The notes under the pieces: model-generated
Told to the model about the DNA's origin: nothing
Seen by the model: the letters and a program-made list of their open reading frames with translations, nothing else
Databases searched by the model: none
Source of the DNA: Nannocystis bainbridge
GTDB taxonomy: Bacteria; Myxococcota_A; Polyangia; Nannocystales; Nannocystaceae
Direction of reading: 5' to 3'
NCBI RefSeq assembly: GCF_028368995.1
Contig: NZ_JAQNDL010000002.1
Span: 1,937,776 to 2,001,775, forward strand
Length of the DNA stretch: 64,000 bases
Program-made: the position numbers and the translations under genes
Part shown: positions 1-64,000 of the stretch, in pieces
Position numbering within the stretch: position 1 is the first letter of the stretch
Layout: the number at the start of each line of letters is the position of its first letter

Positions 1-873
<873 letters not shown>

Positions 874-974
874 GCCCCGGCGCAGCCCAGCCCAGGCCCG
901 CGCCCTGAGCCCGACACTCGCGGTCGGGGCCATCCAAGCACGAGCGTGCCGCGCCCTCCGGCCCACCTCGTGCC

Positions 975-1390
975 GCACCACCTGTCTCTCGGACCAGAAG
1001 GTCCACGCACCAAGAATCTGTCCCTCGGGCCAGGTCCCATCGGAGCGGGTCTCTCGGTTGGATACCGACTGACCTGCCCCGCGAGTCAGAACGTCCCACG
1101 CCGACGACCTGGCCCTCGGGACAGCCCCGGGCGTACCGCCCACTGTCCGGCCCGCAACCTATCCCTCTGGCCAGGCTCGCCCGAACTCACCTGTCCCGCG
1201 GGCCAGCCTCACCCGCGAGCTCGCCCTCCTCTGTCCCTCTATCCCTCGGGCCAGACTCACCCGCGAGCTCTACCTCACCTGTCCCTCGGGCCAGCCTCGC
1301 CCGAAATCACCTGTCCCTCGGGCCAGCCTCGCCCGCGAGCTCGACCTCCCCAGTCCCCTCGGGCCAGCCTCGCCCGTGAGCTCGACCTCC
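975..1390. repeat. Cluster of about 10 degenerate CACCTGTCCCTCGGGCCAGCC dyad repeats (CTG-N10-CAG)
   Basis: Copies near 981, 1017, 1073, 1108, 1158, 1190, 1238, 1278, 1310 and about 1351, spaced 32-56 bp. Confidence 0.85.
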
Positions 1391-1537
1391 CCGTCTCGCG
1401 CACCGGCGCCCGGACGCCTCGCGCCCCTCTCCAGGATCGCCTCACGCGCATTCGCAGACCCAGACCGCTTCGCTGAAACTCGCTTGGCGCGCCGGGCATC
1501 ATAGTGATATCATCACGACATCAATCCGGAGCCCCGC

Positions 1538-2410
1538 ATGACCTCGATCCAGCAGAAGCGCGCTTTTTCGCTCAATGGTTTCATCGCTCTCTTCGTCTGG
1601 CTGGCCCTCGCCGCGTACGGCGCCAGCATGGTCGTCGATATCGCTCAGACCCAGGATGCCGACCGCGTGTGGCAGCCGATCGTCCTCGGCCTGGCCCTCC
1701 TGCTCGCGCTCGGCGGCTTCTTCGTCAACCAGCCCAACGAGGCGCGGGTCCTGGTCTTCTTCGGCCGCTACGTCGGCACCGTCGCCAGCGCTGGTTATCA
1801 CTTCGCCAACCCGTTCGCCGCCAAGCACCCGGTCAGCTTGCGCGTCCACAACTTCAACAGCGAGAAGCTCAAGGTCAACGACGCCCGCGGCAACCCGATC
1901 GAGATCGCCGCCGTCATCGTCTGGCGCGTCACTGACAGCGCCAAGGCCTTGCTCGAGGTCGAGAACTACCGCGGCTTCGTCGCCATCCAGAGCGAGACCG
2001 CCATCCGCGCCGTCGCCACGCGCTTCCCCTACGACTCGCACGACGGCGAGGTCGCCCTGCGCAGCCACCAGGACGAGCTCAACGCCGGTCTGCAGCAGGA
2101 GGTCCAGGCCCGCCTCGACGTCGCCGGCCTCGAGGTCGTCGACTGCCGCCTCTCGCACCTCGCCTACGCCCCCGAGATCGCCCAGGCCATGCTGCGCCGC
2201 CAGCAGGCCGAGGCCGTCGTCGCCGCCCGCCGGCAGATCGTCGAGGGCGCCATCAGCATGGTCGAGATGAGCCTCCGCCGCCTCGACGAGCACGGCATCG
2301 TCCGCCTCGACGAGGAGCGCAAGGCCTCGATGGTCAACAACCTCCTGGTCGCCCTCGTCGCCGACCGCGAGGCCCAGCCGGTGATCAACACCGGCAGCCT
2401 CTACTCGTGA
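1538..2410 (+). CDS. SPFH/band-7 domain membrane protein
   Basis: Two N-terminal TM helices; [53 protein letters not shown]; C-terminal VINTGSLY; GGAG RBS upstream. Confidence 0.93.
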
Positions 2411-2610
2411 GCCTCCCCATGGTCGAGAAGAAGCGCTTCCTGCTGCGGATCGACCCGGAGCTCCACGCCGCCCTCGAGCGCTGGGCGGCCGACGACCTGC
2501 GCAGCATCAACGGCCAGATCGAGTTCGTCCTCAAGGAGGCGCTGCGCGCCGGCGGCCGCTTCAAGGACCGCCCGGCCGACCCCTACCGCGCCAGCGTGGA
2601 CGACGACTGA
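2407..2610 (+). CDS. Arc/ribbon-helix-helix DNA-binding protein (alternative ATG start 2419)
   Basis: KKRFLLRIDPELHAALERWAADDLRSINGQIEFVL; overlaps SPFH stop, a typical partner gene. Confidence 0.88.
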   Translation: MSLPMVEKKRFLLRIDPELHAALERWAADDLRSINGQIEFVLKEALRAGGRFKDRPADPYRASVDDD

Positions 2611-2632
2611 CGCACCGCCGGACCGCCGCGCG

Positions 2633-2700
2633 TGGCATGTCCCGAAAGACATGTCACTGCGCGCGCGGTCTGGTCTGACCTGTCCTTTCGCGCATGTCTC
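2633..2700. repeat. 14-bp-phased CATG dyads
   Basis: Cores at 2636/2650 and 2679(CCTG)/2693, between convergent genes. Confidence 0.75.
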
Positions 2701-2745
2701 CTCGCGCTCCTGCGAGCGCGACGCGCGGGGGCTGAGCGGCGCGCT

Positions 2746-3666
2746 CTACTTTCGCCCTTTGACCCCGGGATCGTCCCCCAGCGGCCCCGAGCGGACCTCG
2801 ACCGGCCCGATCCCCGCGCCTTCCAGCACCGTCCCCGGCGCCGCCGCGCTGCGGTGCACGATCGCCAGCCCGCTCGCCCCCCCGCTCGGGTCGGGCGCCC
2901 AGGTGTCCGCGCGCCCGGCCTGCGGGCGCTCGGGCGCCGCCAGCTCCACCGGTCCTTCCGGACATGTCCCGGCGTGCACCCGCACCAGCACCCGGTTGAC
3001 CTGCCCGCGCGCGTGGATGCGCGCCAGCGGCTCCTGACCCATGAAGCAGCCCTTGTCGTAGCTCACCGCCGCGACGAAGCCGACTTCGGGCGGGAACGTC
3101 CCCGCCGTGATCTCCCGGCCCCACGCCGGCGCCGCCGCCTCGATGCGCCGCGCGTCCCACGTGGTCGAGTTCGCCTCGGTCGCGTTCGCCAGCGCCGCCG
3201 CGACCGCCGCCGGCGCGCCGAACACCAGCCAGCCCGGGCCCGGGTAGAGCGTCTCCAGACACTCGATGCCGGCGCCCGCGATCGGCTCCGGCCAGATCAT
3301 TGCGAACTCGACATCATCGGCGCGCTCGAGCGCGACGTCGTCCATGATGATGTGGCGATCCAGCAGCGCGATCGCCTCGTCGGCGGCCTCCGCCGGCAGC
3401 GCCAGGTGCAGCGCACCATCGGCGCACGCCAGCACGATCGCCTCGGTGACCAGCTTGCCCTTCACCGTCAAGATCGCGGCCGGCAGCGCGTAACCCGGGC
3501 GAGCCGCCTCGACGTCGGCCGACAGGATCCCCTGGAGGAAGCGGCGCACATCGGATCCCGACAGGCGTAGCAAAATGCGACGCCCGTGCGGCAGCGCGGC
3601 GAGGCGGACATATGTCAGGCCCTGCGGGCCCGCGGACGACTGGAGCGGAGTCACGGCGGAAACCAT
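2746..3666 (-). CDS. ygfZ: YgfZ/GcvT-family folate-binding Fe-S cluster repair protein
   Basis: LSGSDVRRFLQGILSADV and the signature SYDKGCFMGQEPLAR. Confidence 0.88.
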   Translation of the reverse strand: MVSAVTPLQSSAGPQGLTYVRLAALPHGRRILLRLSGSDVRRFLQGILSADVEAARPGYALPAAILTVKGKLVTEAIVLACADGALHLALPAEAADEAIALLDRHIIMDDVALERADDVEFAMIWPEPIAGAGIECLETLYPGPGWLVFGAPAAVAAALANATEANSTTWDARRIEAAAPAWGREITAGTFPPEVGFVAAVSYDKGCFMGQEPLARIHARGQVNRVLVRVHAGTCPEGPVELAAPERPQAGRADTWAPDPSGGASGLAIVHRSAAAPGTVLEGAGIGPVEVRSGPLGDDPGVKGRK

Positions 3667-3773
3667 GGCAATTCACCCCCGTCCCGCGCAAGCGCGAGCA
3701 CACCGCGGCGAACGCACCCCGCGTTCGCGCCGTGCCCCTTGATCGCCCCGTGGCCCCCCTTTAAAAGAGTCCC

Positions 3774-5540
3774 GTGCCGCGGCCGAGCGCAGCAGGGTTT
3801 TTACGCACGCTTGTGAGCGTCCTCGTCGCGCTGGCGGTCGCGCAGCCCGTCGCCGCCGCTCCTCCCCCTGCTGCGCGCACGCCCGCTGCCCTGGCGCCCG
3901 CGCCTGTCCCTTCGACCACGTCCCAACAGACAGGTGCGAAGGGCCAGCCAGAGTCGGAGCCTGCCTCTTCGGCCATGTCCCCAAGGACAGAGCCGAAGAG
4001 CCCGCCGCCGCCCTCGCCCGAGCAGCCGTTCAACCTCCCGGTCGCCGTGCGCACCGACGCCTACGGCCCGCGCCCGTCCGGCCTGCCCGAGCTGACGCGC
4101 GAGCAGATCGTCGCCTACGGCCTGCAGAACCCGCTGGTGAAGGCCGCCGACGCGCAGATCGAGCAGATGGAGGCCACGCTCCAGCGGGCCAAGTTCTCGT
4201 GGGTCCCGGTCATCAGGACCACCACCGCGCTCGCGCCCGGCGTCTACACCCGCTGCGAAGACGTCCAGCTACAGACGACCGGCGGCGCCGACCCGGTTGA
4301 CTTCCAGTACTGCCGCCCGGCCGGCCGAAACGGCGCCTCCGACATCGTCGACGTCGACACCATCAGCGGCTACTTCCGCCAGCTCAAGGAAGCGGGCATC
4401 GCTGTCCGCTTCGGCGCCGACTTCATCATCCCGGTGTTCACCTCCGGCAAGATCAAGCACGGCAAGGAGATGGCGGCCGCCGGCGTCGCCCTGGCCCGGC
4501 TCGCCAAGGAGCGCGCGCGTCAAGAGACGGTCCTCCGCGTGTATCAGGCCCACACCGCGCTGCTGCTCGCGCGCGAGAGCCTCGCCATCCTCGACGAGGC
4601 GTGGAAGGTCGTGCAGGAGGCCAAGGGGCAGATCCTCGTCGACCTCGGCGAGGACGAGGACGCCGATCCCGACGAGAGCAACCCCGACCGCGACCCCGCC
4701 GACCTGCCGCGCGTCGAGCTCGGCGAGCTGACCCTGATGGAGCGCGCGCTCGAGGCCCGCAAGATCGAGTCGGTCGCGCTCGCCACGCTGTGGACGATCG
4801 CCGGCGAGGCCGCGCCGGTCGGCTTCGACATCGCCGAGCGCTCGCTCGTCACCGACGGCGTCGACGGCGGCCTGCGCGAGCTGCCGCATTACCGCGATCT
4901 CGGCGCGCAGCAGCGGCCCGAGGCGAAGATGGCCGCCGGCCTGGTCGAGCTGCGCAAGGCCGGCGAAAAGTTCGCGCGCTCGCAGTTCTTGCCGGACTTC
5001 GGCGTCGCGGTGTCGGTTCAGATCTCGTACATGAACCAGGCCGACCGCGACATGAAGGCGCTCTACTACTTCGACCGGTACAACTACAACCGCGTCATCT
5101 TCGCCTTCGCGATGAACTGGAACCTCGACTTCCACAACAGCTACTTCGGCCTCAAGAAGGCGCGCGCCGAGCGACGTGAGGCAGAGCACCAGCGGGAGGC
5201 CGCGCGCTACCTGCTCGCGCTCGAGGTCGAGAAGGCCTACCGCGACCTGCAGCACGCCGGTCGATCGGTCAAACTGACCGAGCAAGCCACCCGCAAGGCC
5301 AAGCAACTGGTCGTCGACCAGCAGGTCAAGCAGACCGTCGGCGGCGGCAACTTCGTCGAGCTCGAGCGGGCCTTGACCCGCTGGGCCGAGTGGCGCTTCA
5401 AGCAATTCGAGGCCATTCACGCCCACAACGTCGCCCTCGCGGCCCTCTCGCGCGCGGTCGGCTCCTCCCTGGGGGTCGCCCCCAAGGCTACGGCGGCCGC
5501 CGCGCCCCCGAACGCCATTTCCGTGACCTCAAGCCCTTGA
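3774..5540 (+). CDS. TolC-family outer membrane efflux protein (start uncertain)
   Basis: Signal-like N-terminus, Pro-rich linker, two OEP-like helical repeats (QNPLVKAA, QQRPEAK, SQFLPDF, ALAALSRAVG). Confidence 0.82.
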   Translation: MPRPSAAGFLRTLVSVLVALAVAQPVAAAPPPAARTPAALAPAPVPSTTSQQTGAKGQPESEPASSAMSPRTEPKSPPPPSPEQPFNLPVAVRTDAYGPRPSGLPELTREQIVAYGLQNPLVKAADAQIEQMEATLQRAKFSWVPVIRTTTALAPGVYTRCEDVQLQTTGGADPVDFQYCRPAGRNGASDIVDVDTISGYFRQLKEAGIAVRFGADFIIPVFTSGKIKHGKEMAAAGVALARLAKERARQETVLRVYQAHTALLLARESLAILDEAWKVVQEAKGQILVDLGEDEDADPDESNPDRDPADLPRVELGELTLMERALEARKIESVALATLWTIAGEAAPVGFDIAERSLVTDGVDGGLRELPHYRDLGAQQRPEAKMAAGLVELRKAGEKFARSQFLPDFGVAVSVQISYMNQADRDMKALYYFDRYNYNRVIFAFAMNWNLDFHNSYFGLKKARAERREAEHQREAARYLLALEVEKAYRDLQHAGRSVKLTEQATRKAKQLVVDQQVKQTVGGGNFVELERALTRWAEWRFKQFEAIHAHNVALAALSRAVGSSLGVAPKATAAAAPPNAISVTSSP

Positions 5541-5609
5541 AACTGGCTCGTAACCGGCTGAATGTCGCACTCCGGGTCGCCGTCCGAGCGCCCACCTCCG
5601 AGGCCGAAA

Positions 5610-6245
5610 ATGCCCAATTCCGCTCGTAGTCTCATCGCCGGGTTCGCGCTCTCCTTCGTCTCCGCCGTCGCCTTCCTCGGGCACGCGCCCGCCGCTGCCG
5701 CGGCGACCCCCACGGTCACCCCGTCCGCCGTGTTCAAGGAGCGCCACAGCAAGGTCCTCGAGCTGGTGAAGAAGCGCGCCGACCCCGAGACCCTCGCCAA
5801 GGAAGTCGACCAACTGCTCGACTACAAGGCCCTCGCGGAGGCCTCGCTCGGCGGCCCGGCGCGCTACGCCAACAAGTGCGCCCCGCGCTGCGCCGAGTTC
5901 GAGGCGCTGCTGACCAAGCTGATCCGCGAGAACTACCTCAAGCGGCTGCGCAGCGACAAGAAGTACGAGCTGACGATCGTCGGCGAAGAGGCCAAGGTCG
6001 GCGGTGACATGCGGGTCATCACCAACATCGCCCTGACCCGCGACGGCAAGGCCGAGGTCGTCGAGGTCGTCTACGTGATGCACGCCGTGGGCGACACCTG
6101 GAAGGTCGAAGACATCATCACCGACGGTGTCAGCCTGGCCAAGAACTACAAGTTCGAGTTCAACAAGATCATCCGCGACAAGGGCGTCGACGAGCTGATC
6201 TTGCGCCTCGACAACAAGCTGGTCGAGCTGGCCAAGAAGAACTGA
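5610..6245 (+). CDS. MlaC/Ttg2D-family lipid-binding periplasmic protein
   Basis: Signal peptide; LLDYKALAEASLG; WKVEDIITDGVSLAKNYKFEFNKII motif. Confidence 0.88.
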   Translation: MPNSARSLIAGFALSFVSAVAFLGHAPAAAAATPTVTPSAVFKERHSKVLELVKKRADPETLAKEVDQLLDYKALAEASLGGPARYANKCAPRCAEFEALLTKLIRENYLKRLRSDKKYELTIVGEEAKVGGDMRVITNIALTRDGKAEVVEVVYVMHAVGDTWKVEDIITDGVSLAKNYKFEFNKIIRDKGVDELILRLDNKLVELAKKN

Positions 6246-6307
6246 GCCGCACGCCGGTCGCCCGCTGTCCGCGGGCGCCCGGGTCCGTCTGTGTTAGCCT
6301 GGAAGTC

Positions 6308-8194
6308 GTGCCCCGCGCCGCCTTCACGTCCGGACCGAGGCGCCCCAGCCTGACGCTGGCGGCGCCTCTCCTCGTCGCGGCGCTGACCGCCTGTCCGCAG
6401 GACGAGATCGTCATCGTCGGCGAGTTCGGTCGCCCGCTCGCGCTCGGCAGCGGCGACGCGTCTCCGCTGCCGCGCCTCGTCTACCGCCCCGATGGTTGCC
6501 CCGGCGAGGCCGCGGCCGGCGGCTGCAGCTCGGTCTGCACCACCGCGCCCGAGAGCTGCCCGCCCGACGCCTGCTTCCCGCTCGTCATCGACAGCGGCAG
6601 CCCGATCACCACCCTCGTCGGCGAGGGCGAACCGGTCGCGGTGCGCAGCTGCTTCGAGGTCCGCACCGGCGAGGACGCGCTCGCCGAGGCCCCGATCGAA
6701 GGCGCGGCCGACGACGCGATCGCCCGCTTCCGCTTCGACTCGACCCCTTTCATCCGCCTGCCGTGGGCCACAGACGACGTCTCGTGGGGCTGGCAGGTCG
6801 GCGACGCCAGCGCCGCGCCGTTCGTCGGCGGCGTGCTCGGCGGCAACGTCCTGCGCCAGATGGCCGTGCGCTTCACCGACGCGCGCGGCAGCGACGGCCC
6901 GCAGATCACCTTCTACCGCGAGTTCCCCGGCGTCGAGAGCGTGCTCGCCGATCAGGGCATCGCCGCCCTCCCGCTGCAGTTCCCCGGCCTCCTGCTCGGC
7001 AAGCTGATCGACGACGTGTGCCAGCAACCCGACGGCGAGGACTGCGACCTCACCAGCTTCGGCGTGTTCGATCGCAACCGCCCCGAGAGCGCCCTGCAGT
7101 CGACCCGCATGGTCCTCGACGCCTGCCTCGGCACCCCGCCGGCCGCCGTCGTCTACAACGCCGGCAGCAACAGCTGTGAGCTGGCCTCGGGGCCAGGTAA
7201 GCCCGGCAGCTATCGCTCGCCCACCGGCGTCGCGCGGGCCGACCTCCGCTCCGGCTGCGACCTGCAGGACGTCGCGGCGAGCTCCGGCGACATCGATCAC
7301 GGCCACGACGCCTCGGTCCTGATCGCCACCGGCCTGCCTGGCCTGGTGCTGTTCGAGGACAGCGCCCAGCGCATGTTCGGCGGCCTCGATCTGCCGCCGT
7401 GCGTCGGCGACGGCGGCCTCTCGAGCGGCAGCAAGCGCGACACGCCCGCCTGTATCATGGGTCGGACGGGCCTCCTGCGCGCCCCGGGCTGGCCGCCCGC
7501 AGGCACCGCCGAGCAGCCGTTGCTCGAGCTGCGCGTTCGCAGCCTCGCCCTCGTCCCTGGTCTGACGCAGACCACCGGCCAGACCGCCTGCCAGCGGCTC
7601 GAAGTGCGCCTCCGGGCCCTGCGCTCGCAGTGCAACATCGCCGCCCGCGAGAAGGTCCCGCGCAGCGCGGCCAACGGCTGTCGCGCCGCCACCGATCGCC
7701 TGACCCCGAGCTCGGCCGGCTTCACCTCCGCCGCCGTGGTCGGCCAGGCCTTCGTCGCCAGCGACAGCCGCGTCGATCCCAGCCGGTGGATCCCGACCGT
7801 CATCGTCCCCGCCGATCACCCGCTCGTCAGCGCCGTCCGCCGCGACACCAGCCCCGAGGCGCTCCAGCTCGACGGCCTGGTCGGCACCGCCCTCCTGAGC
7901 GGCACCGACGTCGTGCTCGACTACACGGACCCGACCCCGAGCGTGCGCGTCGCCTGCAACGACCCCGACGACGGCAGCTGTCTGGCCTTGCCCGCCTGCG
8001 TCCCGCGCGAGGATCCGCGGGCGGTCGTGCCCGCCTGCTGCTACGGCCTGCCGGAGGATCTGCTGGTCAGCCTGATCCGCGACCACAGCGCCTACGGCTG
8101 CTGCGAGGCGCTCTCGCCGGCCACCATCGACGAGCTGAACAACGCCGAGGCGATCGCCGGGCGCGAGCTTCCCTGCCCCGTGCGCGGCCGCTAG
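6308..8194 (+). CDS. Cys-rich lipoprotein with two aspartyl-protease-like lobes
   Basis: Lipobox LTAC; VIDSGSPIT...GGVLGGNVL; second lobe LIATGLP...DGLVGTALL. Confidence 0.7.
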   Translation: MPRAAFTSGPRRPSLTLAAPLLVAALTACPQDEIVIVGEFGRPLALGSGDASPLPRLVYRPDGCPGEAAAGGCSSVCTTAPESCPPDACFPLVIDSGSPITTLVGEGEPVAVRSCFEVRTGEDALAEAPIEGAADDAIARFRFDSTPFIRLPWATDDVSWGWQVGDASAAPFVGGVLGGNVLRQMAVRFTDARGSDGPQITFYREFPGVESVLADQGIAALPLQFPGLLLGKLIDDVCQQPDGEDCDLTSFGVFDRNRPESALQSTRMVLDACLGTPPAAVVYNAGSNSCELASGPGKPGSYRSPTGVARADLRSGCDLQDVAASSGDIDHGHDASVLIATGLPGLVLFEDSAQRMFGGLDLPPCVGDGGLSSGSKRDTPACIMGRTGLLRAPGWPPAGTAEQPLLELRVRSLALVPGLTQTTGQTACQRLEVRLRALRSQCNIAAREKVPRSAANGCRAATDRLTPSSAGFTSAAVVGQAFVASDSRVDPSRWIPTVIVPADHPLVSAVRRDTSPEALQLDGLVGTALLSGTDVVLDYTDPTPSVRVACNDPDDGSCLALPACVPREDPRAVVPACCYGLPEDLLVSLIRDHSAYGCCEALSPATIDELNNAEAIAGRELPCPVRGR

Positions 8195-8297
8195 GAGAGG
8201 CTCGGCGCCGTTCCACAACGCGCGTTGGCGCGTGACCGCACGCTCGCCGCGGCGCGCGCCCGAGCGCGGCACGCGGCGTCGCGCTGCGTCACGTCGT

Positions 8298-9596
8298 ATG
8301 GTTCAGGTCGCCACCATGTCTCCGACCGACGCGTTCGACGCTGCCACCCTCAGCACCTACGCCTGGGCATTCGGCCAGGGCGTCCTCGTCGACCTCACGC
8401 CCTGCGTCTATCCGCTGATCCCGATCACAGTCGCCGTGTTCGGGGCCAAGGGCGTGTCACGCGGACGGGCGCTGTTCCTCGCCGCTTCCTACGTGCTCGG
8501 CATGGCCGCGCTCTACACCACGCTCGGCGTGGTCGTCGCGCTGTCCGGCGGCCAGTTCGGCGCCTGGCTCGGCGAGCCGGTGGTGGTGCTGCCGATCGTC
8601 GGCGTGCTGCTGGCGCTCGCGGCCAGCATGTTCGGCGCCTTCGACCTGCAGCTGCCGGCCGCGGTGCAGACCCGCCTCAACGCCGTCGGCGGCACCGGCC
8701 CGGTCGGCGCCTTCCTCATGGGCCTCGTCAGCGGCTTCATCTCCGCGCCGTGCACCGGCCCGGTGCTGCTGTCGCTGCTCGCCGTCATCGCCAAGGGCGC
8801 CGCCGAGGGCGACAGCCTGGCCTACGGCGCCTCGCTGCTGTTCACCTACGCGCTCGGCATGGGCACCCTGTTCTTCGCCGTGGCCCTCGGCGCCAGCCTG
8901 TTCCGCCCCGGCCGGTGGATGGAGTACGTCAAGAGCGTCTTCGGCGTGGCCCTGCTGGTGATGTCGCTGTGGTTCCTCGCCCCGCTCAGCCCCGAGCTGC
9001 GCCGCTTCCTCGCCGACCCGGTCTGGGGCGTGTGGCTCGGCCTGGGCATGGCCCTGCTCGGCCTGGCCGCCGGCGCCATCCACCTCAGCTTCTACGGCGA
9101 GCTCGGCGAGAAGCTGCGCAAGGCCGCCGCCGTCGCCGTCGCCGTCGTCGGCATCCAGGTGCTGATCAACAACACGGTCTACGTCCCGTCCGGCTCGTGG
9201 AAAGAGGTCCACACGATCGCCGAGCTCGAGGAGGCGCTCACGCGCGCCCAGGACCGCAACCTCCCGGTCGTCATCGACTTCGGCGCCACCTGGTGCGCGC
9301 CCTGCCTCGAGATGGAGAAGCTCACCTTCCATCACGAGGAGATCGAGCCGGTGCTCGAGCGCCGCTTCGAGCTGATCAAGATCGACGTCACGCAGGAGAC
9401 GCCGGAGAAGCAGACCATCAAGCGCGCGTTCGCCAGCGAGACCCTGCCGAGCGTGCTGGTGTTCCCGTCGACGGTCCGCTTCAGCGAGCACTTCGGCGCC
9501 CTGCGCAGCGGCGACGCCATGCCCGAGCCGACCCACCACCTCCACAAGTACACCCCGGCCGACCAGTTCGCCCCGCTGATCGCCGACGTGCAGTGA
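8298..9596 (+). CDS. dsbD: DsbD/CcdA-type disulfide reductase with C-terminal thioredoxin domain
   Basis: LTPCVYPLIP, SAPCTGPVL, multiple TM helices, DFGATWCAPC. Confidence 0.9.
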   Translation: MVQVATMSPTDAFDAATLSTYAWAFGQGVLVDLTPCVYPLIPITVAVFGAKGVSRGRALFLAASYVLGMAALYTTLGVVVALSGGQFGAWLGEPVVVLPIVGVLLALAASMFGAFDLQLPAAVQTRLNAVGGTGPVGAFLMGLVSGFISAPCTGPVLLSLLAVIAKGAAEGDSLAYGASLLFTYALGMGTLFFAVALGASLFRPGRWMEYVKSVFGVALLVMSLWFLAPLSPELRRFLADPVWGVWLGLGMALLGLAAGAIHLSFYGELGEKLRKAAAVAVAVVGIQVLINNTVYVPSGSWKEVHTIAELEEALTRAQDRNLPVVIDFGATWCAPCLEMEKLTFHHEEIEPVLERRFELIKIDVTQETPEKQTIKRAFASETLPSVLVFPSTVRFSEHFGALRSGDAMPEPTHHLHKYTPADQFAPLIADVQ

Positions 9597-9607
9597 GCTG
9601 ACTGCAG

Positions 9608-9795
9608 GGACATGTCCCGCGGGCCATGTCTCCTGCGCCACGGCTCATCCCCGGCTCGCAGCGCCGCCCTCGACGCGGGCAGCCGGGGTAGCGCTACGCT
9701 GACGCCTGCCCACCAGGACATGCCACAAAGGACATGTCCATGACGACATGTCCTCGAGCGCATGCCCACAAGCGCATGCCGCAAAGGACATGTCC
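9608..9795. repeat. 14-bp-phased CATG array (2 + 6 units)
   Basis: CATG at 9611, 9625; and 9719, 9733, 9747, 9761, 9775, 9789. Confidence 0.95.
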
Positions 9796-9902
9796 TCATC
9801 TTTGCCAGCGCCCGCCCCCGCGCAGCACGCCCCCGCGTGCCCCGCGTCAGTGTTCGGCCTGGTCGCGCTGACCCGGCTGCCGCTGGCGCCCCGTGCCCCG
9901 CG

Positions 9903-11465
9903 TCAGCGCCGACGCCGACGCCGGATGCCCACGAGCACCAGCACGCTCGCCAGCCAGCCCTCGCGCCCGCCCGCGCTCGAGCGGCACGCGCAGCCGTCCT
10001 CGCCGTCTTGCCCGTAGCCCTCGGGCAGGGCCGCCCCGCTCAGCACCGGCGGGCCGGCCTCGTCCCCGCCGGCCTCGGCCTCGCCGCCGTCGTCCCCGGT
10101 GGTCGGCTCGCCGCCCTCCGAGCCGGTCGTCGGCGCTCCGGACGGATCGGGCAGCCCCGTCTCGCCGACCTCACCGCCGACCTCGCCGCCCGTCTCACCC
10201 GCGCCGGTCTCCCCGGCCCCGCCCGTCTCGCCGTTGCCGCCCGTCTCTCCGCCGCCGGTCGGGTCGGGCGGATCGGGCGGATCGACCGCCACCGGGTCGA
10301 CGGCGATCGCCACGCGCACCCCCGGATACACCGCCAGGTCGACGATCTCCGCCGCCGGCTCGTAGAGCCCCGGCCCGGCCACGTCGACCGCGTGCGCGCC
10401 GGCGCCGACCGGCGGCAGGGCCACGAGACCGTTGGCGTCGACCGCCTGCCCCGGCCCGCCGTCGAGGCTGACCGTCGCGCCCACCGCCGCCATCGCCGCC
10501 GGCGCGCACATGGCCGTGAAGTGATTGGGATCGACGAACGCGACCGCGTCGAGCCCGTTGACGCCCGCGCACGGCCCCTGCCCGGCCTCCATCAGCAGTC
10601 GCCGGCGCGCCCCGATCGGCGCCGACGCGTGAAGGTAGGTCACCTTCGCCCCGGCGGCGATCGGGCACAGCTCGGGCGCGGTCAGCAGGTCGATCGACTC
10701 GGCGGTGCGCTGCAGGTACGTGTTCGTCGTCGCGGTGATCGTACACAGCTTGCTGCGATCGACCACGGCCACGTGGATCTGGCCCTGCGGCACCACGTCG
10801 TGCACCAGCCCCATGTACATGTCCCAGTTCCAGCCGCCGCCCGGGTCGGTGTGGCTCTGGTTGGGCAGCTCGACGTGGCCGACGATGTGATCGCGGTCGA
10901 CCGGGATGTCGTGGCGCGTCGTCAGCCAGCGCGTCAACCTGGCCGAAGAGACATACGTCTCCCACGTGTACCACTTGGCCGGATCGTCGACGTAGCCCTC
11001 GTGCTCGATGCCGATCGACGTCGCGTTCGACGAGCCGACGTGCCACGCCTTGTCCTTGTCGAGGACCATCTGCGTGACCTCGCCGTCGACCGAGCGCATG
11101 ATGTAGTGGCACGACACCTGCGCCTGCGGGTTCTTGAACCACGACTTGGTGCCGGCGTAGCTGCCCTGCATCGTGTGCACGACGACGTGCTGGTACGAGG
11201 TGATGCCGCCCGCCGAGTGGTTGCACGCGCAGGCCGGGTCGAACGCGGCCGCCAGCGGATACTCCGGATCGGCGCCCAGCGGCGGCGGCGGCTCGATCGC
11301 CCATGACTCGAGCTCGGCCGGGCGCCAGTGGTCGTCCTCGCGCTCCGGCTCCGGCGGGGCGTCCGCCAGCGGATGCGCCGCGGCTGTCCCTGCGGACAGG
11401 CCGAGCACCGATGCGCCGATCCACAGCGCCGCGCGGCGCTTCCAGTCCGTGGAGACACCCGTCAT
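9903..11465 (-). CDS. N-acetylmuramoyl-L-alanine amidase (Amidase_2) with MYXO-CTERM sorting signal
   Basis: VVVHTMQG, SCHY, AWHVG, SIGIEHEG, GH...HTDPG; acidic GET linker; GCAC...hydrophobic...RRRRRR tail. Confidence 0.92.
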   Translation of the reverse strand: MTGVSTDWKRRAALWIGASVLGLSAGTAAAHPLADAPPEPEREDDHWRPAELESWAIEPPPPLGADPEYPLAAAFDPACACNHSAGGITSYQHVVVHTMQGSYAGTKSWFKNPQAQVSCHYIMRSVDGEVTQMVLDKDKAWHVGSSNATSIGIEHEGYVDDPAKWYTWETYVSSARLTRWLTTRHDIPVDRDHIVGHVELPNQSHTDPGGGWNWDMYMGLVHDVVPQGQIHVAVVDRSKLCTITATTNTYLQRTAESIDLLTAPELCPIAAGAKVTYLHASAPIGARRRLLMEAGQGPCAGVNGLDAVAFVDPNHFTAMCAPAAMAAVGATVSLDGGPGQAVDANGLVALPPVGAGAHAVDVAGPGLYEPAAEIVDLAVYPGVRVAIAVDPVAVDPPDPPDPTGGGETGGNGETGGAGETGAGETGGEVGGEVGETGLPDPSGAPTTGSEGGEPTTGDDGGEAEAGGDEAGPPVLSGAALPEGYGQDGEDGCACRSSAGGREGWLASVLVLVGIRRRRRR

Positions 11466-11604
11466 GAGACGACGCTAGCCCCGGCGCCGTCCCCACGCAA
11501 CCGGCTGTTTCGCGCCTGTGCGCCCCGCTACGGCGACCGCACGACCGGCGAGGCCCGCTGCGCCGACGCAGGACGCGCGCCCGGGAACGCGGGCTCTCGC
11601 GACC

Positions 11605-12291
11605 TCAGAGCAGCTGCTCGAGCCGCGCGCGGTTGAACCCGACCATCAACTCGCCGCGCACGTCGATCACCGGCACGCTCCCGGTCTGCACGCCCTTCTC
11701 CTTGGCCTTGGCTCGCAGCTCGCCCGCGGCGGTCTGGTCCTTCTCGATGTCCTTGGCGACGTACTTGACGCCCTTCTTGTCGAGGTACGACTGCACCTGC
11801 TTGCAGACCCCGCACCACTCGGTCTTGTAGACGATGACATCGGCCTCGCGCGGGGCCACCACCGGCGCCTCGAGCCCGGGCGGCAGCTCGACCGCGCTGC
11901 TGCGGCCGAGGCCCAGCGCCAGCTCCTCGAACTGGGCCCGCGGCACCGTCGAGAGCTTCCACGACCCGTCGGCCTCGGGCGTCTTCAAGTTCGCCGCCCA
12001 CACCGTCCCGTCGGGCGGCTGCGGGCCCTGCAGCAGCGTCACCCGCACCAGCCCGCGCGCCTCCTCGGGCACGTCGGCCGGCTTGCCCGTGTCCTTGAAC
12101 TGCCCGCGATCGCCCGCGAACGTCAGGACGGCGTCCTTCGCGTCGGCCGGCAGCACCGCCGCGCCGGTCTCGCCGGCCTCCGCGGTCGCCGGCGCCGCCT
12201 GCGGCCTCGTCGGCGCGGGCGGCTTCTCCGGCTCGCAGCCGCCTGAGCACAAGATCCACAGTCCGAGCAAGCTCGCGCACCTTCGCTTCAT
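11605..12291 (-). CDS. Lipoprotein with C-terminal glutaredoxin (NrdH-like) domain
   Basis: Lipobox-like SGGC; IVYKTEWCGVC...KDIEKD...SVPVIDVRG. Confidence 0.88.
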   Translation of the reverse strand: MKRRCASLLGLWILCSGGCEPEKPPAPTRPQAAPATAEAGETGAAVLPADAKDAVLTFAGDRGQFKDTGKPADVPEEARGLVRVTLLQGPQPPDGTVWAANLKTPEADGSWKLSTVPRAQFEELALGLGRSSAVELPPGLEAPVVAPREADVIVYKTEWCGVCKQVQSYLDKKGVKYVAKDIEKDQTAAGELRAKAKEKGVQTGSVPVIDVRGELMVGFNRARLEQLL

Positions 12292-12349
12292 GACGGCGCG
12301 AGTATAAGCCGCCACCGCGCCCCGGGCCTGGTAGGCTCGCGCCCGCGCC

Positions 12350-14050
12350 ATGGTGAGACTCGCATCCGGAGGGCCGCCCGAGGGCCGCAGCGTGCTCGCG
12401 CTGCTGCGGGCCGTGATCGCCCTCGTCGTCACCCTCACGATCCTCACCTTCGCGCTCTACTCCGGCTATCTCTCGTACACCGACCTCTCGCCGGAGGAGG
12501 TCCGCGTCCCGACCGCCGAGCTCACGGTCGACCGCGCCGGCCGCCGCGTCACCTACGGCCGCTCGTCGCTCACCCGCGAGAGTCGGCTGTGGTTCCTCCA
12601 CCTCGAGGGTCCGCCGGAGGAGATCGGCGACGCCCACGGCCGCCTCGCCGCCCGCCTGTGGGGCGAGCTCGACCGCGACGTCGCGCGCCTGCTGCGCAAC
12701 CGCTACCCCGAGGGCCTCGAGCGCTGGACCGCCGACATGGTCATGCGCTGGGACTTCCGCGAGTCCGACCACAGCCTCTCCCCCGGCGTGCGCCGCGAGC
12801 TGGCCGCCCTGGCCGCCGCCATGCCCGAGGCCGGCGGCGAGCGGCTCTCGAGCTACCACCGCCTCTTCCTCGACCAGAGCTTCGTCGAGCTGACGCGCCG
12901 CCTCGACGACGTCCTGCTCGAGGGCACCATGTTCGCCGCCGCCGCGCGGCCCAAAGGCGGCGGAGAGCGCGGCAACCTCGTCATCGGCCGCAGCTTCTTC
13001 GCCGACCTCGGCCTCGACGTCGAGCCCGACCGCCTCGTCACCATCGTCCACCCCGACGGCAAGTACCCGTTCGCCTCGGTCGGCTGGGCCGGCCTCATGG
13101 GCGTCGTCACCGGCATCAACGCCCGCGGGATCTTCGTCGCCCTCGACCCCACGCGCACCGACGACGCGCTCGAGGAGGGCGTGCCGCTGCCGCTGATCCT
13201 GCGCCAGATCCTCGAGGACGCCGACACCCTCGAGCAGGCGCTCGAGATCCTGCAGACCGCCCCGGCGCGCACCTCGGGCGCCGTGCTGGTCGGCGACGGC
13301 CGCCAGCGCCGCGCCGCCGTCGTCGAGCTCGCGCGCGACCGCGACGATCGCAAGCCGCGCGGCGAAGACCAGGCGCTGGTGTGGGCCACCAATCACATGC
13401 TGCGCGAGTCGTTCGAGCGTGACGCCCAGAACGACCGCATCCGCCGCTTCACCTCGAGCGGCTACCGCTACGATCGCCTCGGCGAGCTGCTGGCCGAGGC
13501 GCCCGTCGACCCGGCGCGCGCGGTCGCCATCCTGCGCGACCGCAAGGGCCTCGGCGGCGAGGAGCTCGGGCTCGGCAACCGCAACGCGGTCGACAACCTC
13601 CACCTCACCCACGCGGTCGTCGTCGACGCCACCGCCATGGTCATGTGGGTCGGCGAGGGCCCGTCGTCGCTCGGCCGCTTCCGCGCGATCGACCTCCGCC
13701 ACGCCCTCGGCCGCCGCCAGGAGCGCCCGGCCCCGCTCGACGACTTCCCCGCCGACCGCCTGCTCCACGGCGAGGAGTACAGCGACTACAAGGAGGCCCT
13801 CGAGGCCCTCGACCACGCCCGCGGCCTGCTGGCCCGCGGCCTGCCCGAGCAGGCCCTGGCGTCCGCCAGCGTCGCCCTGGCCCTCGCCCCCGACGTCGGC
13901 GAGCTGCACCGCCTGCTCGGCGACATCGAGCGCGAGCTCGGCGACCTGCCCGCCGCCCGCCGCCACTACGAGCGCTACCTCGAGCTGGTCCCCGGCCGCC
14001 TGCGCGACCAGGAGCGCGTCCGCGGCCTGCTCGAAGAGCTGCGCGAGTAA
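12350..14050 (+). CDS. Peptidase C45-like Ntn hydrolase with N-terminal TM and C-terminal TPR; lacks Cys
   Basis: GPPEEIGDAHG, FASVGWAGLMGVVTGINARG, ATNH, RYDRL, AILRDR, THAVV; TPR-like C-terminus. Confidence 0.85.
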   Translation: MVRLASGGPPEGRSVLALLRAVIALVVTLTILTFALYSGYLSYTDLSPEEVRVPTAELTVDRAGRRVTYGRSSLTRESRLWFLHLEGPPEEIGDAHGRLAARLWGELDRDVARLLRNRYPEGLERWTADMVMRWDFRESDHSLSPGVRRELAALAAAMPEAGGERLSSYHRLFLDQSFVELTRRLDDVLLEGTMFAAAARPKGGGERGNLVIGRSFFADLGLDVEPDRLVTIVHPDGKYPFASVGWAGLMGVVTGINARGIFVALDPTRTDDALEEGVPLPLILRQILEDADTLEQALEILQTAPARTSGAVLVGDGRQRRAAVVELARDRDDRKPRGEDQALVWATNHMLRESFERDAQNDRIRRFTSSGYRYDRLGELLAEAPVDPARAVAILRDRKGLGGEELGLGNRNAVDNLHLTHAVVVDATAMVMWVGEGPSSLGRFRAIDLRHALGRRQERPAPLDDFPADRLLHGEEYSDYKEALEALDHARGLLARGLPEQALASASVALALAPDVGELHRLLGDIERELGDLPAARRHYERYLELVPGRLRDQERVRGLLEELRE

Positions 14051-14058
14051 ACACGCCG

Positions 14059-14125
14059 GGACATGTCCTTACGGGCATGTCCGACAGGGCATGCCCCTGA
14101 GGACATGCCCGTTCGAGCATGTCCT
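14059..14125. repeat. 14-bp-phased CATG array (5 units)
   Basis: CATG at 14062, 14076, 14090, 14104, 14118. Confidence 0.95.
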
Positions 14126-14291
14126 CCAGGACACCATGCACACGGCCGCCGGCGAGCTGCCCGTGCTCGCCGCTGCCGCGCGACGCGTGCCCGCGATGAC
14201 CGTCCGAAGGGACATGTCGACTCGACCACGCCCTTCCAGCGAGTCCCGAAGGCCGCTCCCGACGCGCGGTCCGTGCCCGCGCGCCCCGTCG

Positions 14292-15548
<1,257 letters not shown>

Positions 15549-15609
15549 GGTAGGTGGTCCTTCGCGCCGCTTCGGCGGCTCCTTTCCCTTTATGGCATCG
15601 AGTGCCAAA

Positions 15610-16200
15610 ATGCAAACCGTGACGAAGCGAGGGCGCCCGCCGGAGACCGATGCGCGCCAGATCGCGCGCGTCGCGTTGGGCCTGTTCGCGCGCCATGGGT
15701 TCGACCGCGTGACCATGGACGACATCGCCGAGGCCGCGTCGGTGAGCCGCCGGACCCTCTTCCGCCTGTTCCCCGCGAAATCGGACCTCGTGTGGGACGG
15801 CCTCGACGACGTGCGGGACTTCGTGCGCCGGCGCGCCGCCGAGCTGGGGCCCGCCGGGCTGCGGGCCGGCGGGGTGCTGCGCGAGTTCGCCGAGCCGTTC
15901 CTGCGCGCGCTCGAAGACCCCGAGGCCGCCGCGCTCGCGCGTCAGCGCCTGCGACTGCTGGCGGCCGCGCCCGCGCTGCTCGCCCACCCGACCCTGCGCG
16001 AGATCGAGGCCGTGATCGTCACGACGCTGGCCCCGAGCGAGCCGGGCCAGGCCCCCCCGCCGCTGGTCGTGCGCACGCTGATCGCCGGCACGTTCGCCGC
16101 GCTGATGTGGTGGGCCGAGCACGGCGACGGCATGAGCGCGCTGGAGGCCACCCGCGCGGCGCTGCGGGCCCTCGCCGACGACCGCGACCCCTGCGCCTGA
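15610..16200 (+). CDS. TetR-family regulator, divergent from the P450
   Basis: RGRP...FARHGFDRVTMDDIAEAASVSRRTLFRLFPAKSDL HTH. Confidence 0.95.
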   Translation: MQTVTKRGRPPETDARQIARVALGLFARHGFDRVTMDDIAEAASVSRRTLFRLFPAKSDLVWDGLDDVRDFVRRRAAELGPAGLRAGGVLREFAEPFLRALEDPEAAALARQRLRLLAAAPALLAHPTLREIEAVIVTTLAPSEPGQAPPPLVVRTLIAGTFAALMWWAEHGDGMSALEATRAALRALADDRDPCA

Positions 16201-16210
16201 GCCCGCGCAC

Positions 16211-16290
16211 GTCCATGGTCTTCGGACCATGCCCTTTGAGACATGTTTATAAAAACATGCGCAACAGGACATGCTCGTTCAGACATGTCC
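16211..16290. repeat. 14-bp-phased CATG array (6 units)
   Basis: CATG at 16214, 16228, 16242, 16256, 16270, 16284. Confidence 0.95.
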
Positions 16291-16395
16291 TCCGGAGCTC
16301 CTCTCCCGCAGGGGATCATCACGCCGAAGCCAGGCACCAGTCCGTTTCGCCGTGTCCACGTCGACGCTTCGGCGCGGCGCCCCGCACAGGACCTT

Positions 16396-17010
16396 TCAGA
16401 CAGGCCCGAGTACCGCCCGCTCGGCCGCCGTCAGCACCTGCGGCGTCACACGCGGCGACTTCGCGCCCCGCGCGAAGAACGGCGACGGCTGGGCGCGCCT
16501 CCCGATCAGCCCGCGGGCGAGCAGCCGCAGGACCCGGCCCATGGCCGCCACCGGCACTTTCTCGTGGGTGCCGGGCGGCGTCGGCCCGGTCGCGTCGCGG
16601 CCGAACGTCCGCAGCGCCACTGGCCCGAGCGCGCGCTCGTGGGTCGCCGGCTCGGTCGCGGGATCGACGAACGCCGCCGACAGCCCCGCGAACGGCATGC
16701 GCGCCGAGGTCAGCGTATTGGCGACCGGCGTGCGGCAGCAATCGACATACCAGCGCAACATCCCCTTGTCCGACAGGCGCATGCAGCGGAGCTGCTCCTG
16801 CCCTGACCCGAGCACCAGCTGCGCCGGCGTCAGCTGCAGGATCTCCGCGCCGCCCGCCCCGTCGAGCAGCCCCTCGCCGCCGAGGAACCGCGCGAACGCC
16901 TGGCAATCGCGGCAGTAGCAGACCAGGTGGATCACCGTCGCCGGCGACATGTCCTTCGCCACGCCTCGCACCGCGCCGCAGCGACACTTCAGTCCGAGCG
17001 TCTCGCTCAT
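16396..17010 (-). CDS. DUF6151/GFA-like Zn-binding protein
   Basis: CRCGAVRG, CYCRDCQAF, LRCMRLSDKGMLRWYVDCCRTPVANT. Confidence 0.85.
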   Translation of the reverse strand: MSETLGLKCRCGAVRGVAKDMSPATVIHLVCYCRDCQAFARFLGGEGLLDGAGGAEILQLTPAQLVLGSGQEQLRCMRLSDKGMLRWYVDCCRTPVANTLTSARMPFAGLSAAFVDPATEPATHERALGPVALRTFGRDATGPTPPGTHEKVPVAAMGRVLRLLARGLIGRRAQPSPFFARGAKSPRVTPQVLTAAERAVLGPV

Positions 17011-17097
17011 GTCGCCGCGACAGTACCACGGCCGCGGAGGCCGCCTCGCTGCCGCGCGCTCCTGCTTTCGTTCGCCCGCAGCCCGCCTCGCGGCCGG

Positions 17098-17718
17098 CTA
17101 CTTGTTGCCCGCCGGCGGCTTCGGCTTCACCGCCAGCGGGCGGTCCACCAGGTCGAGCGGCGCCTCGCAGCCCGAGTTTCGCAGCTTGCACGCCTTGCAC
17201 ATGCGGCCGCTCCAGATCGCCTCGTACATCGCCTGCACCTGGTCGATCACGTCCTCGTCCTCGGTCAGCATCCCGACCTCGAAGTTGCGGCGGCCCTCGC
17301 CCTTCGCGCCCAGCCCTGCCCCGGTCCAGTTGGCGCTGCCGAGGTAGCACAGGCGGCCGTCGACGATCACCGTCTTGAGGTGCACGCGCGGGCACTGGCG
17401 CAGCTCGAGCCCGCCCTCGTAGAGCCGCGCCCGGCGGTCGAAGCTGCGGCGGAACGGCCCGGACGGCGGCGCCGCGTGCAAGATCCGCAGCTCCACCTTC
17501 TGCTGCGCCAGCGCGCTGAACACCTCGAGCACCGAGTGGAAGCGGTCGCGCGAGCGGGCCGTCGCGCGTGGGTCCTCCACCAGCAGCTCCTTCAGGTTCG
17601 CCGTTGCGATCCACACGCTCGTGCGCGCCGCCCGGACCGCCGGGATCACCGCCTCGTAGTGCCCGCGCCCCGCCACCAGGCGCATGCGGATCGGTCGCTC
17701 CGGCAGGACGAAATCCAC
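17098..17718 (-). CDS. Single-HKD phospholipase D/nuclease-family protein
   Basis: HLKTVIVD...GSANWT...NFEVG; C-terminal CxxC..C; GTG start inferred. Confidence 0.88.
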   Translation of the reverse strand: MDFVLPERPIRMRLVAGRGHYEAVIPAVRAARTSVWIATANLKELLVEDPRATARSRDRFHSVLEVFSALAQQKVELRILHAAPPSGPFRRSFDRRARLYEGGLELRQCPRVHLKTVIVDGRLCYLGSANWTGAGLGAKGEGRRNFEVGMLTEDEDVIDQVQAMYEAIWSGRMCKACKLRNSGCEAPLDLVDRPLAVKPKPPAGNK

Positions 17719-17900
17719 GGCCTCACTCCGTCGCCGCGCGCACGCGGGGTCTGTCGGGCTCGTCGGGTCGCTGCATCGCGGTCGGCGGATTGTACTCGCC
17801 GGGCCTGCGGCTGTCGCCGCGGCGCTCCCGCAGCCGCGTGCAGCCACGGGCTGGCGCCTGTTGCGCCGGATCATCCGAGCCGCGCCCGTGCGCCGTCCCG

Positions 17901-17966
17901 AGACATGTCCCCGCAGACATGCCCTTACGGACATGCCCCCGAGGACATGCCCCCGAGGACCTGTCC
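17901..17966. repeat. 14-bp-phased CATG array (5 units)
   Basis: CATG at 17904, 17918, 17932, 17946; CCTG at 17960. Confidence 0.92.
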
Positions 17967-17982
17967 TTTCAGCCCAATCGCA

Positions 17983-19176
17983 TCACATCGGCGGCACGAA
18001 CTCGTCGCACGTCTGCGCGATCAGGCCGACCGCCTCGGAGAAGAACGAGTCGTAGCTGGGCGCGCACACGCTGCCGGAGATGCCCTGATCGCCGAAAGAG
18101 TTGACGAACTCGCGGATGCGCGGGCTCGGCTCGGCGCCGGAGCTGTCGACCAGCGGCCCGCAGATGCTGTTGGGCTGGTCGTTGTCGCCGTACAGGCCGA
18201 GGACCACCAGCGCCTTCTCGTCGCCCTTCTTGGCGGCCACCAGCGACGCCTTCCAGCCGGCCGGGTTGCCGGCCGAGCCGTCGCCGAAGTTGTCGTCCTC
18301 GTCGGTGACGATGGTGACGACCAGGATCGCGTCCTGGCGCAGGAACCCGTTGTTGCACTGGAACGCCGGGCCGCTCGGCGCGACCGCCTGGACCATCGCC
18401 TCCATCGGCCGCTCCGGGTCGGAAGTCGAGCCGGTGCCGACCTGGGCCGCGCAGGCGAACGTCGAAGTCAGGTCGGGCTCGCTCACGTCCATGTAGCGGA
18501 AGCCGGTCGAGAAGTTGCAGTCCTTCGAGCTCGACTGCAGGCCGCGCGGATGGGTCACGCCGGCCCCCAGCACGTCCTCGCATTCGAGCGGCGGCGTGCC
18601 GCAGGTGTAATCGAGGCCGGCCACCGGGCAGGTGTTGCCGAACAGCGGGCAGATCAGGTTGCAGCCGCCGAACACCCACGGGTCGGTGTCGATCACCATG
18701 ATGTGATAGTCCTGGGCCTCGTCGAGCTGATCCTGGATCGACGAGATGAAGCCGGGGAAGCTGTCGATCAGCGACTGTTGCTCGTCGCTCATCGACCCCG
18801 AATTGTCGATGATGAACAGGAAATCGACCTTGCGACAGCCCATCTCGTCGCCGTCGGTCGTCACCCCGTCGGTGGTCTCCTCGACCCCGACATCGAGCTT
18901 GGGGGACCCGCCCGTGCTGGTCGGATCGCTCGTCCCGGTGGTCGTCGGGGCCGACGTCTCGCTGTCGCTGTTGCTCTCGCTGCCGCTGGCCTCCGACGTG
19001 GCCTCGGTGCCCGACTGCGACGAACCGGTGGTGCTCGTCGTGTTCGTACTATTGGTGGTCGGCGCCGTCGTCACGCCGGTGGTCGCGTTGCTGTTCGATG
19101 TCTCGACGTCGTCACCGCATGCGGAGAGGATCGAGAGCGTGGCGAGAAGGGTGCAGGTACGACGAAATCGGGTCAT
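17983..19176 (-). CDS. Lipoprotein with vWA-like domain
   Basis: Lipobox LSAC; Thr/Ser-rich linker; MIDAS VDFLFIIDNSGSM; FLRQDAILVVTIVTDEDD. Confidence 0.87.
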   Translation of the reverse strand: MTRFRRTCTLLATLSILSACGDDVETSNSNATTGVTTAPTTNSTNTTSTTGSSQSGTEATSEASGSESNSDSETSAPTTTGTSDPTSTGGSPKLDVGVEETTDGVTTDGDEMGCRKVDFLFIIDNSGSMSDEQQSLIDSFPGFISSIQDQLDEAQDYHIMVIDTDPWVFGGCNLICPLFGNTCPVAGLDYTCGTPPLECEDVLGAGVTHPRGLQSSSKDCNFSTGFRYMDVSEPDLTSTFACAAQVGTGSTSDPERPMEAMVQAVAPSGPAFQCNNGFLRQDAILVVTIVTDEDDNFGDGSAGNPAGWKASLVAAKKGDEKALVVLGLYGDNDQPNSICGPLVDSSGAEPSPRIREFVNSFGDQGISGSVCAPSYDSFFSEAVGLIAQTCDEFVPPM

Positions 19177-19370
19177 GGCAGCATCGTCCTTATATACGAG
19201 GCCAGTCCCCCACCGCTGCCCGGGCGCCGCGCGCTGCCGTCAGTTGTCGCACGCCAACACGCCCGGCGGCTGGCCACCTTCCGGACACACGTCCTTCGGA
19301 GGCCCGAACGCCATGACGGTCCCCCCGCAGCGGGTGTTACGCTCGCGGCGACGACACCGTCCCCACGCCC

Positions 19371-21680
19371 GTGCTGCTCTTCGCCCTCACCATCTTTCTC
19401 AGCGCATTCCTCCTGTTCCAGGTCCAGCCTCTGATCGGCAAGATCATCCTGCCCTGGTTCGGCGGCACGCCTGCGGTGTGGACCACGTGCATGCTGTTCT
19501 TTCAGGTGCTGCTGCTGGCCGGTTATGCGTACGCGCACGCCGTGATCGCCCTGCCTGCGCGGCGCCAGGGCCTCGTGCACCTGGCCGTGCTGGTCGCGGC
19601 GGTCCTTGCCGGCGCGCCGACCATCTTCCCGCCCGAAGGTTACAAGCCCGAAGGAGACGGCGTCCCGCTGCTGCAGATCTTGCTCGTGCTGACGGTGAGC
19701 GTCGGTCTGCCGTACTTCGCCCTGTCGACCACCGGCTCGCTGGTCCAGGCGTGGTTCTCGCGGCTGCACCCGTCGCGCTCGCCCTACCCGCTCTACGCCC
19801 TGTCGAACATCGGCTCGCTGCTCGGCCTCCTGACCTTCCCGTTCCTCGTCGAGCCGCGGCTCGGCTCGGTCACCCAGGCCTCGCTGTGGTTCTTCGGCTT
19901 CGTCGGCTTCTGCGTGCTGTGCGGCGTGATCGCGGTCCAGACCACCCGCGCCGGCGCGGCCGAGCCCGCGGCCGCGCGCGAGGCCGATGTCGCCGTGCCC
20001 GCGCCGACCTGGGGTCTGCGGGCCGTGTGGGTCGCGCTCGGGGCCTGCGCCTCGATCATGCTGCTGGCGATGACCAACCAGATGGCGATCGACGTCGCCA
20101 GCGTCCCGTTCCTGTGGGTCATCCCGCTCGCGCTCTACCTGCTGAGCTTCATCCTCTGCTTCTCGTCCGAGCGCTGGTACCCGCGGGTGCTGTTCTACCC
20201 GCTGTTCGTCGGGGCCACCGCGGGTGTCGTCGGCCTCATGCTGGCCGGGGCCGACGCCGGCATCGAACAGCAGGCCCTGGTCTACTGCGCCGCGATCTTC
20301 ATCTACGCCATGGTCTGCCACGGCGAGCTGTACCGTCTGCGCCCGCACCCGCGTCACCTCACCGCCTTTTACCTGGCGCTCTCGGTCGGCGGCGCGCTCG
20401 GCGGGGTGTTCGTCGGCGCGATCGCCCCGCTGGTGTTCTCCGCCTATTACGAGCTGCACATCGGCCTCGTCGCCACCTCGCTGCTGGTCCTGCACGCGTT
20501 CCGCCGCGACCAGCGGCTGGGGCTGCGCGGCCGCCCGGTCGCCGCCATCGTGCTCGTCGGCGCCGCCGCCGTCGCCTACGCCCTGTGGCGGGTCCGGACC
20601 GACAGCCCCGACTCGTTCCGCTACATCGGCCCGCTCGCCGGCGCCCTGCTGTGCATGCTGCTGTTCGGGTTCCTGTGGAGCCTGCGCGTTCGCACAGGTC
20701 TTTCCGACCCTGTCCCTCAGGACAGCCCGGCCGGCCCGCGCTGGATCGACGACGGCGCCCGCATCAACCACGGCCGGGCCCGCCTGGCCTGGCTGCTGCC
20801 GCTCGCCGCCATCGTCCTGCTCGCCGTCAACCTCGGCATCGAGGCCCGCTACCGCACCAGCGAGGCGTTGACGATCGAGCGCGGCTTCTTCGGCGTGCTG
20901 CGGGTCGCCGATCGCTACACCCACGATCCGCTGCTGGCCCGGCGGATCCTGTTCCACGGCGCCATCAACCACGGCTTCCAGTTCCGCGACCGCGAGCGCC
21001 AGATGTGGCACAACTCGTACTTCGCCGAGGAGAGCGGGATCGGCACCGCGCTGACGCGCCACCCCAAGCGCAAGCGCGGCGAGCCGCTCAAGATCGGCCT
21101 CCTCGGCCTCGGCTCCGGCACCCTGCTGACCTACGGCCGCCCGGGCGACACCATCCGGATCTACGAGATCGATCCCGAGGTCGAGCCGCTCAGCCGCGAG
21201 TACTTCACCTACTTCGAGCGCACCGAGGCAAAAGCCGAGGTCGTGCTCGGCGACGGCCGCCTCTCGCTCGAGCGCGAGCCCGATCAGGCCTACGACGTCC
21301 TGATCCTCGACGCCTTCAGCAGCGACGCCATCCCGATGCACCTGCTGACCCGTGAGGCGTTCGTGACGTACTTCCGCCACCTCGCGCCCGACGGCGTCCT
21401 CGCCGCCAACATGAGCAACCGCCACGTCGACATCCGCCCGGTGCTCAAGCAGCTGGCCCAGCATTTCGCGTGGGAGTTCGTGTGGATCGAGAACCACAGC
21501 GACGAACCCCGCGGCGTCTATGCGGCCGACTGGGGCCTGCTCACCCGCGACCAGGCGTTCCTCGCCGACCCGCTGGTCGAGATGCGCAAGGGCGACACCA
21601 GCGGCGTCTCGACCGACCTCCGCATGTGGACCGACGATTACAGCAACCTGTTCGCGGTCCTCAAGTGGTTCCACGGTTAG
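19371..21680 (+). CDS. Fused membrane domain/spermidine-synthase-like methyltransferase
   Basis: LSAFLLFQVQP...PWFGG many TMs; SAM motif GLLGLGSG, YEIDPEV, GDGR, DAFSSDAIPMHLLTREA, WTDDYSN. Confidence 0.92.
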   Translation: MLLFALTIFLSAFLLFQVQPLIGKIILPWFGGTPAVWTTCMLFFQVLLLAGYAYAHAVIALPARRQGLVHLAVLVAAVLAGAPTIFPPEGYKPEGDGVPLLQILLVLTVSVGLPYFALSTTGSLVQAWFSRLHPSRSPYPLYALSNIGSLLGLLTFPFLVEPRLGSVTQASLWFFGFVGFCVLCGVIAVQTTRAGAAEPAAAREADVAVPAPTWGLRAVWVALGACASIMLLAMTNQMAIDVASVPFLWVIPLALYLLSFILCFSSERWYPRVLFYPLFVGATAGVVGLMLAGADAGIEQQALVYCAAIFIYAMVCHGELYRLRPHPRHLTAFYLALSVGGALGGVFVGAIAPLVFSAYYELHIGLVATSLLVLHAFRRDQRLGLRGRPVAAIVLVGAAAVAYALWRVRTDSPDSFRYIGPLAGALLCMLLFGFLWSLRVRTGLSDPVPQDSPAGPRWIDDGARINHGRARLAWLLPLAAIVLLAVNLGIEARYRTSEALTIERGFFGVLRVADRYTHDPLLARRILFHGAINHGFQFRDRERQMWHNSYFAEESGIGTALTRHPKRKRGEPLKIGLLGLGSGTLLTYGRPGDTIRIYEIDPEVEPLSREYFTYFERTEAKAEVVLGDGRLSLEREPDQAYDVLILDAFSSDAIPMHLLTREAFVTYFRHLAPDGVLAANMSNRHVDIRPVLKQLAQHFAWEFVWIENHSDEPRGVYAADWGLLTRDQAFLADPLVEMRKGDTSGVSTDLRMWTDDYSNLFAVLKWFHG

Positions 21681-21712
21681 CGGCGCGACGCCGTGAAGAC
21701 GGGTGGCCCATG

Positions 21713-21880
21713 GTGCGGTGATTCGCGCCGCACGTGTTCGCTACTCCCGGAGCCGCGCACGCGGGCGAACCGTGTGCGGTGATTCACGCCACCCGGCCCG
21801 GACGCGCATCGAGCCGCAGCGAACACGGGCGACCCGGGTGCGGTGATTCGTGTCGCACCCGCTGCGGTGATTCGCGTCAT
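21713..21880. repeat. Four copies of TGCGGTGATTCRYG
   Basis: Copies at 21714, 21775, 21839, 21863 between convergent genes. Confidence 0.75.
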
Positions 21881-21943
21881 GACCCCGAGCCCGTTCTTGT
21901 CCGCCGGAAGCGCGAGCCGGGGCTCCGCGCCGCCGTGAGGCCG

Positions 21944-22225
21944 CTACGCGCAGCGACCGCCGCAGAACTCGTCCGCCTGGCCGACGCACGTCGCGTCCCA
22001 CCGCGAATCGCAGCAATACGCGTCGCGCTCGCACACGCACGCCACCACCTCCGCGTCGTCGCACGCCGGCTGCTGCGACACCTCGCAGCACGGCTGATCG
22101 CCGACCGGCAGCTCGTCCGCCTCGTCCGGATCGACCGTCGGTCCCATACCGGGATCACAGTCTTGCACGAACGGGATCGCTAACGCGAGGGTCCCGACGA
22201 GGCTCCCCAACTGATTCCATGGCAT
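21944..22225 (-). CDS. Small secreted Cys-rich protein
   Basis: Hydrophobic N-terminus; CCE...C...CVCERDAYCCDSRWDATC...C...C module. Confidence 0.78.
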   Translation of the reverse strand: MPWNQLGSLVGTLALAIPFVQDCDPGMGPTVDPDEADELPVGDQPCCEVSQQPACDDAEVVACVCERDAYCCDSRWDATCVGQADEFCGGRCA

Positions 22226-22438
22226 CGCATTCCTCGTTTCCGGCCGCGCGCACGGCTCGCGCGGCGCACCGTCGGCGGAATTGTGGGCCCGGCGAACAGC
22301 GAAGCAATCGCGGCGCTTGCGGCGGGCCACAGCGCCCGCGGTCGCCCGCGCACCAGCCGGCGCGCGTGAGCCCGGGGCGCCCGTGCGGCCCACGACGGCG
22401 CGCCCCGCCAGGCCCCGCGCGGCGTTACACTGCCGCGC

Positions 22439-23071
22439 ATGATCGCCCCCCTCGTCGCCCGCGGCCTGACCAAGCGCTACGGCACGACCTGTCTGTTCGA
22501 GCACCTCGACCTCGACCTCGAGGCTGGCGAGGTCCTCGTGCTCGTCGGCCCCAACGGGGCAGGCAAGTCGACCCTCATCGGCTGTCTCACCGGCGGCGTC
22601 GTGCCCGACGCCGGCAGCGTCGTGCTCGGCGGCCACGACCTGCGCAGCGCCCCGCTGGCGGCCCGCGCCGCCCTGCGCTTCCTGCCGCAGGAGGTCGAGG
22701 TCCCGCAGGGCCTCACCGGCCGCGAGCTCGTCGAGTTCTACGCCGGGGTGTTCGGCGAACCGCTCGGCCGCGAGCGCGCCATCGCCCTCGCCGACCTCGG
22801 CCCCGCGATCGACCACCTCGCCACCACCTACAGCCTCGGCATGCGCAAGCGCCTCGTCGCCGCCGCGCTCACCCTCGGCGAGGGCGTCCTGTACGTCCTC
22901 GACGAGCCGTTCGCCGGCCTCGACCGCCAGGCCCGCGCCGCCCTGATCGCCGCCCTCGTGGCCGCCCGCGCCGCCGGCGTCGCCCTCGTGCTGTCCGCCC
23001 ACGACCCCGAGGACATCGCCGCCCTCGGCGGCGCCCGCGTGCTCGAGCTCGGCCGCCCGATCGCGGCATGA
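22439..23071 (+). CDS. ABC transporter ATP-binding protein (no adjacent permease)
   Basis: Walker A GPNGAGKST, YSLGMRKR signature, VLDEPFAGLD, SAH. Confidence 0.93.
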   Translation: MIAPLVARGLTKRYGTTCLFEHLDLDLEAGEVLVLVGPNGAGKSTLIGCLTGGVVPDAGSVVLGGHDLRSAPLAARAALRFLPQEVEVPQGLTGRELVEFYAGVFGEPLGRERAIALADLGPAIDHLATTYSLGMRKRLVAAALTLGEGVLYVLDEPFAGLDRQARAALIAALVAARAAGVALVLSAHDPEDIAALGGARVLELGRPIAA

Positions 23072-23074
23072 GTC

Positions 23075-23180
23075 GATCCTGTCCATTCGGGCATGCCCGC
23101 GCGGACATGCCCTTTCGGACATGGTCTTGAAAACCTGTCCCTTCGAGCATCCTTCGACCATCTGTCCCTTCGGCCATCCT
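23075..23180. repeat. 14-bp-phased CATG/CCTG array
   Basis: Cores at 23078(CCTG), 23092, 23106, 23120, 23134(CCTG), 23148(CATC). Confidence 0.85.
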
Positions 23181-23274
23181 TCGAGCGCCCTCGAGCCGGC
23201 CTCCGCTCCGCCGCCCGCCCCGGCTCTCGCCTGGCCATCCGCGCCTCCCACCTCACTCCCCGGTTTAAACCCTC

Positions 23275-24075
23275 GTGCCGCACCTCCACGCCGACCGCGC
23301 CGTCACCTTCTACCGCCACGCCGGCAGCGGCCCTGCGCTGCTCCTCTTGCACGCCGGCGCCAGCAGCGGCGTCCAGTGGGAGCGGGTCCTCGCCGCCCTC
23401 GCGCCGCGCTGGGAGGTCGTCGCCCCCGACCTCTACGGCCACGGCCACACACCTTGCCCCGAGGACATGTCCCCCGGGACCTTGCTCGAGCGCCAGGTCG
23501 CCGTCCTGCTCGCCTTGCTCGACACCCTCGGCGGTCCCGCCCGCGCCGTCGGCCACTCCTACGGCGCCGTCCTGGCCCTGAGCCTGGCCGCGGCTGCGCC
23601 CGCGCGCGTGCGTGACCTCGTGCTCGTCGAGCCGGTCGCGTTCGGCCTGCTGCCTGACGACGACCCCGCGCTCGCGCCCGTGCACGCGGTCGAGGCCGCG
23701 TGCCGCGAGCGCGTCCTCGCCGGCGACCCGGCCGGCGCCACCCGCCATTTCCTCGATTTCTGGAGCGACCCCGAGCTGTGGGACTTCCTGCCCGACGCCG
23801 ACCGCCAGGCCATCGTCGCCGGCGCCCGCGAGCGCCACTTCATCGGCGGCCCGGCAGTGTTCGGCGCCCCCTTCGCCGCCGCCGACCTCGCGCGGATCTC
23901 GTGCCCGATCCGCCTCGTCACCGGCGACGACGGGCCCGAGGCCCCGCGCGCCGTCGCCGGGCGGCTCGCCACCCTCCTCCCGCAGGCCGAGCCGATCACC
24001 GTCGCCGGCGCCGGCCACATGCTGCCGCTCACGCACCACCGCGCGTTCCTCCGCCTGGTCGAGTCGATGCCCTGA
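23275..24075 (+). CDS. Alpha/beta fold hydrolase
   Basis: LLLHAG, PDLYGHG, GHSYG nucleophile elbow, GAGHM. Confidence 0.94.
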   Translation: MPHLHADRAVTFYRHAGSGPALLLLHAGASSGVQWERVLAALAPRWEVVAPDLYGHGHTPCPEDMSPGTLLERQVAVLLALLDTLGGPARAVGHSYGAVLALSLAAAAPARVRDLVLVEPVAFGLLPDDDPALAPVHAVEAACRERVLAGDPAGATRHFLDFWSDPELWDFLPDADRQAIVAGARERHFIGGPAVFGAPFAAADLARISCPIRLVTGDDGPEAPRAVAGRLATLLPQAEPITVAGAGHMLPLTHHRAFLRLVESMP

Positions 24076-24301
24076 CGTCTCCGCCTGTGGGTCGAGCGGT
24101 CGCCGACGCCGACCCGACGCTGCCGCTCACGCACCACGGCGCGTTCCTTCGAGCTCCGCGCGCGCTCGTTCCGGACATCGCCGTCGCGCTCCCGTCGCGC
24201 GCCTGCGCGCCGGCAATCCACGCACACCCCTTCGCCTCACTCGCGGGCCTCCACCGGCCTCGACAGCCGCGGTTACCATGCCGGGCTTCGGAGGGTTTGA
24301 C

Positions 24302-25819
24302 ATGAATTTCGCTACCTCGCGGCCGCCCATCGCGGCCGCGTTCCTCGTGCTCGCGGCTTGCGGTGACGACGGCCGCGCCACCGCCACCGACGTCACGACC
24401 GCCAACGCGACCGCGACCACCACCATGACCACCGGCGCCACCCCGACCAGCACGGGCGAGCCCGACACCGGCACCGACAGCGCGAGCGACACCGCCGCGC
24501 CGACCGGCACCACCACCGTCGATCCCCCCACGAGCACCACCGGCACTACCGAGCCGGCGCAGACCACCAGCACCACCGCGGCCGGCTGCGGCGCCTGCGC
24601 TCAGCCCAACCAGCTGTGCGTCGACGACGTGTGCGTGACCTCGTGCCAGGGCCAGGGACCGGACGCCTGTCCCGAAGGCCAGGTGTGCGACATCATCAGC
24701 GGCGAGTGCCACGCAGAGAGCGACCCGTGCACCCTCGCCGGCCTCGAGACCACCTGCGCCGACCTGTCCTGTGGGCCAGGTAGCACCTGCGACGGCGTCG
24801 GCGCCTGCGTCCCGGTGGCCCCCTGCGCCGACGTCGCCTGCACCGACGACGGCCACTGCTGGGGCACCCTGTGCGGCTGCGAGCGCGTGGTCGAGTGTCA
24901 GGAGCCGACCGCCGAGCAGCTCAACGGCCCGTTCTCGACCGAGATCGGCGGCATCGACTTCGCCGACGACTGCAACGCCTGGATGGTCACCCTGCGCAGC
25001 GGCCCCGACTACGTGCGCCGCCTCAAGCCCGACGGCGAGCTGACCCAATGGACAGGTGTGGCCAACCTCAACATGGGCGAGGTCAAGGTGCTGCGCCGCC
25101 TCACCGTCCCGCAGCTGACCCACGTGCCGCCGCTGGCCGCCGGTCCCAACCGCCCGACCCCGGTCGAGGGCCTCGGCGAGGTCGCCATCACCTACACCTG
25201 CTGCGCCCAGTGCGGCTGTCAGGCCGACCCGCCGCAGGGCGTGGCCCGGCTCGACGAGGCCAACATGAACTCGCCGCTGCCGATCGTCATCGTCGCCCAG
25301 GTGACCCAGGGCGACGGCCCGTTCGGCAGCACCGCCGCCGACGCCGGCCCGCACGGCCTCGCGTGGGGCGAGGACCGCGTGCTCTACGTCGGCAACAGCA
25401 CGATGAACGGCGAGTACAACGACGCCGACCTCGACGCCGCCACCCAGGACGTGGTGTTCACGTTCGACGCCCGCGTCACCGCCAGCGCCCCCGTCAGCCC
25501 GGTCCACCTGCTGGTCGCCCTCGACGGCGGCACCGTCTACCGCTTCAACGCCCAGACCAAGCAGGCCGAGTTCGTCGTCGACCTGATGGCCGACGTCACC
25601 AGCCTCGCCCACGACGCCTTCACCGGCCACGTCTACGCCGGCCTCGGCGACCTCGAGGTGGTCCGGATCGCCCCGTTCACCGGTGAAGTCGAGCCGTTCC
25701 AGACCATGCCCGGCGTCGGCCGCGTCGCGGTCAGCCCGAGCGGCAAGCTGTGGTACACGCCGGTGAAGTCCCTCGCCGACCTGCCGCTGCAATCGTGGGA
25801 CCTGCCGATGGCGTTCTGA
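24302..25819 (+). CDS. Lipoprotein with Thr-rich linker, Cys-rich repeats and beta-propeller-like C-terminus
   Basis: Lipobox LAAC; GGAGG RBS; Cys-rich segment; repeated DGRV/VYAG-type strands. Confidence 0.83.
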   Translation: MNFATSRPPIAAAFLVLAACGDDGRATATDVTTANATATTTMTTGATPTSTGEPDTGTDSASDTAAPTGTTTVDPPTSTTGTTEPAQTTSTTAAGCGACAQPNQLCVDDVCVTSCQGQGPDACPEGQVCDIISGECHAESDPCTLAGLETTCADLSCGPGSTCDGVGACVPVAPCADVACTDDGHCWGTLCGCERVVECQEPTAEQLNGPFSTEIGGIDFADDCNAWMVTLRSGPDYVRRLKPDGELTQWTGVANLNMGEVKVLRRLTVPQLTHVPPLAAGPNRPTPVEGLGEVAITYTCCAQCGCQADPPQGVARLDEANMNSPLPIVIVAQVTQGDGPFGSTAADAGPHGLAWGEDRVLYVGNSTMNGEYNDADLDAATQDVVFTFDARVTASAPVSPVHLLVALDGGTVYRFNAQTKQAEFVVDLMADVTSLAHDAFTGHVYAGLGDLEVVRIAPFTGEVEPFQTMPGVGRVAVSPSGKLWYTPVKSLADLPLQSWDLPMAF

Positions 25820-25894
25820 GGCCCCGGCGATGCCGCGCGCGTCCGCGATCTGCCGCTCGCTCGCCGATCGGCGCGAGGCCGCCGAGGTGCGCCG

Positions 25895-28954
<3,060 letters not shown>

Positions 28955-29048
28955 CTGTTGGATCGCCGTGGGATGGCAGCGCCGCGGCGCCGACTATCCT
29001 GCCTCGACTCGACGCATCCGCGCTCGAGCTCACGAAAGCAGGTAGAGG

Positions 29049-29261
29049 ATGTCCAAGAAGTTGATCGATCTGCAAAGCGAAGGGGCCGACGTGCCCTTCT
29101 TCGCCCATCTCCTCAGCAGCCAGGCCGACCCGGCCACGCCCGCGGCCGGCGGCGGCGGCGGCACCAAGCCGGCGCCCACCTATCATTGCCTCGACTCCGA
29201 ATGCACCAAGAAGTATCCGAGCGACGGTGACGAGCCGACCAGCACGCTCTGGGACAAGTGA
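29049..29261 (+). CDS. Microviridin-type graspetide precursor peptide
   Basis: Leader VPFFAHLL (cf. PFFARFL), poly-Gly, core TKKYPSDGDE (TxKYPSD); GAGG RBS; adjacent to two ATP-grasp ligases. Confidence 0.93.
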   Translation: MSKKLIDLQSEGADVPFFAHLLSSQADPATPAAGGGGGTKPAPTYHCLDSECTKKYPSDGDEPTSTLWDK

Positions 29262-29290
29262 TCGCCGACCCGCGGACGGCCAGGTGAAGC

Positions 29291-30268
29291 ATGAAGGGCG
29301 AGCGTTGCGTGCTGTTACTGTCACACAGCGCCGAACCGCTGTGCACCGACGCCGTCGCGGGTGCCCTCGCGCGCCGCGGCGCGCGGGCCGTGCGGCTCGA
29401 CACCGATGATTTCCCGGCCGCGCTGGCGCTGCGCGGCGAGCTCGGGTTCCCCGGCGCGCGCGGGCTCGTGCTCGACGATCGGCCGCTCGTCGCCGACTCG
29501 GTGTGGCTGTGGCGGGTCTGGCCGGCCCGGCTCGATCCGCGCCTGCCCGCCGAACACCACGAGGCCGCCCAGCGCGAGAGCTTCGCCGCCCTGCGCGGCC
29601 TGCTGGACCTCTTGCCCGGCGTCCCCTGGATCGATGCGCTCGACGCCGGTCGCGCGGCCGACGACAAGGCCCGCCAACTCCGCCTCGCCTGCGACCTCGG
29701 CCTCACGATCCCTCCGACTCTGATCACCGCCGAACCCGCGGCCGTGCGCGAGTTCTTCGCCGCGCACGCCGGCCAGGTCGTCGCCAAGCTGCAGACGCCG
29801 CTGCGCCAGACGATGCGCGGCGGCGGCCTGCCGACCCGCCTGCTGCGGCGCGACGACCTCGAGGCGCTCGCCGGCCTCCGTCACTGTCCGATGATCTTCC
29901 AACGATATGTCCCGAAGGCCATGGAGCTGCGGATCGCCTGGGTCGACGGCCGGGCCCTCTGCGGCGCGCTCGACGGCGCCCGCTGCGGCGTCGACTGGCG
30001 CTACGAGTGCAGCGCGGACTGGCAGTCCCACGCCTTGCCCGAGCCGGTCCACCTGCGCCTGGCCGCGCTCATGGCCCGGCTCGGCCTGCGCCAGGGGGCC
30101 ATCGACATGATCGTCACCCCGGCCGGCGACTACGTGTTCCTCGAGGTCAACCCCACCGGCGAATGGATGATGCTGGAGAAAGAGCTCGGCCTGCCGATCA
30201 GCGAGGCGCTGGCCCAGGCTCTGCTCCGGCTGGCGAATGATTCACAGCGAGAGGCATGCAAGCCATGA
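29291..30268 (+). CDS. Graspetide ATP-grasp ligase, MvdC/MdnB-like (probably amide-forming)
   Basis: LLLSHS, RLDTDDFP, PPTLIT, LRHCPMIFQ..PK..ELR, DWR, FLEVNPTGEW. Confidence 0.9.
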   Translation: MKGERCVLLLSHSAEPLCTDAVAGALARRGARAVRLDTDDFPAALALRGELGFPGARGLVLDDRPLVADSVWLWRVWPARLDPRLPAEHHEAAQRESFAALRGLLDLLPGVPWIDALDAGRAADDKARQLRLACDLGLTIPPTLITAEPAAVREFFAAHAGQVVAKLQTPLRQTMRGGGLPTRLLRRDDLEALAGLRHCPMIFQRYVPKAMELRIAWVDGRALCGALDGARCGVDWRYECSADWQSHALPEPVHLRLAALMARLGLRQGAIDMIVTPAGDYVFLEVNPTGEWMMLEKELGLPISEALAQALLRLANDSQREACKP

Positions 30269-31269
30269 AGGTCGTGATGATCACGTTCTCCGGCGATCAG
30301 ACCGGCAAGCTCGACGAATTGCGGCAGCACCTCGAGGCGCGCGGCGCCGAGGTCCTGCGCTTCGACACCGACCGCTTCCCCTGCGAGGCCCAGGCGTGGT
30401 TCCGCCAGGACGGCGAGCGCGAGGAGCTCCGCCTGCGCTGCGACGGCCAGGAGGTTCGGCTCGAGCCCGGCGACGCGATCTGGTACCGGCGCGCGCGCTG
30501 GGCCGAGAAGCTGCCGCCGTCGCTGTCGCGCCCGCTCCGCCACGGCTGCGTGCTCGAGTCCGAAGCGCTGCTGCGCGGCATGCTGGCCGCCGCGCCCTGC
30601 TTCGTCATGGACCCGCCCGACCGCGTGCGCGAGCGCGGCCACAAGCCCGCCCAGCAGCGGCTGGCCCGCGAGCTCGGCCTCGCTACCCCGCGCACCTTGA
30701 TGACCAACGACCCGGCCGAGGCGCGCGAGTTCATCACCTCCTGCCCGCACGGCGCGATCGCCAAGATGCTGTCCGCCTTCGCCGTGCACGACCTCGACGG
30801 CGACGAGCAGGTCGTCTTCACCACCGCCCTGCGCGACGACCACCTCGCCCGGCTCGACGACCTGCGCCTGGCGCCGATGGTGTTTCAGGAGCAGGTCCGC
30901 AAGCGGCTCGAGCTGCGCATCACCGTGGTCGGCAGCCGCATGTTCGCCGCCGCCGTCGACTCGCAGCGGGTCGCCGGCGCCGAGGTCGACTGGCGCGAGC
31001 GCGGCGTCACCCTGCTGCCGTCGTGGCTCCCGTACGAGCTCCCGCCCGCGGTCGAGCGGGCGCTGGAGCGCTACATGGAGCGCATCGGCATGCAGTACAG
31101 CGCGATCGACATGCTCGTCGATCCCGCCGGGCGCCACGTATTCCTCGAGGCCAACCCCGCGGGCGAGTGCTTCTGGCTCGAGTACTATCCGCCGCACTTC
31201 CCGCTGACCGCGACGATCGCCGACGTGCTCGTCGGCGCCCCCGGAGCGCGGCGGACGACCCGTTCGTGA
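30256..31269 (+). CDS. Graspetide ATP-grasp ligase, MvdD/MdnC-like (probably ester-forming)
   Basis: RFDTDRFP, IWYRR, PRTLMTNDP, KMLSAFAV...VVFT, PMVFQE..K.LELR, DSQ..DWR, FLEANPAGE. Confidence 0.92.
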   Translation: MQAMKVVMITFSGDQTGKLDELRQHLEARGAEVLRFDTDRFPCEAQAWFRQDGEREELRLRCDGQEVRLEPGDAIWYRRARWAEKLPPSLSRPLRHGCVLESEALLRGMLAAAPCFVMDPPDRVRERGHKPAQQRLARELGLATPRTLMTNDPAEAREFITSCPHGAIAKMLSAFAVHDLDGDEQVVFTTALRDDHLARLDDLRLAPMVFQEQVRKRLELRITVVGSRMFAAAVDSQRVAGAEVDWRERGVTLLPSWLPYELPPAVERALERYMERIGMQYSAIDMLVDPAGRHVFLEANPAGECFWLEYYPPHFPLTATIADVLVGAPGARRTTRS

Positions 31270-31276
31270 CGCCGCG

Positions 31277-33085
31277 ATGACGACCGCGGGCGAACCCTCG
31301 ACCGACGGCCTGCGGGTCCGCCTCGCCCGCGGCGCCCGGGCCGTGCGGATGGCCTGGCGCAGCGCCCCGACGATCGCCGCGCTGTGGATCGCCGCGCTCA
31401 CGATCGCCGCGCTCGTGCCGATCGCCGTCGCCTGGATCGGCAAGGCCCTCGTCGACGCGATCGTCGCCGGCGCGACCGACCGGGCCCTCGCGTGGCTGGT
31501 CGGCGAGATGCTGCTGATCGTCGGCCTCGGCCTGGTCCAGCGGGCCGCCGGCACCTTGCGCGGCCTCCTCGGCGCCCGCCTCGGGCTCGCGGTCAACCTC
31601 GAGATCCTTCACAAGACCCAGCACCTCGAGCTGCGCCACTTCCAGGACCCCGACTTCTACGATCAGCTCACGCGGGCCCGCCGCGAGGCCAGCCACCGGC
31701 CCCTCGCCGTCGCCGCCGAGCTGCTCGGCCTGGCCGGCGCGCTCGTCACCTTGCTGGGCTTCGTCGCCCTCCTCCTCAGCTACAGCGTCATCGCCGTCGG
31801 CATGCTGCTCGTCGCCGCGGTCCCGGCCGCCCTCGCCGAGCTGCGGTTCTCTCGCGCGACCTTCGAGCTGCGCAACCGGCGGGCCAGCGACGCGCGCATG
31901 CTCGGCTACCTCGAGCACGTGCTCGCCAGCGACGAGCACGCCAAGGAGGTGATGACCCTCGACCTCGGCCCGCTGCTGCTCGAGCGCTGGCGCCGGCTCG
32001 GCGAGGGGCTGTGGCACGAAGAGCGCGGCCTCGCCATCGCCCGCCTGCGCTCGGTCGCCCTGCTGTCGCAGCTCGGCACCCTCTCGTTCTACGGCTGCTA
32101 CGGCGCCGTCGTCGTCCAGGCCGCCCGCGGCCAGCTCGGCCTCGGCGAGCTGACGATGTACGCCTTCGTCTTTCGCCAGGGTCAGGCCGCGTTTCAGACC
32201 ATCCTGCTCGGGCTCGGCGCCCTCTACGAGCACGACCTCTACATGTCGAACCTGCTGCGCTTCCTCGCCATCCCCGTGGCGCCGACGCAGCCTCCGCGGC
32301 TCCCCGCCGCGCCCGCGCGAGGCGAGCGCGGGATCCGCTTCGAGGGCGTCGGCTTCCGTTACCCCGATCAAGACGGCTTCGCGCTGCGCAACATCGACCT
32401 GTCCATCGGGCCAGGCGAGACCGTCGCCCTCGTCGGCCCCAACGGCGCCGGCAAGTCGACGTTCATCAAGCTGCTCGCGGGCCTCTACGAGCCGACCGAG
32501 GGCCGGATCCTGCTCGACGGCCGCGACCTCCGCGACATCCCGCGCCCCGAGCTGCGCCGCCGGCTCGCCGTCGTCTTCCAGGACTACAATCAATACCAAT
32601 TGTCCGCGCGCGAGAACGTCGGCTTCGGCGACCCCGCCCACGTCGGCGACGACGCGCGGATCACCGCCGCGCTCGCGGCCGGCGGCGCCGCCGACGTCGT
32701 CGCCGCCCTGCCGGTCGGCCTCGACGCCCAGCTCGGCCGCTGGTTCGCCGGCGGCGTCGAGCTCTCGGGCGGACAGTGGCAGCGCATCGCCCTCGCCCGG
32801 GCCTTCATGCGGCGTGACGCCGACGTCATGATCCTCGACGAGCCGACCGCCGCCCTCGACGTCGACGCCGAAGCCGAGGTCTTCACGCGCGTCCGCGAGC
32901 TCGCCGCCGGCCGCATCGTCTGCCTGATCTCGCACCGCTTCGCCAACGTGCGCGTGGCCGACCGGATCGTCGTGCTGGCCGCCAGCGGCGTCGTCGAGCA
33001 GGGCGACCACAGCCGGCTGCTCGCCGCTGACGGCGTCTACGCGGCCATGTTCCGCAAGCAGGCCCGCGGCTACGCGTGCGACTGA
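31277..33085 (+). CDS. ABC exporter, permease plus ATPase (MdnE-like cluster transporter)
   Basis: TM domain; GPNGAGKST; LSGGQWQRIALAR; ILDEPT; ISHR. Confidence 0.93.
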   Translation: MTTAGEPSTDGLRVRLARGARAVRMAWRSAPTIAALWIAALTIAALVPIAVAWIGKALVDAIVAGATDRALAWLVGEMLLIVGLGLVQRAAGTLRGLLGARLGLAVNLEILHKTQHLELRHFQDPDFYDQLTRARREASHRPLAVAAELLGLAGALVTLLGFVALLLSYSVIAVGMLLVAAVPAALAELRFSRATFELRNRRASDARMLGYLEHVLASDEHAKEVMTLDLGPLLLERWRRLGEGLWHEERGLAIARLRSVALLSQLGTLSFYGCYGAVVVQAARGQLGLGELTMYAFVFRQGQAAFQTILLGLGALYEHDLYMSNLLRFLAIPVAPTQPPRLPAAPARGERGIRFEGVGFRYPDQDGFALRNIDLSIGPGETVALVGPNGAGKSTFIKLLAGLYEPTEGRILLDGRDLRDIPRPELRRRLAVVFQDYNQYQLSARENVGFGDPAHVGDDARITAALAAGGAADVVAALPVGLDAQLGRWFAGGVELSGGQWQRIALARAFMRRDADVMILDEPTAALDVDAEAEVFTRVRELAAGRIVCLISHRFANVRVADRIVVLAASGVVEQGDHSRLLAADGVYAAMFRKQARGYACD

Positions 33086-33147
33086 ACTGCCCGCCGCGCG
33101 CGCCTGCAAGCGCCCGCATCGGCGACCTCCGCGGGCGCGTCGATGTT

Positions 33148-34059
33148 ATGCCTCGAGCCATGTACCGCGCCCTCGCGACCTTCCGCCTGCCTGACGGCAC
33201 GGCGCGCTCGCTCGGCCCCGGCGACATCATCGGCCGGCTGTGGAGCGCCGCCCTGCAGCTCGACGATCCGCGGATCTCCGAGGGCCACGCGATGCTCAGC
33301 CTGCGCAGCGGCGACCTGTGGCTGCTCGCCCTGCGCCGCCGGCTCGGCGTCGAGGGTCGCAGCGTCGGCGAAGTGCGGCTCGTGCCCGGACTCCGGATCG
33401 CGCTGGCGCACGGCCTCGAGGTCGGGGTCGAGCGCGTCGACCTGCCCGCCAGCGCTCTGGCGATCGAAGCGCCCGGGCTCCCGACCACCGTGCTGCCCGG
33501 CCTGTGCTCGTTGCGCGCCCGCCCGCAGATCGAGCTGTCGTCCCGCCATCAGCCCGACGCGCCGTGCATCCTGTGGGACACCTGCGACGGCTGGCGGCGC
33601 TCGCAGGGCGGCCTGACCGTCCCGCTGGAGGTCGGCGACGCCTGGGACGTCGACGGCGTCCCGTTCCGCGCGGTGGCGATGCCGGTCGGCGCCGCCGGCC
33701 TGTCGCCCACGCGCGTGACCGGCGGCATCGATCCGCCGCTGCGCATCGTGACGGCGTGGGAGACCGCGCAAGTCCAGGCCGGCGACGCGCCGCCCGTGGT
33801 CTTCTCCGGCGTGCACGCGCGGATCCTGTCCGAGCTCGCCGCGCTCCGCGGACCCGCGTCCTGGGAGGTCGTCGCGCGCGAGGTGTGGCCCGACGAAGAC
33901 GACGCATGGGTCCTGCGCAAGCGCTGGGACGTGAACCTCGGCCGCCTGCGCGCTCGCCTGCGCGAGGGCGGCGTGCGTACCGATCTGGTGCGAGCCGCCG
34001 GCACCGGCCAGGTCGAGCTCGTGCTGCGCCGACACGACGAGCTCGACGATCGCGGCTGA
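33148..34059 (+). CDS. FHA-like domain protein with putative C-terminal winged-helix
   Basis: GDIIGR...LDDPRISEGHAML (FHA GR/SxxH); C-terminal VAREVWP...VNLGRLRARLR resembles OmpR-type wHTH. Confidence 0.72.
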   Translation: MPRAMYRALATFRLPDGTARSLGPGDIIGRLWSAALQLDDPRISEGHAMLSLRSGDLWLLALRRRLGVEGRSVGEVRLVPGLRIALAHGLEVGVERVDLPASALAIEAPGLPTTVLPGLCSLRARPQIELSSRHQPDAPCILWDTCDGWRRSQGGLTVPLEVGDAWDVDGVPFRAVAMPVGAAGLSPTRVTGGIDPPLRIVTAWETAQVQAGDAPPVVFSGVHARILSELAALRGPASWEVVAREVWPDEDDAWVLRKRWDVNLGRLRARLREGGVRTDLVRAAGTGQVELVLRRHDELDDRG

Positions 34060-34149
34060 ATCATCACAGTCGCGACGATGCCCCGCGCAGGTCCGCGCTG
34101 TTGGATCGGCGTGGGTTTGCAGCGACCGCCGCGCCGCTATCCTGGCGGC

Positions 34150-34845
34150 ATGTCCATCACGAATCGCGTACTCACGACCGTAATCACCGTAGTCGCCGGC
34201 GCCGCCACGCTCACGCCTGCGTCCGCCGCCGCGAACCCCTGCCAATCCGAATGGGTCAAGTTCAAGAATTTCTTCGACCAGAACGGCGCCAAGATCGCCC
34301 GCGGGATCTGCCAGCTCGTCAACAAGAGCGACGCCGTCGCCGCCAAGAAGTGCGTCGACGACTTCGACGCCGCCAAGCAGAAGATCGACGCCAAGCTGGC
34401 CGAGTACAACGCCAAGGCCGACGATTCGCAGTGGAAGATCGGCCCGCGCGGCCTCGGTGAGGCCACCTGGGCCACCGGCACCTTGCTCGGCGAGCGCACC
34501 TTCGCCGGCGCGCCGGTCCTTTCCGACAACTGGCGCCTCGAGCTGCAGCGCACCGGCGGCAAGGCCACCAAGCCGATGCGCGGCACCGTCTGCTTCCTCG
34601 ACGCCGACGGCAACCTGGCCCTCCCGGCCGCCACCTTCGCCATCGACGCCGGCCGCCCGAACTACGACAACACCTTCACCGGCGTCGCCGGCCTCAGCCC
34701 CGTGATCCTGCTCGAGAAGCCGCTCGGCCTCAACGGCCACCAGTACCAGATCCGCGGCACCCGGGGCGTCGAGCCGACGGTCGTCCGCGAGGCCCGCCAG
34801 GTCGACACGACGGCCGCCAAGGCCGCCAAGATGCGCGGTCAGTGA
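34150..34845 (+). CDS. Secreted hypothetical protein
   Basis: Signal peptide ending ASA-AANPC; coding-like codon usage. Confidence 0.82.
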   Translation: MSITNRVLTTVITVVAGAATLTPASAAANPCQSEWVKFKNFFDQNGAKIARGICQLVNKSDAVAAKKCVDDFDAAKQKIDAKLAEYNAKADDSQWKIGPRGLGEATWATGTLLGERTFAGAPVLSDNWRLELQRTGGKATKPMRGTVCFLDADGNLALPAATFAIDAGRPNYDNTFTGVAGLSPVILLEKPLGLNGHQYQIRGTRGVEPTVVREARQVDTTAAKAAKMRGQ

Positions 34846-35216
34846 ACCCGCGCGCGACCTCAATTCGCGCCCGCGCCTCACATGTCCGGAGAGACATATC
34901 ATCACAGTACGCCGCCTCGTCCGCCCCCGGGCGAGCGCGGCCTGTCCTCGGCCGTGCCGCGCCGACCTGTCCCCGAGGACATGCCCATGCCCCGCGGCCG
35001 GTCGCGCTCCCTCGCGCGGATCGTCGCGCCCCGGTCCTCCGCACCGGAAGGCCGCGGCCAGGGCTCATCCCGCGGAAGTGTCCGTACGCCCCCGATCCGG
35101 GCCCGCCCCGACCCATATCACCCGACCAGCGGAGGCCGGCATGTCCGCCCCGGCCCCCAACATCCCACGCATGGTTCCACGCTTTCGCCGGAGCGCGCCG
35201 CGGGTACACTCGGCCG

Positions 35217-37313
35217 ATGCGGCTTATCCACGCGCCTGCGCTTGCGACCCTCCTCTTGAATGCGGCGTGTCCGGCCGGCGGCGGCGACACCGATGCCACC
35301 GCCACCGATGGCCCCGCCACCGACGCCACCGATGGCACCGACGCCACCAGCAACGGCAGCGCGCCGACCGAGGCCGGCAGCGAGGCCACCTCGCAGCCGA
35401 CCACGATGAGCGACCCGACTGACACCGGCGTCGGCCCCACCACCGAGGGCGGTGACGGCAACCTCGAGGTCACCATCGTCGGCGACGGCAGCGTCACCGC
35501 CGATCCGCCCGGCCAGACCTGCAGCGAGGCCGCCTGCGCCTTCGAAGTGCCCGCGGGCCCCGTCGCGTTGACCGCCGCCGCGGACGCCGGCAGCCGCTTC
35601 GCCGGCTGGTCGGGCGACTGCAGCGGCACCGACCTCATGACCGAGGTCGTGCTCGAGACCACCGCCAGCTGCACCGCCACCTTCGAGTCGCTGCCCGAGG
35701 GCGCGCTGCCGGCCAGCATCGCCGCCAGCCGCGAGATCGTGCGCGTCCCGGCCGACGACGCCCCCGCGAGCGACAGCGAGACGACGCTGACGATCACCAC
35801 CGCGGCCCTGCTGACCGGCGTGCACTGGACCGTGCTCGCGGCCGACGACGGCAGCGAGATCGCCAGCGCCGACGGCCTCGAGTACGTCTTCACCTGCCCC
35901 GACGGCCGCCGCGACTACGACGTCCGCGCCACCCTCACCGACGGCCAGGTCCAGAGCACCCTGTTCGAGCGCCGGCTCGTCACCTGCGTCCCGCCGCGCA
36001 GCGACGCCGGCCGCACCGTCCACACCGCCGACATCGGCACGGCCTCGTACTTCCAGAACGGTGAGATCGGCGGCGTCAAGGTCCAGCCGGGCGACCTCGT
36101 GCGGATCTCCGGCCAGGCGAACAGCGACTTCGCCTTCTTCAACTTCCAGGGCACCGCCGACGCGCCGATCCACATCATCAACGACGGCGCCGTCCGCAAC
36201 GACGACACCAGCTGGCTGATGCACCTCATCAACTGTCAGCACGTCATCATCGACGGCAAGGGCAGCGACGACGTCGAATACGGCTTCACCCTCACCAACA
36301 CCGGCGCCGGCGGCCAGGCCGTGTTCGTCCGCAATTACACGCAGGGCAGCAACACCAGCGCCGGCTCGACCGACATCGAGATCTTCGGCGTCGAGATCGC
36401 CGACGGCCCCGACAGCGGCTTTCGCATCTGGAACGGCGGCAGCGACGAGTTCAACGCCGACAACTGGACCTTCGAGGACCTCCGGCTGCACCACAACTTC
36501 GTCCACGACGTCCTCGCCGAGGGCTTCTACGTCGGCTACTTCACCGACAGCGTCGATTTGCAGCCGCCGTCCTACCCGATCGTCGACGCCAAGGTCTACC
36601 GCAACCGGGTCGAGGACGCCGGCTGGGACGGCATGCAGTTCGGCTCGTGTCGCGGCGGCCTCGAGGTCCACGACAACCTCGTCACCGGCTCGGGCCACGC
36701 CGATGAGCCCAACCAGCGCTCCTCCTTGCAGTGGAACCCCGGCAACAGCGGCGCGCTCTACAACAACCGCTTCATCGGCGGCGTGGGCGTCGATCTCCAG
36801 GTCGGCTGCACGGGCGGCGACACCAAGATCTTCAGCAACGTGTTCGTCCACAGCGACGCTGGCTTCTACCTCCACGCCGGCCAGGCCGACGCGCCGCGCT
36901 ACTGGCTGTTCGCCAACAGCGTCGCCGCGCCGAACGCCGTCGGCCTGCGCATCAACATGAACAGCGCCCCCGGCAACTGCGCCGCCGCGGCCCCGATCAG
37001 CGAGATGCACTACGCCAGCAACCTGATCGTCGGACCCGCCGCCGAATCGTGGGAGTTCGCGGCCGGCGACGCCGACACTGCCAGCTGGACGCTGGAGCCC
37101 AACCTCGCATCCGACGATCTGGCCGGCCTCTGCCTCGACGACGAGCTGGCGCCGACCTGCGAGTCCTCGCCCGCGCTCGCCGGCGGCGGGGCCGCGCTCG
37201 CCGACCTCGGCCTCACCGCCGCCGATCTCCCGGGCGGTCACTTCGTCGACATCGACGGCCGCGTGCTCGCCGGCCCGAGCAACTTCGGCGCTCATCAGGC
37301 CGCCGGCCAATGA
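35217..37313 (+). CDS. Lipoprotein with InlB-B-repeat-like domain and right-handed parallel beta-helix
   Basis: Lipobox NAAC; VTIVGDGSVT...FAGWSGDC; repeated Asn-ladder strands (HHNFVHD, YRNRVED, HDNLVT). Confidence 0.85.
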   Translation: MRLIHAPALATLLLNAACPAGGGDTDATATDGPATDATDGTDATSNGSAPTEAGSEATSQPTTMSDPTDTGVGPTTEGGDGNLEVTIVGDGSVTADPPGQTCSEAACAFEVPAGPVALTAAADAGSRFAGWSGDCSGTDLMTEVVLETTASCTATFESLPEGALPASIAASREIVRVPADDAPASDSETTLTITTAALLTGVHWTVLAADDGSEIASADGLEYVFTCPDGRRDYDVRATLTDGQVQSTLFERRLVTCVPPRSDAGRTVHTADIGTASYFQNGEIGGVKVQPGDLVRISGQANSDFAFFNFQGTADAPIHIINDGAVRNDDTSWLMHLINCQHVIIDGKGSDDVEYGFTLTNTGAGGQAVFVRNYTQGSNTSAGSTDIEIFGVEIADGPDSGFRIWNGGSDEFNADNWTFEDLRLHHNFVHDVLAEGFYVGYFTDSVDLQPPSYPIVDAKVYRNRVEDAGWDGMQFGSCRGGLEVHDNLVTGSGHADEPNQRSSLQWNPGNSGALYNNRFIGGVGVDLQVGCTGGDTKIFSNVFVHSDAGFYLHAGQADAPRYWLFANSVAAPNAVGLRINMNSAPGNCAAAAPISEMHYASNLIVGPAAESWEFAAGDADTASWTLEPNLASDDLAGLCLDDELAPTCESSPALAGGGAALADLGLTAADLPGGHFVDIDGRVLAGPSNFGAHQAAGQ

Positions 37314-37476
37314 CCATTCGCGAATGTCGACACCGTCCGCGCTGACGGACGGGGCAAACTCGCGCCGCCGATGATTGGCCCTCCGGCGGGCCCTGGCGCG
37401 CACGATCGCGCCACCCCGCGGCGGCCTCCCCGCGGCCGGTTTACGGTCTTCCCTCGAGTGAGGCATCCTGGAGGCC

Positions 37477-38310
37477 GTGGAGCCGACGGCAGCCGAGCGC
37501 GCGATCGAGTACTACCGGCGGCGGCTCGACGAGCTCGTGGGCGCGTCGTGCGAGCGCGTGCGAGCGGCCGATCTGCCGTTTTACCGGGTGCTCCCGCTCG
37601 CGGCCATGCAGGCCTCGGTCAAGCGCGTGTTCGAGGCCGTCGGCGCCGACCTCGAGCGCGACGAGCCGCAGGACTACCCCGCGATCCTCTCGGCGCTCGG
37701 GATCCAGCGGGCCTCGATGGGCGTCTCGGTGACCGAGATTACCCTCGGCATGCACTTCGGCTTCGAGGTCGTGTCCGAGGCGTTCGCCGCCGACTTCGCC
37801 GCCGACCCCGAAGCCCTGCTGTTCTGGGAGCGCAAGCGCGGCCGGATCGCCTACGCCGGCGTGGCCGCGCTGGCCGACGCCTACCTCGTCGCCCGCGAGA
37901 AGCTGATCCGCAGCCAGGCCGACGAGATCCTGACGCTCTCCGCCCAGGTCCTGCCGCTCCACCCCGGCGTCCTCGTGTGCCCGCTGCTCGGCCGCCTCGA
38001 TCGTGAGCGCGCCGAGGCGCTCACCGCCGCCGTGCTGACCGCCGTGGTCCGCCACGGCTCGCGCGTCGTCGTGCTCGACCTGTCCGGCGTCCCCGCCGTC
38101 GACGCCGAGATGGCCGGTCACCTCGTCGGCGCCGCCCGGGCCGTCGGCCTGCTCGGCGCGCGCCCGCTGCTGGTCGGTCTCGCCCCCGGCGTGGCCCAGG
38201 CCATCGTCGCCGGCGGCCTCGATTTCGCCGGCATCCCCACCCTGGGCGACCTCGCAAGCGGCCTGACTCATGCCCTGGCGCTGCTCGGCAAGCGCATCGT
38301 CGACGCCTGA
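37477..38310 (+). CDS. RsbR-like STAS domain protein
   Basis: LSAQVLPLHPGVLVCPLLGRLDRERA, VVLDLSGVPAVD, LLGARPLLVGLAPGVAQAIV; GGAGG RBS. Confidence 0.9.
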   Translation: MEPTAAERAIEYYRRRLDELVGASCERVRAADLPFYRVLPLAAMQASVKRVFEAVGADLERDEPQDYPAILSALGIQRASMGVSVTEITLGMHFGFEVVSEAFAADFAADPEALLFWERKRGRIAYAGVAALADAYLVAREKLIRSQADEILTLSAQVLPLHPGVLVCPLLGRLDRERAEALTAAVLTAVVRHGSRVVVLDLSGVPAVDAEMAGHLVGAARAVGLLGARPLLVGLAPGVAQAIVAGGLDFAGIPTLGDLASGLTHALALLGKRIVDA

Positions 38311-38312
38311 TA

Positions 38313-38364
38313 TCGGCTGTCCCTCGGGACATGTGATTCGCGACATGTCCCTCTAGACATGTCT
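38313..38364. repeat. 14-bp-phased CATG array (3-4 units)
   Basis: GCTG 38316; CATG 38330, 38344, 38358. Confidence 0.88.
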
Positions 38365-38531
38365 GATCCGTCGCGTTCACCTCGCGGCCGCGAAAGACGA
38401 CCGCGATCGAAGCGCGGCAGAGCCAATCGAGGCGCCCTCGCTGCGACAGGCGATTTCATGGGTCTCGATGGGAATCGTCGGCGGCACAGCCCTCTTGTCG
38501 CGCCGGTGACCGCGACGTAAAAGCAGGTCGC

Positions 38532-40082
38532 ATGCTCGCGCCGCGCCTCCCCCTCGCGTCTCTGCTCACGCTCCTGGCCGCATGCGGGCGCGACCCGGAG
38601 CCTCCGCCCCGGGCGGCCGACGCGACCGCGCCCGCGCCGAGCGACCCCCGGCGCGAGCGCTGCACCGCCGTCGCCGAGGAGTCGGCCCGCCTCGGCAAGA
38701 TCACCGGCGCCGTGCTCACGGTGGCGCTCGCGGATCGCCCGGCCGAACGCGACCTCGCGGGCGAGGGAAAAAAGCTCGCGGCCGCCGGCGACGCGATCGG
38801 TCGGGAGATGTTCGCCGAGTGCATGCAGTGGCCCGACGCCGTGATCGCCTGTCTCGGCCCGTTGGACCGCCTCAAGCCCGGCTGCGCCGCCACGCTCGAC
38901 GCCGCCTTCGGGACCGCCGATGCCGTGCTGCCGGCGGACATCCCGGCCGGGCCGCCCCCGGCGTGGTCGCTGAAGCTGCCGGCGAAGCCCGAGGCCCTCG
39001 CCGTCGCGCCGGACGGCGCCGTGCTGGCGATCGTCGAGCGCGCGCTGGTCGGCGTCCGCGACGGCGCGATCGCCTGGCAGAAGCTCGACGGGCTGCGACC
39101 CTGGGTGCTCGTCACCGCCGGCGTCGGCGTGGTCGCGCAGCGCGACCGGGTGCTGGCGATCGACCCGTCCAACGGCCGCGAGCTGTGGTCGGTCGCGCTG
39201 CCGTCGATCCCCGACGCCGACGAATTCGACGATCCTCCCTCCGCCGTGATCGCCGCCGATGCGAGCGACGGCCTGTGGCTCGGCGACAACGCGGCCCGGT
39301 TCTTTCGCCTGCACCCGCCCCGTTGCACCCGCAGCACGGCCAAGCGCGCCGCGCCTGGCTGCCTGGTGGCCGCGGGCGCGCTCGTCGAAGAGACCCTCGA
39401 CGAGGACGCCCTGCTCAGCGTCACCGCCGACGGCCGACGCATCCTGCGCGAGTCCGGCGTCGTGCGCATGTTCGACGGCGACGGGGCCAACCTGCTCGAC
39501 GCCCGCGCCCACGAGCACGGCGCCGCCTTCACGCTCGGCCCGGCCGGCCTGGCCCTCGTCATCGACAACGACGTCGTCTTGCTCGACCCGGACCGCTGCG
39601 GCGGCGACGCCTTCGCGCCCTCGGGTTGGCCGCAGCCGGGTCAGCTCTTCGCCCGCGAGCTCGACGAGTGCCCCGACTGCCCCGCGCCGCCGCCGGGCTG
39701 CCGGCGCTGGCGCCGTTTCGTCGACTCCATGGGGAGCGACGCGCCGGCGCTCGGGGACGACGGCACCGCGCTCGTCCACACCCACGACGGGTTCACGCGC
39801 GCGCTGCGGCTGGGCGACGAGGCGTGGAAGACCGCCACCGGCGGCGAGGGCCCGCTGTTGAGCCTCGGCGACCGGGCCCTCGGCGCCAGCACCGGCCTCG
39901 CGGAGGGCGACCCGCTGGCGCTCTTCGAGCTTGCGATCGCCGACGGCAAATACCTGTGGCGCACGCCGCTGCCGGACGCCGGCACGAACGACGTCGACGA
40001 CGTCGTGCTGCTCGCCGGCCACGGCTGGCTGATCGCCGGCTTCGACGAGACCCTCGTCGCCCTGCAGCGGCCCTCACCGTGA
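38532..40082 (+). CDS. Lipoprotein with PQQ-like beta-propeller repeats
   Basis: Lipobox LAAC; AIDPSNGRELWSV, ADGKYLWRT repeats. Confidence 0.83.
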   Translation: MLAPRLPLASLLTLLAACGRDPEPPPRAADATAPAPSDPRRERCTAVAEESARLGKITGAVLTVALADRPAERDLAGEGKKLAAAGDAIGREMFAECMQWPDAVIACLGPLDRLKPGCAATLDAAFGTADAVLPADIPAGPPPAWSLKLPAKPEALAVAPDGAVLAIVERALVGVRDGAIAWQKLDGLRPWVLVTAGVGVVAQRDRVLAIDPSNGRELWSVALPSIPDADEFDDPPSAVIAADASDGLWLGDNAARFFRLHPPRCTRSTAKRAAPGCLVAAGALVEETLDEDALLSVTADGRRILRESGVVRMFDGDGANLLDARAHEHGAAFTLGPAGLALVIDNDVVLLDPDRCGGDAFAPSGWPQPGQLFARELDECPDCPAPPPGCRRWRRFVDSMGSDAPALGDDGTALVHTHDGFTRALRLGDEAWKTATGGEGPLLSLGDRALGASTGLAEGDPLALFELAIADGKYLWRTPLPDAGTNDVDDVVLLAGHGWLIAGFDETLVALQRPSP

Positions 40083-40095
40083 TTCGCGGAGCGAT

Positions 40096-40196
40096 TCACA
40101 TGTCTAATGGGACATGCTCTGAGAGACATATTTCATTCGACATGTCCATCAGACCATTCGTGACATCGAACCGACGGCATGTCCCTCGAGACAGAC
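40096..40196. repeat. 14-bp-phased CATG array
   Basis: Cores 40099, 40113, 40127(CATA), 40141, 40155(CATT); second register 40164/40178/40192. Confidence 0.88.
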
Positions 40197-40304
40197 GGCC
40201 GTCGCCCTCGTGTGCGCAGCGTCCCGAGTGAGAGCCGCCGCGATCCGCTCGCGTCTCAGAGCAGCATCGGCCCGAGCGGCCGGGCGTGCCCCTGCGACCT
40301 CCGC

Positions 40305-41402
40305 TCACGCCCGCCGGCGCCGGCGCAGCCCCAGCAGCCCGAACAGCGCCAGCCATCCCGCTCCGCCCGTGCCGTCGCTGGCGCACGCGCAGCCCTTCTC
40401 GGGCCCGTCTTCACCGCCGGTCGCGCTGTCCGTCGCATCCGACCCGCCCGTCTCGCTCCCGGCCTCGCCCGTCATCGGCGCCTCGCCGGTCGTCGGCGCC
40501 TCGCCGGTCTCGCTCTCTTCGCCCGTCGTCTCGACCGCCGCCGCGCAGGCGCTGCCCGGGACCGCGTCCGCGTCGCTCCACACCGGCTCGTCCGGCGGCC
40601 CCGAACCATCGGGCTGCGGCGCCTCGTCGGTGCGCACGAAACACGGCGGGCACAGCTCGAACGGCGCCGCCGCGTTGCCGGCCGCGTCGATGGCCACGAC
40701 CTCGAGGCACACATCGGTGCGCACGTCGGCCCCGCCGAGTCGGTCGACCGCCAGCGTGATCGGCACGACCGTCGTCGACGAAGGCCCCCGCGCGGTGCGG
40801 TGCAGCCCGTGCCCCTCGAACTCGCCGCCTGGGTCCCACTCCATCACGAACAGGGGCAGCGCCTCGCCGGCCGTCGGCGCCGGTTGCTCGAGGTGCACGT
40901 AAAGCGTCTGCTCGATCTCGAATTGGTCGCAGCCCGACGTCATCGTGTACTGCGCGTGCTCGAACACCGCAAAGAACGACTTCTCGACGTCCGGCGACGG
41001 CGCCGTCACGTCACGCGCGCCCGCGATGAAGCTGATCGACGCCGGGCAGTTCTCGCCCTCGCCACAGAACTCGCCCGCCACCACCACCGTCTGGCCCGGC
41101 TGCGGCTCGGGCTCGACCTTCGCCGCCAGCGGGGCCAGGCCCGCCGCGAGCGGGGCGTCGACCAGCGCCGCCGGCTCGCCGTCGACCGTCACCGTCACCT
41201 TGTCGAGCGTGATGCCGTCGCCCCAGAACAGCAGCGCCGCGTTGGCCGGATACGTGTCGCCGTCGGCCGGCACGCTCTCGTGGAGCTCCGGCAGCGTCGC
41301 CCCGCACGCGTCGGCCAGGCGGGGCAGCGCAAACAAAAGGGCGCACGTGCTGGCCAGCACGGCGCCCCCCGCGAGTCGGGACCAGGCGTAAGTCGTTCGC
41401 AT
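40305..41402 (-). CDS. MYXO-CTERM surface protein with Ig-like domains
   Basis: Signal peptide; SVPADG; AIDAAGN; acidic TTGE linker; KGCAC..GWLALFGLLGLRRRRRA. Confidence 0.88.
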   Translation of the reverse strand: MRTTYAWSRLAGGAVLASTCALLFALPRLADACGATLPELHESVPADGDTYPANAALLFWGDGITLDKVTVTVDGEPAALVDAPLAAGLAPLAAKVEPEPQPGQTVVVAGEFCGEGENCPASISFIAGARDVTAPSPDVEKSFFAVFEHAQYTMTSGCDQFEIEQTLYVHLEQPAPTAGEALPLFVMEWDPGGEFEGHGLHRTARGPSSTTVVPITLAVDRLGGADVRTDVCLEVVAIDAAGNAAAPFELCPPCFVRTDEAPQPDGSGPPDEPVWSDADAVPGSACAAAVETTGEESETGEAPTTGEAPMTGEAGSETGGSDATDSATGGEDGPEKGCACASDGTGGAGWLALFGLLGLRRRRRA

Positions 41403-41584
41403 GGCTGCCCCGCATCCACCATCCGTGCCGCGCGAACTCGCCTGCGATCTCGAAGACTTCCCATCGTCCGCGGCGCTGGATCCATGGCGTCGCTGTCGGG
41501 CCCCGACTTCCGCGCCGCGCGCTGGTGCCGCGATCCTCGTCCCTTCGCGTCGTCGCCACGATCCAGATCGCCGAGCCTCGCCGA

Positions 41585-41745
41585 TGACCTGTCCTCTCGG
41601 ACATCTCGATTCATTGTCCCAAAGAACATGTCCCTCGAGACATCCATGACCCGGGCTCGGCGCCGCGGCGCCTCGACGACCCATGGACTTCCAAAGCCTC
41701 ACCCCACCCCGCCGAGATCCGCGGCACCTGTCCTCGAGGACATCC
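41585..41745. repeat. Degenerate 14-bp-phased dyads
   Basis: Cores 41588/41602; 41613/41627/41641; 41727/41741. Confidence 0.65.
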
Positions 41746-41848
41746 CGCCCAGCGCCGCGACCGCCGCGCCGCGCTCCGTGAATTGACGCCCACTTGACTG
41801 GTCGACTGCGAGCGGCCCTGCATCTTCCATACGTAGGGAGACGTACGA

Positions 41849-42100
41849 ATGCAGCGCGAAGGATGGTCGACGTGGATCCTGGCGAGCGCGACGCTCGCAG
41901 GTGGTTGTTGTCCTGGCGACCCTCCGTCGGACGACGGACGGATCCGCCACTGGCTCGCGGCCGGCGAGCAACCGGACGAATCGGACGGCGTCCCGTGCAG
42001 CGGCGACGACGAGCGCCGCGCCGGCTGGCGTGACGACGGCGACGACGAGCCCGAGGTCGTCGACGACCCGTCCTGCGACGGCTTCGAGCGCGCCGAATGA
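41849..42100 (+). CDS. Possible small acidic lipoprotein
   Basis: GGGAG upstream; LAGGC lipobox-like; no recognisable domain. Confidence 0.4.
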   Translation: MQREGWSTWILASATLAGGCCPGDPPSDDGRIRHWLAAGEQPDESDGVPCSGDDERRAGWRDDGDDEPEVVDDPSCDGFERAE

Positions 42101-42224
42101 CGGGCGCACCGCGCGATCGCGGCGCGCCCGCGATCGTCCGGACGCGCTGGATCGCCGCCGCTCGCCCTCTGCCTCGCCGATCACGCCGCGAGTGCGACGC
42201 GCCGGCCTCGCAAGCCGCACCGCC

Positions 42225-43079
<855 letters not shown>

Positions 43080-43172
43080 GGCGTTCTCCTGCGACGAATC
43101 TGGACGCTCGCGGCGCCGCCGAGAAGCCGGGCAAATTGCCGCTCGTCATGAAGTTCTGCTAAAAAATCGACC

Positions 43173-44087
43173 ATGCCCGACGACCTGTCTGGCCTCACCG
43201 CCTTGCTCGTCGTGGCCGAGCGGCGCAGCTTCACCGCCGCCGCCGCCGAGCTGGGCGTCACGCCCTCCGCGGTCAGCCAGAGTGTGCGCGCCCTGGAGGA
43301 GCGCGTCGGCGTACGGCTGCTGCAGCGCACCACCCGGAGCGTCGGCCTCACCGAGGCCGGCACGCGCTTCCTGGACCGCCTGCGCCCCGCGATGGAGGGC
43401 GTGCGCGCGGCCTTCGAGTCGCTCGACGAGGTCCGCGGGCGCCCGGCCGGGACCCTGCGGCTCAACATCCCGCGCCTGGCCAGCGAGTGGGTGATCGAGC
43501 CGATCCTCGCCTCGTTCCTGGCGGCCCACCCCGAGATCAAGCTCGACATCACGCTCGATGACGGCATCACCGACATCGTCGCCGGGGGCTTCGACGCCGG
43601 CATCCGCGTCGGCGAGATGCTCGACCGCGACGTGATCGCGGTCCGCCTCACGGACGACATGCGCATGGCCGTCGTCGGCTCGCCGGCCTACTTCGCCGCC
43701 CGCGGCAAGCCCAGGCACCCGCGCGAGCTCCACGCCCACGACTGCATCAACTACCGCCAGATCCGCAGCGGCGCGCTGTACCGGTGGGAGTTCACCGACG
43801 AGGGCCGCGACATCACGCTCGCCGTCGACGGCCGCCTCACCACCAACGACCAGGACATCATGGCCCGCGCCGCGCGCGACGGCCTCGGCCTCGCCTACCT
43901 GTTCGAGCACACCGTCGCCGACGACCTGGCCCACAAGCGCCTCGTCCGCATCCTCACCCCGTACTGCCCGCGCTTCCCTGGCCTGTTCCTCTACTACCCG
44001 AGCCGCACCCAGACCCCGCCCAAGCTGCGCGCCCTGGTCGAATTCCTGCGCGCCCGCCGTCGCAAGCGCCCGTCGCCGTCCGCCTGA
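43173..44087 (+). CDS. LysR-family regulator, divergent from the SDR
   Basis: SFTAAAAELGVTPSAVSQSVRALEERVGVRLLQRTTRSV. Confidence 0.96.
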   Translation: MPDDLSGLTALLVVAERRSFTAAAAELGVTPSAVSQSVRALEERVGVRLLQRTTRSVGLTEAGTRFLDRLRPAMEGVRAAFESLDEVRGRPAGTLRLNIPRLASEWVIEPILASFLAAHPEIKLDITLDDGITDIVAGGFDAGIRVGEMLDRDVIAVRLTDDMRMAVVGSPAYFAARGKPRHPRELHAHDCINYRQIRSGALYRWEFTDEGRDITLAVDGRLTTNDQDIMARAARDGLGLAYLFEHTVADDLAHKRLVRILTPYCPRFPGLFLYYPSRTQTPPKLRALVEFLRARRRKRPSPSA

Positions 44088-44089
44088 TC

Positions 44090-44173
44090 GCCCGCCACGC
44101 AGCGACGCTCATGGACTTCGCCGAGCATCCGGCCCGCCACGCAGCGACGCTCATGGACTTCGCCGAGCACCCG
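44090..44173. repeat. 42-bp tandem duplication right after the LysR stop
   Basis: GCCCGCCACGCAGCGACGCTCATGGACTTCGCCGAGCAYCCG x2, one mismatch. Confidence 0.92.
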
Positions 44174-44306
44174 GCGCCGTCCTCCTGATCGCTCGCTCCG
44201 CGGTGCTCACTGCTTCCGCCGAGCACCCGCTTGCTCGCCCGCTGCGCTGCGACGCTCACGGGCTCCGCGTCGAGCGCTCGACTCGCTCGCCCGCGCTGCG
44301 TGAAGC

Positions 44307-44636
44307 TCACTGGCTCTGCGGCGGGCAGCCGTCGCCGTCGGCCCGCCCGTCGCGGACCTCGGGCACGTCGGGGCACTTGTCGAAGCGGTCGGAGATCCCG
44401 TCGCCGTCGCGGTCGACCACCGGGCAGCCGTCGCGCGGCCCGCCGGCCTGATCAGGGCAGGCATCGACCGCGTCGGGCACACGATCGCCGTCCCGATCGC
44501 TCGGCGTCGTGACCGGCTTCGGGCGCGACACCGGCCCGCTCGTAGCATCGAGCGACACCGGCGGCGCCTGCGTGGCGCCGGACTGGGCGCATCCGAACAG
44601 CAGGACGGGCAACAGGAGACTGGCAGCGCGAGCCAT
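44307..44636 (-). CDS. Small lipoprotein with thrombospondin type-3-like Ca-binding repeats
   Basis: Lipobox LFGC; DRDGDRVPDAVDACP, DRDGDGISDRFDKCP, DGCP. Confidence 0.82.
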   Translation of the reverse strand: MARAASLLLPVLLFGCAQSGATQAPPVSLDATSGPVSRPKPVTTPSDRDGDRVPDAVDACPDQAGGPRDGCPVVDRDGDGISDRFDKCPDVPEVRDGRADGDGCPPQSQ

Positions 44637-44741
44637 GCAGTGCCCAGGGTACCACTCCGCCCGCGAGCACGCGAGCACGGCCGCCCAGCGGCCCCGAGGC
44701 GCGAACGACGGCCCGCGATGCCCGGAACAGCCCCACGGGAT

Positions 44742-45105
44742 CGCAAGCGAGGCCATCCGTCCCGAAATGCCCGCATCGACTCGCAGCGCACATGCCCGCG
44801 CGCGAGGGCCGGCCCGAGGTGCCAGCAACAGTCGCGTCGAAGCCCAGCTCGCACAGGTCGCAAGCACGGCCATCCGTCCAGAGACCCCCGCATCGACCCG
44901 CGGCGCACGCATGCCCGCGCGCGAGGGTCGGCCGATGGGCCAGCAACGGCCGCATCGCTCGCACTGCTCGCCCAGGACCGCAAGCACGGCCATCCGTCCA
45001 GAGCTGCCCGCACGACCCACGGCGTACGCATGCACAGGCGGGTCGGCCCGACGTGTCGACAACGGCCGGCCTCGAGTGCGAGCAACGGCGACGCAAGCAT
45101 CCCCC
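44742..45105. repeat. About 118-bp degenerate tandem repeat, three copies plus a partial one
   Basis: CGCAAGC..GGCCATCCGTCC starts at 44742, 44859, 44979; partial at 45092. Confidence 0.82.
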
Positions 45106-45272
45106 GCGAGCGAGGGTCACCTCGCCCGCGATCGCTCGCTGCGACTCCCGACCTTTATCCCGGACCCCTGGTCTCTCGGCGCCCGCCGCGGCCCCGCACA
45201 TGCGACGGCAGCAACATCGCCACAGGACCGGGCCTCTCGAAGGCCGACAGCGGAGTTCCGCTCTTCCCGAAA

Positions 45273-45352
45273 GAACATGTCCTTTTAACCATGTCCTTTT
45301 CGACATGCTCATTTCACCATGCCCTCGACGACATGCTCTTCACGACATGTCT
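45273..45352. repeat. 14-bp-phased CATG array (6 units)
   Basis: CATG at 45276, 45290, 45304, 45318, 45332, 45346. Confidence 0.95.
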
Positions 45353-45383
45353 CAAAGTTTCTACGGTGGCACCCGACGCTGCC

Positions 45384-46214
45384 TCAAGAAGCCAGCCGCA
45401 GCCGGCGCGCCAGATCCGGATGCCCCCCGTGCTCGGCCCAGTCTGCGGCCGTCCCGCCCCAGCGGCCGTCTCGCACGCCCGGGTCGGCCCCGTGGGCCAG
45501 CAGCCGCCCGACCACCCCCGCGTGGCCGCGCCAGGCCGCCTCGTGCAGCGGCGTCCGCGGCGGCTGCCCGCCCGGCCGCACCAGGCGGTCCCCCTCCGCC
45601 CCGCAGCCCAGCAGCAGCGCCACCGAGGAGTGCTGCTCGCGGATGCACGCGTAGGCCAGCGCCTCCGCCAGCACCTCGTGGCCGAGCTCCGGGCTGAGCA
45701 GATCGGTCAGCGTATCGATGCGACCGAGCGCGGCCGCGTGCCGGACATCGACCCTCGCACCGCGCTGGACCAGCTCCTCCGCCGTGTCCGGCGCGAGGTT
45801 CAGCAGCGGCTTCGACAACAGATCGGGATCGGCGAGATCGAGCCGGGCCCCGCCCGCGATCAGCCGATCGATCAGCGCCGGCGCGACCCCGGCCTCGGAC
45901 GCGCGCCGGCTCGTCAACACCAGCTCGAGCGTCGCCTGGGCCGCCCACGCCGCGCTGCCGCGGTCGAGCAGCAGCTGCGCGATCTCGACGACCTCGGCCG
46001 CCAGCGGCCCTCGGTCCGGGTTGCCAGCCACGTGGTGCAGCAGCGTCGCCCCGGCGAAATAGCCCGCCTCGTAACCAGCGCCGACGCGGCACCGCATCGC
46101 CACCAGCAGGGGGTCGCCGTCGAGCAGCGACCGCAGTCGATCGATCTCGCCGCCGTCGATCGCCGCCACCGCCGCGCGGAACTTCTCGAGCTGGTTGCTG
46201 TTCGCTTCGTGCAT
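45384..46214 (-). CDS. Ankyrin repeat protein
   Basis: GATLLHHVA, RTPLHEAAWRGHAGVVGRLLAHGADPGVRD, GTAADWA. Confidence 0.9.
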   Translation of the reverse strand: MHEANSNQLEKFRAAVAAIDGGEIDRLRSLLDGDPLLVAMRCRVGAGYEAGYFAGATLLHHVAGNPDRGPLAAEVVEIAQLLLDRGSAAWAAQATLELVLTSRRASEAGVAPALIDRLIAGGARLDLADPDLLSKPLLNLAPDTAEELVQRGARVDVRHAAALGRIDTLTDLLSPELGHEVLAEALAYACIREQHSSVALLLGCGAEGDRLVRPGGQPPRTPLHEAAWRGHAGVVGRLLAHGADPGVRDGRWGGTAADWAEHGGHPDLARRLRLAS

Positions 46215-46781
46215 CGGCGAGCTCCTCGCCGTCTATGCGATCGTTCGGCCGAAGTTCAAGCGCCCGCGCCGTCACGCTGGCCCACGAACATCGTTTTCAT
46301 GGCCGTTCCACGCCGCCCGCAGCGAAAACACGATCGCCCGCCGAGACCGACGAAGTCCCCCCGCCGCGCGCCGTGAGGCTTCCACGCCACGCGGGGGGAT
46401 CGCCGCGAACATACGTCCGCATGTCTCGCAGGACATGTTCTTCGGACCATCCGAAATCAACGGGTGTCGCCTCGCCGACGCACGCCCGCGAACCGTCGCC
46501 CCCAGCACCCGCGGCCAGCGCGAACCGACCCGCCCGCCGCGCCATGATTCCTTGCGAAGACTCCCGCGAATCTCTCCACTGAGCATCTTCAATCAGCGAA
46601 TGACGTGACCATCGCCCGCCACGAAGACCAGGCATCTACGCGATCCCAATTTCTCCGGATCCGGCGCACCGAGGAGCATGCACACGCGAGGACCCGGCAG
46701 GGCACCGCGGCCCAGGACCGTCTCGGGCAAGACGGTCCTGAGCCGCGCCGACCATGGAGTGGAGCGTCGGGCAACGCTCGT

Positions 46782-48290
46782 TCAGGCACCCCAACCGCCG
46801 ACCACCGGCGGATTCGCGTTCGATTTCCAAAGCTTCGGGCTCATCGCCCCGTCCAGAGTCACCCACCCGCGCGGGTCGATGTTCGCCGGCGCCTGCCAGC
46901 CGAACGGATCGATCGCGTAGCGGTGGAAGTTGTGCGAGCCGCCGGTGCACGCCGTGCAGCTGTCGGCGTTGGGAACGAACCACCGATCCTTCTGCGTCGG
47001 CGTGCCGACATTCGTCTCGCGCATCACCGTGAGGTGCAGGTGCGGCCCGGTCGTCCAGCCGCCGTTGCCGACGTCGCCCAGGACCGTGAACTTGGTGACG
47101 TTGGTGCCGACCGCCGGCGTGACCGTGCGCTTGACGTGGAAGTAACCCGCCACGAAGCTCTCGCTGTAGGTCACCGGCGACGTCACGACCTTGTGGCGGA
47201 CGTACACCTCGCCCTGCAGCAGCCCGTCCCAGCCCGAATTGCGGTAATCGATGTAATCACCGGCCGCGATGGCGTTCACGCAGGCGACGCTGGGGTCGCC
47301 CCAGCCCGAGCACACCGCCGGCCAACCGGCCGCGAAGTCGCGGTTGATGCAGCCCCCGTTCTTCTTCTTGGCCGCCTCGGCCGTCGCGCACGCCACCGCC
47401 GAGGTCTGATAATCACGGCTGACGATCACCCGGCCGTCCGTCATTGCATAGAGGTCAGTGTTCTCGGGCGCGCCCCAGTCCCAGCCGTCGTGATCGTCGA
47501 TATAGTTGGCGGAGATCGCGTGGCCCTTGAAGTTGACCTTCGACGCCAGCACGTCGAGGTACGGCAGCAGCGCCCCGAACATCCCGGTGTTCAGCGTCGG
47601 CGCGCCCTCGCGAGCGAAGTCGACGCCCGTCCCGATCGACGAGAACGAGGCCGGCGCGCGCTCGAAGATCGGCAGCTCGAGCGGCGACACCGTCAACACG
47701 CAGTTGGGCTCCTCGGCGTCCACCGACGCGTTGAACGCCCACGTGAGCGGATCGCCGCCCGACCCGCGCCAGATCCCCGGGCCCCACGTCTGACCGTCGC
47801 ACCAGATCACCGCCTCGTTGGTGCCCGCGGCCGAGAACAGGCCGGCCTTGCGGATCGTACCTGCCCCGTGCTGGCTGACCAGATAGCCGCACGGATCGCC
47901 GCCGTTGGTGTCCCACGAATACGCCCAACCGCCGCCGGGCCACGTCATGCTGCAATAGTGGCCGTAGCCGGCCGGCTCCGCGATCTCGCCCGCCGCCAGG
48001 CTCGGCCGGGCCGGGACTGCCAGGTCGGCTGTCTCCGGGGACAGGTGCTGCGACATCTCGCCCGGCGCGAACACGCGGACATCGGGCGCGTCCTCGGTGC
48101 CCGCGAACCCGGCGAACGCCGCGTTCGCCTCCTCACCGACGAGCCGATCGTGCTCGGCCACCTCGGTGATCGCCCGCGGGCCGTCCGGCGCGATCGTCGG
48201 CGCATCCTCGGCCTCCGCCGCGGGCGCCTCGTCACAACCACCAATAGGGGCACATAGACCGATCCATAGCACGTGCTTGAAGGTATTCAC
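46782..48290 (-). CDS. Lipoprotein with M23 metallopeptidase domain
   Basis: Lipobox IGGC; HDGWD (HxxxD), YFH, VGNGGWTTGPHLH; AGGAG RBS before GTG 48290. Confidence 0.88.
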   Translation of the reverse strand: MNTFKHVLWIGLCAPIGGCDEAPAAEAEDAPTIAPDGPRAITEVAEHDRLVGEEANAAFAGFAGTEDAPDVRVFAPGEMSQHLSPETADLAVPARPSLAAGEIAEPAGYGHYCSMTWPGGGWAYSWDTNGGDPCGYLVSQHGAGTIRKAGLFSAAGTNEAVIWCDGQTWGPGIWRGSGGDPLTWAFNASVDAEEPNCVLTVSPLELPIFERAPASFSSIGTGVDFAREGAPTLNTGMFGALLPYLDVLASKVNFKGHAISANYIDDHDGWDWGAPENTDLYAMTDGRVIVSRDYQTSAVACATAEAAKKKNGGCINRDFAAGWPAVCSGWGDPSVACVNAIAAGDYIDYRNSGWDGLLQGEVYVRHKVVTSPVTYSESFVAGYFHVKRTVTPAVGTNVTKFTVLGDVGNGGWTTGPHLHLTVMRETNVGTPTQKDRWFVPNADSCTACTGGSHNFHRYAIDPFGWQAPANIDPRGWVTLDGAMSPKLWKSNANPPVVGGWGA

Positions 48291-48618
48291 GGTGAACTCC
48301 TGGGCCTCGTCTCCGCGAGGCACGAACGTCAGGTGACCGTGCGCGGCGGAACAATTGCGGCCCGTGTCCCCTTCGCGGCGATTCGCCGCGAAGGTCCGAC
48401 GTCACGCAGCGCCTCGCAATTGATCGGCCACCCGCCGACACCACCACGCGCTCGACCTCCGCGAGTCGACCCCCGCCGCGAGCCCGTCGATTCGTGCGAT
48501 TGCCTCGAACGACACGCTGCGCCCGGCCACCTCGCGGACCCGCGCCTCCACGCCTCCGCACCGCGGCGCGGTTTCGGCCCGTCAGCTCCGCGATCATCGG
48601 TGCTAAGGTCGCCTGCGC

Positions 48619-50097
48619 GTGGACAACGAGCCCAAACGCTACGTGTACAACAAGCAGGCCGGGGCCCTGCAGGAGGCCGCAGCGGCCCCTCCGGGCGTGC
48701 GCACGCGGCTGGCGATGCGCCCGAGCAGCAGCATCGCCCAGTCGCTGCTGCCGTCCCAACTCGACGACCAGGCCGCCGCCAACGCGGCCCCCGAACCGCT
48801 GCAGCGCGACAGCTCGCGGCTGCCCCGACCCCCGCGGCCCGCCGACAGCGGCCGCGATCCCATTCGACCGACCCGGAGGCCCGGCATGTTCTCATTCACC
48901 ATCGAGGACGGCGAGCACGTCCTGATGATCCACAAGAACGGCGCGATGGAGGAGCTCGTCGGGCCGAAGCGCGTGTCGACCCTCGGCCGCACCTTCCGCC
49001 GCATGGACCACTACGTCGCCCACCCCGGCGAATTCCTGGTCGTGCGCTACCGCGACGGTCGCCAGGAGCACCTCGTCGGCCCCGCGCACCTGTGGCTCGA
49101 TCCGCGCAAGCACCTCTCCGTCACCCGCGAGGAGGGCTTGCAGCTGGCCGCCAAGGAGGCCGTCGTCATCTACGCCCGCGGCGACGCCGGCGAGGTCACG
49201 CGCCGCGTGCTGCAGGGCCCGGCCGTGTTCGTGGCCCAGCCGGGCGAATGGCTGCACTCCTTCTCGTGGCACGGCTCCTCCGGCACCGGCTATCGCAAGG
49301 TCCCGAACGCCCTGGTCTTCGAGAAGCTGTGGCTGATGCCCGACCAGATGTACCACGACGTCGAGGACGTGCGGACCGCCGACGACGCCGTCATCACGGT
49401 GCGGCTCATGATCTTCTTCGAGCTCGTCGACATCGAGCTCATGCTGGCCACCAGCCACGATCCGATCGGCGACTTCGTCAACGCCGCCACCAGCGACGTC
49501 GTCGATTTTCTCGGCCGCCACGACCTCGCCTCCTTCAAGCTCCACACCGACCAACTCGGCGACCTCGCCACCTACCGCCAGCTGACCGCGCGCGCCGGCC
49601 AGTGCGGCTACCGGATCGGCAAGGTCGTCTACCGCGGCTTCGACGCCCCGCCCTCGCTGCAGCAGATGCTCGATCAGGCGATCGAGTCGCGCACCCGCCT
49701 GCAGCTCGAGCGCGCCACCCAGCAGCAGGCGCAGGAGCTCGAGGACTTCAAGCTCGAGCGCCAGCTCGGCCGCGGTGAGCGTCAGCGGGCCGACGGCGCC
49801 GCCGAGCAGGCCCACGCGCTGGCCCTCGAGAAATCGCGCCGCGCCGCCGCGATCGAGGCCGACGCCGCCCGCAGCGAGTTTCAGCGGGCCCAGCGACGCC
49901 TCGACCAGGAGCGTGCCCTCGCCGACGAGCGCGCCCGCCATGACGAGGAGAGCCGCCACCTCGCCGCCCTGCACGGGCTCGGCGTCGACCTCACCGCGCT
50001 CCTCACCCAACACCGCGCCGACCAGGTCATCGAGCTGCGCGGCGACGGCGAGGGCGCCCACGTCCACGTCGACGCGCCCCGCCGCGAGCCGCGCTGA
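48619..50097 (+). CDS. Short major vault protein (MVP)-like protein: vault-type repeats, SPFH shoulder, coiled coil (alternative start ATG 48886 with GGAGG)
   Basis: Three ...GP repeats (ELVGPK, HLVGPA, RVLQGPAVFVAQPGE); LMPDQMYHDVEDVRTADDA shoulder; LQQMLDQAIESRT plus long helical tail. Confidence 0.75.
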   Translation: MDNEPKRYVYNKQAGALQEAAAAPPGVRTRLAMRPSSSIAQSLLPSQLDDQAAANAAPEPLQRDSSRLPRPPRPADSGRDPIRPTRRPGMFSFTIEDGEHVLMIHKNGAMEELVGPKRVSTLGRTFRRMDHYVAHPGEFLVVRYRDGRQEHLVGPAHLWLDPRKHLSVTREEGLQLAAKEAVVIYARGDAGEVTRRVLQGPAVFVAQPGEWLHSFSWHGSSGTGYRKVPNALVFEKLWLMPDQMYHDVEDVRTADDAVITVRLMIFFELVDIELMLATSHDPIGDFVNAATSDVVDFLGRHDLASFKLHTDQLGDLATYRQLTARAGQCGYRIGKVVYRGFDAPPSLQQMLDQAIESRTRLQLERATQQQAQELEDFKLERQLGRGERQRADGAAEQAHALALEKSRRAAAIEADAARSEFQRAQRRLDQERALADERARHDEESRHLAALHGLGVDLTALLTQHRADQVIELRGDGEGAHVHVDAPRREPR

Positions 50098-50098
50098 G

Positions 50099-50175
50099 AG
50101 ACATGTCCCTGAAGGCATGGCCTCGGGGACATGCCTTATTCGACATGTTCCAATGAACATGTCCGAAGGGACAAT
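50099..50175. repeat. 14-bp-phased CATG array (5 units)
   Basis: CATG at 50102, 50116, 50130, 50144, 50158; fills the convergent gap. Confidence 0.95.
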
Positions 50176-51114
50176 CTACACCAGCCGCGCCGCGGCCGCC
50201 CGGATCGCCGCCCGGATCGCGGCCTCGTCGGCCTCGTCGGGCGCCTGCAGGGCCACCGGGAACGCCGCGGTGAGGTCGATGAGCACGTCGAGCTCGACCT
50301 CGTCGAGGATCGCCTGGCGGTCGTCGCGGCCCCACTTCGACGCCGCGCTGGCGATCCGCACCGGGTTCGTCAGCCGCTCCGCCCACGCCACCAGGGCCGC
50401 GCGATCGGGGCGCTGGTTCGGGTCCCAGGCCTCGGCCTCCTGGAACCGCTGCTCGTCGAACTCGGCGATCTTGCGCTTGTAGGTCGGCCGCGTGCCGGGA
50501 CGCGCGCGCGCGTCGGGGCGGACCACCAGCCCCTCGGCGAAGTTGTCGGCCAGCCCCGGCAAGCCCAGCGCGGCCGGCACGCGCGTCGGCGCTCGCGTCG
50601 GCGCCGCCTCGACGTGCGGGCGCGGCCCCGTGCGCACCACCGGCGGCACCATCATCCCTGTCTCTCGGGACAGCTCAGCCAGCTCGCTCCACCCCAGCAG
50701 CTCGCCCTCGTCGTCGTCGCTCGTCGCCACCAGCGCGTCGAAGGCCGCCCAGCGCAGGTCGGGCGCGTACCAGATCCCCGTCTGCACCGGCTGCAGCCCC
50801 GGCACCGCCGCCACCTCCGCGTGCGGATAGCCGCCGCCGAACAGCTCGCCGTAGAACACCACCAGCGGCGCGCCGAGCCGGCCAGCCGCCGCCCGCGCGA
50901 CCTCGCTGAGCCCGGCCCGCACCAGCTGCCAGCCGAAGAACGGATCGCCGTCGGCCAGCCACGCCTTGCGCTTGCCGAAGCGCACCTGCTCGCCCGCGAC
51001 CGCGATCAGCATCTGCGCCCCGTGGATCTTCTCGAGGGCGACCCATGGCCCGCCGGGGACGAGCCCGAGCGACTCGCCGGGCCCCGCGATCTTGCCGTAG
51101 TAGCGGTGACGCAC
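50176..51114 (-). CDS. RNA ligase, Rnl2 family (GTG start 51114 or 51156)
   Basis: Motif I WVALEKIHGAQ; FGKR; YGELFGGGYPH; AFD; AEGLVVRP; YKRK; C-terminal RIASAASKWG. Confidence 0.88.
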   Translation of the reverse strand: MRHRYYGKIAGPGESLGLVPGGPWVALEKIHGAQMLIAVAGEQVRFGKRKAWLADGDPFFGWQLVRAGLSEVARAAAGRLGAPLVVFYGELFGGGYPHAEVAAVPGLQPVQTGIWYAPDLRWAAFDALVATSDDDEGELLGWSELAELSRETGMMVPPVVRTGPRPHVEAAPTRAPTRVPAALGLPGLADNFAEGLVVRPDARARPGTRPTYKRKIAEFDEQRFQEAEAWDPNQRPDRAALVAWAERLTNPVRIASAASKWGRDDRQAILDEVELDVLIDLTAAFPVALQAPDEADEAAIRAAIRAAAARLV

Positions 51115-51291
51115 CGCGCCAGGGTAGCCGAACCGCGCCCCGTCGCGCGCGGCCACCGGCGCGCGCGCCCGCGCTTTCGTCTTTGCATCTCATGTCCCGA
51201 GAGACATGTCCGAAAGCACCGGGCCACTCGCGCGCGCCCGCGGACTCCGCCTCCCGCCGCGCGCCGCTCTGTGGCACTGTCGGCGCCCGCC

Positions 51292-52056
51292 ATGCTCGCC
51301 AAGATCTACGTCCAGCGCGACCCGACCACCGGCGAGTTCATCAACAAGAACGTCTACAACGCCTGGTACGGCTTCACCAAGATGGGCGTGTGGGCCGAGT
51401 CGTTCGTGTGGTCCGACCTCTACGAGGGCCGGCTCGCGCTCGATCGTGACACCGCCGTGATCGGCGGGATCCTCACCGTCCGCACCGCCCTCGCCCGGCT
51501 CGGCGCCACCGATCCCGAGAACCTCGACTACCCGCCCGTGCTCGAGCCGTTCCTGCGCCGGCGCGTGCGCCGGGCCTCGATCCGCGAGGCCCACGCGCTG
51601 TGCCGCGACGATCGCTTCGACCCGCCCGTGTTCATCAAGCCCGTCACCGGGCAAAAGGAGTTCACGGGCCACGTGCTCGCCGTCTACCGCGACCTCTTGC
51701 GCACGGCCGGCTGGGCCCACGAGCAGCCCGACACGCCGGTGTGGCTGTCGGAGGTCGTCGACTTCACGGCCGAGTGGCGCTACTTCGTCCACGCTGGCGA
51801 GATCGTCGGCGTCGGCCACTACCACGGCGACCCGCTGCGCGCCCCCGATCCCGGGGTCGTGCGCGCCGCCGTCGCCGCCTGGACCGACGCCCCCTCCGCC
51901 TACGTCATCGACTTCGGCGTGCTCGCCGACGGCACCACCGCGATGGTCGAGGTCAACGACGGCTTCGCGTTCGGCTGCTACGGCCTCAACCCCTACGCCC
52001 ACGCCCGCATGCTGGCCGCCCGCTGGGCCGAGATGGTCGGCCTGGACCGCGCCTGA
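51292..52056 (+). CDS. ATP-grasp protein, R2K clade (DUF4343-like)
   Basis: DYPPVLEPFLRRRV, VFIKPVTGQKEFTG, SEVVDFTAEWRYFV, IDFGV, VEVNDGFAFGCYG. Confidence 0.85.
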   Translation: MLAKIYVQRDPTTGEFINKNVYNAWYGFTKMGVWAESFVWSDLYEGRLALDRDTAVIGGILTVRTALARLGATDPENLDYPPVLEPFLRRRVRRASIREAHALCRDDRFDPPVFIKPVTGQKEFTGHVLAVYRDLLRTAGWAHEQPDTPVWLSEVVDFTAEWRYFVHAGEIVGVGHYHGDPLRAPDPGVVRAAVAAWTDAPSAYVIDFGVLADGTTAMVEVNDGFAFGCYGLNPYAHARMLAARWAEMVGLDRA

Positions 52057-52064
52057 GCGCTCTT

Positions 52065-52160
52065 TGGTTCTGTCCCGAAGACCAGGTCAACGACCACGAC
52101 GGAACCTGTCCCAAACGCCAAGTAGACGCGGCGTCGGCCTGTCCCGGAAGCCAGGTCGTC
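52065..52160. repeat. Three CTGTCCC-N-CAG dyads between convergent genes
   Basis: TCTGTCCCGAAGACCAGG, CCTGTCCCAAACGCCAAG, CCTGTCCCGGAAGCCAGG. Confidence 0.75.
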
Positions 52161-52172
52161 GCGCCCGTCCAC

Positions 52173-53954
52173 TCAGTAGTTGTGAGCCAGGATCCCCCCG
52201 GCGAAGTACGTATCCGGCGCCTCGACCGAGAGCTCCCACACCTCGCTGGTGCCGTCGGCGACGATGCTCTCGATCGGGACCTCGGCGCCGTCGCTTCCGA
52301 GCAGCCGCTCGCCGACCCGCAGCTCCTTCGTGACCCGGAACGCCCCCACGCGCGGCAGCCACAGCGGGTGCTCCGCGGTGACGCGCAGCGCTCGACCGTC
52401 CGCGAGTCGCAGCTGCAACACCGGCTGCTCGCCGCGGGACACCCGGCGCAGCACGTGGGCCACGCGCGCCTCGCCGCTCAGCACGTCGTGCGACAGCACC
52501 CTCGCTCCGGGCGCCAGCGCCTCGATCGCCACCGGCCCGTCGGGCGTCTCGATCGGCGTGCCGGTGGCGAAGCACGTCGCGCCCGAGAGCCCCCAGCGCG
52601 CCGCGCCCGAGACTGGCGTCAGCGTCCCGTCCGCCGCGCTTGCGCAGGCCAGCAACGCGACATCGCTCGAGCAGCCGACCACGCCGCGGAAGCCGGGCTG
52701 CTCGCCGTCGCCGCCGACCTCGAGCGCCAGGGTCAGAGGCAGTTTCGCGGTCGCGGGGTGGCTATGCCAAGCGTCCCACAGCGCCCGCGGCACGTCGGCG
52801 AACACCTGCTGCGGATCGCACGGGAGCGGCACCCGGGCGCCTCGCGGTCCCGGATGGCGCCCTGCGATCAAGCGGATCGACTCGGCGCCGGCCGGCCAGG
52901 TCCGCACCGTCAGCGCCGCGTCCAGCATGCAGTCGTAGCTCTCGCGCGCGGCCACCAGCGCGACCTCGGCGGCGCGCGTCGGATCCTCGTCCGCGGCCAG
53001 CGGCGTGGACTCGCCGGCCGAGGGCTTGCCGTCGCGCACCAGCAGGCGGTCGAGGAAGAACGTGTCCGGCGCGCTGACGTCGGTGATGTCGGAGCCGTAC
53101 GTCTTCTTGCGCTCCGTCACTTCGCGGGCCTCGACCGGCCCCTCGCGACCGAACAGTCGATCGCCCGCGACCACCTCCGACGCGCGCACCCACGCCGCCG
53201 TCTCGACGCGCCACAGCTCGTGGTTCGGCAGCACCACGATCGGCTCGCCCGTCGTCAGCCGGACCTCCAGCACCCGGCTCGACCGTCGCTCTCGCAGCGC
53301 CCGCACCTCGACCCGCACGCGCGCGCCCGTCGTCGGGTCGGCGCCGATCAGCTGCATGCCGCGCTGCGGGGCGACCAGGTCGGCCGTCTCGCCCGAAGGC
53401 GTCAGCAGGCGATGCTCGCCGTACCAGCTCGGATCGGCCGCGACCTCCGTATGCGCCGCGACCGGGCCGCGCGAGGCATGGAGCGCGCCGCTCGAGTCGC
53501 GCATGCACAGCCCGAGCGCGTAGGACTTCCCGCAGGCGATGGCCGGCGGCTCGACGCGCACGCGCAGCCGCGTCGGTCCGCCGGTCGTGTCCGGGGGCGC
53601 GACGGTCAGCGCTTCACGCGGCAGCTCGAGCATCACCGGCCGCGAGCAATCGACCGCAGCGACGGATGCGTTCGCCGACTCCCGGGCCACGACCACCAGC
53701 GACACCAGCGGCGCAGCGAGCTGGACCGCCGGCACGTCGACGTCGAGCGCGCAGTGATCGAAACTACCGACGAGCGACGGGACCACCAGCATCGCCTCGT
53801 CGAGCTCCGGAACCGGTGCCGGAGCCGGCGCTGGTGCCGGCGCCGGCGGCAACGCCTGGGGCCTCGTCTCGGGCCGCGGAGCGGCGGCATCGGGGGCATC
53901 TGGCGTGCAGCCCGCCAGCGAGACGAGGACGGCGGAGACGATCGCGCGGCGCAT
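52173..53954 (-). CDS. Lipoprotein with two Hint (intein-like) domains
   Basis: Lipobox LAGC; C-terminal CFATGTPIETPDG...VTAEHPLW...YFAGGILAHNY*; internal degenerate Hint SWYGEHRLLTPSG...VLPNHELW...TFFLDRLLVRD. Confidence 0.88.
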   Translation of the reverse strand: MRRAIVSAVLVSLAGCTPDAPDAAAPRPETRPQALPPAPAPAPAPAPVPELDEAMLVVPSLVGSFDHCALDVDVPAVQLAAPLVSLVVVARESANASVAAVDCSRPVMLELPREALTVAPPDTTGGPTRLRVRVEPPAIACGKSYALGLCMRDSSGALHASRGPVAAHTEVAADPSWYGEHRLLTPSGETADLVAPQRGMQLIGADPTTGARVRVEVRALRERRSSRVLEVRLTTGEPIVVLPNHELWRVETAAWVRASEVVAGDRLFGREGPVEAREVTERKKTYGSDITDVSAPDTFFLDRLLVRDGKPSAGESTPLAADEDPTRAAEVALVAARESYDCMLDAALTVRTWPAGAESIRLIAGRHPGPRGARVPLPCDPQQVFADVPRALWDAWHSHPATAKLPLTLALEVGGDGEQPGFRGVVGCSSDVALLACASAADGTLTPVSGAARWGLSGATCFATGTPIETPDGPVAIEALAPGARVLSHDVLSGEARVAHVLRRVSRGEQPVLQLRLADGRALRVTAEHPLWLPRVGAFRVTKELRVGERLLGSDGAEVPIESIVADGTSEVWELSVEAPDTYFAGGILAHNY

Positions 53955-54106
53955 GTGCGACCCAATACGAGCTCGACCCCATGTTATTCGCGCGCTCGCG
54001 CCGCCCCGGCCGCGTCGTGCCTCACACCCCCGGCCATCACTCAGGGACATGTCGCTCGGGACATGTCCGATCGTCCCGAGCGCCCGAGGTCGACAGCCCC
54101 CGCCCC

Positions 54107-54667
54107 TCAGTGGACGCGATAGCCCCCGTGCTCCGCAGCGATCTCGTTGTAGCGGGCGAACCCCAGGATCCACTTGCGGCCGTCCTCGCGGGCCACCCCG
54201 GCGTCCGGGAAATAGTCCTGGGCGATCACCTCCACGTGCTCGCGCAGCTTGCGGGCCAGCACCGCGCACTCCTCCGGCGTCACCAGCCAGCCATCGTTCG
54301 ACTGGAACTTGAACGCCCCCACGCGCCCGTCCTTCAGCGATGACGACTCCACCGCCGCCTCGTGCGCCTGCAGGTACGCGCGCGCGGCCGCCAGCTCCGC
54401 CTCTGTCGGCGCCGGCCCCTCTGCCGCCTCGCCGCGCAGCGCCGCAAACGCCGCGAGCACCCGCTCCTCGTCGAGCTCGCCCAGCTCGAGCTCCGGGATC
54501 GGGGCCGCCTCCCCGTAGTGGATCGCGTCGGCCCACTCGAGCGCGCCCACGGTCGTCGCCATGCCCCGCACGTTGAAGCGGTAGTACCCCGCGACCCCGC
54601 TCGAGTTCGGCAGCTCGTCCTCGTCCACCGTCGGGGGGGTGCGCACCATCTGCAGGTCGTAGCCCAT
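54107..54667 (-). CDS. Hypothetical protein
   Basis: Coding-like composition; MGYD start, KFQSNDGWLVTPEEC, HGGYRV end. Confidence 0.8.
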   Translation of the reverse strand: MGYDLQMVRTPPTVDEDELPNSSGVAGYYRFNVRGMATTVGALEWADAIHYGEAAPIPELELGELDEERVLAAFAALRGEAAEGPAPTEAELAAARAYLQAHEAAVESSSLKDGRVGAFKFQSNDGWLVTPEECAVLARKLREHVEVIAQDYFPDAGVAREDGRKWILGFARYNEIAAEHGGYRVH

Positions 54668-54757
54668 CGTCCAGGCCTACCATGGATCGCCCGCGCGCGG
54701 CGTCGCCTCACGCCCGCGCCTGCGGCCTGCGAGCGGCCTGCGTGCCAAGCTCTCGCC

Positions 54758-56200
54758 GTGCCGCCCTCCGCACGTTATCGGCCGGATCCCCGGTACCTCG
54801 CGCTCGGCGACGGCTTCGCCGACGTCGTCGCCCCCGCGCGCTTCCCCAGCCATGTCCTGCGGCACCGCGACGAGCGCTGGGCCGCGCGGGTCGGCCTCGA
54901 CAGCCTCGGCGACGACGAATGGGAGCGGCACTTCGCCCGCTTCGAGCCGCTGCCCGGCAACCTGCCCGACCCGCTCGCCCTGCGCTACCACGGCCATCAA
55001 TTCGGCAGCTACAACCCCGCGCTCGGCGACGGCCGCGGCTTCTTGTTCGCCCAGCTGCGCGACGGCTTCGACGGTCGCCTGCTCGACCTCGGCACCAAGG
55101 GCAGCGGCGCCACCCCGTACGCCCGCGGCGGCGACGGCCGCCTCACCCTCAAGGGCGGCGTGCGCGAGATCCTCGCCGCCGAGCTGCTCGCGGCCCGCGG
55201 CGTCGACACCTGCAAGATCCTCAGCGTGTTCGAGACCGGCGAGCGGCTCATCCGCGGCGACGAGCCCTCGCCCACGCGCTCGTGCGTGCTCGTGCGGCTC
55301 AGCCACTCCAACCTGCGGTTCGGCACCTTCCAGCGCCACGCTTACCACCGCGACCTCGCCCGCCTCGGCGCCCTGGTCGACTACGCCGTCGAGCACCACT
55401 TCCCGGCCGCGCGCCGCGACGACCTCGCCGTCACCACCGCCGCGCTGGTCCGTCTCGTCGCCTGTCGCGCCGCCGCCACCGCCGCCGCCTGGACCGTCGC
55501 CGGCTTCGTGCACGGCGTCCTCAACACCGACAACCTCAACCTCACCGGCGAGAGCTTCGACTACGGCCCCTGGCGCTTCCTGCCGACCTACGACCTCGGC
55601 TTCACCGCCGCCTACTTCGACGAGACCGGCTTCTACGCCTTCGGTCGCCAGCCCAACGCCGTGCTGTGGAACCTCGGGCGCCTGGCCGAGGCCGTACTCC
55701 CGCTGACCACGCGAGATGTCCTCGAGGACAGCCTCGGCGCGTTCGAGCCCGCCTTCCACGCCGCCGTGCGCCGCGCCTTCCTCGACCGCCTCGGCCTCGC
55801 CCCGCGCGGCGACGCGGCCGACGACGGCGTCATGGACGCCTGCTACGCCTTCCTCGCCGCGCGCCGCCTCGACCTCGACCGCTTCTACTTCGACTGGTAC
55901 GGCGGCGAGGCCAGCGCCGCCCGGGCCCTCGCCGGCCCGGCCGCCGCCCACTACGACCACCCCGAGTTCATGGAGGTGCGCCGCGCCTGGACCGCGCACG
56001 CCCCCGCCGCCCCCGAGCGCCTCGGCCACCCGTACTACGGCGGCGCCGCCCCGTGCTCGCTGCTCATCGACGAGGTCGAGGCGCTGTGGGCCGCGATCGC
56101 CGACCGCGACGACTGGGCCCCGCTGGCTGCCAAGCTGGCGGCGATCCGCGAGTTCGCCACCCTCCACGGCCGCGACCCGTCGGTGATGGACATGCCCTGA
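54758..56200 (+). CDS. selO: Protein adenylyltransferase SelO/YdiU
   Basis: YHGHQFG..NPALGDGRG, KGSGATPYARGGDGR, GFVHGVLNTDN, DYGP. Confidence 0.95.
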   Translation: MPPSARYRPDPRYLALGDGFADVVAPARFPSHVLRHRDERWAARVGLDSLGDDEWERHFARFEPLPGNLPDPLALRYHGHQFGSYNPALGDGRGFLFAQLRDGFDGRLLDLGTKGSGATPYARGGDGRLTLKGGVREILAAELLAARGVDTCKILSVFETGERLIRGDEPSPTRSCVLVRLSHSNLRFGTFQRHAYHRDLARLGALVDYAVEHHFPAARRDDLAVTTAALVRLVACRAAATAAAWTVAGFVHGVLNTDNLNLTGESFDYGPWRFLPTYDLGFTAAYFDETGFYAFGRQPNAVLWNLGRLAEAVLPLTTRDVLEDSLGAFEPAFHAAVRRAFLDRLGLAPRGDAADDGVMDACYAFLAARRLDLDRFYFDWYGGEASAARALAGPAAAHYDHPEFMEVRRAWTAHAPAAPERLGHPYYGGAAPCSLLIDEVEALWAAIADRDDWAPLAAKLAAIREFATLHGRDPSVMDMP

Positions 56201-56253
56201 AGGCCATGTCCCAAGCGACATTTCTCAAAGGGCATGTCGCTTGCGACATGTCC
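56188..56253. repeat. 14-bp-phased CATG array (5 units) overlapping the selO stop
   Basis: Cores 56191, 56205, 56219(CATT), 56233, 56247. Confidence 0.92.
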
Positions 56254-56558
56254 CGACGTTCACTCTAAATCCGCGACCCCTCGGAGCTCGCGCCCGGCAT
56301 CCAGCGCCACGAGCAGCCCGGAGCCGGCGCTCGGCCTCCGCTGTCGCGGGAATCGCCGCAGCCGCGAGCTCGTCAGCCGCGAGCTTCTCAGCCGCGAGCG
56401 CTCCGCGCCTGAACCTCGCGGGCGAGCAGCCCGGAGCCGGCGCTCGGCCCGACGCCGCGAGGGCCGCCGCAGCCGCGAGCTTCTCAGCCGCGAGCGCTAC
56501 GCTCCCAACCCTCCGGCACGAGGCCTATCGCCCTCCTCGCAAGCACAGCCCGGAATCT

Positions 56559-56876
56559 TCAGCCGCGAGCGCTCCGCTCCCGACCCTCGGCCACGAGCCT
56601 ATCGCCCTCCGCCGCGAGCAACCGCTCGGCTTCCTCCGCCGCGAGCAACTCGGCTTCCTCTGCCGCGAGCACCTCGGCTTCCTCCGCCGCCTCCGCTTCC
56701 TCCGCCGCGAGCAGCTCCGCCTCCTCGATCTCGAGTTCCAGCAGCTCCTGCTCGGCCCCGATCTCCGTCAGCTCCCAGTCCTGCTCCGGCGCGCAGGCCG
56801 GCATCAACAGGCCCCACGCGGCGAACACGACCGCGCACGCGCCCCGGATCCCTCGGATGTGCCCGCTCTCTTGCAT
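56559..56876 (-). CDS. Putative lipoprotein with acidic EAELLAAE repeats, possibly frameshifted or truncated
   Basis: LMPAC lipobox-like; repeated AEEAELLA; related repeat DNA continues out of frame to about 56310. Confidence 0.5.
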   Translation of the reverse strand: MQESGHIRGIRGACAVVFAAWGLLMPACAPEQDWELTEIGAEQELLELEIEEAELLAAEEAEAAEEAEVLAAEEAELLAAEEAERLLAAEGDRLVAEGRERSARG

Positions 56877-56997
56877 GGGCCCATCCTCGCAGCTCTTCCC
56901 GATCTCGCGCGGATCACGGCGCCGCACCCTCGGTTCGCCGACCGCGTGCAGCCGGCTGCCTTCCTCGGGGCTGCCGCTCGCGTTACTGTCCGCGCCC

Positions 56998-57369
56998 ATG
57001 ATCGGCTACGTCAGTCTCGGTACCAAGGACATGCAGCGGGCCTCCGCCTTTTACGACGCGCTCCTCGCGGAGCTCGGCGCCCAGCGCACGCTGAACTTCG
57101 ACCGCTTCGTCATTTGGGGCAAGAGCCCGAGCGAGGCCGCCCTCGCCGTGTGCACCCCGTACGACGGCAACCGCGCCACCGTCGGCAACGGCGTGATGGT
57201 GGCCCTCGCCTGCGCCGACCGGGCGGAGGTCGACCGCCTGTATGCGCGCGCCCTCGCTCTCGGCGCCACCGACGAGGGCGCCCCCGGCGAGCGCGGGCCC
57301 GGCTTCTACGCCGCCTACTTCCGCGACCTCGACGGCAACAAGCTCAACTTTTTCAAGATCGACGGATAG
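56998..57369 (+). CDS. VOC/glyoxalase family protein
   Basis: MIGYVSLGTKD..RASAFYD, GNGVMVAL, GATDEGAPGER, YFRDLDGNKL. Confidence 0.95.
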   Translation: MIGYVSLGTKDMQRASAFYDALLAELGAQRTLNFDRFVIWGKSPSEAALAVCTPYDGNRATVGNGVMVALACADRAEVDRLYARALALGATDEGAPGERGPGFYAAYFRDLDGNKLNFFKIDG

Positions 57370-57420
57370 CGACAGCGACCCGATGGGCCGCCGGAGTCGA
57401 GGAGAGTCGCGCCTCCCGTA

Positions 57421-57560
57421 AACACAGGCCGAGGGGACATGCCCCCTCGGCCTGCTCGAATTGACCGCCCCGGCCGCCCGCATCGCATGTCTCCCACGAC
57501 ATGCCCTCAAGAGCATGTCCCGAACACCATGCCCGTAAGAGCATGTCCCCGGCGACAGCT
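57421..57560. repeat. 14-bp-phased CATG array
   Basis: 57424/57438 dyad; CATG 57486, 57500, 57514, 57528, 57542. Confidence 0.93.
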
Positions 57561-57569
57561 CGTGATGCC

Positions 57570-57800
57570 TCACCCGCCCGCCAGCGACAGCACCGCGATC
57601 TCGCCCTTCTCGCTGCCGACCGCCAGGCGCTGGCCCTCGCGGTCGAACGCGAGCGCCGTCGTCCCCCCCTTGGCGAACACCCGCTGCGACGCCAGCCGCG
57701 CCCCGCCCGGGTACGCCACCAGCACCACCTCCCCCTCGGCCGAGCCGAACGCTGCGCGCTCGCCGTCGGGGTGCCAGGCCAGGCACTTCAGGACAGGCGG
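57570..57800 (-). pseudogene. Orphan WD40 fragment (two blades)
   Basis: CLAWHPDGERAAFGSAEGEV...ALAFDREGQRLAVGSEKGEI*; no convincing start or remainder. Confidence 0.55.
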
Positions 57801-58091
57801 TGACGCGAGCCCTCGTTCCGCGTTCCCCTGTCCTCCGCTCTCTCTATTCAAAGCTGCACCGAGACCCCGCTCCGCATCCGAGCCCCCCGACGCTGCGTGT
57901 CCTCTCGCGCCCCGCGAAGCCACCTCGCCCCTGCGGTCGCGACCTCGACCTGTCCCCGCAGACAGATCGATCCCGCCGACCTGTCTTCCCGGCCAGGTGC
58001 GCTCGTGACCGCGGTTCGGTCCGGGTCCGCGCCTGCCTCCGCCTGAGGCTGGCCCGCGCCGGCGGCCCCGCGTACACTCCGGCCCCGTTCG

Positions 58092-59132
58092 ATGCCGGCC
58101 CTCGTCGTCGCACTGCTCACCGCGCTCGCGCCCGATCCTTCCGATCCGGTCGTCGACGCCTGGCAGGTCCCCGAGGGCTGCCCCACCGTCGAGGTGCTGC
58201 ACGCTGGCATTCGCCGCTCGCTCGGCGGCCTCGCGGTCGAGCGCCGCGCCCCCGTGCAGGTCGGCGTCATCGTCGTCCGCGAGGCGCCGCAGCGCTTTCG
58301 CCTCGAGCTGCGGCTCGACGCTGGCGACGGCCCCAGCGAACGCGTGCTCACCAGCGACAGCTGCGGCGCCGCCGTCGACACGGCCGCCTGGCTGGTCGCC
58401 ATCGCCATCGACGTGCGCGCCAGCGACCCGGCCGCCGCGCCAGCCCCTTCGGTCACCGTCCCCGCGCCGCCCGACCCCGAACCGGGCGCGCTCGTGCCCG
58501 CGCCCGTGCCTGCGCCCCAGCCAGCGCCCGCGCAGCCCGACCCCAAGCCCGCGCCCCAACCACTGCAGCCGCCCGCGCTCGAAGCCCCCTCGGACCCGTC
58601 GCCCGCCCCACGCCCCAAATCCCCGCTCCACCTCGACCTCTGGGCTGGTGGCGGCCTCGGTCTCGGCGTCTTGCCGCGGCCGGCCCCGACCGCCGCTCTC
58701 GGCCTCACCCTCGCCGGCCCGCGCTGGGAGGCCGAGCTCAGCGGCACCTACTGGGCCCTCCGGCGCGAAGATTTCGGCGAGGGCCGCGGCGGCAAGTTCG
58801 CCCACGGCCACGCCGCCGTGCGCGGCTGCGGCGCCTGGGAGCGCGGCCGCGTGCGCGTGCCTCTGTGCGGCGGCCTGGCCCTCGGCGGCGTCAGCGGCGA
58901 GGGCACCGGGGCCCTGATCCCCCAGACCGCCCGCTCGCTGTGGATCGGCCTGCTCGCCGGCGCCGGCCTGCGGGTCGCCCTGCACCCGCGCGTCGGCCTG
59001 CTCCTGCGCGCCGAGGCCGTGTTCGGCCTGCGCCGCCCGGGCTTCCTGCTCGAACCTGCGCGCGGCCTGGTGTTCCGCCCGGCGCCGGTCGGGTTCTCCG
59101 CGCTGATTGCGCTCTCGATTCGGTTGCGTTGA
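58092..59132 (+). CDS. Secreted protein: N-terminal domain, Pro-rich linker, C-terminal amphipathic beta-strands
   Basis: Signal-like N-terminus; W..PEGCP; PAP linker; Gly/aromatic alternating strands. Confidence 0.78.
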   Translation: MPALVVALLTALAPDPSDPVVDAWQVPEGCPTVEVLHAGIRRSLGGLAVERRAPVQVGVIVVREAPQRFRLELRLDAGDGPSERVLTSDSCGAAVDTAAWLVAIAIDVRASDPAAAPAPSVTVPAPPDPEPGALVPAPVPAPQPAPAQPDPKPAPQPLQPPALEAPSDPSPAPRPKSPLHLDLWAGGGLGLGVLPRPAPTAALGLTLAGPRWEAELSGTYWALRREDFGEGRGGKFAHGHAAVRGCGAWERGRVRVPLCGGLALGGVSGEGTGALIPQTARSLWIGLLAGAGLRVALHPRVGLLLRAEAVFGLRRPGFLLEPARGLVFRPAPVGFSALIALSIRLR

Positions 59133-59172
59133 AGTGTCCGACTCGCCCCGCTCGTGGACATCCAGGGAGACG

Positions 59173-59727
59173 ATGCCCGCCAGCGGGGTCCTCTTCGACG
59201 CACTCGGGTCTCCGGCCGAGCTGCTCACCGTCGCCGACGTGTACCGCACGCACGCCGATTTCGTGTGGCGCGTGGTCCAGCGCCTGGGCGTGCCCGCGGC
59301 CGAGGCCGAGGACGTCGTCCACGAGGTCTTCATGGTCGTCCAGCGCCGGCTCGGCGAGTTCGACGGCCGCGGCGCCATCACCAGCTGGCTTTACGCGATC
59401 GGCCGCGGCGTCGCGGCCAACTACCGCCGTGGCCACGCCCGCGCCGCCCGCCGCATCGATCACCTCGATCCCCCGCTGCCGCCGCGCTCGCCCGAGGAGG
59501 ACGCCGCCCACCGCGAGGCCGCCGGCGTCATCGAGACCTTCCTCGGTCAGCTCGACGGCGAGACCCGCGAGATCTTCGAGCTCGCCGACATCGAGGGCAT
59601 GAACTGCCCCGAGGTCGCCCGCGCCCTCGAGCTCGACCTGAACCGCGTGCTCGCCCGACTCAAGACCGCCCGCCGCCGCTTCAACGCCTTCGTCGCCCAG
59701 CGCAGCGCCACCACGAGGACCCCATGA
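59173..59727 (+). CDS. ECF RNA polymerase sigma factor
   Basis: AEDVVHEVF, SWLYAIG (region 2); REIFELADIEGMNCPEVARAL (region 4). Confidence 0.93.
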   Translation: MPASGVLFDALGSPAELLTVADVYRTHADFVWRVVQRLGVPAAEAEDVVHEVFMVVQRRLGEFDGRGAITSWLYAIGRGVAANYRRGHARAARRIDHLDPPLPPRSPEEDAAHREAAGVIETFLGQLDGETREIFELADIEGMNCPEVARALELDLNRVLARLKTARRRFNAFVAQRSATTRTP

Positions 59728-60497
59728 CCGAACCCCGCGACGACCTCCCGGCCCTCGATCCCCGCGCCGCCGACCTGCTGGCGACCTACCGCCGCGCCCG
59801 CGCCATGCCGCCGGCCGCCCGCGCCCGGGTCCGCGACCAGCTCGTAGGGACAGGTCCCGAAGGACATGTCCTTCCGCTCAGGCCACGCCGCCGCCACGAC
59901 GCCGCCTGGGCCGCCGCCCTCGCGCTGGCCGCCGTCGCCATCCTGTGGCTGGCGCGCCGCGACTCACACCTGTCCGAACAGACGGGTGCGTCCGCGACCA
60001 TGAGCCCGGCCCACGGCGCTGCCGACCCCGCCGTCAACGACGCCGCCCTTCTCACGCCGCCGCCGGCCGCCCCGCAGCCCGGGCTCGTGCCTGCCGTCGC
60101 CCCGGCGCCGACCGACGTCGTGCGACCCCGGTCCAGGCCCGCCGCCGATCGCCGCGACGCCGCGAGCCCCTCCGTCTCGGCCGATGGCCCTGACGATCAC
60201 CGCGACGCGCACGACACCGCGCCCGCCACCGATCTGCGCGGCGAGCAGGCCCTGCTCGCGCGCGGCTGGCAGGCGCTCGCCGGCGGCGACCCCGGGTCCG
60301 CCGCGCGCGACGCCGACGAGCACGCGCGCCGCTACCCCGCTGGCGCGCTCGCTCCGGAGCGGCGCGCGCTCGCGGCCGCTGCGAGCTGCGCCGACGACCC
60401 CGCCGCTGGCGCCGAGCTCGCTCGCGCATTCCTCGCGGACCACCCGCGGAGCCCGCTGGCCCGGCGCGTGCGCGACGCCTGCGACCTCGCCCCGTGA
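59724..60497 (+). CDS. Putative anti-sigma factor with TM and C-terminal TPR-like helix pair
   Basis: ATGA overlap with the sigma gene; one TM; LRGEQALL...HARRYPAGALAPER...FLADHPRSP. Confidence 0.8.
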   Translation: MTEPRDDLPALDPRAADLLATYRRARAMPPAARARVRDQLVGTGPEGHVLPLRPRRRHDAAWAAALALAAVAILWLARRDSHLSEQTGASATMSPAHGAADPAVNDAALLTPPPAAPQPGLVPAVAPAPTDVVRPRSRPAADRRDAASPSVSADGPDDHRDAHDTAPATDLRGEQALLARGWQALAGGDPGSAARDADEHARRYPAGALAPERRALAAAASCADDPAAGAELARAFLADHPRSPLARRVRDACDLAP

Positions 60498-60586
60498 CCG
60501 CGATCGCGAAATTTTCTCCCCCTCATGTCCCACTGCTTCGCTTCGCGGACATGAAGGGGGCGACCCCCCACCTGAGGAACCTAACC

Positions 60587-61573
60587 ATGCGCCTTCATCT
60601 AAACCCCCTGTACGTCCTCACCCTCGCTGCCGGCGCGCTCATCGGCGCCTGCGACATCGACAAGCCGATCGGCGAGCTCGGCCCCTACGAGCCCTGCGAG
60701 GCCAAGAAGTGCGGCGACGCCTGCAGCGTGTGCGACCCCGACGACAAGGATTGCGTCGAGACCGCGGTCATCAAGGCCTGCGACGCCGAGGGCGCCTGCG
60801 TCGCCGGCAACCCGGGCGTGTGCGAGGACGCCGGCTGGGAGCCGTGCGCCGACAAGGGCTGCGGCGAGGGCTGCAGCGTGTGCGCCCCCGACGACCCCGA
60901 CTGCGTCGAGACTGCGGTCGTCAAGGCTTGCAACGGCGAGGGCCAGTGCGTGCCCGAGACCCCCGACCTGTGCGACCCCGCCGTCTACGACCCGTGCGCG
61001 GGCAAGGCCGCGTGCGACTCGTGCCAGGAGTGCGACCCCGCCGACCTCGACTGCAACGAGACCGCCGCGCTCAAGGTCTGCGACGAGTCTCTGAAGTGCG
61101 TCGTCGCCACCCCCGAGATCTGCGAGCAGACCGAGTGGGCCCCGTGCGAGGACCAGCCGTGCGGCGAGTCGTGCACCGAGTGCCCGCCCAACTCCCCCGG
61201 CTGCTTCGAGGATGACGTCGTCAAGGCCTGCGACGGCAAGGGCCAGTGCGTGCCCCTCAACGACGAGCTGTGCGAGGACAGCTACGACCCGTGCGCCGGC
61301 AAGGCCGCCTGCGATCAGTGCTTCCTCTGCGACCCCGCCGAGCCCGATTGCTCCGAGGACGACGCGGTGAAGGTCTGCGACGACTCGCTGCAGTGCGTCT
61401 TCCAGACCCCGGGCGTGTGCCAGGACTCGTTCAACGACTGCGCCGAAAAGGCCTGCGGCGAAGCCTGCACCCTGTGCGACCCGGCCGACCCCGACTGCGC
61501 CGAGGACGCCGTCTTCAAGGTCTGCAACTCCCTCGGCACCTGCGTGCCCGGCCAGCCCGACGTGTGCAAGTGA
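60587..61573 (+). CDS. Cys/Asp-rich lipoprotein with six 8-Cys repeats of about 50 aa
   Basis: Lipobox IGAC; GAGGA RBS; unit PCxxKxCxxxCxxCDPxxxDCxExxxxKxCxxxxxCVxxxPxxC. Confidence 0.9.
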   Translation: MRLHLNPLYVLTLAAGALIGACDIDKPIGELGPYEPCEAKKCGDACSVCDPDDKDCVETAVIKACDAEGACVAGNPGVCEDAGWEPCADKGCGEGCSVCAPDDPDCVETAVVKACNGEGQCVPETPDLCDPAVYDPCAGKAACDSCQECDPADLDCNETAALKVCDESLKCVVATPEICEQTEWAPCEDQPCGESCTECPPNSPGCFEDDVVKACDGKGQCVPLNDELCEDSYDPCAGKAACDQCFLCDPAEPDCSEDDAVKVCDDSLQCVFQTPGVCQDSFNDCAEKACGEACTLCDPADPDCAEDAVFKVCNSLGTCVPGQPDVCK

Positions 61574-61770
61574 GCCGCCCGCGCGGCTGAAGCCTCGAGG
61601 CACCTGGTCTTTCGACCAGGTGCCTCTTGACGTTTGCAAGTGAGCCGCCCGCGCGGCTGAAGCACCGAGGCACCTGGGCTTTCGACCAGATGCCTCCTGA
61701 TGTGTGCAAGTGAGCCGCCCGCGCGGCTGAAGCCTCGAGACACCTGGTCTTTCGACCAGGTGCCTCTTCG
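61562..61770. repeat. 70-bp tandem triplication including the gene's stop codon and a hairpin
   Basis: Units at 61562, 61632, 61702; hairpin GAGGCACCTGGTC-TTTC-GACCAGGTGCCTC. Confidence 0.95.
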
Positions 61771-61804
61771 CGTCTGCCGCTCCGCCGCGACATCCCGGAT
61801 CCGG

Positions 61805-62102
61805 CCGACCTGACCGATGGGCCAGCTCGCCGTTTCCGTCCGTCGAGCGATCTCGACATCCACCTGTCCCTTCGGCCAGCTCGCGCCCTCTCCCCGCCGG
61901 GTTTCACGACCGGCCACCTATCCCTTCAGCCAGCTCGCCGCCCCCGCCCGTCGAGCGATCCCGACAACCTACCTGTCCCTTCGGCCAGATCTCGCCCTCT
62001 CCCCGCCGGGTCTCACGACCGGCCACCTGTCTCTTCAGCCAGCTCGCCGCCCCTGCCCGTCGGGCGATCCCGACGACCTACCTGTCCCTTCGGCCAGCTC
62101 AC
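61805..62102. repeat. Array of ACCTRTCYCTTCRGCCAG with about 54-bp period and alternating A/B spacers
   Basis: Units at about 61806, 61861, 61915, 61970, 62024, 62079. Confidence 0.9.
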
Positions 62103-62264
62103 CGCGACCCCACCGCCGACCAGCGCTGACCGGGCCCGCCAAGACGAGCCCCCGGCTCGGTCTCGAACGGTAGAGACGGCTCACCCCCTTCTCCCCGCCT
62201 GCCACCACGTTCCGCGCCCCGATCCGCGATCGGCGGCCGCGCCGCTGGTCAGCCCCGGCAATTT

Positions 62265-63164
62265 TTGGCACTCCTGCAGCCGGTGCTGCTCGTCCCCGCG
62301 CTCCTGGCCGTCCTCGTGGCCGCGCCGATCGAAGTCGGCACCTCTCTCGTCGACGCCACCCGGCTCGCGGCCGGCTTGCGCGCGCGCGTCGGCCCGGAGC
62401 TCGACGACTGGACCATCACCGTCGGCCCGGCCGACGGCGCCGACGCCCTGCGCGTCACCCTCGCGCGGGGCGACGGCCGCGCCGCCAGCCACACCGTCCG
62501 CCTCGCCGGCAAGACCGTCGAGGATCGCACCCGCGAGCTCGCCGCCAGCATCACCCTGTTGATGGACAGCCACCCGGCCGATCTGACCCCCGCGGCGCCC
62601 GCGTCCCCCGCTCGGCCGGCCCCTCAGCGCTCGCCGCCGCTGCCCCGGCCGCCCGACGCGCCCGCCTCGCGCCCCCCGCGGCCTGCCCTGCGCGGCTGGC
62701 TCGGCCTCGGCCCGCGCATCGAGGTCGGCAGCGGCCTGCGCTACGAGGCCGGCCTCGACCTCCTCGGCGGCTTGTGGCTCGCGCGCGAGCACGTCCAGCC
62801 GCTCATCGGCCTCGGCTTCAGCGGCGGCGCCCGCCACGGGATCTCCGTGCTCCACGCCCGCTTCGGCGCCGGCGCGGCCTTTGGCGCCCCGCTCGGCCCC
62901 GGAGGCCGGCTCTGGCTCGGCGCCCACCTCCTCGGCCACGCCCTGTACCTCCACGCCGTCGAGGTCGGGACCGACGCCACCTGGCTGTCCTCGACCGAGA
63001 TCGGCGGCCTCCTGCAGTACCGCGGCCGCCGCCTGTTCCTCGGCCTGCGCACCGGCCTCGACCTCACCTTGCCCGCCGTGTCGATCCGCGGCACCCGCGG
63101 GGTCGTGCGCCGCGAGGTCCCGCGCTGGTGCTTCGGCCTCATGTTCGGCGTGAAGTTCGGCTGA
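62265..63164 (+). CDS. Secreted protein with Pro-rich linker and C-terminal beta-barrel-like strands
   Basis: Signal-like N-terminus; architecture like 58092-59132; ends FGLMFGVKFG. Confidence 0.75.
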   Translation: MALLQPVLLVPALLAVLVAAPIEVGTSLVDATRLAAGLRARVGPELDDWTITVGPADGADALRVTLARGDGRAASHTVRLAGKTVEDRTRELAASITLLMDSHPADLTPAAPASPARPAPQRSPPLPRPPDAPASRPPRPALRGWLGLGPRIEVGSGLRYEAGLDLLGGLWLAREHVQPLIGLGFSGGARHGISVLHARFGAGAAFGAPLGPGGRLWLGAHLLGHALYLHAVEVGTDATWLSSTEIGGLLQYRGRRLFLGLRTGLDLTLPAVSIRGTRGVVRREVPRWCFGLMFGVKFG

Positions 63165-63187
63165 TCGGCGCCGCCGCAGCTCTCAGG

Positions 63188-63280
63188 TCGCATGCCCCGG
63201 GGACATGCCCTCTCGAGCATGTGCAAAAAGACATGTCCACTCTAACATGTCCATCCAGACATGCCCCTTCAAACATGTCT
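63188..63280. repeat. 14-bp-phased CATG array (7 units)
   Basis: CATG at 63191, 63204, 63218, 63232, 63246, 63260, 63274 (first step is 13 bp). Confidence 0.95.
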
Positions 63281-63303
63281 CTTCACGCAGAACCCATCGC
63301 CGC

Positions 63304-63882
63304 TCACTCGTGGATCTTCCGGCCCTTGGCCAGCATCTCGACGAAGCGCTCCACCTGCCGCGCGCGCGTCTCCGGCTTCTTCGCCGTCTGCAGGCGGAAC
63401 AGCAGCGCGTAGCGGTTGGCCGCGTCCAGCCCGGCGAACGCCGCCTGCGCGGCCGGCACGCGGGCCAGCGCCGCCGTCAGCTCCGCCGGCACCTCGATGC
63501 GGCTCGCGGGCGCGTACGCGGCGTCCCAACGGCCGTCGGCGCGGGCCCGCTCGACCTCTGCCAGCCCCGCCGGCTGCATCGCCCCGCGCTCGACCAGCGC
63601 CTGCACCCGCTCGCGGTTGATCTGCGACCACAAGCTCCGCGGCCCGCGCGGCGTGAACCGCTGCAGCCAGCTGTCGCCGTCGTGGGCCTTCTTCTGGCTG
63701 TCGATCCAGCCCCACACCAGCGCCACGTCGACCGCGTCCGAGTAGCTCACCGAGCGCAGCGACTTGCCCTTCTTGGCCAGCTGCAGCCAGGCCCCGGGCG
63801 AGCTGCGGTGGTGCTCCGCCAGCCAGCGCGAGAACGCGTCGGCGTCGGCGAACAGGACGATGGGCAACGTCGGCGCGGCCAT
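63304..63882 (-). CDS. YdeI/OmpD-associated family protein
   Basis: WLAEHH, SYSDAVDVALVWGWIDSQ, RFTPRGPRSLWSQIN, AKKPETRARQV. Confidence 0.93.
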   Translation of the reverse strand: MAAPTLPIVLFADADAFSRWLAEHHRSSPGAWLQLAKKGKSLRSVSYSDAVDVALVWGWIDSQKKAHDGDSWLQRFTPRGPRSLWSQINRERVQALVERGAMQPAGLAEVERARADGRWDAAYAPASRIEVPAELTAALARVPAAQAAFAGLDAANRYALLFRLQTAKKPETRARQVERFVEMLAKGRKIHE

Positions 63883-64000
63883 GTCCCCCAGCAGAGCACC
63901 CGCCCCGCGCCCGCGCTTGTAAAAACGCGACACCTGCCCCCAAAGCCAGCTCGCCCGCCCCCCGCCGACTCCGCGTTCAGGTCGGCCACGGTCTCGCAAT

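Follow-up and report, generated by a model that had tools for sequence, protein, structure and literature searches.

The DNA analysed here, a 64-kb stretch of Nannocystis bainbridge (hereafter the window), carries 21 catalogued array sites, or approximately one per 3 kb. The repeat unit is a 14-bp palindrome, aaRGA-CATG-TCYtt, whose profile was two-fold symmetric in position counts over 68 units. The window contains 261 CATG tetranucleotides, and 47 pairs of these lay exactly 14 bp apart, compared with one pair each at lags 13 and 15; that is, 47 of the 49 pairs within lags 13–15 fell on lag 14. Higher multiples of 14 were also represented (32 pairs at lag 28, 23 at lag 42, 13 at lag 56, and 5 at lag 70). 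First-order Markov simulations of the window, 100 in all, gave a mean of 0.46 lag-14 pairs and a maximum of three. The lag-14 peak expected by a first-pass annotation was thus confirmed within the window, and its 12 long arrays were all found at the positions and with the CATG counts it had given. Five of its six pairs were also exact, while the sixth, at 34881, consists of CATG and CATA rather than two CATG. Degenerate sites at 2679-2693, 41588-41641, and 59851-59865 were added by a position-weight scan, and the lag-14 pattern was checked both in the window and in six short loci from other Nannocystis genomes.

Several arrays occupy gaps between convergent genes. A 2-unit array (2633..2656) lies 23 bp past the stop at 2610, and the same gap contains a degenerate CCTG, CATG pair (2676..2699) that is out of phase with the pair at 2636. 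A 6-unit array (9716..9795) lies in another such gap, a 5-unit array (14059..14124) starts ~9 bp past the stop at 14050 and is followed by a lone unit at 14213, and a 6-unit array (16211..16290) starts ~11 bp past a tetR-like stop at 16200. Three CATG units and one CATA unit (40096..40147) stand 14 bp past the stop at 40082, with a lone unit at 40178. The 5-unit array at 50099..50164 takes up most of a 78-bp gap (50098-50175), and the 6-unit array at 63201..63280, with an extra CATG at 63191 (lag 13), lies in the gap 63165-63303.

Tandem junctions were occupied by four CATG units and one CCTG unit (17901..17966; ~17 bp beyond the stop codon of the minus-strand gene 17983-19176), by three CATG units between two CCTG units (23075..23140; starting ~4 bp past an ABC ATPase stop at 23071), and by a 3-unit array (38327..38364) right after the stop at 38310, with an extra degenerate GCTG unit at 38316. 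A 2-unit array (46417..46440) lies in a tandem minus-strand gap, where its relation to gene ends is ambiguous. Other sites following stop codons were a 2-unit array (9608..9631) starting 12 bp past a dsbD-like stop at 9596, the CATG and CATA pair (34878..34901) 33 bp past the stop at 34845, a 6-unit array (45273..45352) ~32 bp downstream of the stop of a minus-strand ankyrin gene (45384), and a 2-unit array (54045..54068) ~39 bp beyond the stop codon of the minus-strand gene 54107-54667. The first unit of a site with four CATG and one CATT (56188..56253) overlaps the last codons of selO (DMP*), and this array is also present in N. pusilla. Ahead of a 5-unit array (57483..57548), which begins 114 bp past the stop at 57369, lies a 30-bp hairpin (57425-57454) centred on one unit. 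A decayed array (41585..41650; CCTG, CATC, CATT with a 1-nt shift, CATG, CATC) lies downstream of the minus-strand ORF 41699-42268. The 2-unit site at 51188..51211, 35 bp upstream of the start of a minus-strand RNA-ligase gene, has an ambiguous context, and a 2-unit CAGG, CATG site (59848..59871) falls within the anti-sigma-like ORF 59724-60497.

On a heuristic GC3/Pfam gene map, which is not an annotation, all 9 convergent junctions carried arrays, as did 9 of the 30 tandem ones, while the 8 divergent junctions had none. Arrays usually started 2-60 bp downstream of a stop codon, and all six arrays from other Nannocystis genomes adjoined one. The placement at gene 3′ ends described in the first-pass annotation was therefore upheld.

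The spacers between units were 4 nt throughout. They were 58% A+T (119/204), whereas intergenic DNA without arrays was 73% G+C, and their base preference was itself symmetric (A on the left, T on the right), as expected for a two-fold symmetric site. Non-CATG cores in phase were single-base variants (CATA, CATT, CCTG, CAGG) and never another palindromic tetranucleotide; within long arrays, such degenerate units were CATA at 40127, CATT at 56219, and CCTG at 17960, 23078, and 23134. At the six flank positions, neighbouring units shared 3.20/6 bases and units of different arrays 3.18/6. As neighbours are no more alike than units from different arrays, simple slippage does not account for the arrays, in agreement with the earlier claim. 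Odd unit counts were common, and 5-unit arrays made up 4 of the 17 exact-phase arrays. A 28-bp sub-periodicity was seen in a few arrays, for example as a TRF period of 28 at 45284-45338.

A genome scan returned at least 118 loci, and among the matches listed, variable-unit arrays occurred only at six Nannocystis loci from three further species. Non-core identity between units was 0.31-0.47 in these six arrays, compared with 0.60-1.00 in 112 true satellites among the same matches. In Nannocystis sp. RBIL2 and N. pusilla, orthologous arrays of seven units differed at 0/28 core, 9/42 flank, and 15/28 spacer positions, giving a between-species conservation gradient of core > flank > spacer. Across the array, 74 of 98 positions were identical with no gaps, while the left flank had 52 gap columns and was identical at 206 of 391 positions; a 55-column indel adjoins the array. 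Downstream of selO in N. pusilla, where the array was read from a protein running through it, all five units were kept, including the degenerate third. Unit number (7 = 7; 5 = 5), phase, and every intact CATG were thus retained in both comparisons while the flanks diverged, a pattern that points to probable purifying selection on the arrays. A simple tandem repeat or VNTR was rejected on the low non-core identity and on the copy number, which was constant in both orthologous pairs.

We know of no general protein-roadblock terminator in bacteria, a point against a roadblock reading of the arrays. A consensus scan of the full window for hairpin-plus-T-run sites found 11, no enrichment over the 12.3 obtained as the summed mean of shuffles, and only one of the 11, at 50173-50160, overlapped an array. 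Apart from this overlap, the arrays lacked classical hairpin+U-tract terminators, as had been noted earlier. RNA folds of the arrays were nevertheless predicted to be very stable, with MFE values of -15 to -53 kcal/mol and z scores of -1.7 to -8.6 (12 arrays, both strands, 24 folds), and folding required at least two units. Plain hairpins without a T-run were found at some array-free 3′ ends (46713-46740, 61597-61626). Together with the predicted folds, these hairpins are compatible with a hairpin-based role at gene ends.

Selection for such pairing was assessed in 109 units from 22 arrays using within-unit, neighbouring-unit, and mirror-image models, each compared with shuffled data. No Watson-Crick excess was found in any of the three; for example, the Watson-Crick fraction at -1/+1 was 0.42 in both observed and shuffled units. 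The (-1,+1) combinations were A/T 29, A/C 16, G/T 9, and G/C 4 and matched independence (mutual information p=0.81), with A/C mismatches beside the core at the chance level (16 observed vs ~15.6 expected from the margins). The only nominally significant result among ~25 pairing tests was the outer -2/+2 pair of neighbouring units (0.62 vs 0.53, p=0.021, uncorrected). Because G-U pairs allow the R3/Y3 design to pair in RNA in ~3/4 of combinations, a test of 109 units could miss weak selection for pairing. The RNA-hairpin alternative of the first-pass annotation thus met a covariation result that, over these units, went against selected pairing. An intrinsic terminator, defined by a G+C-rich hairpin with a T/U run after it, was rejected because the arrays lack a T-run and the Watson-Crick fractions gave no sign of a stem kept by compensatory changes.

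An unvarying CATG core in strict 14-bp phase, together with the lack of covariation, is best fitted by cooperative protein binding with a roadblock effect, one of three readings left unranked in the earlier annotation, while selected RNA pairing was unsupported. The constant 4-nt spacing was also kept where a hairpin model would leave half of the spacers as unconstrained linkers. We therefore favour, at slightly less than even confidence, an interpretation of the arrays as phased operator-like sites for a putative dimeric DNA-binding protein that bounds transcription units. Each 14-bp palindrome would act in double-stranded DNA as the site for one dimer of a sequence-specific protein. In the fixed register, successive sites would be turned by ~120 degrees, with three units equal to four helical turns, so that dimers could polymerise into a helical coat. 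The putative coat would cover 28-98 bp and, over 13 units, as much as 182 bp. Located immediately past stop codons and in each convergent gap, such coats would form orientation-independent boundaries at which RNA polymerase may be stopped or insulated from either side (roadblock termination).

An action at the RNA level, which we consider possible but on balance unlikely, is the strongest alternative. Here, transcribed self-complementary units would pair as neighbouring or nested hairpins, giving a U-tract-independent terminator and/or a 3′-exonuclease block that stabilises upstream mRNA. The strong predicted folds, the location at 3′ ends and in all nine convergent gaps, and the T-run-less hairpins at array-free ends are consistent with this, and a preprint reports that E. 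coli REP325 partly terminates transcription and also stabilises mRNA (bioRxiv 10.64898/2026.03.23.713779). However, none of the three pairing models showed compensatory variation, A/C mismatches were at chance, and the core was kept as a sequence, not as a pair. Linkers between hairpins need no set length, yet all spacers were exactly 4 nt; stable tetraloops were rare (GNRA or UNCG in 3/51 spacers on the + strand), and odd unit counts were common. Arrays that worked as RNA would make up an unusual REP-like family, one that conserves sequence and not pairing. The arrays also resemble intrinsic terminators, including the U-tract-less hairpins of high-G+C bacteria, in following stop codons and in their strong predicted RNA structure, but the fixed core and fixed period belong to the arrays and not to terminators.

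The REP/BIME-like reading of the earlier annotation was correct as to location, while the unit structure and end tag that define that family were absent. Like the REP/BIME elements of enterobacteria and pseudomonads, the arrays are abundant extragenic palindromes clustered at 3′ ends, often between convergent genes. However, the Nannocystis unit is 10-14 bp and unable to fold alone, whereas a REP unit is an imperfect palindrome of ~20-40 nt with its own stem-loop; Nannocystis units face one way at a strict 14-bp period, whereas REP units alternate; and Nannocystis copies have only a consensus in common. For REP elements, roles in termination, mRNA stabilisation, and topology have been proposed in sources that include bioRxiv 10.64898/2026.03.23.713779, and a GTAG or CGTC tetranucleotide is conserved at one end according to PMC3733652. 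This tag was missing from the Nannocystis units in the 68-unit position counts, and 0 of the 47 ORFs of the 64-kb window matched RAYT (Y1 transposase) in Pfam at E<=1e-5.

A topological or nucleoid role seems quite improbable. The arrays would then be DNA-level protein sites at which, for example, a nucleoid protein or gyrase is recruited to the positive supercoils that gather between convergent genes. In E. coli, BIME-2 has been proposed to work in this way with gyrase. The DNA-level evidence is the same as for the operator interpretation, and all nine convergent gaps were occupied. Against this, the arrays hug one stop codon, at a distance of 2-40 bp, rather than the centre of the gap and also occur at nine tandem junctions, and a 14-bp period probably departs from the ~10.5-bp periodicity expected for surface-wrapped DNA.

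It is a little less probable still that the arrays are selfish or neutral REP/MITE-like repeats that spread, functionless and tolerated only in promoter-free 3′ regions. Their abundance, intergenic and 3′-biased location, restriction so far to one genus among the matches listed, the decayed copy with an indel at 41585-41650, and the 28-bp sub-periodicity would suit such an origin. However, the copies are unlike one another at non-core positions (0.31-0.47), neighbours are no closer than unrelated units, orthologous arrays hold unit number, phase, and intact CATG cores despite diverged flanks, 9/9 convergent gaps are occupied, and 0 of 47 window ORFs matched a transposase family (Pfam, E<=1e-5). 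It is very improbable that the phased units are targets for a DNA methyltransferase specific to CATG and are then recognised by a protein sensitive to that methylation: NlaIII recognises CATG and NspI RCATGY, and only the invariance of this known restriction/methylation target speaks for such a role, whereas conservation spans a 10-14-bp palindrome plus spacing, ~190 of the 261 CATG lie outside arrays, CATG is undepleted (261 observed vs 156 expected from base composition), and 0/47 window ORFs matched a methyltransferase family.

For the favoured operator-like sites, close parallels are cooperative operator or centromere arrays, namely the MetJ metboxes (8-bp tandem palindromes), omega heptads, ParR-parC, and TubR-tubC, in which dimers polymerise helically round DNA. 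These share with the Nannocystis arrays contiguous short sites, a fixed period amounting to a non-integral number of helical turns, 2 to ~10 copies, and a two-fold symmetric unit. Unlike the Nannocystis arrays, which follow stop codons at ~1 per 3 kb and are found at 0/8 divergent junctions of the heuristic map, they are located at promoters or plasmid centromeres, with one or few per replicon. Eukaryotic protein-roadblock terminators, with TTF-I/Reb1 at Sal-box arrays past rRNA genes and, in mitochondria, mTERF1, which is active in either orientation, also have repeated protein-binding sites right after a transcription unit, whereas in Nannocystis the binding is putative. These systems differ in belonging to another domain of life with another polymerase, and in serving single loci as opposed to nearly every operon end.

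How transcription ends in high-G+C bacteria without canonical hairpin-plus-U terminators is the question these arrays address, and one conserved, easily recognised signal at every convergent junction in 64 kb makes it directly testable in one genus. The soil myxobacterium Nannocystis seems to mark its gene ends with rows of phased palindromes, a repeat type that seems undescribed, and the arrays may represent a new way of ending transcription. It is conceivable, though doubtful, that most transcription units of Nannocystis end at phased operator arrays, numbering in the thousands, and not through RNA hairpins or Rho alone, and that a dedicated, abundant putative protein coats the arrays and forms bidirectional roadblocks. 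If the roadblock reading is true, this would be genome-wide protein-based termination and insulation, unprecedented in bacteria and with TTF-I/Sal-box or mTERF as its only counterparts. Arrays coated by a protein would constitute a new class of bacterial boundary element, with a new abundant chromosome-binding protein, and would also serve natural-product engineering in myxobacteria as a compact bidirectional terminator part.

Searches of Rfam, plasmids, phages, and the literature found no described counterpart of the CATG arrays, in line with the earlier statement that no element of this form is described. In Rfam, the window gave 0 matches at the gathering score, and none of three matches at E<=1 overlapped an array. 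CRISPR, with repeats of 23-50 bp and unique spacers of similar length, was rejected because the Nannocystis units are 10 bp with 4-bp spacers. To our knowledge, no p53-family domain occurs in bacteria. The unit consensus GGACATGTCC, which has the form of the p53 response-element half-site RRRCATGYYY, is, as a sequence resemblance only, identical letter for letter to a decamer used in p53 binding studies (PMC2275157).

The window has a G+C content of 72% and contains 261 copies of CATG. Pairs of CATG were separated by 14 bp in 47 cases, by 28 bp in 32, by 42 bp in 23, by 56 bp in 13 and by 70 bp in 5, whereas the off-register lags of 13 and 15 bp each occurred once. First-order Markov simulations of the window (n = 100) gave a mean of 0.46 lag-14 pairs and never more than 3. 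All 12 long arrays and five of the six pairs listed by the first-pass annotation were recovered; the remaining pair, at 34881, proved to be one CATG plus one CATA. A symmetrised position-weight scan revealed additional degenerate sites at 2679, 41588-41641 and 59851, giving 21 sites in all within the 64 kb. The five-unit array at 41585-41650 was decayed: its cores have mutated and a 1-nt shift breaks its register, indicating that arrays are able to erode.

A tally of 68 in-phase units taken from 17 arrays gave the unit consensus aaRGA-CATG-TCYtt. Numbered outward from the core, position -3 was G in 35 units and A in 15, position -2 G in 48 and A in 13, and position -1 A in 46 and G in 14; on the right, position +1 was T in 42 and C in 23, position +2 C in 55 and T in 10, and position +3 C in 51 and T in 11. 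The outer spacer positions were rich in A to the left and in T to the right. These counts indicate that the whole 14-mer is a palindrome and that units abut with no further spacer. Spacers were 58% A+T (119/204), and intergenic DNA without arrays was 73% G+C (11,136 bases). Units of the same array shared 3.20 of the six flank positions and units of different arrays 3.18, which agrees with the earlier remark that the arrays are not simple slippage products. Because units are dissimilar and orthologues keep the unit number, a slippage or VNTR origin was ruled out. The exact decamer GGACATGTCC occurred eight times in the window compared with 0.07 times in simulations; lone exact copies lay inside coding regions at 2960 and 23463. 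In sequence, though only as a resemblance, the consensus decamer is identical to the p53 half-site employed in binding studies.

We then placed the arrays on a gene map built from third-position G+C and checked with Pfam; the genes on it are in keeping with a myxobacterium. Arrays occupied all nine convergent junctions, nine of the 30 tandem junctions and none of the eight divergent junctions, consistent with the 3'-end placement first proposed. For nine convergent junctions all with an array and eight divergent junctions all without one, the one-sided Fisher probability is 1 in 24,310 by our own arithmetic. At all nine array-bearing tandem junctions the gap was at least 152 bp, and in seven of them the array lay 2-112 bp beyond the stop of the upstream gene; the position of the other two, at 46420 and 51191, was ambiguous. 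The gap at 50098-50175 consisted almost entirely of its array. In other Nannocystis genomes, six of six arrays adjoined a stop codon. That convergent gaps must hold transcript 3' ends is a premise shared by a published approach (PMC13613805).

Hairpin-plus-T-run sites were not enriched across the window (11, where shuffles gave a summed mean of 12.3), and only one of the 11 touched an array. Perfect 9-11-bp hairpins lacking a T-run were found right after stops at 46713-46740, 57425-57454, 61597-61626 and 61741-61762, and at these stops an array was absent or only distant. The hairpin at 61597 had a second partial copy 144 bp further on, and that at 57425 was centred on a single CATG unit.

A genome scan with seven exact CATG at 14-bp spacing, thus covering only arrays of that length or more, matched at least 118 loci. 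Among the matches listed, 112 were ordinary 7- or 14-bp satellites with a non-core unit identity of 0.60-1.00. In the other six this identity was 0.31-0.47 and the consensus was that of the window arrays; all came from Nannocystis: sp. RBIL2, which accounted for four loci (among them a 13-unit array), N. pusilla and N. radixulma. Together with the window, this puts the element in at least four species of the genus. None of these six loci was found to be orthologous to a window array. The 13-unit array, at 301-478 of locus L115 (RBIL2), was the longest seen, with all its CATG units in phase; a minus-strand gene has its stop ~20 bp from the end of this array.

Searches of plasmids and phages with a 111-bp array query gave no match at E<=0.01, and no Rfam match overlapped an array, either at the gathering score or at E<=1. 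In the literature available as full text outside subscription journals, we found no bacterial description of such arrays, and word searches of the RepRanger paper and a Microbiome 2026 paper returned no mention of Myxococcota or Nannocystis. Within the reach of these sources, the first-pass view that no described element has this form was upheld. The arrays are a real, conserved and abundant repeat class at transcription-unit ends in Nannocystis, and one apparently new to the literature so far as it is openly accessible.

Conservation could be followed in two cases. Two loci outside the window, L019 (RBIL2) and L043 (N. pusilla), carried orthologous arrays of seven units each. The arrays were identical at 74 of 98 positions without gaps, compared with 206 of 391 and 52 gap columns in the intergenic DNA to their left, and a 55-column indel lay between array and gene. 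None of the 28 core positions differed, compared with 9 of 42 in the flanks and 15 of 28 in the spacers. The second case is selO, whose product in the window is 88-89% identical to N. pusilla proteins. Its last codons (DMP*) double as the first unit of the 56191 array (window 56186-56200; proteins P0002 and P0003). DMP* is likewise the end of one N. pusilla SelO protein, and another (510 aa) has a frame-shifted C-terminal tail translated through its own array. This tail reads TCPERHVRWGIALRTCRIGHVPTF and is matched by TCPEGHVPSDISQRACRLRHVPTF, the translation of the window in that frame, indicating that the N. pusilla selO array has the same five in-phase units, including the degenerate third. 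Judging from these alignments, purifying selection acts on the core, the phase and the number of units. Neither artefacts of assembly nor instability of the repeats accounts for the arrays.

From this anatomy, placement and selection pattern we infer binding and termination, and tentatively read the arrays, with somewhat less than an even chance of being right, as phased operator-like sites for a putative dimeric protein that bounds transcription units behind stop codons. The protein would polymerise on the array round the helix, each 14-bp step turning 120 degrees and three units making four helical turns. The result would be an orientation-independent boundary immediately past the stop codon, at which RNA polymerase arriving from either side is halted or insulated.

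The principal alternative, that the arrays act in RNA as multi-hairpin terminators or stabilisers, is possible but rather doubtful. Predicted RNA folds were all strong (z -1.7 to -8.6; 24 folds), as follows automatically from a self-complementary consensus. Minus-strand folds were usually the stabler, yet this could not serve as a clue to the transcribed strand because the plus strand is C-rich throughout. Within units, the (-1,+1) combinations (A/T 29, A/C 16, G/T 9, G/C 4) equalled those of independent margins (p=0.81). We extended the pairing tests to 109 units from 22 arrays, comprising the window and L019, L077, L083, L112 and L115 (Nannocystis loci outside it) and omitting L043 because it is orthologous to L019. 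Under within-unit, neighbour-inner, neighbour-outer and mirror-nested models, Watson-Crick fractions were the same as after shuffling; the lowest p among roughly 25 tests was 0.021, uncorrected. The covariation check suggested by the first-pass annotation thus argues against selected RNA pairing. In-phase departures from CATG were single-base variants and never another palindromic tetranucleotide. Every spacer was 4 nt long, a constancy that linkers between hairpins would not require; stable tetraloop motifs occurred in just 3 of 51 spacers (own count), and five-unit arrays were as common as six-unit arrays. In favour of hairpins, a few array-free 3' ends carry plain ones, and since G-U lets the R3/Y3 flanks pair as RNA in most combinations, weak selection for pairing could have gone unnoticed. 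The array features fit a symmetric protein that recognises double-stranded DNA, with rigid neighbour contacts, better than selected RNA helices.

A topological or nucleoid role of the same sites seems improbable, a selfish repeat slightly more so, and methylation targets very improbable indeed.

The proposed protein-bound arrays share a contiguous fixed-period architecture with MetJ metboxes, omega heptads and ParR and TubR arrays, which are found at promoters or centromeres. A roadblock-behind-gene logic like that of the proposed role is seen in two eukaryotic systems, Sal-box/TTF-I and mTERF. The REP/BIME-like reading raised earlier holds for location and array habit but not for unit size, self-folding, the GTAG/CGTC tag or copy similarity. 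Among the 47 ORFs of the window, none matched a RAYT gene in Pfam at E<=1e-5. In kind, the arrays are dispersed extragenic palindromic arrays; there is a substantial chance that their mode of action is new.

Several other features of the window were recorded. Two units, GGACAGGTCC cgaa GGACATGTCC, lay at 59848-59871 inside an anti-sigma-like ORF (59724-60497) directly downstream of an ECF sigma gene, in low-GC3 codons rare in this genome. The encoded peptide GT.P..HVLP was present in 12 of 12 aligned Nannocystis homologues, so the site is not an insertion into this gene; an internal attenuator is one possible reading and chance another. Long non-coding gaps contained tandem repeats with periods of 119, 51 and 42 bp at 44090-45100, between a LysR gene and the array at 45276, and of 72, 48 and 41 bp at 1194-1392. 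A protein carrying a PT-HINT (pretoxin Hint) domain at its C-terminus (52173-53954) and, separate from it, a gene of the RNA-ligase family (50176-51156) may reflect a polymorphic-toxin or defence-related context. GC skew was negative in all 4-kb bins (-0.07 to -0.17) with genes on both strands, and the window probably lies on one replichore. A graspetide (microviridin-like) cluster at 29049-34059 comprised a 70-aa ORF, two MvdD-type ATP-grasp genes and an ABC transporter.

Follow-up and report, generated by a model that had tools for sequence, protein, structure and literature searches.

The protein encoded at positions 48619–50097 (+ strand) of the 64-kb window, by which we mean the whole stretch of Nannocystis bainbridge DNA analysed here, appears on balance to be a short-form member within the major vault protein (MVP) branch of the SPFH superfamily, copies of which would assemble into a ring-shaped cup. 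This reading draws on a predicted structure, on profile alignments that reach MVP through longer relatives, and on analogy with the solved members of the superfamily.

The gene and the parts of its product

The gene itself is real. The list of open reading frames and the translation give 492 residues (55.1 kDa, pI 6.5) from a GTG start to the stop codon at 50095–50097. The GC contents of the three codon positions, 0.77/0.45/0.94, follow the coding pattern for a window of 72.7% GC, and the reading frames that overlap 48619–50097 in other phases are shadows. A search of the protein database returned a protein 100% identical to the product together with 1443 homologues. Since the full-length homologues open with the same conserved N-terminal peptide, the GTG start is correct. 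No promoter-like site was found in a scan for promoters and terminators; matches to the sigma-54 consensus, with three mismatches allowed, fell below chance and are uninformative.

How is the protein built? At the N-terminus a conserved peptide leads into a variable, disordered tether; after these come three beta repeats of ~42 aa, a conserved loop, an SPFH-type shoulder, a helix of 109 aa and a conserved C-terminal motif. The AF2 monomer model has a mean pLDDT of 78, with values of at least 70 at 358 of the 492 residues.

The N-terminal peptide (residues 1–22; 48619–48684, + strand) was delimited from the homologue N-termini and their invariant columns. At its core G-A-L-Q/N-E comes after an aromatic-x-aromatic pair, and Y8, G15 and L17 are invariant; the pLDDT of the peptide is below 40. 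A loose regular expression matched the peptide in 42 of 78 loci, in both of the phyla that hold the family, and 36 of its 38 occurrences in the sampled DNA fall within the family's own reading frame. The tether that follows (residues 23–76; 48685–48846, + strand) is rich in A, P, R, S and Q and low in both conservation and pLDDT, the latter staying below 50 over residues 1–66. Across the family it measures 38–97 aa, with a mean majority fraction of 0.25 and a median net charge of just +1, on which ground an arginine-rich RNA-binding tail was rejected. Next comes a pre-repeat segment (residues 77–89; 48847–48885, + strand) with a G-(R/L)-D-P/T motif, which packs against repeat 1 in the model. 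Its D80 is nearly invariant, pLDDT is 76–79 across residues 70–89, and the segment is kept ~12 residues ahead of repeat 1 even in homologues in which Met is replaced.

The tether of planctomycete relatives carries further modules: an inserted MshEN/T2SSE_N domain in 41 of 76 N-terminal regions and a motif resembling the TatA amphipathic helix in 12 of 78. Neither is present in the Nannocystis protein. In known settings MshEN/T2SSE_N and TatA-type amphipathic modules act at the cytoplasmic membrane face. The initial annotation had overlooked the whole 89-residue extension (peptide, tether and G-x-D-P/T motif), as it had the conserved motif at the C-terminus.

Three short beta repeats, each ending in GP, had been proposed from the DNA letters. 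Three there are: repeat 1 at residues 90–130 (48886–49008), repeat 2 at 131–173 (49009–49137) and repeat 3 at 174–217 (49138–49269), all on the + strand, with AF2 strands spanning 92–128, 131–172 and 174–212. All three also emerge from alignment of the repeats with one another; a repeat HMM detects three units; and repeat 3, the counterpart of the last MVP repeat, is placed in register with rat MVP 479–497 by the long-form profile described below. The GP pairs (115/116, 154/155 and 200/201) are invariant in 88 of 88 aligned family members, at a position about two thirds into the repeat rather than at its end. Pfam Vault_3 matches residues 189–217 weakly, at 13.3 bits (E 0.096), and its cut-off of 28.8 is not passed. 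Three is the commonest repeat count in the family: among 126 representatives, three repeats were detected in 65, two in 37, four to eight in 19 and none or one in 5.

Repeat 3 is joined to the shoulder by a loop (residues 218–235; 49270–49323, + strand) that pairs with MVP's 'keyhole loop' region (MVP 498–514; loop defined in PMC12280208). Despite a pLDDT below 50 at residues 218–233, the loop has a mean majority fraction of 0.85. The basic residues of this region are R226, K227 and K236; K227 is present in 103 of 140 representatives and F234 in 143 of 148. The shoulder (residues 236–344; 49324–49650, + strand), recognized from the outset as SPFH-like, was delimited by AF2, Foldseek and profile alignment. 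It opens with an invariant P-D-Q-M-Y-H-D and comprises, in the model, two long strands, four helices and one strand; loop and shoulder are the most conserved regions of the family. Pfam Band_7 scores 15.4 bits on the target (E 0.02), below its 23.6 cut-off, and Pfam MVP_shoulder gives no match at E≤1. The hydropathy maximum in a 19-residue window, 1.84 at residues 258–276, lies inside the SPFH core and includes charged residues. Outside that core no hydrophobic stretch that could serve as a transmembrane segment or hairpin was found, and the N-terminus is polar; the transmembrane anchor is absent, as the initial annotation had it.

Beyond the shoulder the model shows one long helix (residues 345–453; 49651–49977, + strand), which corresponds to the cap helix in MVP and to CC1 in SPFH proteins. 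At 109 aa it is shorter than the coiled coil of about 120 aa first estimated, and it could really be two helices. Its first ~40 residues are conserved and its middle is variable; in the family its length ranges from 76 to 120 aa. The C-terminal region (residues 454–492; 49978–50094, + strand) contains a strongly conserved motif of ~22 residues, a short helix and a probable strand, of low AF2 confidence in the monomer. Common to the long forms as well, the motif is a candidate for the element that closes the crown or cap.

Relationship to major vault protein and its relatives

Is this an MVP-like protein, or an ordinary flotillin or stomatin? We compared the AF2 model with the PDB by Foldseek. 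Ranks 1–12 are all MVP (E 4.3e-12 to 1.2e-8; 436–500 aligned columns; 17–19% identity), spanning the repeats, the shoulder and the helix. Structures other than MVP come only after these, the best of them at E 1.5e-7 over 325 columns; this second tier includes erlin, stomatin, flotillin, prohibitin and HflK/C, with E between ~1e-7 and 2.5e-5 and no more than 360 columns aligned. TM-scores are modest, 0.28–0.48, owing to the length and flexibility of the rod-like model. A structure search of BFVD gave giant-virus SPFH proteins only (E 1e-10). The initial annotation had favoured MVP, and had set against its own view the outcome that the best matches be ordinary SPFH proteins without a vault-repeat fold; that is not what the search returned.

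The sequence link between the target and MVP is a transitive one, running through the longer relatives. The family profile (A1) aligns with the profile of the long forms (A2) at an hhalign probability of 100, with E 1e-109 over 393 columns. A search with A2 of the full set of PDB sequences gave seven matches at E≤10, all seven of them MVP (E 7.7e-6 to 1.3e-4), and A2 aligns repeat 3, loop and shoulder with rat MVP 479–597, the shoulder falling on MVP 515–597. The register with MVP is that of the A2 alignment. This HMM alignment reproduces, one motif after another, the match to the final repeat and the shoulder of MVP that the initial annotation had drawn; the pairing with the cap helix is there too, but that stretch is not significant alone.

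The long relatives themselves exceed the Vault_3 cut-off, P0132 at 44.1 bits and P0134 at 30.3 bits. The model of P0132 (809 aa) has ~11 repeats, and the 15 best PDB matches listed for it are all MVP (E 1.6e-21 to 1.1e-7). P0189, a distant relative, passes Band_7 at 27.2 bits. Weak Pfam matches recur among the 88 members, to Vault_3 in 29 (best E 0.0063), to Band_7 in 19 and to MVP_shoulder in 13 (best E 0.0076), and clusters of look-alikes in the ESM Atlas bear Band_7, MVP_shoulder and Vault_3. Simpler searches gave less. NCBIfam had no match on the target; phmmer with the target, and the A1 profile, did not find MVP among PDB sequences, returning chance matches to eL8 and a LacI-type binding protein; phmmer of P0132 against the PDB gave nothing. 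Word-based protein searches yielded one MshEN-fused protein of 942 aa when longer forms were sought, and P0132 itself only when P0132 was the query.

How does the protein differ from the systems already known? Eukaryotic MVP (rat and human; PDB 4V60, 7PKZ, 9BW5 and 9R86) presents the same order of repeats, SPFH-type shoulder, cap helix and C-terminal cap element, and it too is without a membrane anchor. The last repeat, loop and shoulder of the two proteins align motif by motif. Set against the nine repeats of ~55 aa in MVP are three of ~42 aa in the target, whose helix is shorter than the MVP cap helix. The latter is ~155 aa long; it has been described as 42 turns (Santos preprint). The 89-aa N-terminal tether with its conserved peptide is a feature of the target that MVP lacks, and counterparts of vault RNA, TEP1 and PARP4, the partners of MVP, were not seen in the target's window.

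Among prokaryotes, the accessible part of PMC12962969 (2026) reports ten Asgard archaeal MVP homologues with five repeats, a shoulder and a cap helix, modelled as a closed cup. These share with the target family a prokaryotic origin and a reduced repeat number. As far as that part of PMC12962969 describes them, the target family is set apart by its three repeats, its bacterial hosts, its hundreds of clusters and its N-terminal tether. Full-length bacterial MVP-like proteins of ~800 aa appear in the accessible portions of two surveys (Daly 2013, PMC3762200; Sokolskyi 2019 preprint), from Saprospira, Microscilla, Plesiocystis, Corallococcus and Enhygromyxa; they come partly from the same myxobacterial lineage as the target and likewise have a Band-7-like shoulder. 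Those same portions contain no mention of the short three-repeat form, of its N-terminal peptide or of its spread in Planctomycetota. By the profile comparison given above (E 1e-109), long forms such as P0132 and the target make up a single family. Stomatin, flotillin, erlin, prohibitin, HflK/C and QmcA resemble the target in SPFH fold, long helix and C-terminal crown. However, these membrane cages possess anchors or lipid attachment and are devoid of beta repeats, whereas the target has repeats and no membrane segment; it also fails the Band_7 cut-off.

What role might be played by the conserved loop? Together with the P-D-Q-M-Y-H-D stretch it aligns with the inter-subunit NAD+/ADP pocket of human MVP, whose residues are named in PMC12280208, and the two may, as a lead only, mark a candidate ligand or interface site. 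Target P241, D242 and M244 pair with MVP P520, D521 and F522, and the basic loop pairs with the keyhole loop. Taken alone, the domain alignment that carries the pocket reaches an i-Evalue of 1.6; MVP W545 lies in an insertion absent from the family; just 92 of the 148 representatives, and 4 of the 18 long forms, have D at the position equivalent to D521; and the equivalent of L517 is mostly R. We regard the lead as weak.

Family spread and genomic setting

The family numbers 1390 clusters at 50% identity for E≤1e-3, and 356 for E≤1e-30. Its members are located in Myxococcota and Planctomycetota, with 49–64% identity between the phyla, and some sources label relatives 'HflC-like'. Both phyla are noted for eukaryote-like cell biology.

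Across 80 loci no neighbour gene is conserved, and no NfeD or FtsH partner was found; a gene that stands alone fits the expectation for a self-assembling shell protein. In 22 of 81 loci a Ser/Thr kinase gene lies no more than 8 kb away, and in three of the loci (L017, L025 and L028) such a gene sits directly upstream in the same orientation. Such kinases are abundant in both phyla, and they lie at varied positions and on either strand around the gene. Four recurrent neighbours were rejected as operon partners: Ser/Thr kinases were seen in 22 loci, histidine kinases in 16, sigma-54 activators in 9 and a PLP enzyme in 11. All represent common families or local synteny; the 11 loci of the PLP enzyme all fall in the planctomycete half of the tree. 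A defence system was likewise rejected: PADLOC matched the target at chance level only (E 0.009) and none of six neighbours. So was an origin in phages, as tblastn found no match among 50,697 phage records. Rfam recorded no family at gathering score in the 64-kb window. No gene for TROVE, PARP or TEP1 was present among the scanned reading frames of the window or conserved as a neighbour in the 80 loci, and nothing that links the gene to an RNA was found in the local DNA examined. The window also holds an ordinary Band_7 gene (1508–2410, E 7e-25), of a separate family from the target.

Possible assemblies and their meaning

If the protein behaves as every solved relative does, copies would associate laterally to give a ring-shaped cup. 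Its wall would be made of the repeats and shoulders and its roof of the helices, and the C-terminal motif would close the crown. MVP N-termini sit at the vault waist; by the same geometry the tethers would exit at the rim of the cup, each bearing a docking peptide. Cups might then pair rim to rim, giving a closed 'mini-vault' whose interior houses the tethers, or they might stay single, held to a partner or a membrane by the tethers. The accessible part of PMC12624060 (Fig. 7d) gives the number of subunits as 0.1782 × helix length + 10.22. For 109 aa the result is 29.6, which suggests a ring of ~30 subunits per cup, or ~1.6 MDa, by a rule fitted on few complexes.

Does the cup close? A tentative case can be made that it does, two cups of ~30 subunits being joined rim to rim via repeat 1, in the manner of the two halves of MVP, into a soluble particle of ~3.3 MDa, with ~60 luminal tethers whose peptides capture cargo. 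MVP, the closest structural relative, is the one SPFH-type assembly that is fully enclosed without a membrane, in the account given by the accessible part of PMC12624060. The target has no membrane segment, its gene stands alone, and its rim would be a defined surface, as the conserved segment ahead of repeat 1 is ordered in the model. Yet nothing in the present analysis points to rim-to-rim contact, the membrane-face modules of planctomycete relatives, MshEN/T2SSE_N and the TatA-like motif, would be odd in a sealed lumen, and the ~1.3 Mb of sampled loci held no cargo-like protein with the same peptide. The fuller version of this reading seems doubtful: a closed, membrane-free mini-vault in bacteria of the Myxococcota and Planctomycetota, of two ~30-subunit cups with ~60 luminal docking peptides, MshEN in the planctomycetes and the nucleotide pocket of MVP kept. 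The long peptide-bearing tether, together with the MshEN and TatA-like modules of planctomycetes, makes a single cup that is tethered to a partner or to a membrane as plausible as the free closed particle, and we hold this reading just as tentatively. The cup would be an unclosed SPFH-type dome, held to a membrane protein or to the surface of the cytoplasmic membrane by its N-terminal peptides (with the MshEN and amphipathic modules in planctomycetes), that shelters or organizes a partner as flotillin, stomatin and HflK/C do. The shoulder is an SPFH fold, relatives go in some sources by the name 'HflC-like', a conserved peptide on a flexible linker of 38–97 aa has the build of a tether, and, in the same part of PMC12624060, all solved SPFH assemblies except the vault sit on membranes. 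Against this, neither a transmembrane segment nor a hairpin was found, a lipidation signal is not apparent, a long floppy linker could not seal the rim onto a membrane, a partner gene such as that for NfeD or FtsH is not conserved, the Nannocystis protein itself lacks both MshEN and the amphipathic motif, and the ordinary Band_7 gene nearby belongs to a different family.

We consider it improbable that no cage forms at all, the protein being instead a coiled-coil scaffold or sensor, either monomeric or of low order, that binds a small ligand or another protein through its repeats and shoulder and takes input from kinases encoded nearby. For a pure shell, conservation is very high (55–60% identity between phyla), the loop and the pocket-like stretch are the most conserved parts, and kinase genes do lie close by in some loci. 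But kinases are very numerous in these phyla and vary here in position and strand; the C-terminal motif shared with the long forms suits an element of assembly; and the solved proteins with a shoulder followed by a long helix all form large rings, both among the Foldseek matches and in the accessible part of PMC12624060.

What would a ring-shaped cup of this kind mean? To date, bacterial homologues of MVP are known solely from sequence surveys of full-length forms. The present family is a large, strongly conserved, stand-alone form with three repeats, found in named cultured strains: Nannocystis, Gemmata, Singulisphaera, Zavarzinella and Limnoglobus. We found no description of such a family in the literature searched, although the tree of shoulder domains in PMC12962969, as far as that source was accessible, may include members. 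The function of vaults is still termed unclear or mysterious in recent papers, among them PMC12624060 in its accessible part. The subunit is small and should express easily, and it could serve as a simple model of vault-type cages; the conserved tether peptide is usable as bait for a partner or cargo; and repeat numbers from 3 to ~11 within one family form a natural series. Should the protein assemble, it would reveal how the lengths of wall and helix set the size of a cage and might also tell what vault-type cages are for. Were the closed form the true one, it would be a genetically tractable minimal vault, from which the core function of vaults could be read.

The gene and its predicted product

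The initial annotation placed a short gene resembling that of major vault protein (MVP) at 48619–50097. By ORF list and translation this plus-strand frame is intact, with 492 codons and a GTG start. Its GC content by codon position is 0.77/0.45/0.94, the coding signature for a window of 72.7% GC. The gene is confirmed, and because codon-position GC marks the target frame as the coding one, ORFs that overlap it in other frames are mere shadows.

Where does the protein begin? An N-terminal peptide with invariant Y8, G15 and L17 is conserved in full-length homologues; the start first proposed therefore holds, and residues 1–89 are a genuine part of the protein. The position of a supposed internal Met, residue 90, is occupied by L, V, G or A in some relatives. 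An identical protein is present in the database, as are relatives at 92–93% identity, one of them source-named Nannocystis pusilla. A 79-row tree places the window protein within Nannocystis. Upstream lies a divergent M23 peptidase gene (46782–48323) and downstream a convergent RNA ligase gene (50176–51156, minus strand; PF09414, E 5e-16). With its neighbours so oriented, the target gene looks monocistronic. Around the best 80 of 152 confirmed relatives, no neighbour gene is conserved across the family loci; kinases, sigma-54 activators and local synteny recur.

The AlphaFold2 model (88-sequence alignment, mean pLDDT 78.4) predicts a disordered N-terminus (residues 1–66), three beta repeats (90–130, 131–173 and 174–217), a low-confidence loop (218–233), an SPFH or shoulder fold of two long strands, four helices and one strand (242–342), a single helix of 109 residues (345–453) and a C-terminal segment after residue 453. 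The three repeats can be aligned with one another in a common pattern ending in an invariant GP, and a repeat HMM finds exactly three units, bearing out the three beta-repeats with a GP motif originally described. No TM-like segment was found in the target sequence, in agreement with the earlier statement that a TM anchor is absent. Conservation peaks in the loop and shoulder (0.85) and is lowest (0.25) in the tether, the variable stretch of the N-terminus; it is also strong over the initial 40 helix residues and in a C-terminal motif of about 22 residues.

Several other genes of the window were recorded. At 29288–33085 (plus strand) a pair of neighbouring pre-ATP-grasp genes of the MvdD type (E 1e-16 and 7e-25) precedes an ABC transporter, an arrangement suggestive of a peptide cluster of graspetide or microviridin type. 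Within 50131–52056 a long plus-strand ORF carries an R2K-clade ATP-grasp domain (E 3e-41) confined to its last third, which places the real start of that gene beyond the ligase. At the RNA ligase position, matching ORFs recur in five loci, the window included, all closely related to the window. The 836-aa ORF at 52173–54683 (minus strand) has a C-terminal pretoxin-HINT domain (E 1e-13), which is the hallmark of polymorphic toxin genes; the ORF shows no recognisable feature beyond this domain and has no PADLOC match. Also present are a gene for the protein adenylyltransferase SelO (54362–56200, plus strand; E 2e-120) and one for a large Ser/Thr kinase with fused WD40 repeats (25820–28954, plus strand). 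An ordinary SPFH/Band_7 gene lies at 1508–2410 (plus strand; Pfam E 6.9e-25). The shoulder HMM of the target has no match to it at E ≤ 1, and it therefore belongs to a different family.

Relation to major vault protein

To which proteins is the target related? Its Pfam matches are sub-threshold (Band_7, E 0.02; Vault_3, E 0.096), NCBIfam gives zero matches, and PDB sequence searches with the target and with the profile of its family returned chance matches only. The structural comparison is decisive here: the top 12 Foldseek matches of the model in the PDB are all MVP (E 4.3e-12 to 1.2e-8, 436–500 aligned columns). Membrane SPFH proteins come next (E about 1e-7), covering the shoulder and helix only; since MVP outranks them, we rejected the target as an ordinary flotillin or stomatin.

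A profile search spanning 1.84 billion representatives gave 1390 clusters at E ≤ 1e-3. Some of these are longer proteins (600–810 aa) with several matching stretches, and two of the longer relatives pass the Pfam cut-off for Vault_3. An alignment of 18 long forms matches the family alignment with an hhalign probability of 100 (E 1e-109), and its profile, searched against all PDB sequences, has seven matches at E ≤ 10, every one of them MVP (best E 7.7e-6). The alignment from this search pairs the last repeat, loop and shoulder of the family with rat MVP 479–597, reproducing the register given in the initial annotation. The model of one long relative, P0132, has about 11 repeats, a shoulder and a 131-aa helix, and MVP accounts for every one of its 15 best listed PDB matches, R1–R7 crystal fragments included. 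Look-alike clusters in the ESM Atlas bear Band_7, MVP_shoulder and Vault_3. Taken together, the MVP-topped structural matches and the sequence bridge through the long forms support the proposed MVP-like identity, and the target accordingly belongs, as a short form, to the MVP branch within the SPFH superfamily.

Scanning a single genome for each species gave 174 pattern matches and 152 confirmed relatives, of which the best 80 loci were retained. By submitters' titles, the 79 tree rows comprise 41 Planctomycetota, 24 Myxococcota, eight Pseudomonadota and six without a phylum label, one of the six being the window itself. The tree divides largely by phylum, and the eight Pseudomonadota-labelled rows are bins nested within the Planctomycetota and Myxococcota groups. 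Two gene copies in Nannocystis sp. RBIL2 (L001 and L002) lie at the ends of two contigs, and the branch length separating them is zero; overlapping assembly is a likelier cause than genuine duplication. Applied to 126 representatives whose shoulder is complete, the repeat HMM counts three repeats in 65 of them, two in 37, between four and eight in 19, and one or none in five, so that three is the most frequent number in a natural series. In databases these proteins are labelled 'hypothetical', 'Band 7 domain-containing' or 'HflC-like'. Atlas clusters point to comparable short forms (400–520 aa) in some eukaryotes and viruses as well, and BFVD contains giant-virus SPFH proteins of similar build.

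The available texts describe bacterial homologues of MVP at full length (Daly et al. 2012; Daly et al. 2013, PMC3762200; Sokolskyi 2019 preprint) and two phage MVPs (Santos 2023 preprint). The text of PMC12962969 states that prokaryotic homologues had been known from only a few bacteria and reports ten from Asgard, modelled as a closed cup of ten; these have five repeats, whereas the target has three. The three-repeat form, the N-terminal peptide and the spread in Planctomycetota are not described in these texts, though figures, extended-data trees and supplements may include members.

The conserved loop

The most conserved stretch of the family, residues 217–256, part of which AlphaFold leaves unmodelled, aligns with MVP 498–534 in the long-form profile alignment. 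In human MVP, according to the text of PMC12280208, this region makes the 'keyhole loop' and a pocket between subunits, where NAD+ and ADP bind at tens of micromolar. Target P241, D242 and M244 pair with MVP P520, D521 and F522, and the loop contains basic R226, K227 and K236. Among 150 representatives D255 never varies and R252 and T253 hardly do, while K227, K236, P241 and Y245 are frequent; position 242 is D in just 92 of 148. Where MVP has L517 the family mostly has R, and it has no equivalent of MVP W545. As a lead from sequence, we regard this stretch as a candidate ligand or interface site rather than a demonstrated pocket.

The tether and possible assembly

A G-x-D-P/T motif is conserved about 12 residues ahead of repeat 1. 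Between it and the N-terminal peptide runs the tether, which is 38–97 residues long and enriched in A/P/R/S/Q; its net charge has a median of +1. By a loose regex the peptide occurs in 42 of 78 loci, in both phyla, and it is family-specific in the sampled DNA: 36 of 38 occurrences fall within the family's own ORF and the other two just upstream of it. In these two bins (L027, near 7570; L051, near 7435) a stop codon or frame change splits the peptide off, suggesting a sequencing error or a split gene.

Planctomycete members carry PF05157 (MshEN/T2SSE_N) inserted between peptide and repeats (41 of 76 N-terminal regions scanned); it occurs in none of the 24 labelled Myxococcota. Its bearers come from loci L015–L080, the planctomycete half of the tree. 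Twelve of 78 loci, within or beside the Gemmataceae section of the tree, have in addition a tether motif resembling the TatA amphipathic helix; in three loci Pfam scores it at E 8e-5 to 4.5e-4. The Nannocystis protein has neither module.

The analyses establish the fold, the homology, the pattern of conservation and the lack both of a membrane segment and of a conserved partner gene; what follows on assembly is inferred. How might such a protein assemble? In the text of PMC12624060, solved proteins combining a shoulder or SPFH domain with a long helix all form large rings, the helices making a domed roof, and subunit number is regressed on helix length as y = 0.1782x + 10.22 (Fig. 7d legend). 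The Foldseek match list for the target agrees with the former. The regression returns about 30 subunits for a 109-residue helix, and 24–32 over the family's range of helix lengths. By analogy with all these solved relatives, target copies would be expected to stand side by side in a cup, with repeats and shoulder as its wall and the conserved C-terminal motif as its crown. The N-termini of MVP lie at the waist of the vault; correspondingly, the tethers would leave the cup from its rim, the repeat-1 end.

Two such cups might join as a closed mini-vault that encloses the tethers, as would suit a protein in which no anchor was found and whose nearest relative is MVP. Alternatively, single cups may be held by their tethers to a partner or a membrane. 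The planctomycete MshEN/T2SSE_N and TatA-like modules lean towards such held cups, since elsewhere these modules are known to work on the cytoplasmic side of the membrane. By analogy with its relatives, a cage built by the Nannocystis protein is plausible, and the tether supplies a reading that competes with a closed one.

Follow-up and report, generated by a model that had tools for sequence, protein, structure and literature searches.

An Rnl2-type RNA ligase and an R2K.2 ATP-grasp protein are encoded head-to-head at this locus of Nannocystis bainbridge, and the R2K.2 genes of phages and plasmids adjoin RNA ligases, which come from three unrelated families, more often than expected under a rough chance model. 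The best explanation, to which we give an even chance, is that the RNA ligase and the R2K protein form a facultative pair acting on damaged tRNA or translation machinery, with the neighbouring vault-like and SelO genes as bystanders. A sequence-only reading had proposed a larger module, a cage scaffold combined with the two ligating enzymes and with SelO nearby. The three-part module was not supported by the gene neighbourhoods, whereas the narrower pairing of RNA ligase and R2K was, since it recurs in 4 of the 26 R2K.2 loci from phages and plasmids.

The window, which is the whole stretch of 64,000 nucleotides analysed, has a G+C content of 72%, and the reading frames of the vault-like, ligase and R2K genes were picked out by their third-position G+C (GC3). 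The features are collected in Table 1. GC3 frames, Pfam and coordinates agree with the identities, orientations and spacings given in the sequence-only reading, including the convergence of the vault-like gene on the ligase, the divergence of ligase and R2K (there put at about 180 bp) and the SelO gene, which lies 2.3-2.7 kb beyond R2K. The ligase has an alternative longer start at 51156, but its homologues begin at the 312-aa position; R2K has an alternative start at 51271, and the 254-aa form has the usual homologue length. The locus is composed of three predicted transcription units and is not a single module.

Table 1. Features of the Nannocystis locus (window coordinates).
Feature	Position	Strand	Remarks
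Vault-fold/SPFH gene	48619-50097	+	492 aa; GC3 frame
Convergent spacer	50098..50175	.	78 nt between the stop codons of the vault-like and ligase genes
Rnl2-type RNA ligase	50176-51114	-	312 aa; PF09414
Divergent spacer, ligase/R2K	51115..51291	.	177 nt between starts
R2K.2 ATP-grasp gene	51292-52056	+	254 aa; PF18299
SelO ORF	54362-56200		Pfam SelO, E 1.7e-120

Both spacers contain a repeat of the GACATGTC type. Five to six units with a 14-nt period fill the convergent spacer and two copies lie in the divergent one. The repeat is found genome-wide in Nannocystis and is not specific to this locus, and for this reason the conserved pair in the ligase-R2K spacer was rejected as a shared operator and gives no evidence for private co-regulation. 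A promoter and terminator scan found no promoter-like site, and terminator-like hairpins were weak.

The sequence-only reading also stated that no Pnkp, Hen1 or RtcB partner is in the window. This agrees with the 43 ORFs scanned, among which there were no Pnkp, Hen1, RtcB or TROVE domains and no end-healing kinase/phosphatase, methyltransferase or cyclase; these ORFs lie outside approximately 24.1-25.8 kb and 40.1-42.2 kb, where no ORF passed the filter. At the locus, ARAGORN found no tRNA genes and Rfam gave no match at the gathering threshold and one chance-level match at E<=1, and neither tRNA-like RNA nor Y RNA was found by these tools. Regarding the defence models of PADLOC-DB, six of seven proteins had no match, and the coiled coil of the vault-like protein had a weak one (E 0.009).

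Concerning the ligase, the assignment as an Rnl2-type enzyme with intact nucleotidyltransferase motifs was upheld. The protein matches the Pfam family RNA_ligase (PF09414) with an E-value of 5.1e-16 (59.7 bits, cut-off 27), and K29-x-H31-G32, E90, F125-D126, E194-G195 and K213-x-K215 (312-aa numbering) are invariant in 21 homologues. These residues, which make up motifs I (with the KxxG lysine), III, IIIa, IV and V of the Rnl2 family, align to the motifs of T4 Rnl2. The best matches among PDB sequences were REL1 (1.2e-9) and T4 Rnl2 (5e-7), and the structural model (pLDDT 84) has its best fold match in full-length T4 Rnl2 (2hvr/2hvq, E 3e-15, about 340 columns). According to this model, the ligase is a nucleotidyltransferase domain followed by an Rnl2-type C-terminal helical domain. 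The Nannocystis ligase shares motifs and two-domain fold with T4 RNA ligase 2 and the Trypanosoma RNA-editing ligase REL1, the identity to T4 Rnl2 being about 18% in the fold alignment. The NCBIfam equivalog TIGR02307, whose cut-off stands for the function of T4 Rnl2, matches only the N-terminal domain, and this cut-off is missed (70.6 vs 197.15 bits).

The neighbourhood of the ligase was surveyed in 80 genomic loci around its homologues, by tblastn and, across 12,087 six-frame ORFs, with profile HMMs. R2K is present in five of them, all from Nannocystis species, and it is only in this genus that it stands head-to-head with the ligase. Clustering of the neighbours found no family common beyond single genera; it was done on 780 GC3-filtered ORFs of 4462, so genes of low-G+C loci may be lost. 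The largest groups of neighbours belong to widespread families, namely ABC ATPases (9 loci, in mixed positions), a Sorangium histidine kinase (8) and Ser/Thr kinases (5). The protein is an Rnl2-family ATP-dependent enzyme with all nucleotidyltransferase motifs, widespread in Myxococcota and without a conserved neighbour. T4 Rnl2 differs in this respect, as the Nannocystis ligase is chromosomal, occurs across Myxococcota and has no kinase/phosphatase or other repair partners.

The R2K ATP-grasp gene was also confirmed. Its product matches Pfam R2K_2 (PF18299) with an E-value of 4.3e-42 and 143.9 bits, R2K_3 scoring lower (116.2), and K123, K129, E168-x-R170, D214 and E227-V-N229 (counted from the start at 51271) are invariant in two sets of homologues, of 115 and of 26. 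In the text of the founding paper, R2K.2 is defined by two lysines of the RAGNYA domain and by the motifs ExR, D and ExN, the last being ExGD in R2K.3 (PMC4431377). Both lysines and all three motifs are present in the Nannocystis protein, which shares with the family as described there the Pfam match, the motifs and a patchy distribution that includes phages. Its ATP-grasp active site is intact. R2K.2 is predicted to be an ATP-dependent amide or peptide ligase; this activity is a prediction in that text too, which calls the targets elusive (PMC4431377). As for genomic context, the same text links R2K.2 to R2K.3, GNAT and ADP-ribosylglycohydrolase genes and denies other links (Burroughs, Zhang and Aravind 2015, PMC4431377), and RNA ligase is mentioned neither in it nor in one supplement. 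Against these links, the neighbour of the Nannocystis R2K is an RNA ligase. No published statement of an R2K-RNA ligase link was found, but the RNA-repair survey of 2016 (Burroughs and Aravind, NAR) may already report one.

The R2K.2 genes themselves were examined in 26 distinct loci, 9 from phages and 17 from plasmids; 7 further plasmid matches, several of them near-duplicates of included ones, were left outside this set. An RNA ligase lies within 5 kb of R2K.2 in four loci and is its immediate neighbour in three; three unrelated families are represented among these ligases (RtcB twice, Rnl1-type and PF09414-type). Burkholderia phage FLC9 carries RlaP, one ORF, RtcB and R2K on one strand, with a gap of 12 nt between RtcB and R2K, and in the Thermoanaerobacterium plasmid pMU3262 RtcB is followed on the same strand by R2K after 80 nt. 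On a Pontibacillus plasmid an Rnl1-type ligase (PF09511, E 1.5e-11) is divergent from R2K, and in the uncultured phage LR745208 a PF09414 ligase is found two genes downstream of R2K. Searches of the R2K loci by phmmer with six ligase queries gave no further case; the Pfam scan covered part of the phage and plasmid neighbours, many of which are annotated as 'hypothetical'.

These adjacencies could be pure coincidence, the three Nannocystis genes being unrelated and the pairs elsewhere arising by chance in gene-dense mobile elements rich in RNA repair. Jumbo phages are indeed described as rich in RNA-repair genes in the part of PMC7824862 drawn on here. For three immediate adjacencies the Poisson probability is 0.0004-0.009 if 1-3 ligase genes per replicon are assumed; the model is rough, as these genes were assumed and not counted, and the RtcB case had been noticed before the adjacency test was fixed. 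Even with such generous assumptions the values argue against coincidence. So does the spread of the cases, three immediate and one two genes off, over three ligase families and over distant R2K branches: in the R2K tree, the four ligase-linked proteins and the Nannocystis one fall in three separate major branches, and the Nannocystis pair counts as a further independent instance. On the other hand, 75 of the 80 ligase loci are without R2K and 22 of the 26 R2K loci have no ligase within 5 kb, which makes the link at best facultative. Coincidence is also favoured by the divergent orientation in Nannocystis, by the lack of R2K fusions (none of the 12 longest forms among the best 150 representatives has a second Pfam domain) and by the published analysis, whose text gives only the GNAT, R2K.3 and ADP-ribosylglycohydrolase links (PMC4431377). 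Chance thus keeps a sizeable share of the probability, well short of even. Given the small sample and the roughness of the chance model, confidence in the ligase-R2K reading is moderate.

Two further points bear on the pair, one for it and one against. In its favour, R2K comes directly after a vapBC pair in P. mendocina pPME5, the annotation there being tRNA(fMet) endonuclease. Against it, ligase and R2K are divergent in Nannocystis and do not form one operon, and conservation within one genus says little.

Regarding the third gene, its description as MVP-like holds at the level of fold and not at the level of sequence. The protein begins with some 88 disordered residues, the tip of which is conserved; beta repeats then extend over about 120 residues and lead to an SPFH 'shoulder' and a helix about 110 residues long. 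Its Pfam matches are below threshold (Band_7, E 0.02, 15.4 bits, cut-off 23.6; Vault_3, E 0.096, 13.3 bits, cut-off 28.8), MVP_shoulder is not matched, and PDB sequences were not matched by single-protein or profile search. An assignment to MVP from sequence was consequently discarded, as Pfam and both PDB searches gave nothing significant. The AlphaFold model, by comparison, has the major vault protein as its best Foldseek match (E 1.4e-11, about 430 columns), and the top 12 matches are all MVP (E 1.4e-11 to 2.7e-8), with stomatin, erlin, HflK/C and flotillin next in rank (about 1e-6); the Atlas neighbours of the protein carry Band_7, MVP_shoulder and Vault_3. With MVP and the SPFH cages (stomatin, HflK/C, flotillin, erlin) it shares the order of parts, namely beta repeats, SPFH shoulder and long cap helix. 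However, MVP is about 860 aa long and has nine repeats according to the part of the preprint used here (10.1101/2023.11.10.566534), and the vault-like protein, with 492 aa and some 2-3 repeats estimated from the model, lacks the nine N-terminal repeats and the roughly 800-860 aa that characterise MVP. The same part of the preprint gives an average of 822 aa for bacterial MVP homologues (10.1101/2023.11.10.566534), so the short family is distinct from them. A homodimer prediction with two copies of residues 88-460 scored 0.00, a value that weighs neither way on assembly.

The vault fold is what makes a complete module attractive, in which a vault-like cage would house the ligase and R2K, perhaps with SelO, and serve in recovery from damage done by toxins or phages. 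There is also a precedent, since a proposal for other bacteria places a Band-7 protein beside RtcB and a tRNA-like RNA, a neighbourhood of Band-7, RtcB and band-7-associated (b7a) tRNA attributed to Burroughs and Aravind 2016 in the part of 10.1101/312249 drawn on here. As outlined there, an SPFH-fold protein adjoins an RNA ligase, as it does in Nannocystis. The differences are that the Nannocystis ligase is an ATP-dependent Rnl2-type enzyme (PF09414) and not RtcB, that a tRNA-like gene is lacking and that the adjacency is confined to this one genus. The trio is kept in four of five Nannocystis species and in the window, these four being the only loci among the 80 with the vault-like gene beside the ligase. 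Neither a vault-like nor another SPFH gene was found in the 75 loci outside Nannocystis, and four SPFH queries gave no SPFH gene in 76 of the 80. In N. exedens the ligase, R2K and an M23 peptidase are kept, but the vault-like gene is gone from its position without a remnant. Moreover, the three transcription units and the lack of a tRNA-like or Y RNA stand against the module, as does the size of the vault-like family, which is mostly from Myxococcota and far larger than that of R2K (1238 against 123 homologues with the same tool). We consider the complete module very unlikely: seen from the ligase, the arrangement first proposed is confined to Nannocystis in the co-occurrence survey, and the tempting story of a 'mini-vault plus RNA repair' fails it. 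The adjacencies of SelO and of the vault-like gene are probably local synteny. In relation to the ligase-R2K pair, the vault-like gene seems to be a bystander and chance neighbour, and its product is probably a conserved myxobacterial SPFH/vault-fold protein with a separate role of its own. Short vault-fold proteins are thereby flagged as a large family in Myxococcota, of which no description was found in the parts covered of two MVP preprints.

The pair might instead be what remains of a phage or other mobile element that integrated into the Nannocystis chromosome. Rnl2-type ligases and R2K.2 both occur in jumbo phages, as seen in the phage loci and in the same part of PMC7824862, and a variable insertion spot directly adjoins R2K. 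Nevertheless, that spot holds common cellular genes (cytochrome, lipase, rhodanese), G+C is constant across the locus and the surroundings are free of integrase, tRNA and other phage genes. Furthermore, ligase homologues occur at 46-61% identity in many Myxococcota genera, which fits vertical descent. This origin is hardly credible.

Under the preferred reading, the two members of the facultative ligase-R2K pair would share a pathway by which the translation machinery is restored after damage by nucleases. The ligase would reseal broken RNA, most likely tRNA, with 5'-phosphate and 3'-hydroxyl ends, and R2K may spend ATP in modifying a protein or RNA-linked carboxylate of the same pathway with an amino acid or short peptide. 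Two relatives of R2K act in this area, RimK on a translation component and CDC123 in translation, as the text of PMC4431377 relates. Since the ligases found beside R2K use opposite end chemistries, R2K is unlikely to prepare RNA ends. In the Pnkp-Hen1 and RtcA-RtcB operons an RNA ligase is likewise presumed to heal nuclease damage; unlike them, the Nannocystis window is without end-healing partners, and the partner would be an ATP-grasp amide ligase.

A broader proposal is that R2K.2 is a dedicated accessory partner of RNA ligases of any chemistry, in the repair of tRNA and translation machinery of phages, plasmids and some bacteria, with R2K tagging or mending a component of translation and the ligase resealing the RNA. 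We regard it as a tentative idea, possible but doubtful. If true, it would give the R2K.2 family its first functional context, and would suggest that the eukaryotic CDC123, a translation-initiation factor, descends from such a repair or conflict system. A repeated link to three unrelated ligase families would direct work on R2K.2 to the repair of tRNA and translation, and would connect the bacterial family with the part that its eukaryotic relative CDC123 plays in translation.

Gene calling was based on third-position G+C because the window has a G+C content of 72%. Close homologues place the source organism in Nannocystis (phylum Myxococcota). The three genes that the sequence-only reading had grouped as an RNA-repair or conflict module (vault-like, Rnl2-family ligase and R2K ATP-grasp) were confirmed in coordinates, strands and arrangement, and the proposed interval begins with the vault-like gene start and ends with the R2K stop. 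The vault-like and ligase genes are convergent with a gap of 78 nt, while the ligase and R2K genes are divergent with a gap of 177 nt.

Genes around the proposed module and positions of the GACATGTC repeat in the window
Feature	Position	Strand	Basis or remark
Vault-like gene, 492 aa	48619-50097	+	third-position G+C frame
Rnl2-family ligase gene, 312 aa	50176-51114	-	third-position G+C frame; Pfam RNA_ligase
R2K gene	51292-52056 (alternative start 51271)	+	Pfam R2K_2
M23 peptidase	46782-48323	-	wider neighbour
Protein ending in pretoxin-HINT domain, 593 aa	52173-53954	-	wider neighbour
186-aa ORF without family	54107-54667	-	wider neighbour
SelO	ORF 54362-56200	+	wider neighbour
GACATGTC repeat	45274-45352, 50100-50170, 51185-51210, 54046-54067, 9731-9795, 63230-63280, others	n/a	intergenic

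The neighbourhood search was centred on the ligase since it is the middle gene and its flanks take in both neighbours. With 21 aligned ligase homologues as the query, species-representative genomes yielded 99 relatives; the best 80 of these 99 loci, with up to 10 kb per side, came from many Myxococcota genera and some Actinomycetota, Planctomycetota, Chloroflexota and others. R2K was found by tblastn in 5/80 loci, each from a Nannocystis species; four of these five also contained the vault-like gene. Profile HMMs run on the full set of 12,087 six-frame ORFs from the 80 loci gave the same result. Four general SPFH queries detected no SPFH genes in the remaining 76 loci. In N. exedens (L002 10891-11488), the M23 gene comes directly after the ligase and the vault-like gene is missing with no remnant, so this gene shows presence/absence variation inside the genus. 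Moreover, clustering of the neighbours around all 80 ligases showed no family common beyond single genera. Regarding RNA, the window contains no tRNA gene and no Rfam family at gathering score, and no tRNA-like or Y-RNA-like element lies close to the three genes. Pnkp, Hen1, RtcB and TROVE were absent from the 43 window ORFs scanned, in agreement with the earlier remark on the first three, and the PADLOC defence models gave no match except a weak coiled-coil one (E 0.009) on the vault-like protein. Hence, the proposed three-gene module is not supported, and the trio is genus-level synteny.

The interval between R2K and the 186-aa ORF differs among Nannocystis loci. The HINT gene is present only in the window strain, with no counterpart in five other Nannocystis loci, and other species carry a multihaem cytochrome, a GDSL lipase and a rhodanese, which indicates a variable insertion site adjoining R2K. 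Pfam showed no toxin domain after the pretoxin-HINT domain. In N. pusilla Na p29 (L005 9100-10889), the ligase and R2K are each read in two frames with apparent frameshifts; genuine decay and misassembly are equally likely explanations, because another gene of this locus is likewise split. The palindrome GACATGTC forms the core of a repeat dispersed over intergenic regions, where copies frequently follow one another in tandem every 14 nt. It gave 31 matches in 64 kb versus a shuffle mean of 0.68. By our own reading of the positions, nearly all are between genes, whatever the gene orientation. The five Nannocystis loci have a repeat density of 0.29-0.70 per kb, compared with 0-0.14 per kb for the 75 others. 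Elsewhere in the window, at 29288-33085, an ABC transporter comes after a pair of neighbouring MvdD-type ATP-grasp genes, an arrangement that looks like a microviridin-type peptide cluster.

Among the individual proteins, the ligase has a Pfam RNA_ligase match of E 5.1e-16, and its nucleotidyltransferase motifs are all invariant across the 21 homologues, as the description of an Rnl2-type ligase with intact motifs had anticipated. Among solved structures, REL1, an editing ligase of trypanosomes (1.2e-9), and T4 Rnl2 (5e-7) are nearest in sequence. Both domains of the confidently predicted model (pLDDT 84) match full-length T4 Rnl2, the top fold match (E 3e-15), but the protein scores far under the NCBIfam Rnl2 equivalog cut-off (70.6 vs 197 bits); on sequence and model grounds it is an Rnl2-family ligase and no T4 Rnl2 orthologue. 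Seven Streptomyces loci (L071, L073-L077, L080) carry a metallo-beta-lactamase-fold gene as the immediate upstream neighbour of the ligase homologue, ~1 kb away and in the same orientation; this gene is a possible operon partner at the genus level. The R2K ATP-grasp identity also holds, with a Pfam R2K_2 match of E 4.3e-42 and, in homologue alignments, the features that define the clade: a pair of lysines plus the motifs ExR, D and ExN.

The label MVP-like (major vault protein) stood for the fold and failed for the sequence. Pfam gave sub-threshold matches alone (Band_7 E 0.02, Vault_3 E 0.096), and PDB sequence searches with the vault-like protein or a 24-sequence profile gave no match. The ordered part of the model covers residues ~90-455, and MVP led its fold search (E 1.4e-11, ~430 columns), ahead of ordinary SPFH proteins (~1e-6). 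Language-model neighbours in the ESM Atlas bear Band_7, MVP_shoulder and Vault_3 domains. Judging from the model, these results make the label right as a fold description, whereas the protein has about half the MVP length and is no MVP member by sequence. The family is very strongly conserved (mean column identity 59% across 24 sequences, alignment A1), with many invariant histidines and tryptophans (e.g. H131, H135, H151, H165, H213, H218, H246, H280). The N-terminal tip, ahead of a disordered linker, is conserved as well. Such sequence conservation would be unusual for a mere scaffold. A second SPFH gene in the window (1508-2410), a classical Band_7/SPFH (E 6.9e-25), is unrelated to the trio.

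The R2K side was viewed through annotated phage and plasmid collections. The Nannocystis R2K protein and a Firmicutes homologue, used as tblastn queries, gave 12 and 8 phage and 24 and 10 plasmid records, respectively, and 26 distinct R2K loci (9 phages and 17 plasmids) were examined. In Burkholderia jumbo phage FLC9, an RlaP RNA-repair gene, one ORF and RtcB are followed by R2K after 12 nt, and in Thermoanaerobacterium plasmid pMU3262 RtcB precedes R2K by 80 nt. A Pontibacillus megaplasmid carries an Rnl1-type ligase head-to-head with R2K, the layout of Nannocystis. In uncultured phage LR745208, R2K is followed two genes downstream by a PF09414 ligase. Six ligase queries (phmmer) found no ligase in the other 22/26 loci. 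P. mendocina pPME5 presents a vapBC pair, which is annotated as a tRNA endonuclease, and then R2K. Three immediate ligase-R2K adjacencies were observed versus 0.14-0.42 expected (Poisson P 0.0004-0.009) in this small sample, under an assumed, not measured, 1-3 ligase genes in every replicon and in a test framed after the first case was noticed. The ligase-linked R2K genes and that of Nannocystis occupy three separate major branches of the R2K tree, and the partner ligases are mutually unrelated. The excess, the separate branches and the unrelated partners argue for a repeated association and not one inherited block. The pairing is plausible. Single R2K loci also showed hflK-hflC (SPFH proteins) 2.5 kb downstream (Alkaliphilus plasmid, L100 7947-9892) and a Fic-family gene ~0.9 kb downstream (P. 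amygdali plasmid, L093 6550-7428), both probably by chance.

The ligase-R2K pairing is possibly new. In their accessible parts, the R2K paper (PMC4431377) and one supplement never mention RNA ligase, and the jumbo-phage survey (PMC7824862) describes R2K as a peptide ligase for host hijacking and deals with RNA repair separately. A literature search pairing R2K with RNA ligase and CDC123 with RtcB, and covering the Pfam and DUF names, returned nothing else relevant. Burroughs and Aravind 2016, reportedly an RNA-repair survey, was outside its scope.

Rnl2-family ligases act on 5'-phosphate and 3'-hydroxyl ends, and the Nannocystis enzyme is most likely a stand-alone sealer of RNA broken in this way. 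The accessible part of the jumbo-phage survey agrees with this chemistry (PMC7824862). R2K is probably not a preparer of RNA ends, since its neighbour ligases need opposite end chemistries. More likely, it would modify a protein or RNA-borne carboxylate within the same damaged system. The best guess for that system, by analogy, would be the translation machinery, because the R2K relatives RimK and CDC123 work on translation components, according to the accessible part of PMC4431377. The vault-like protein, judging from its model, probably forms SPFH-type assemblies and would have some other conserved role in Myxococcota.
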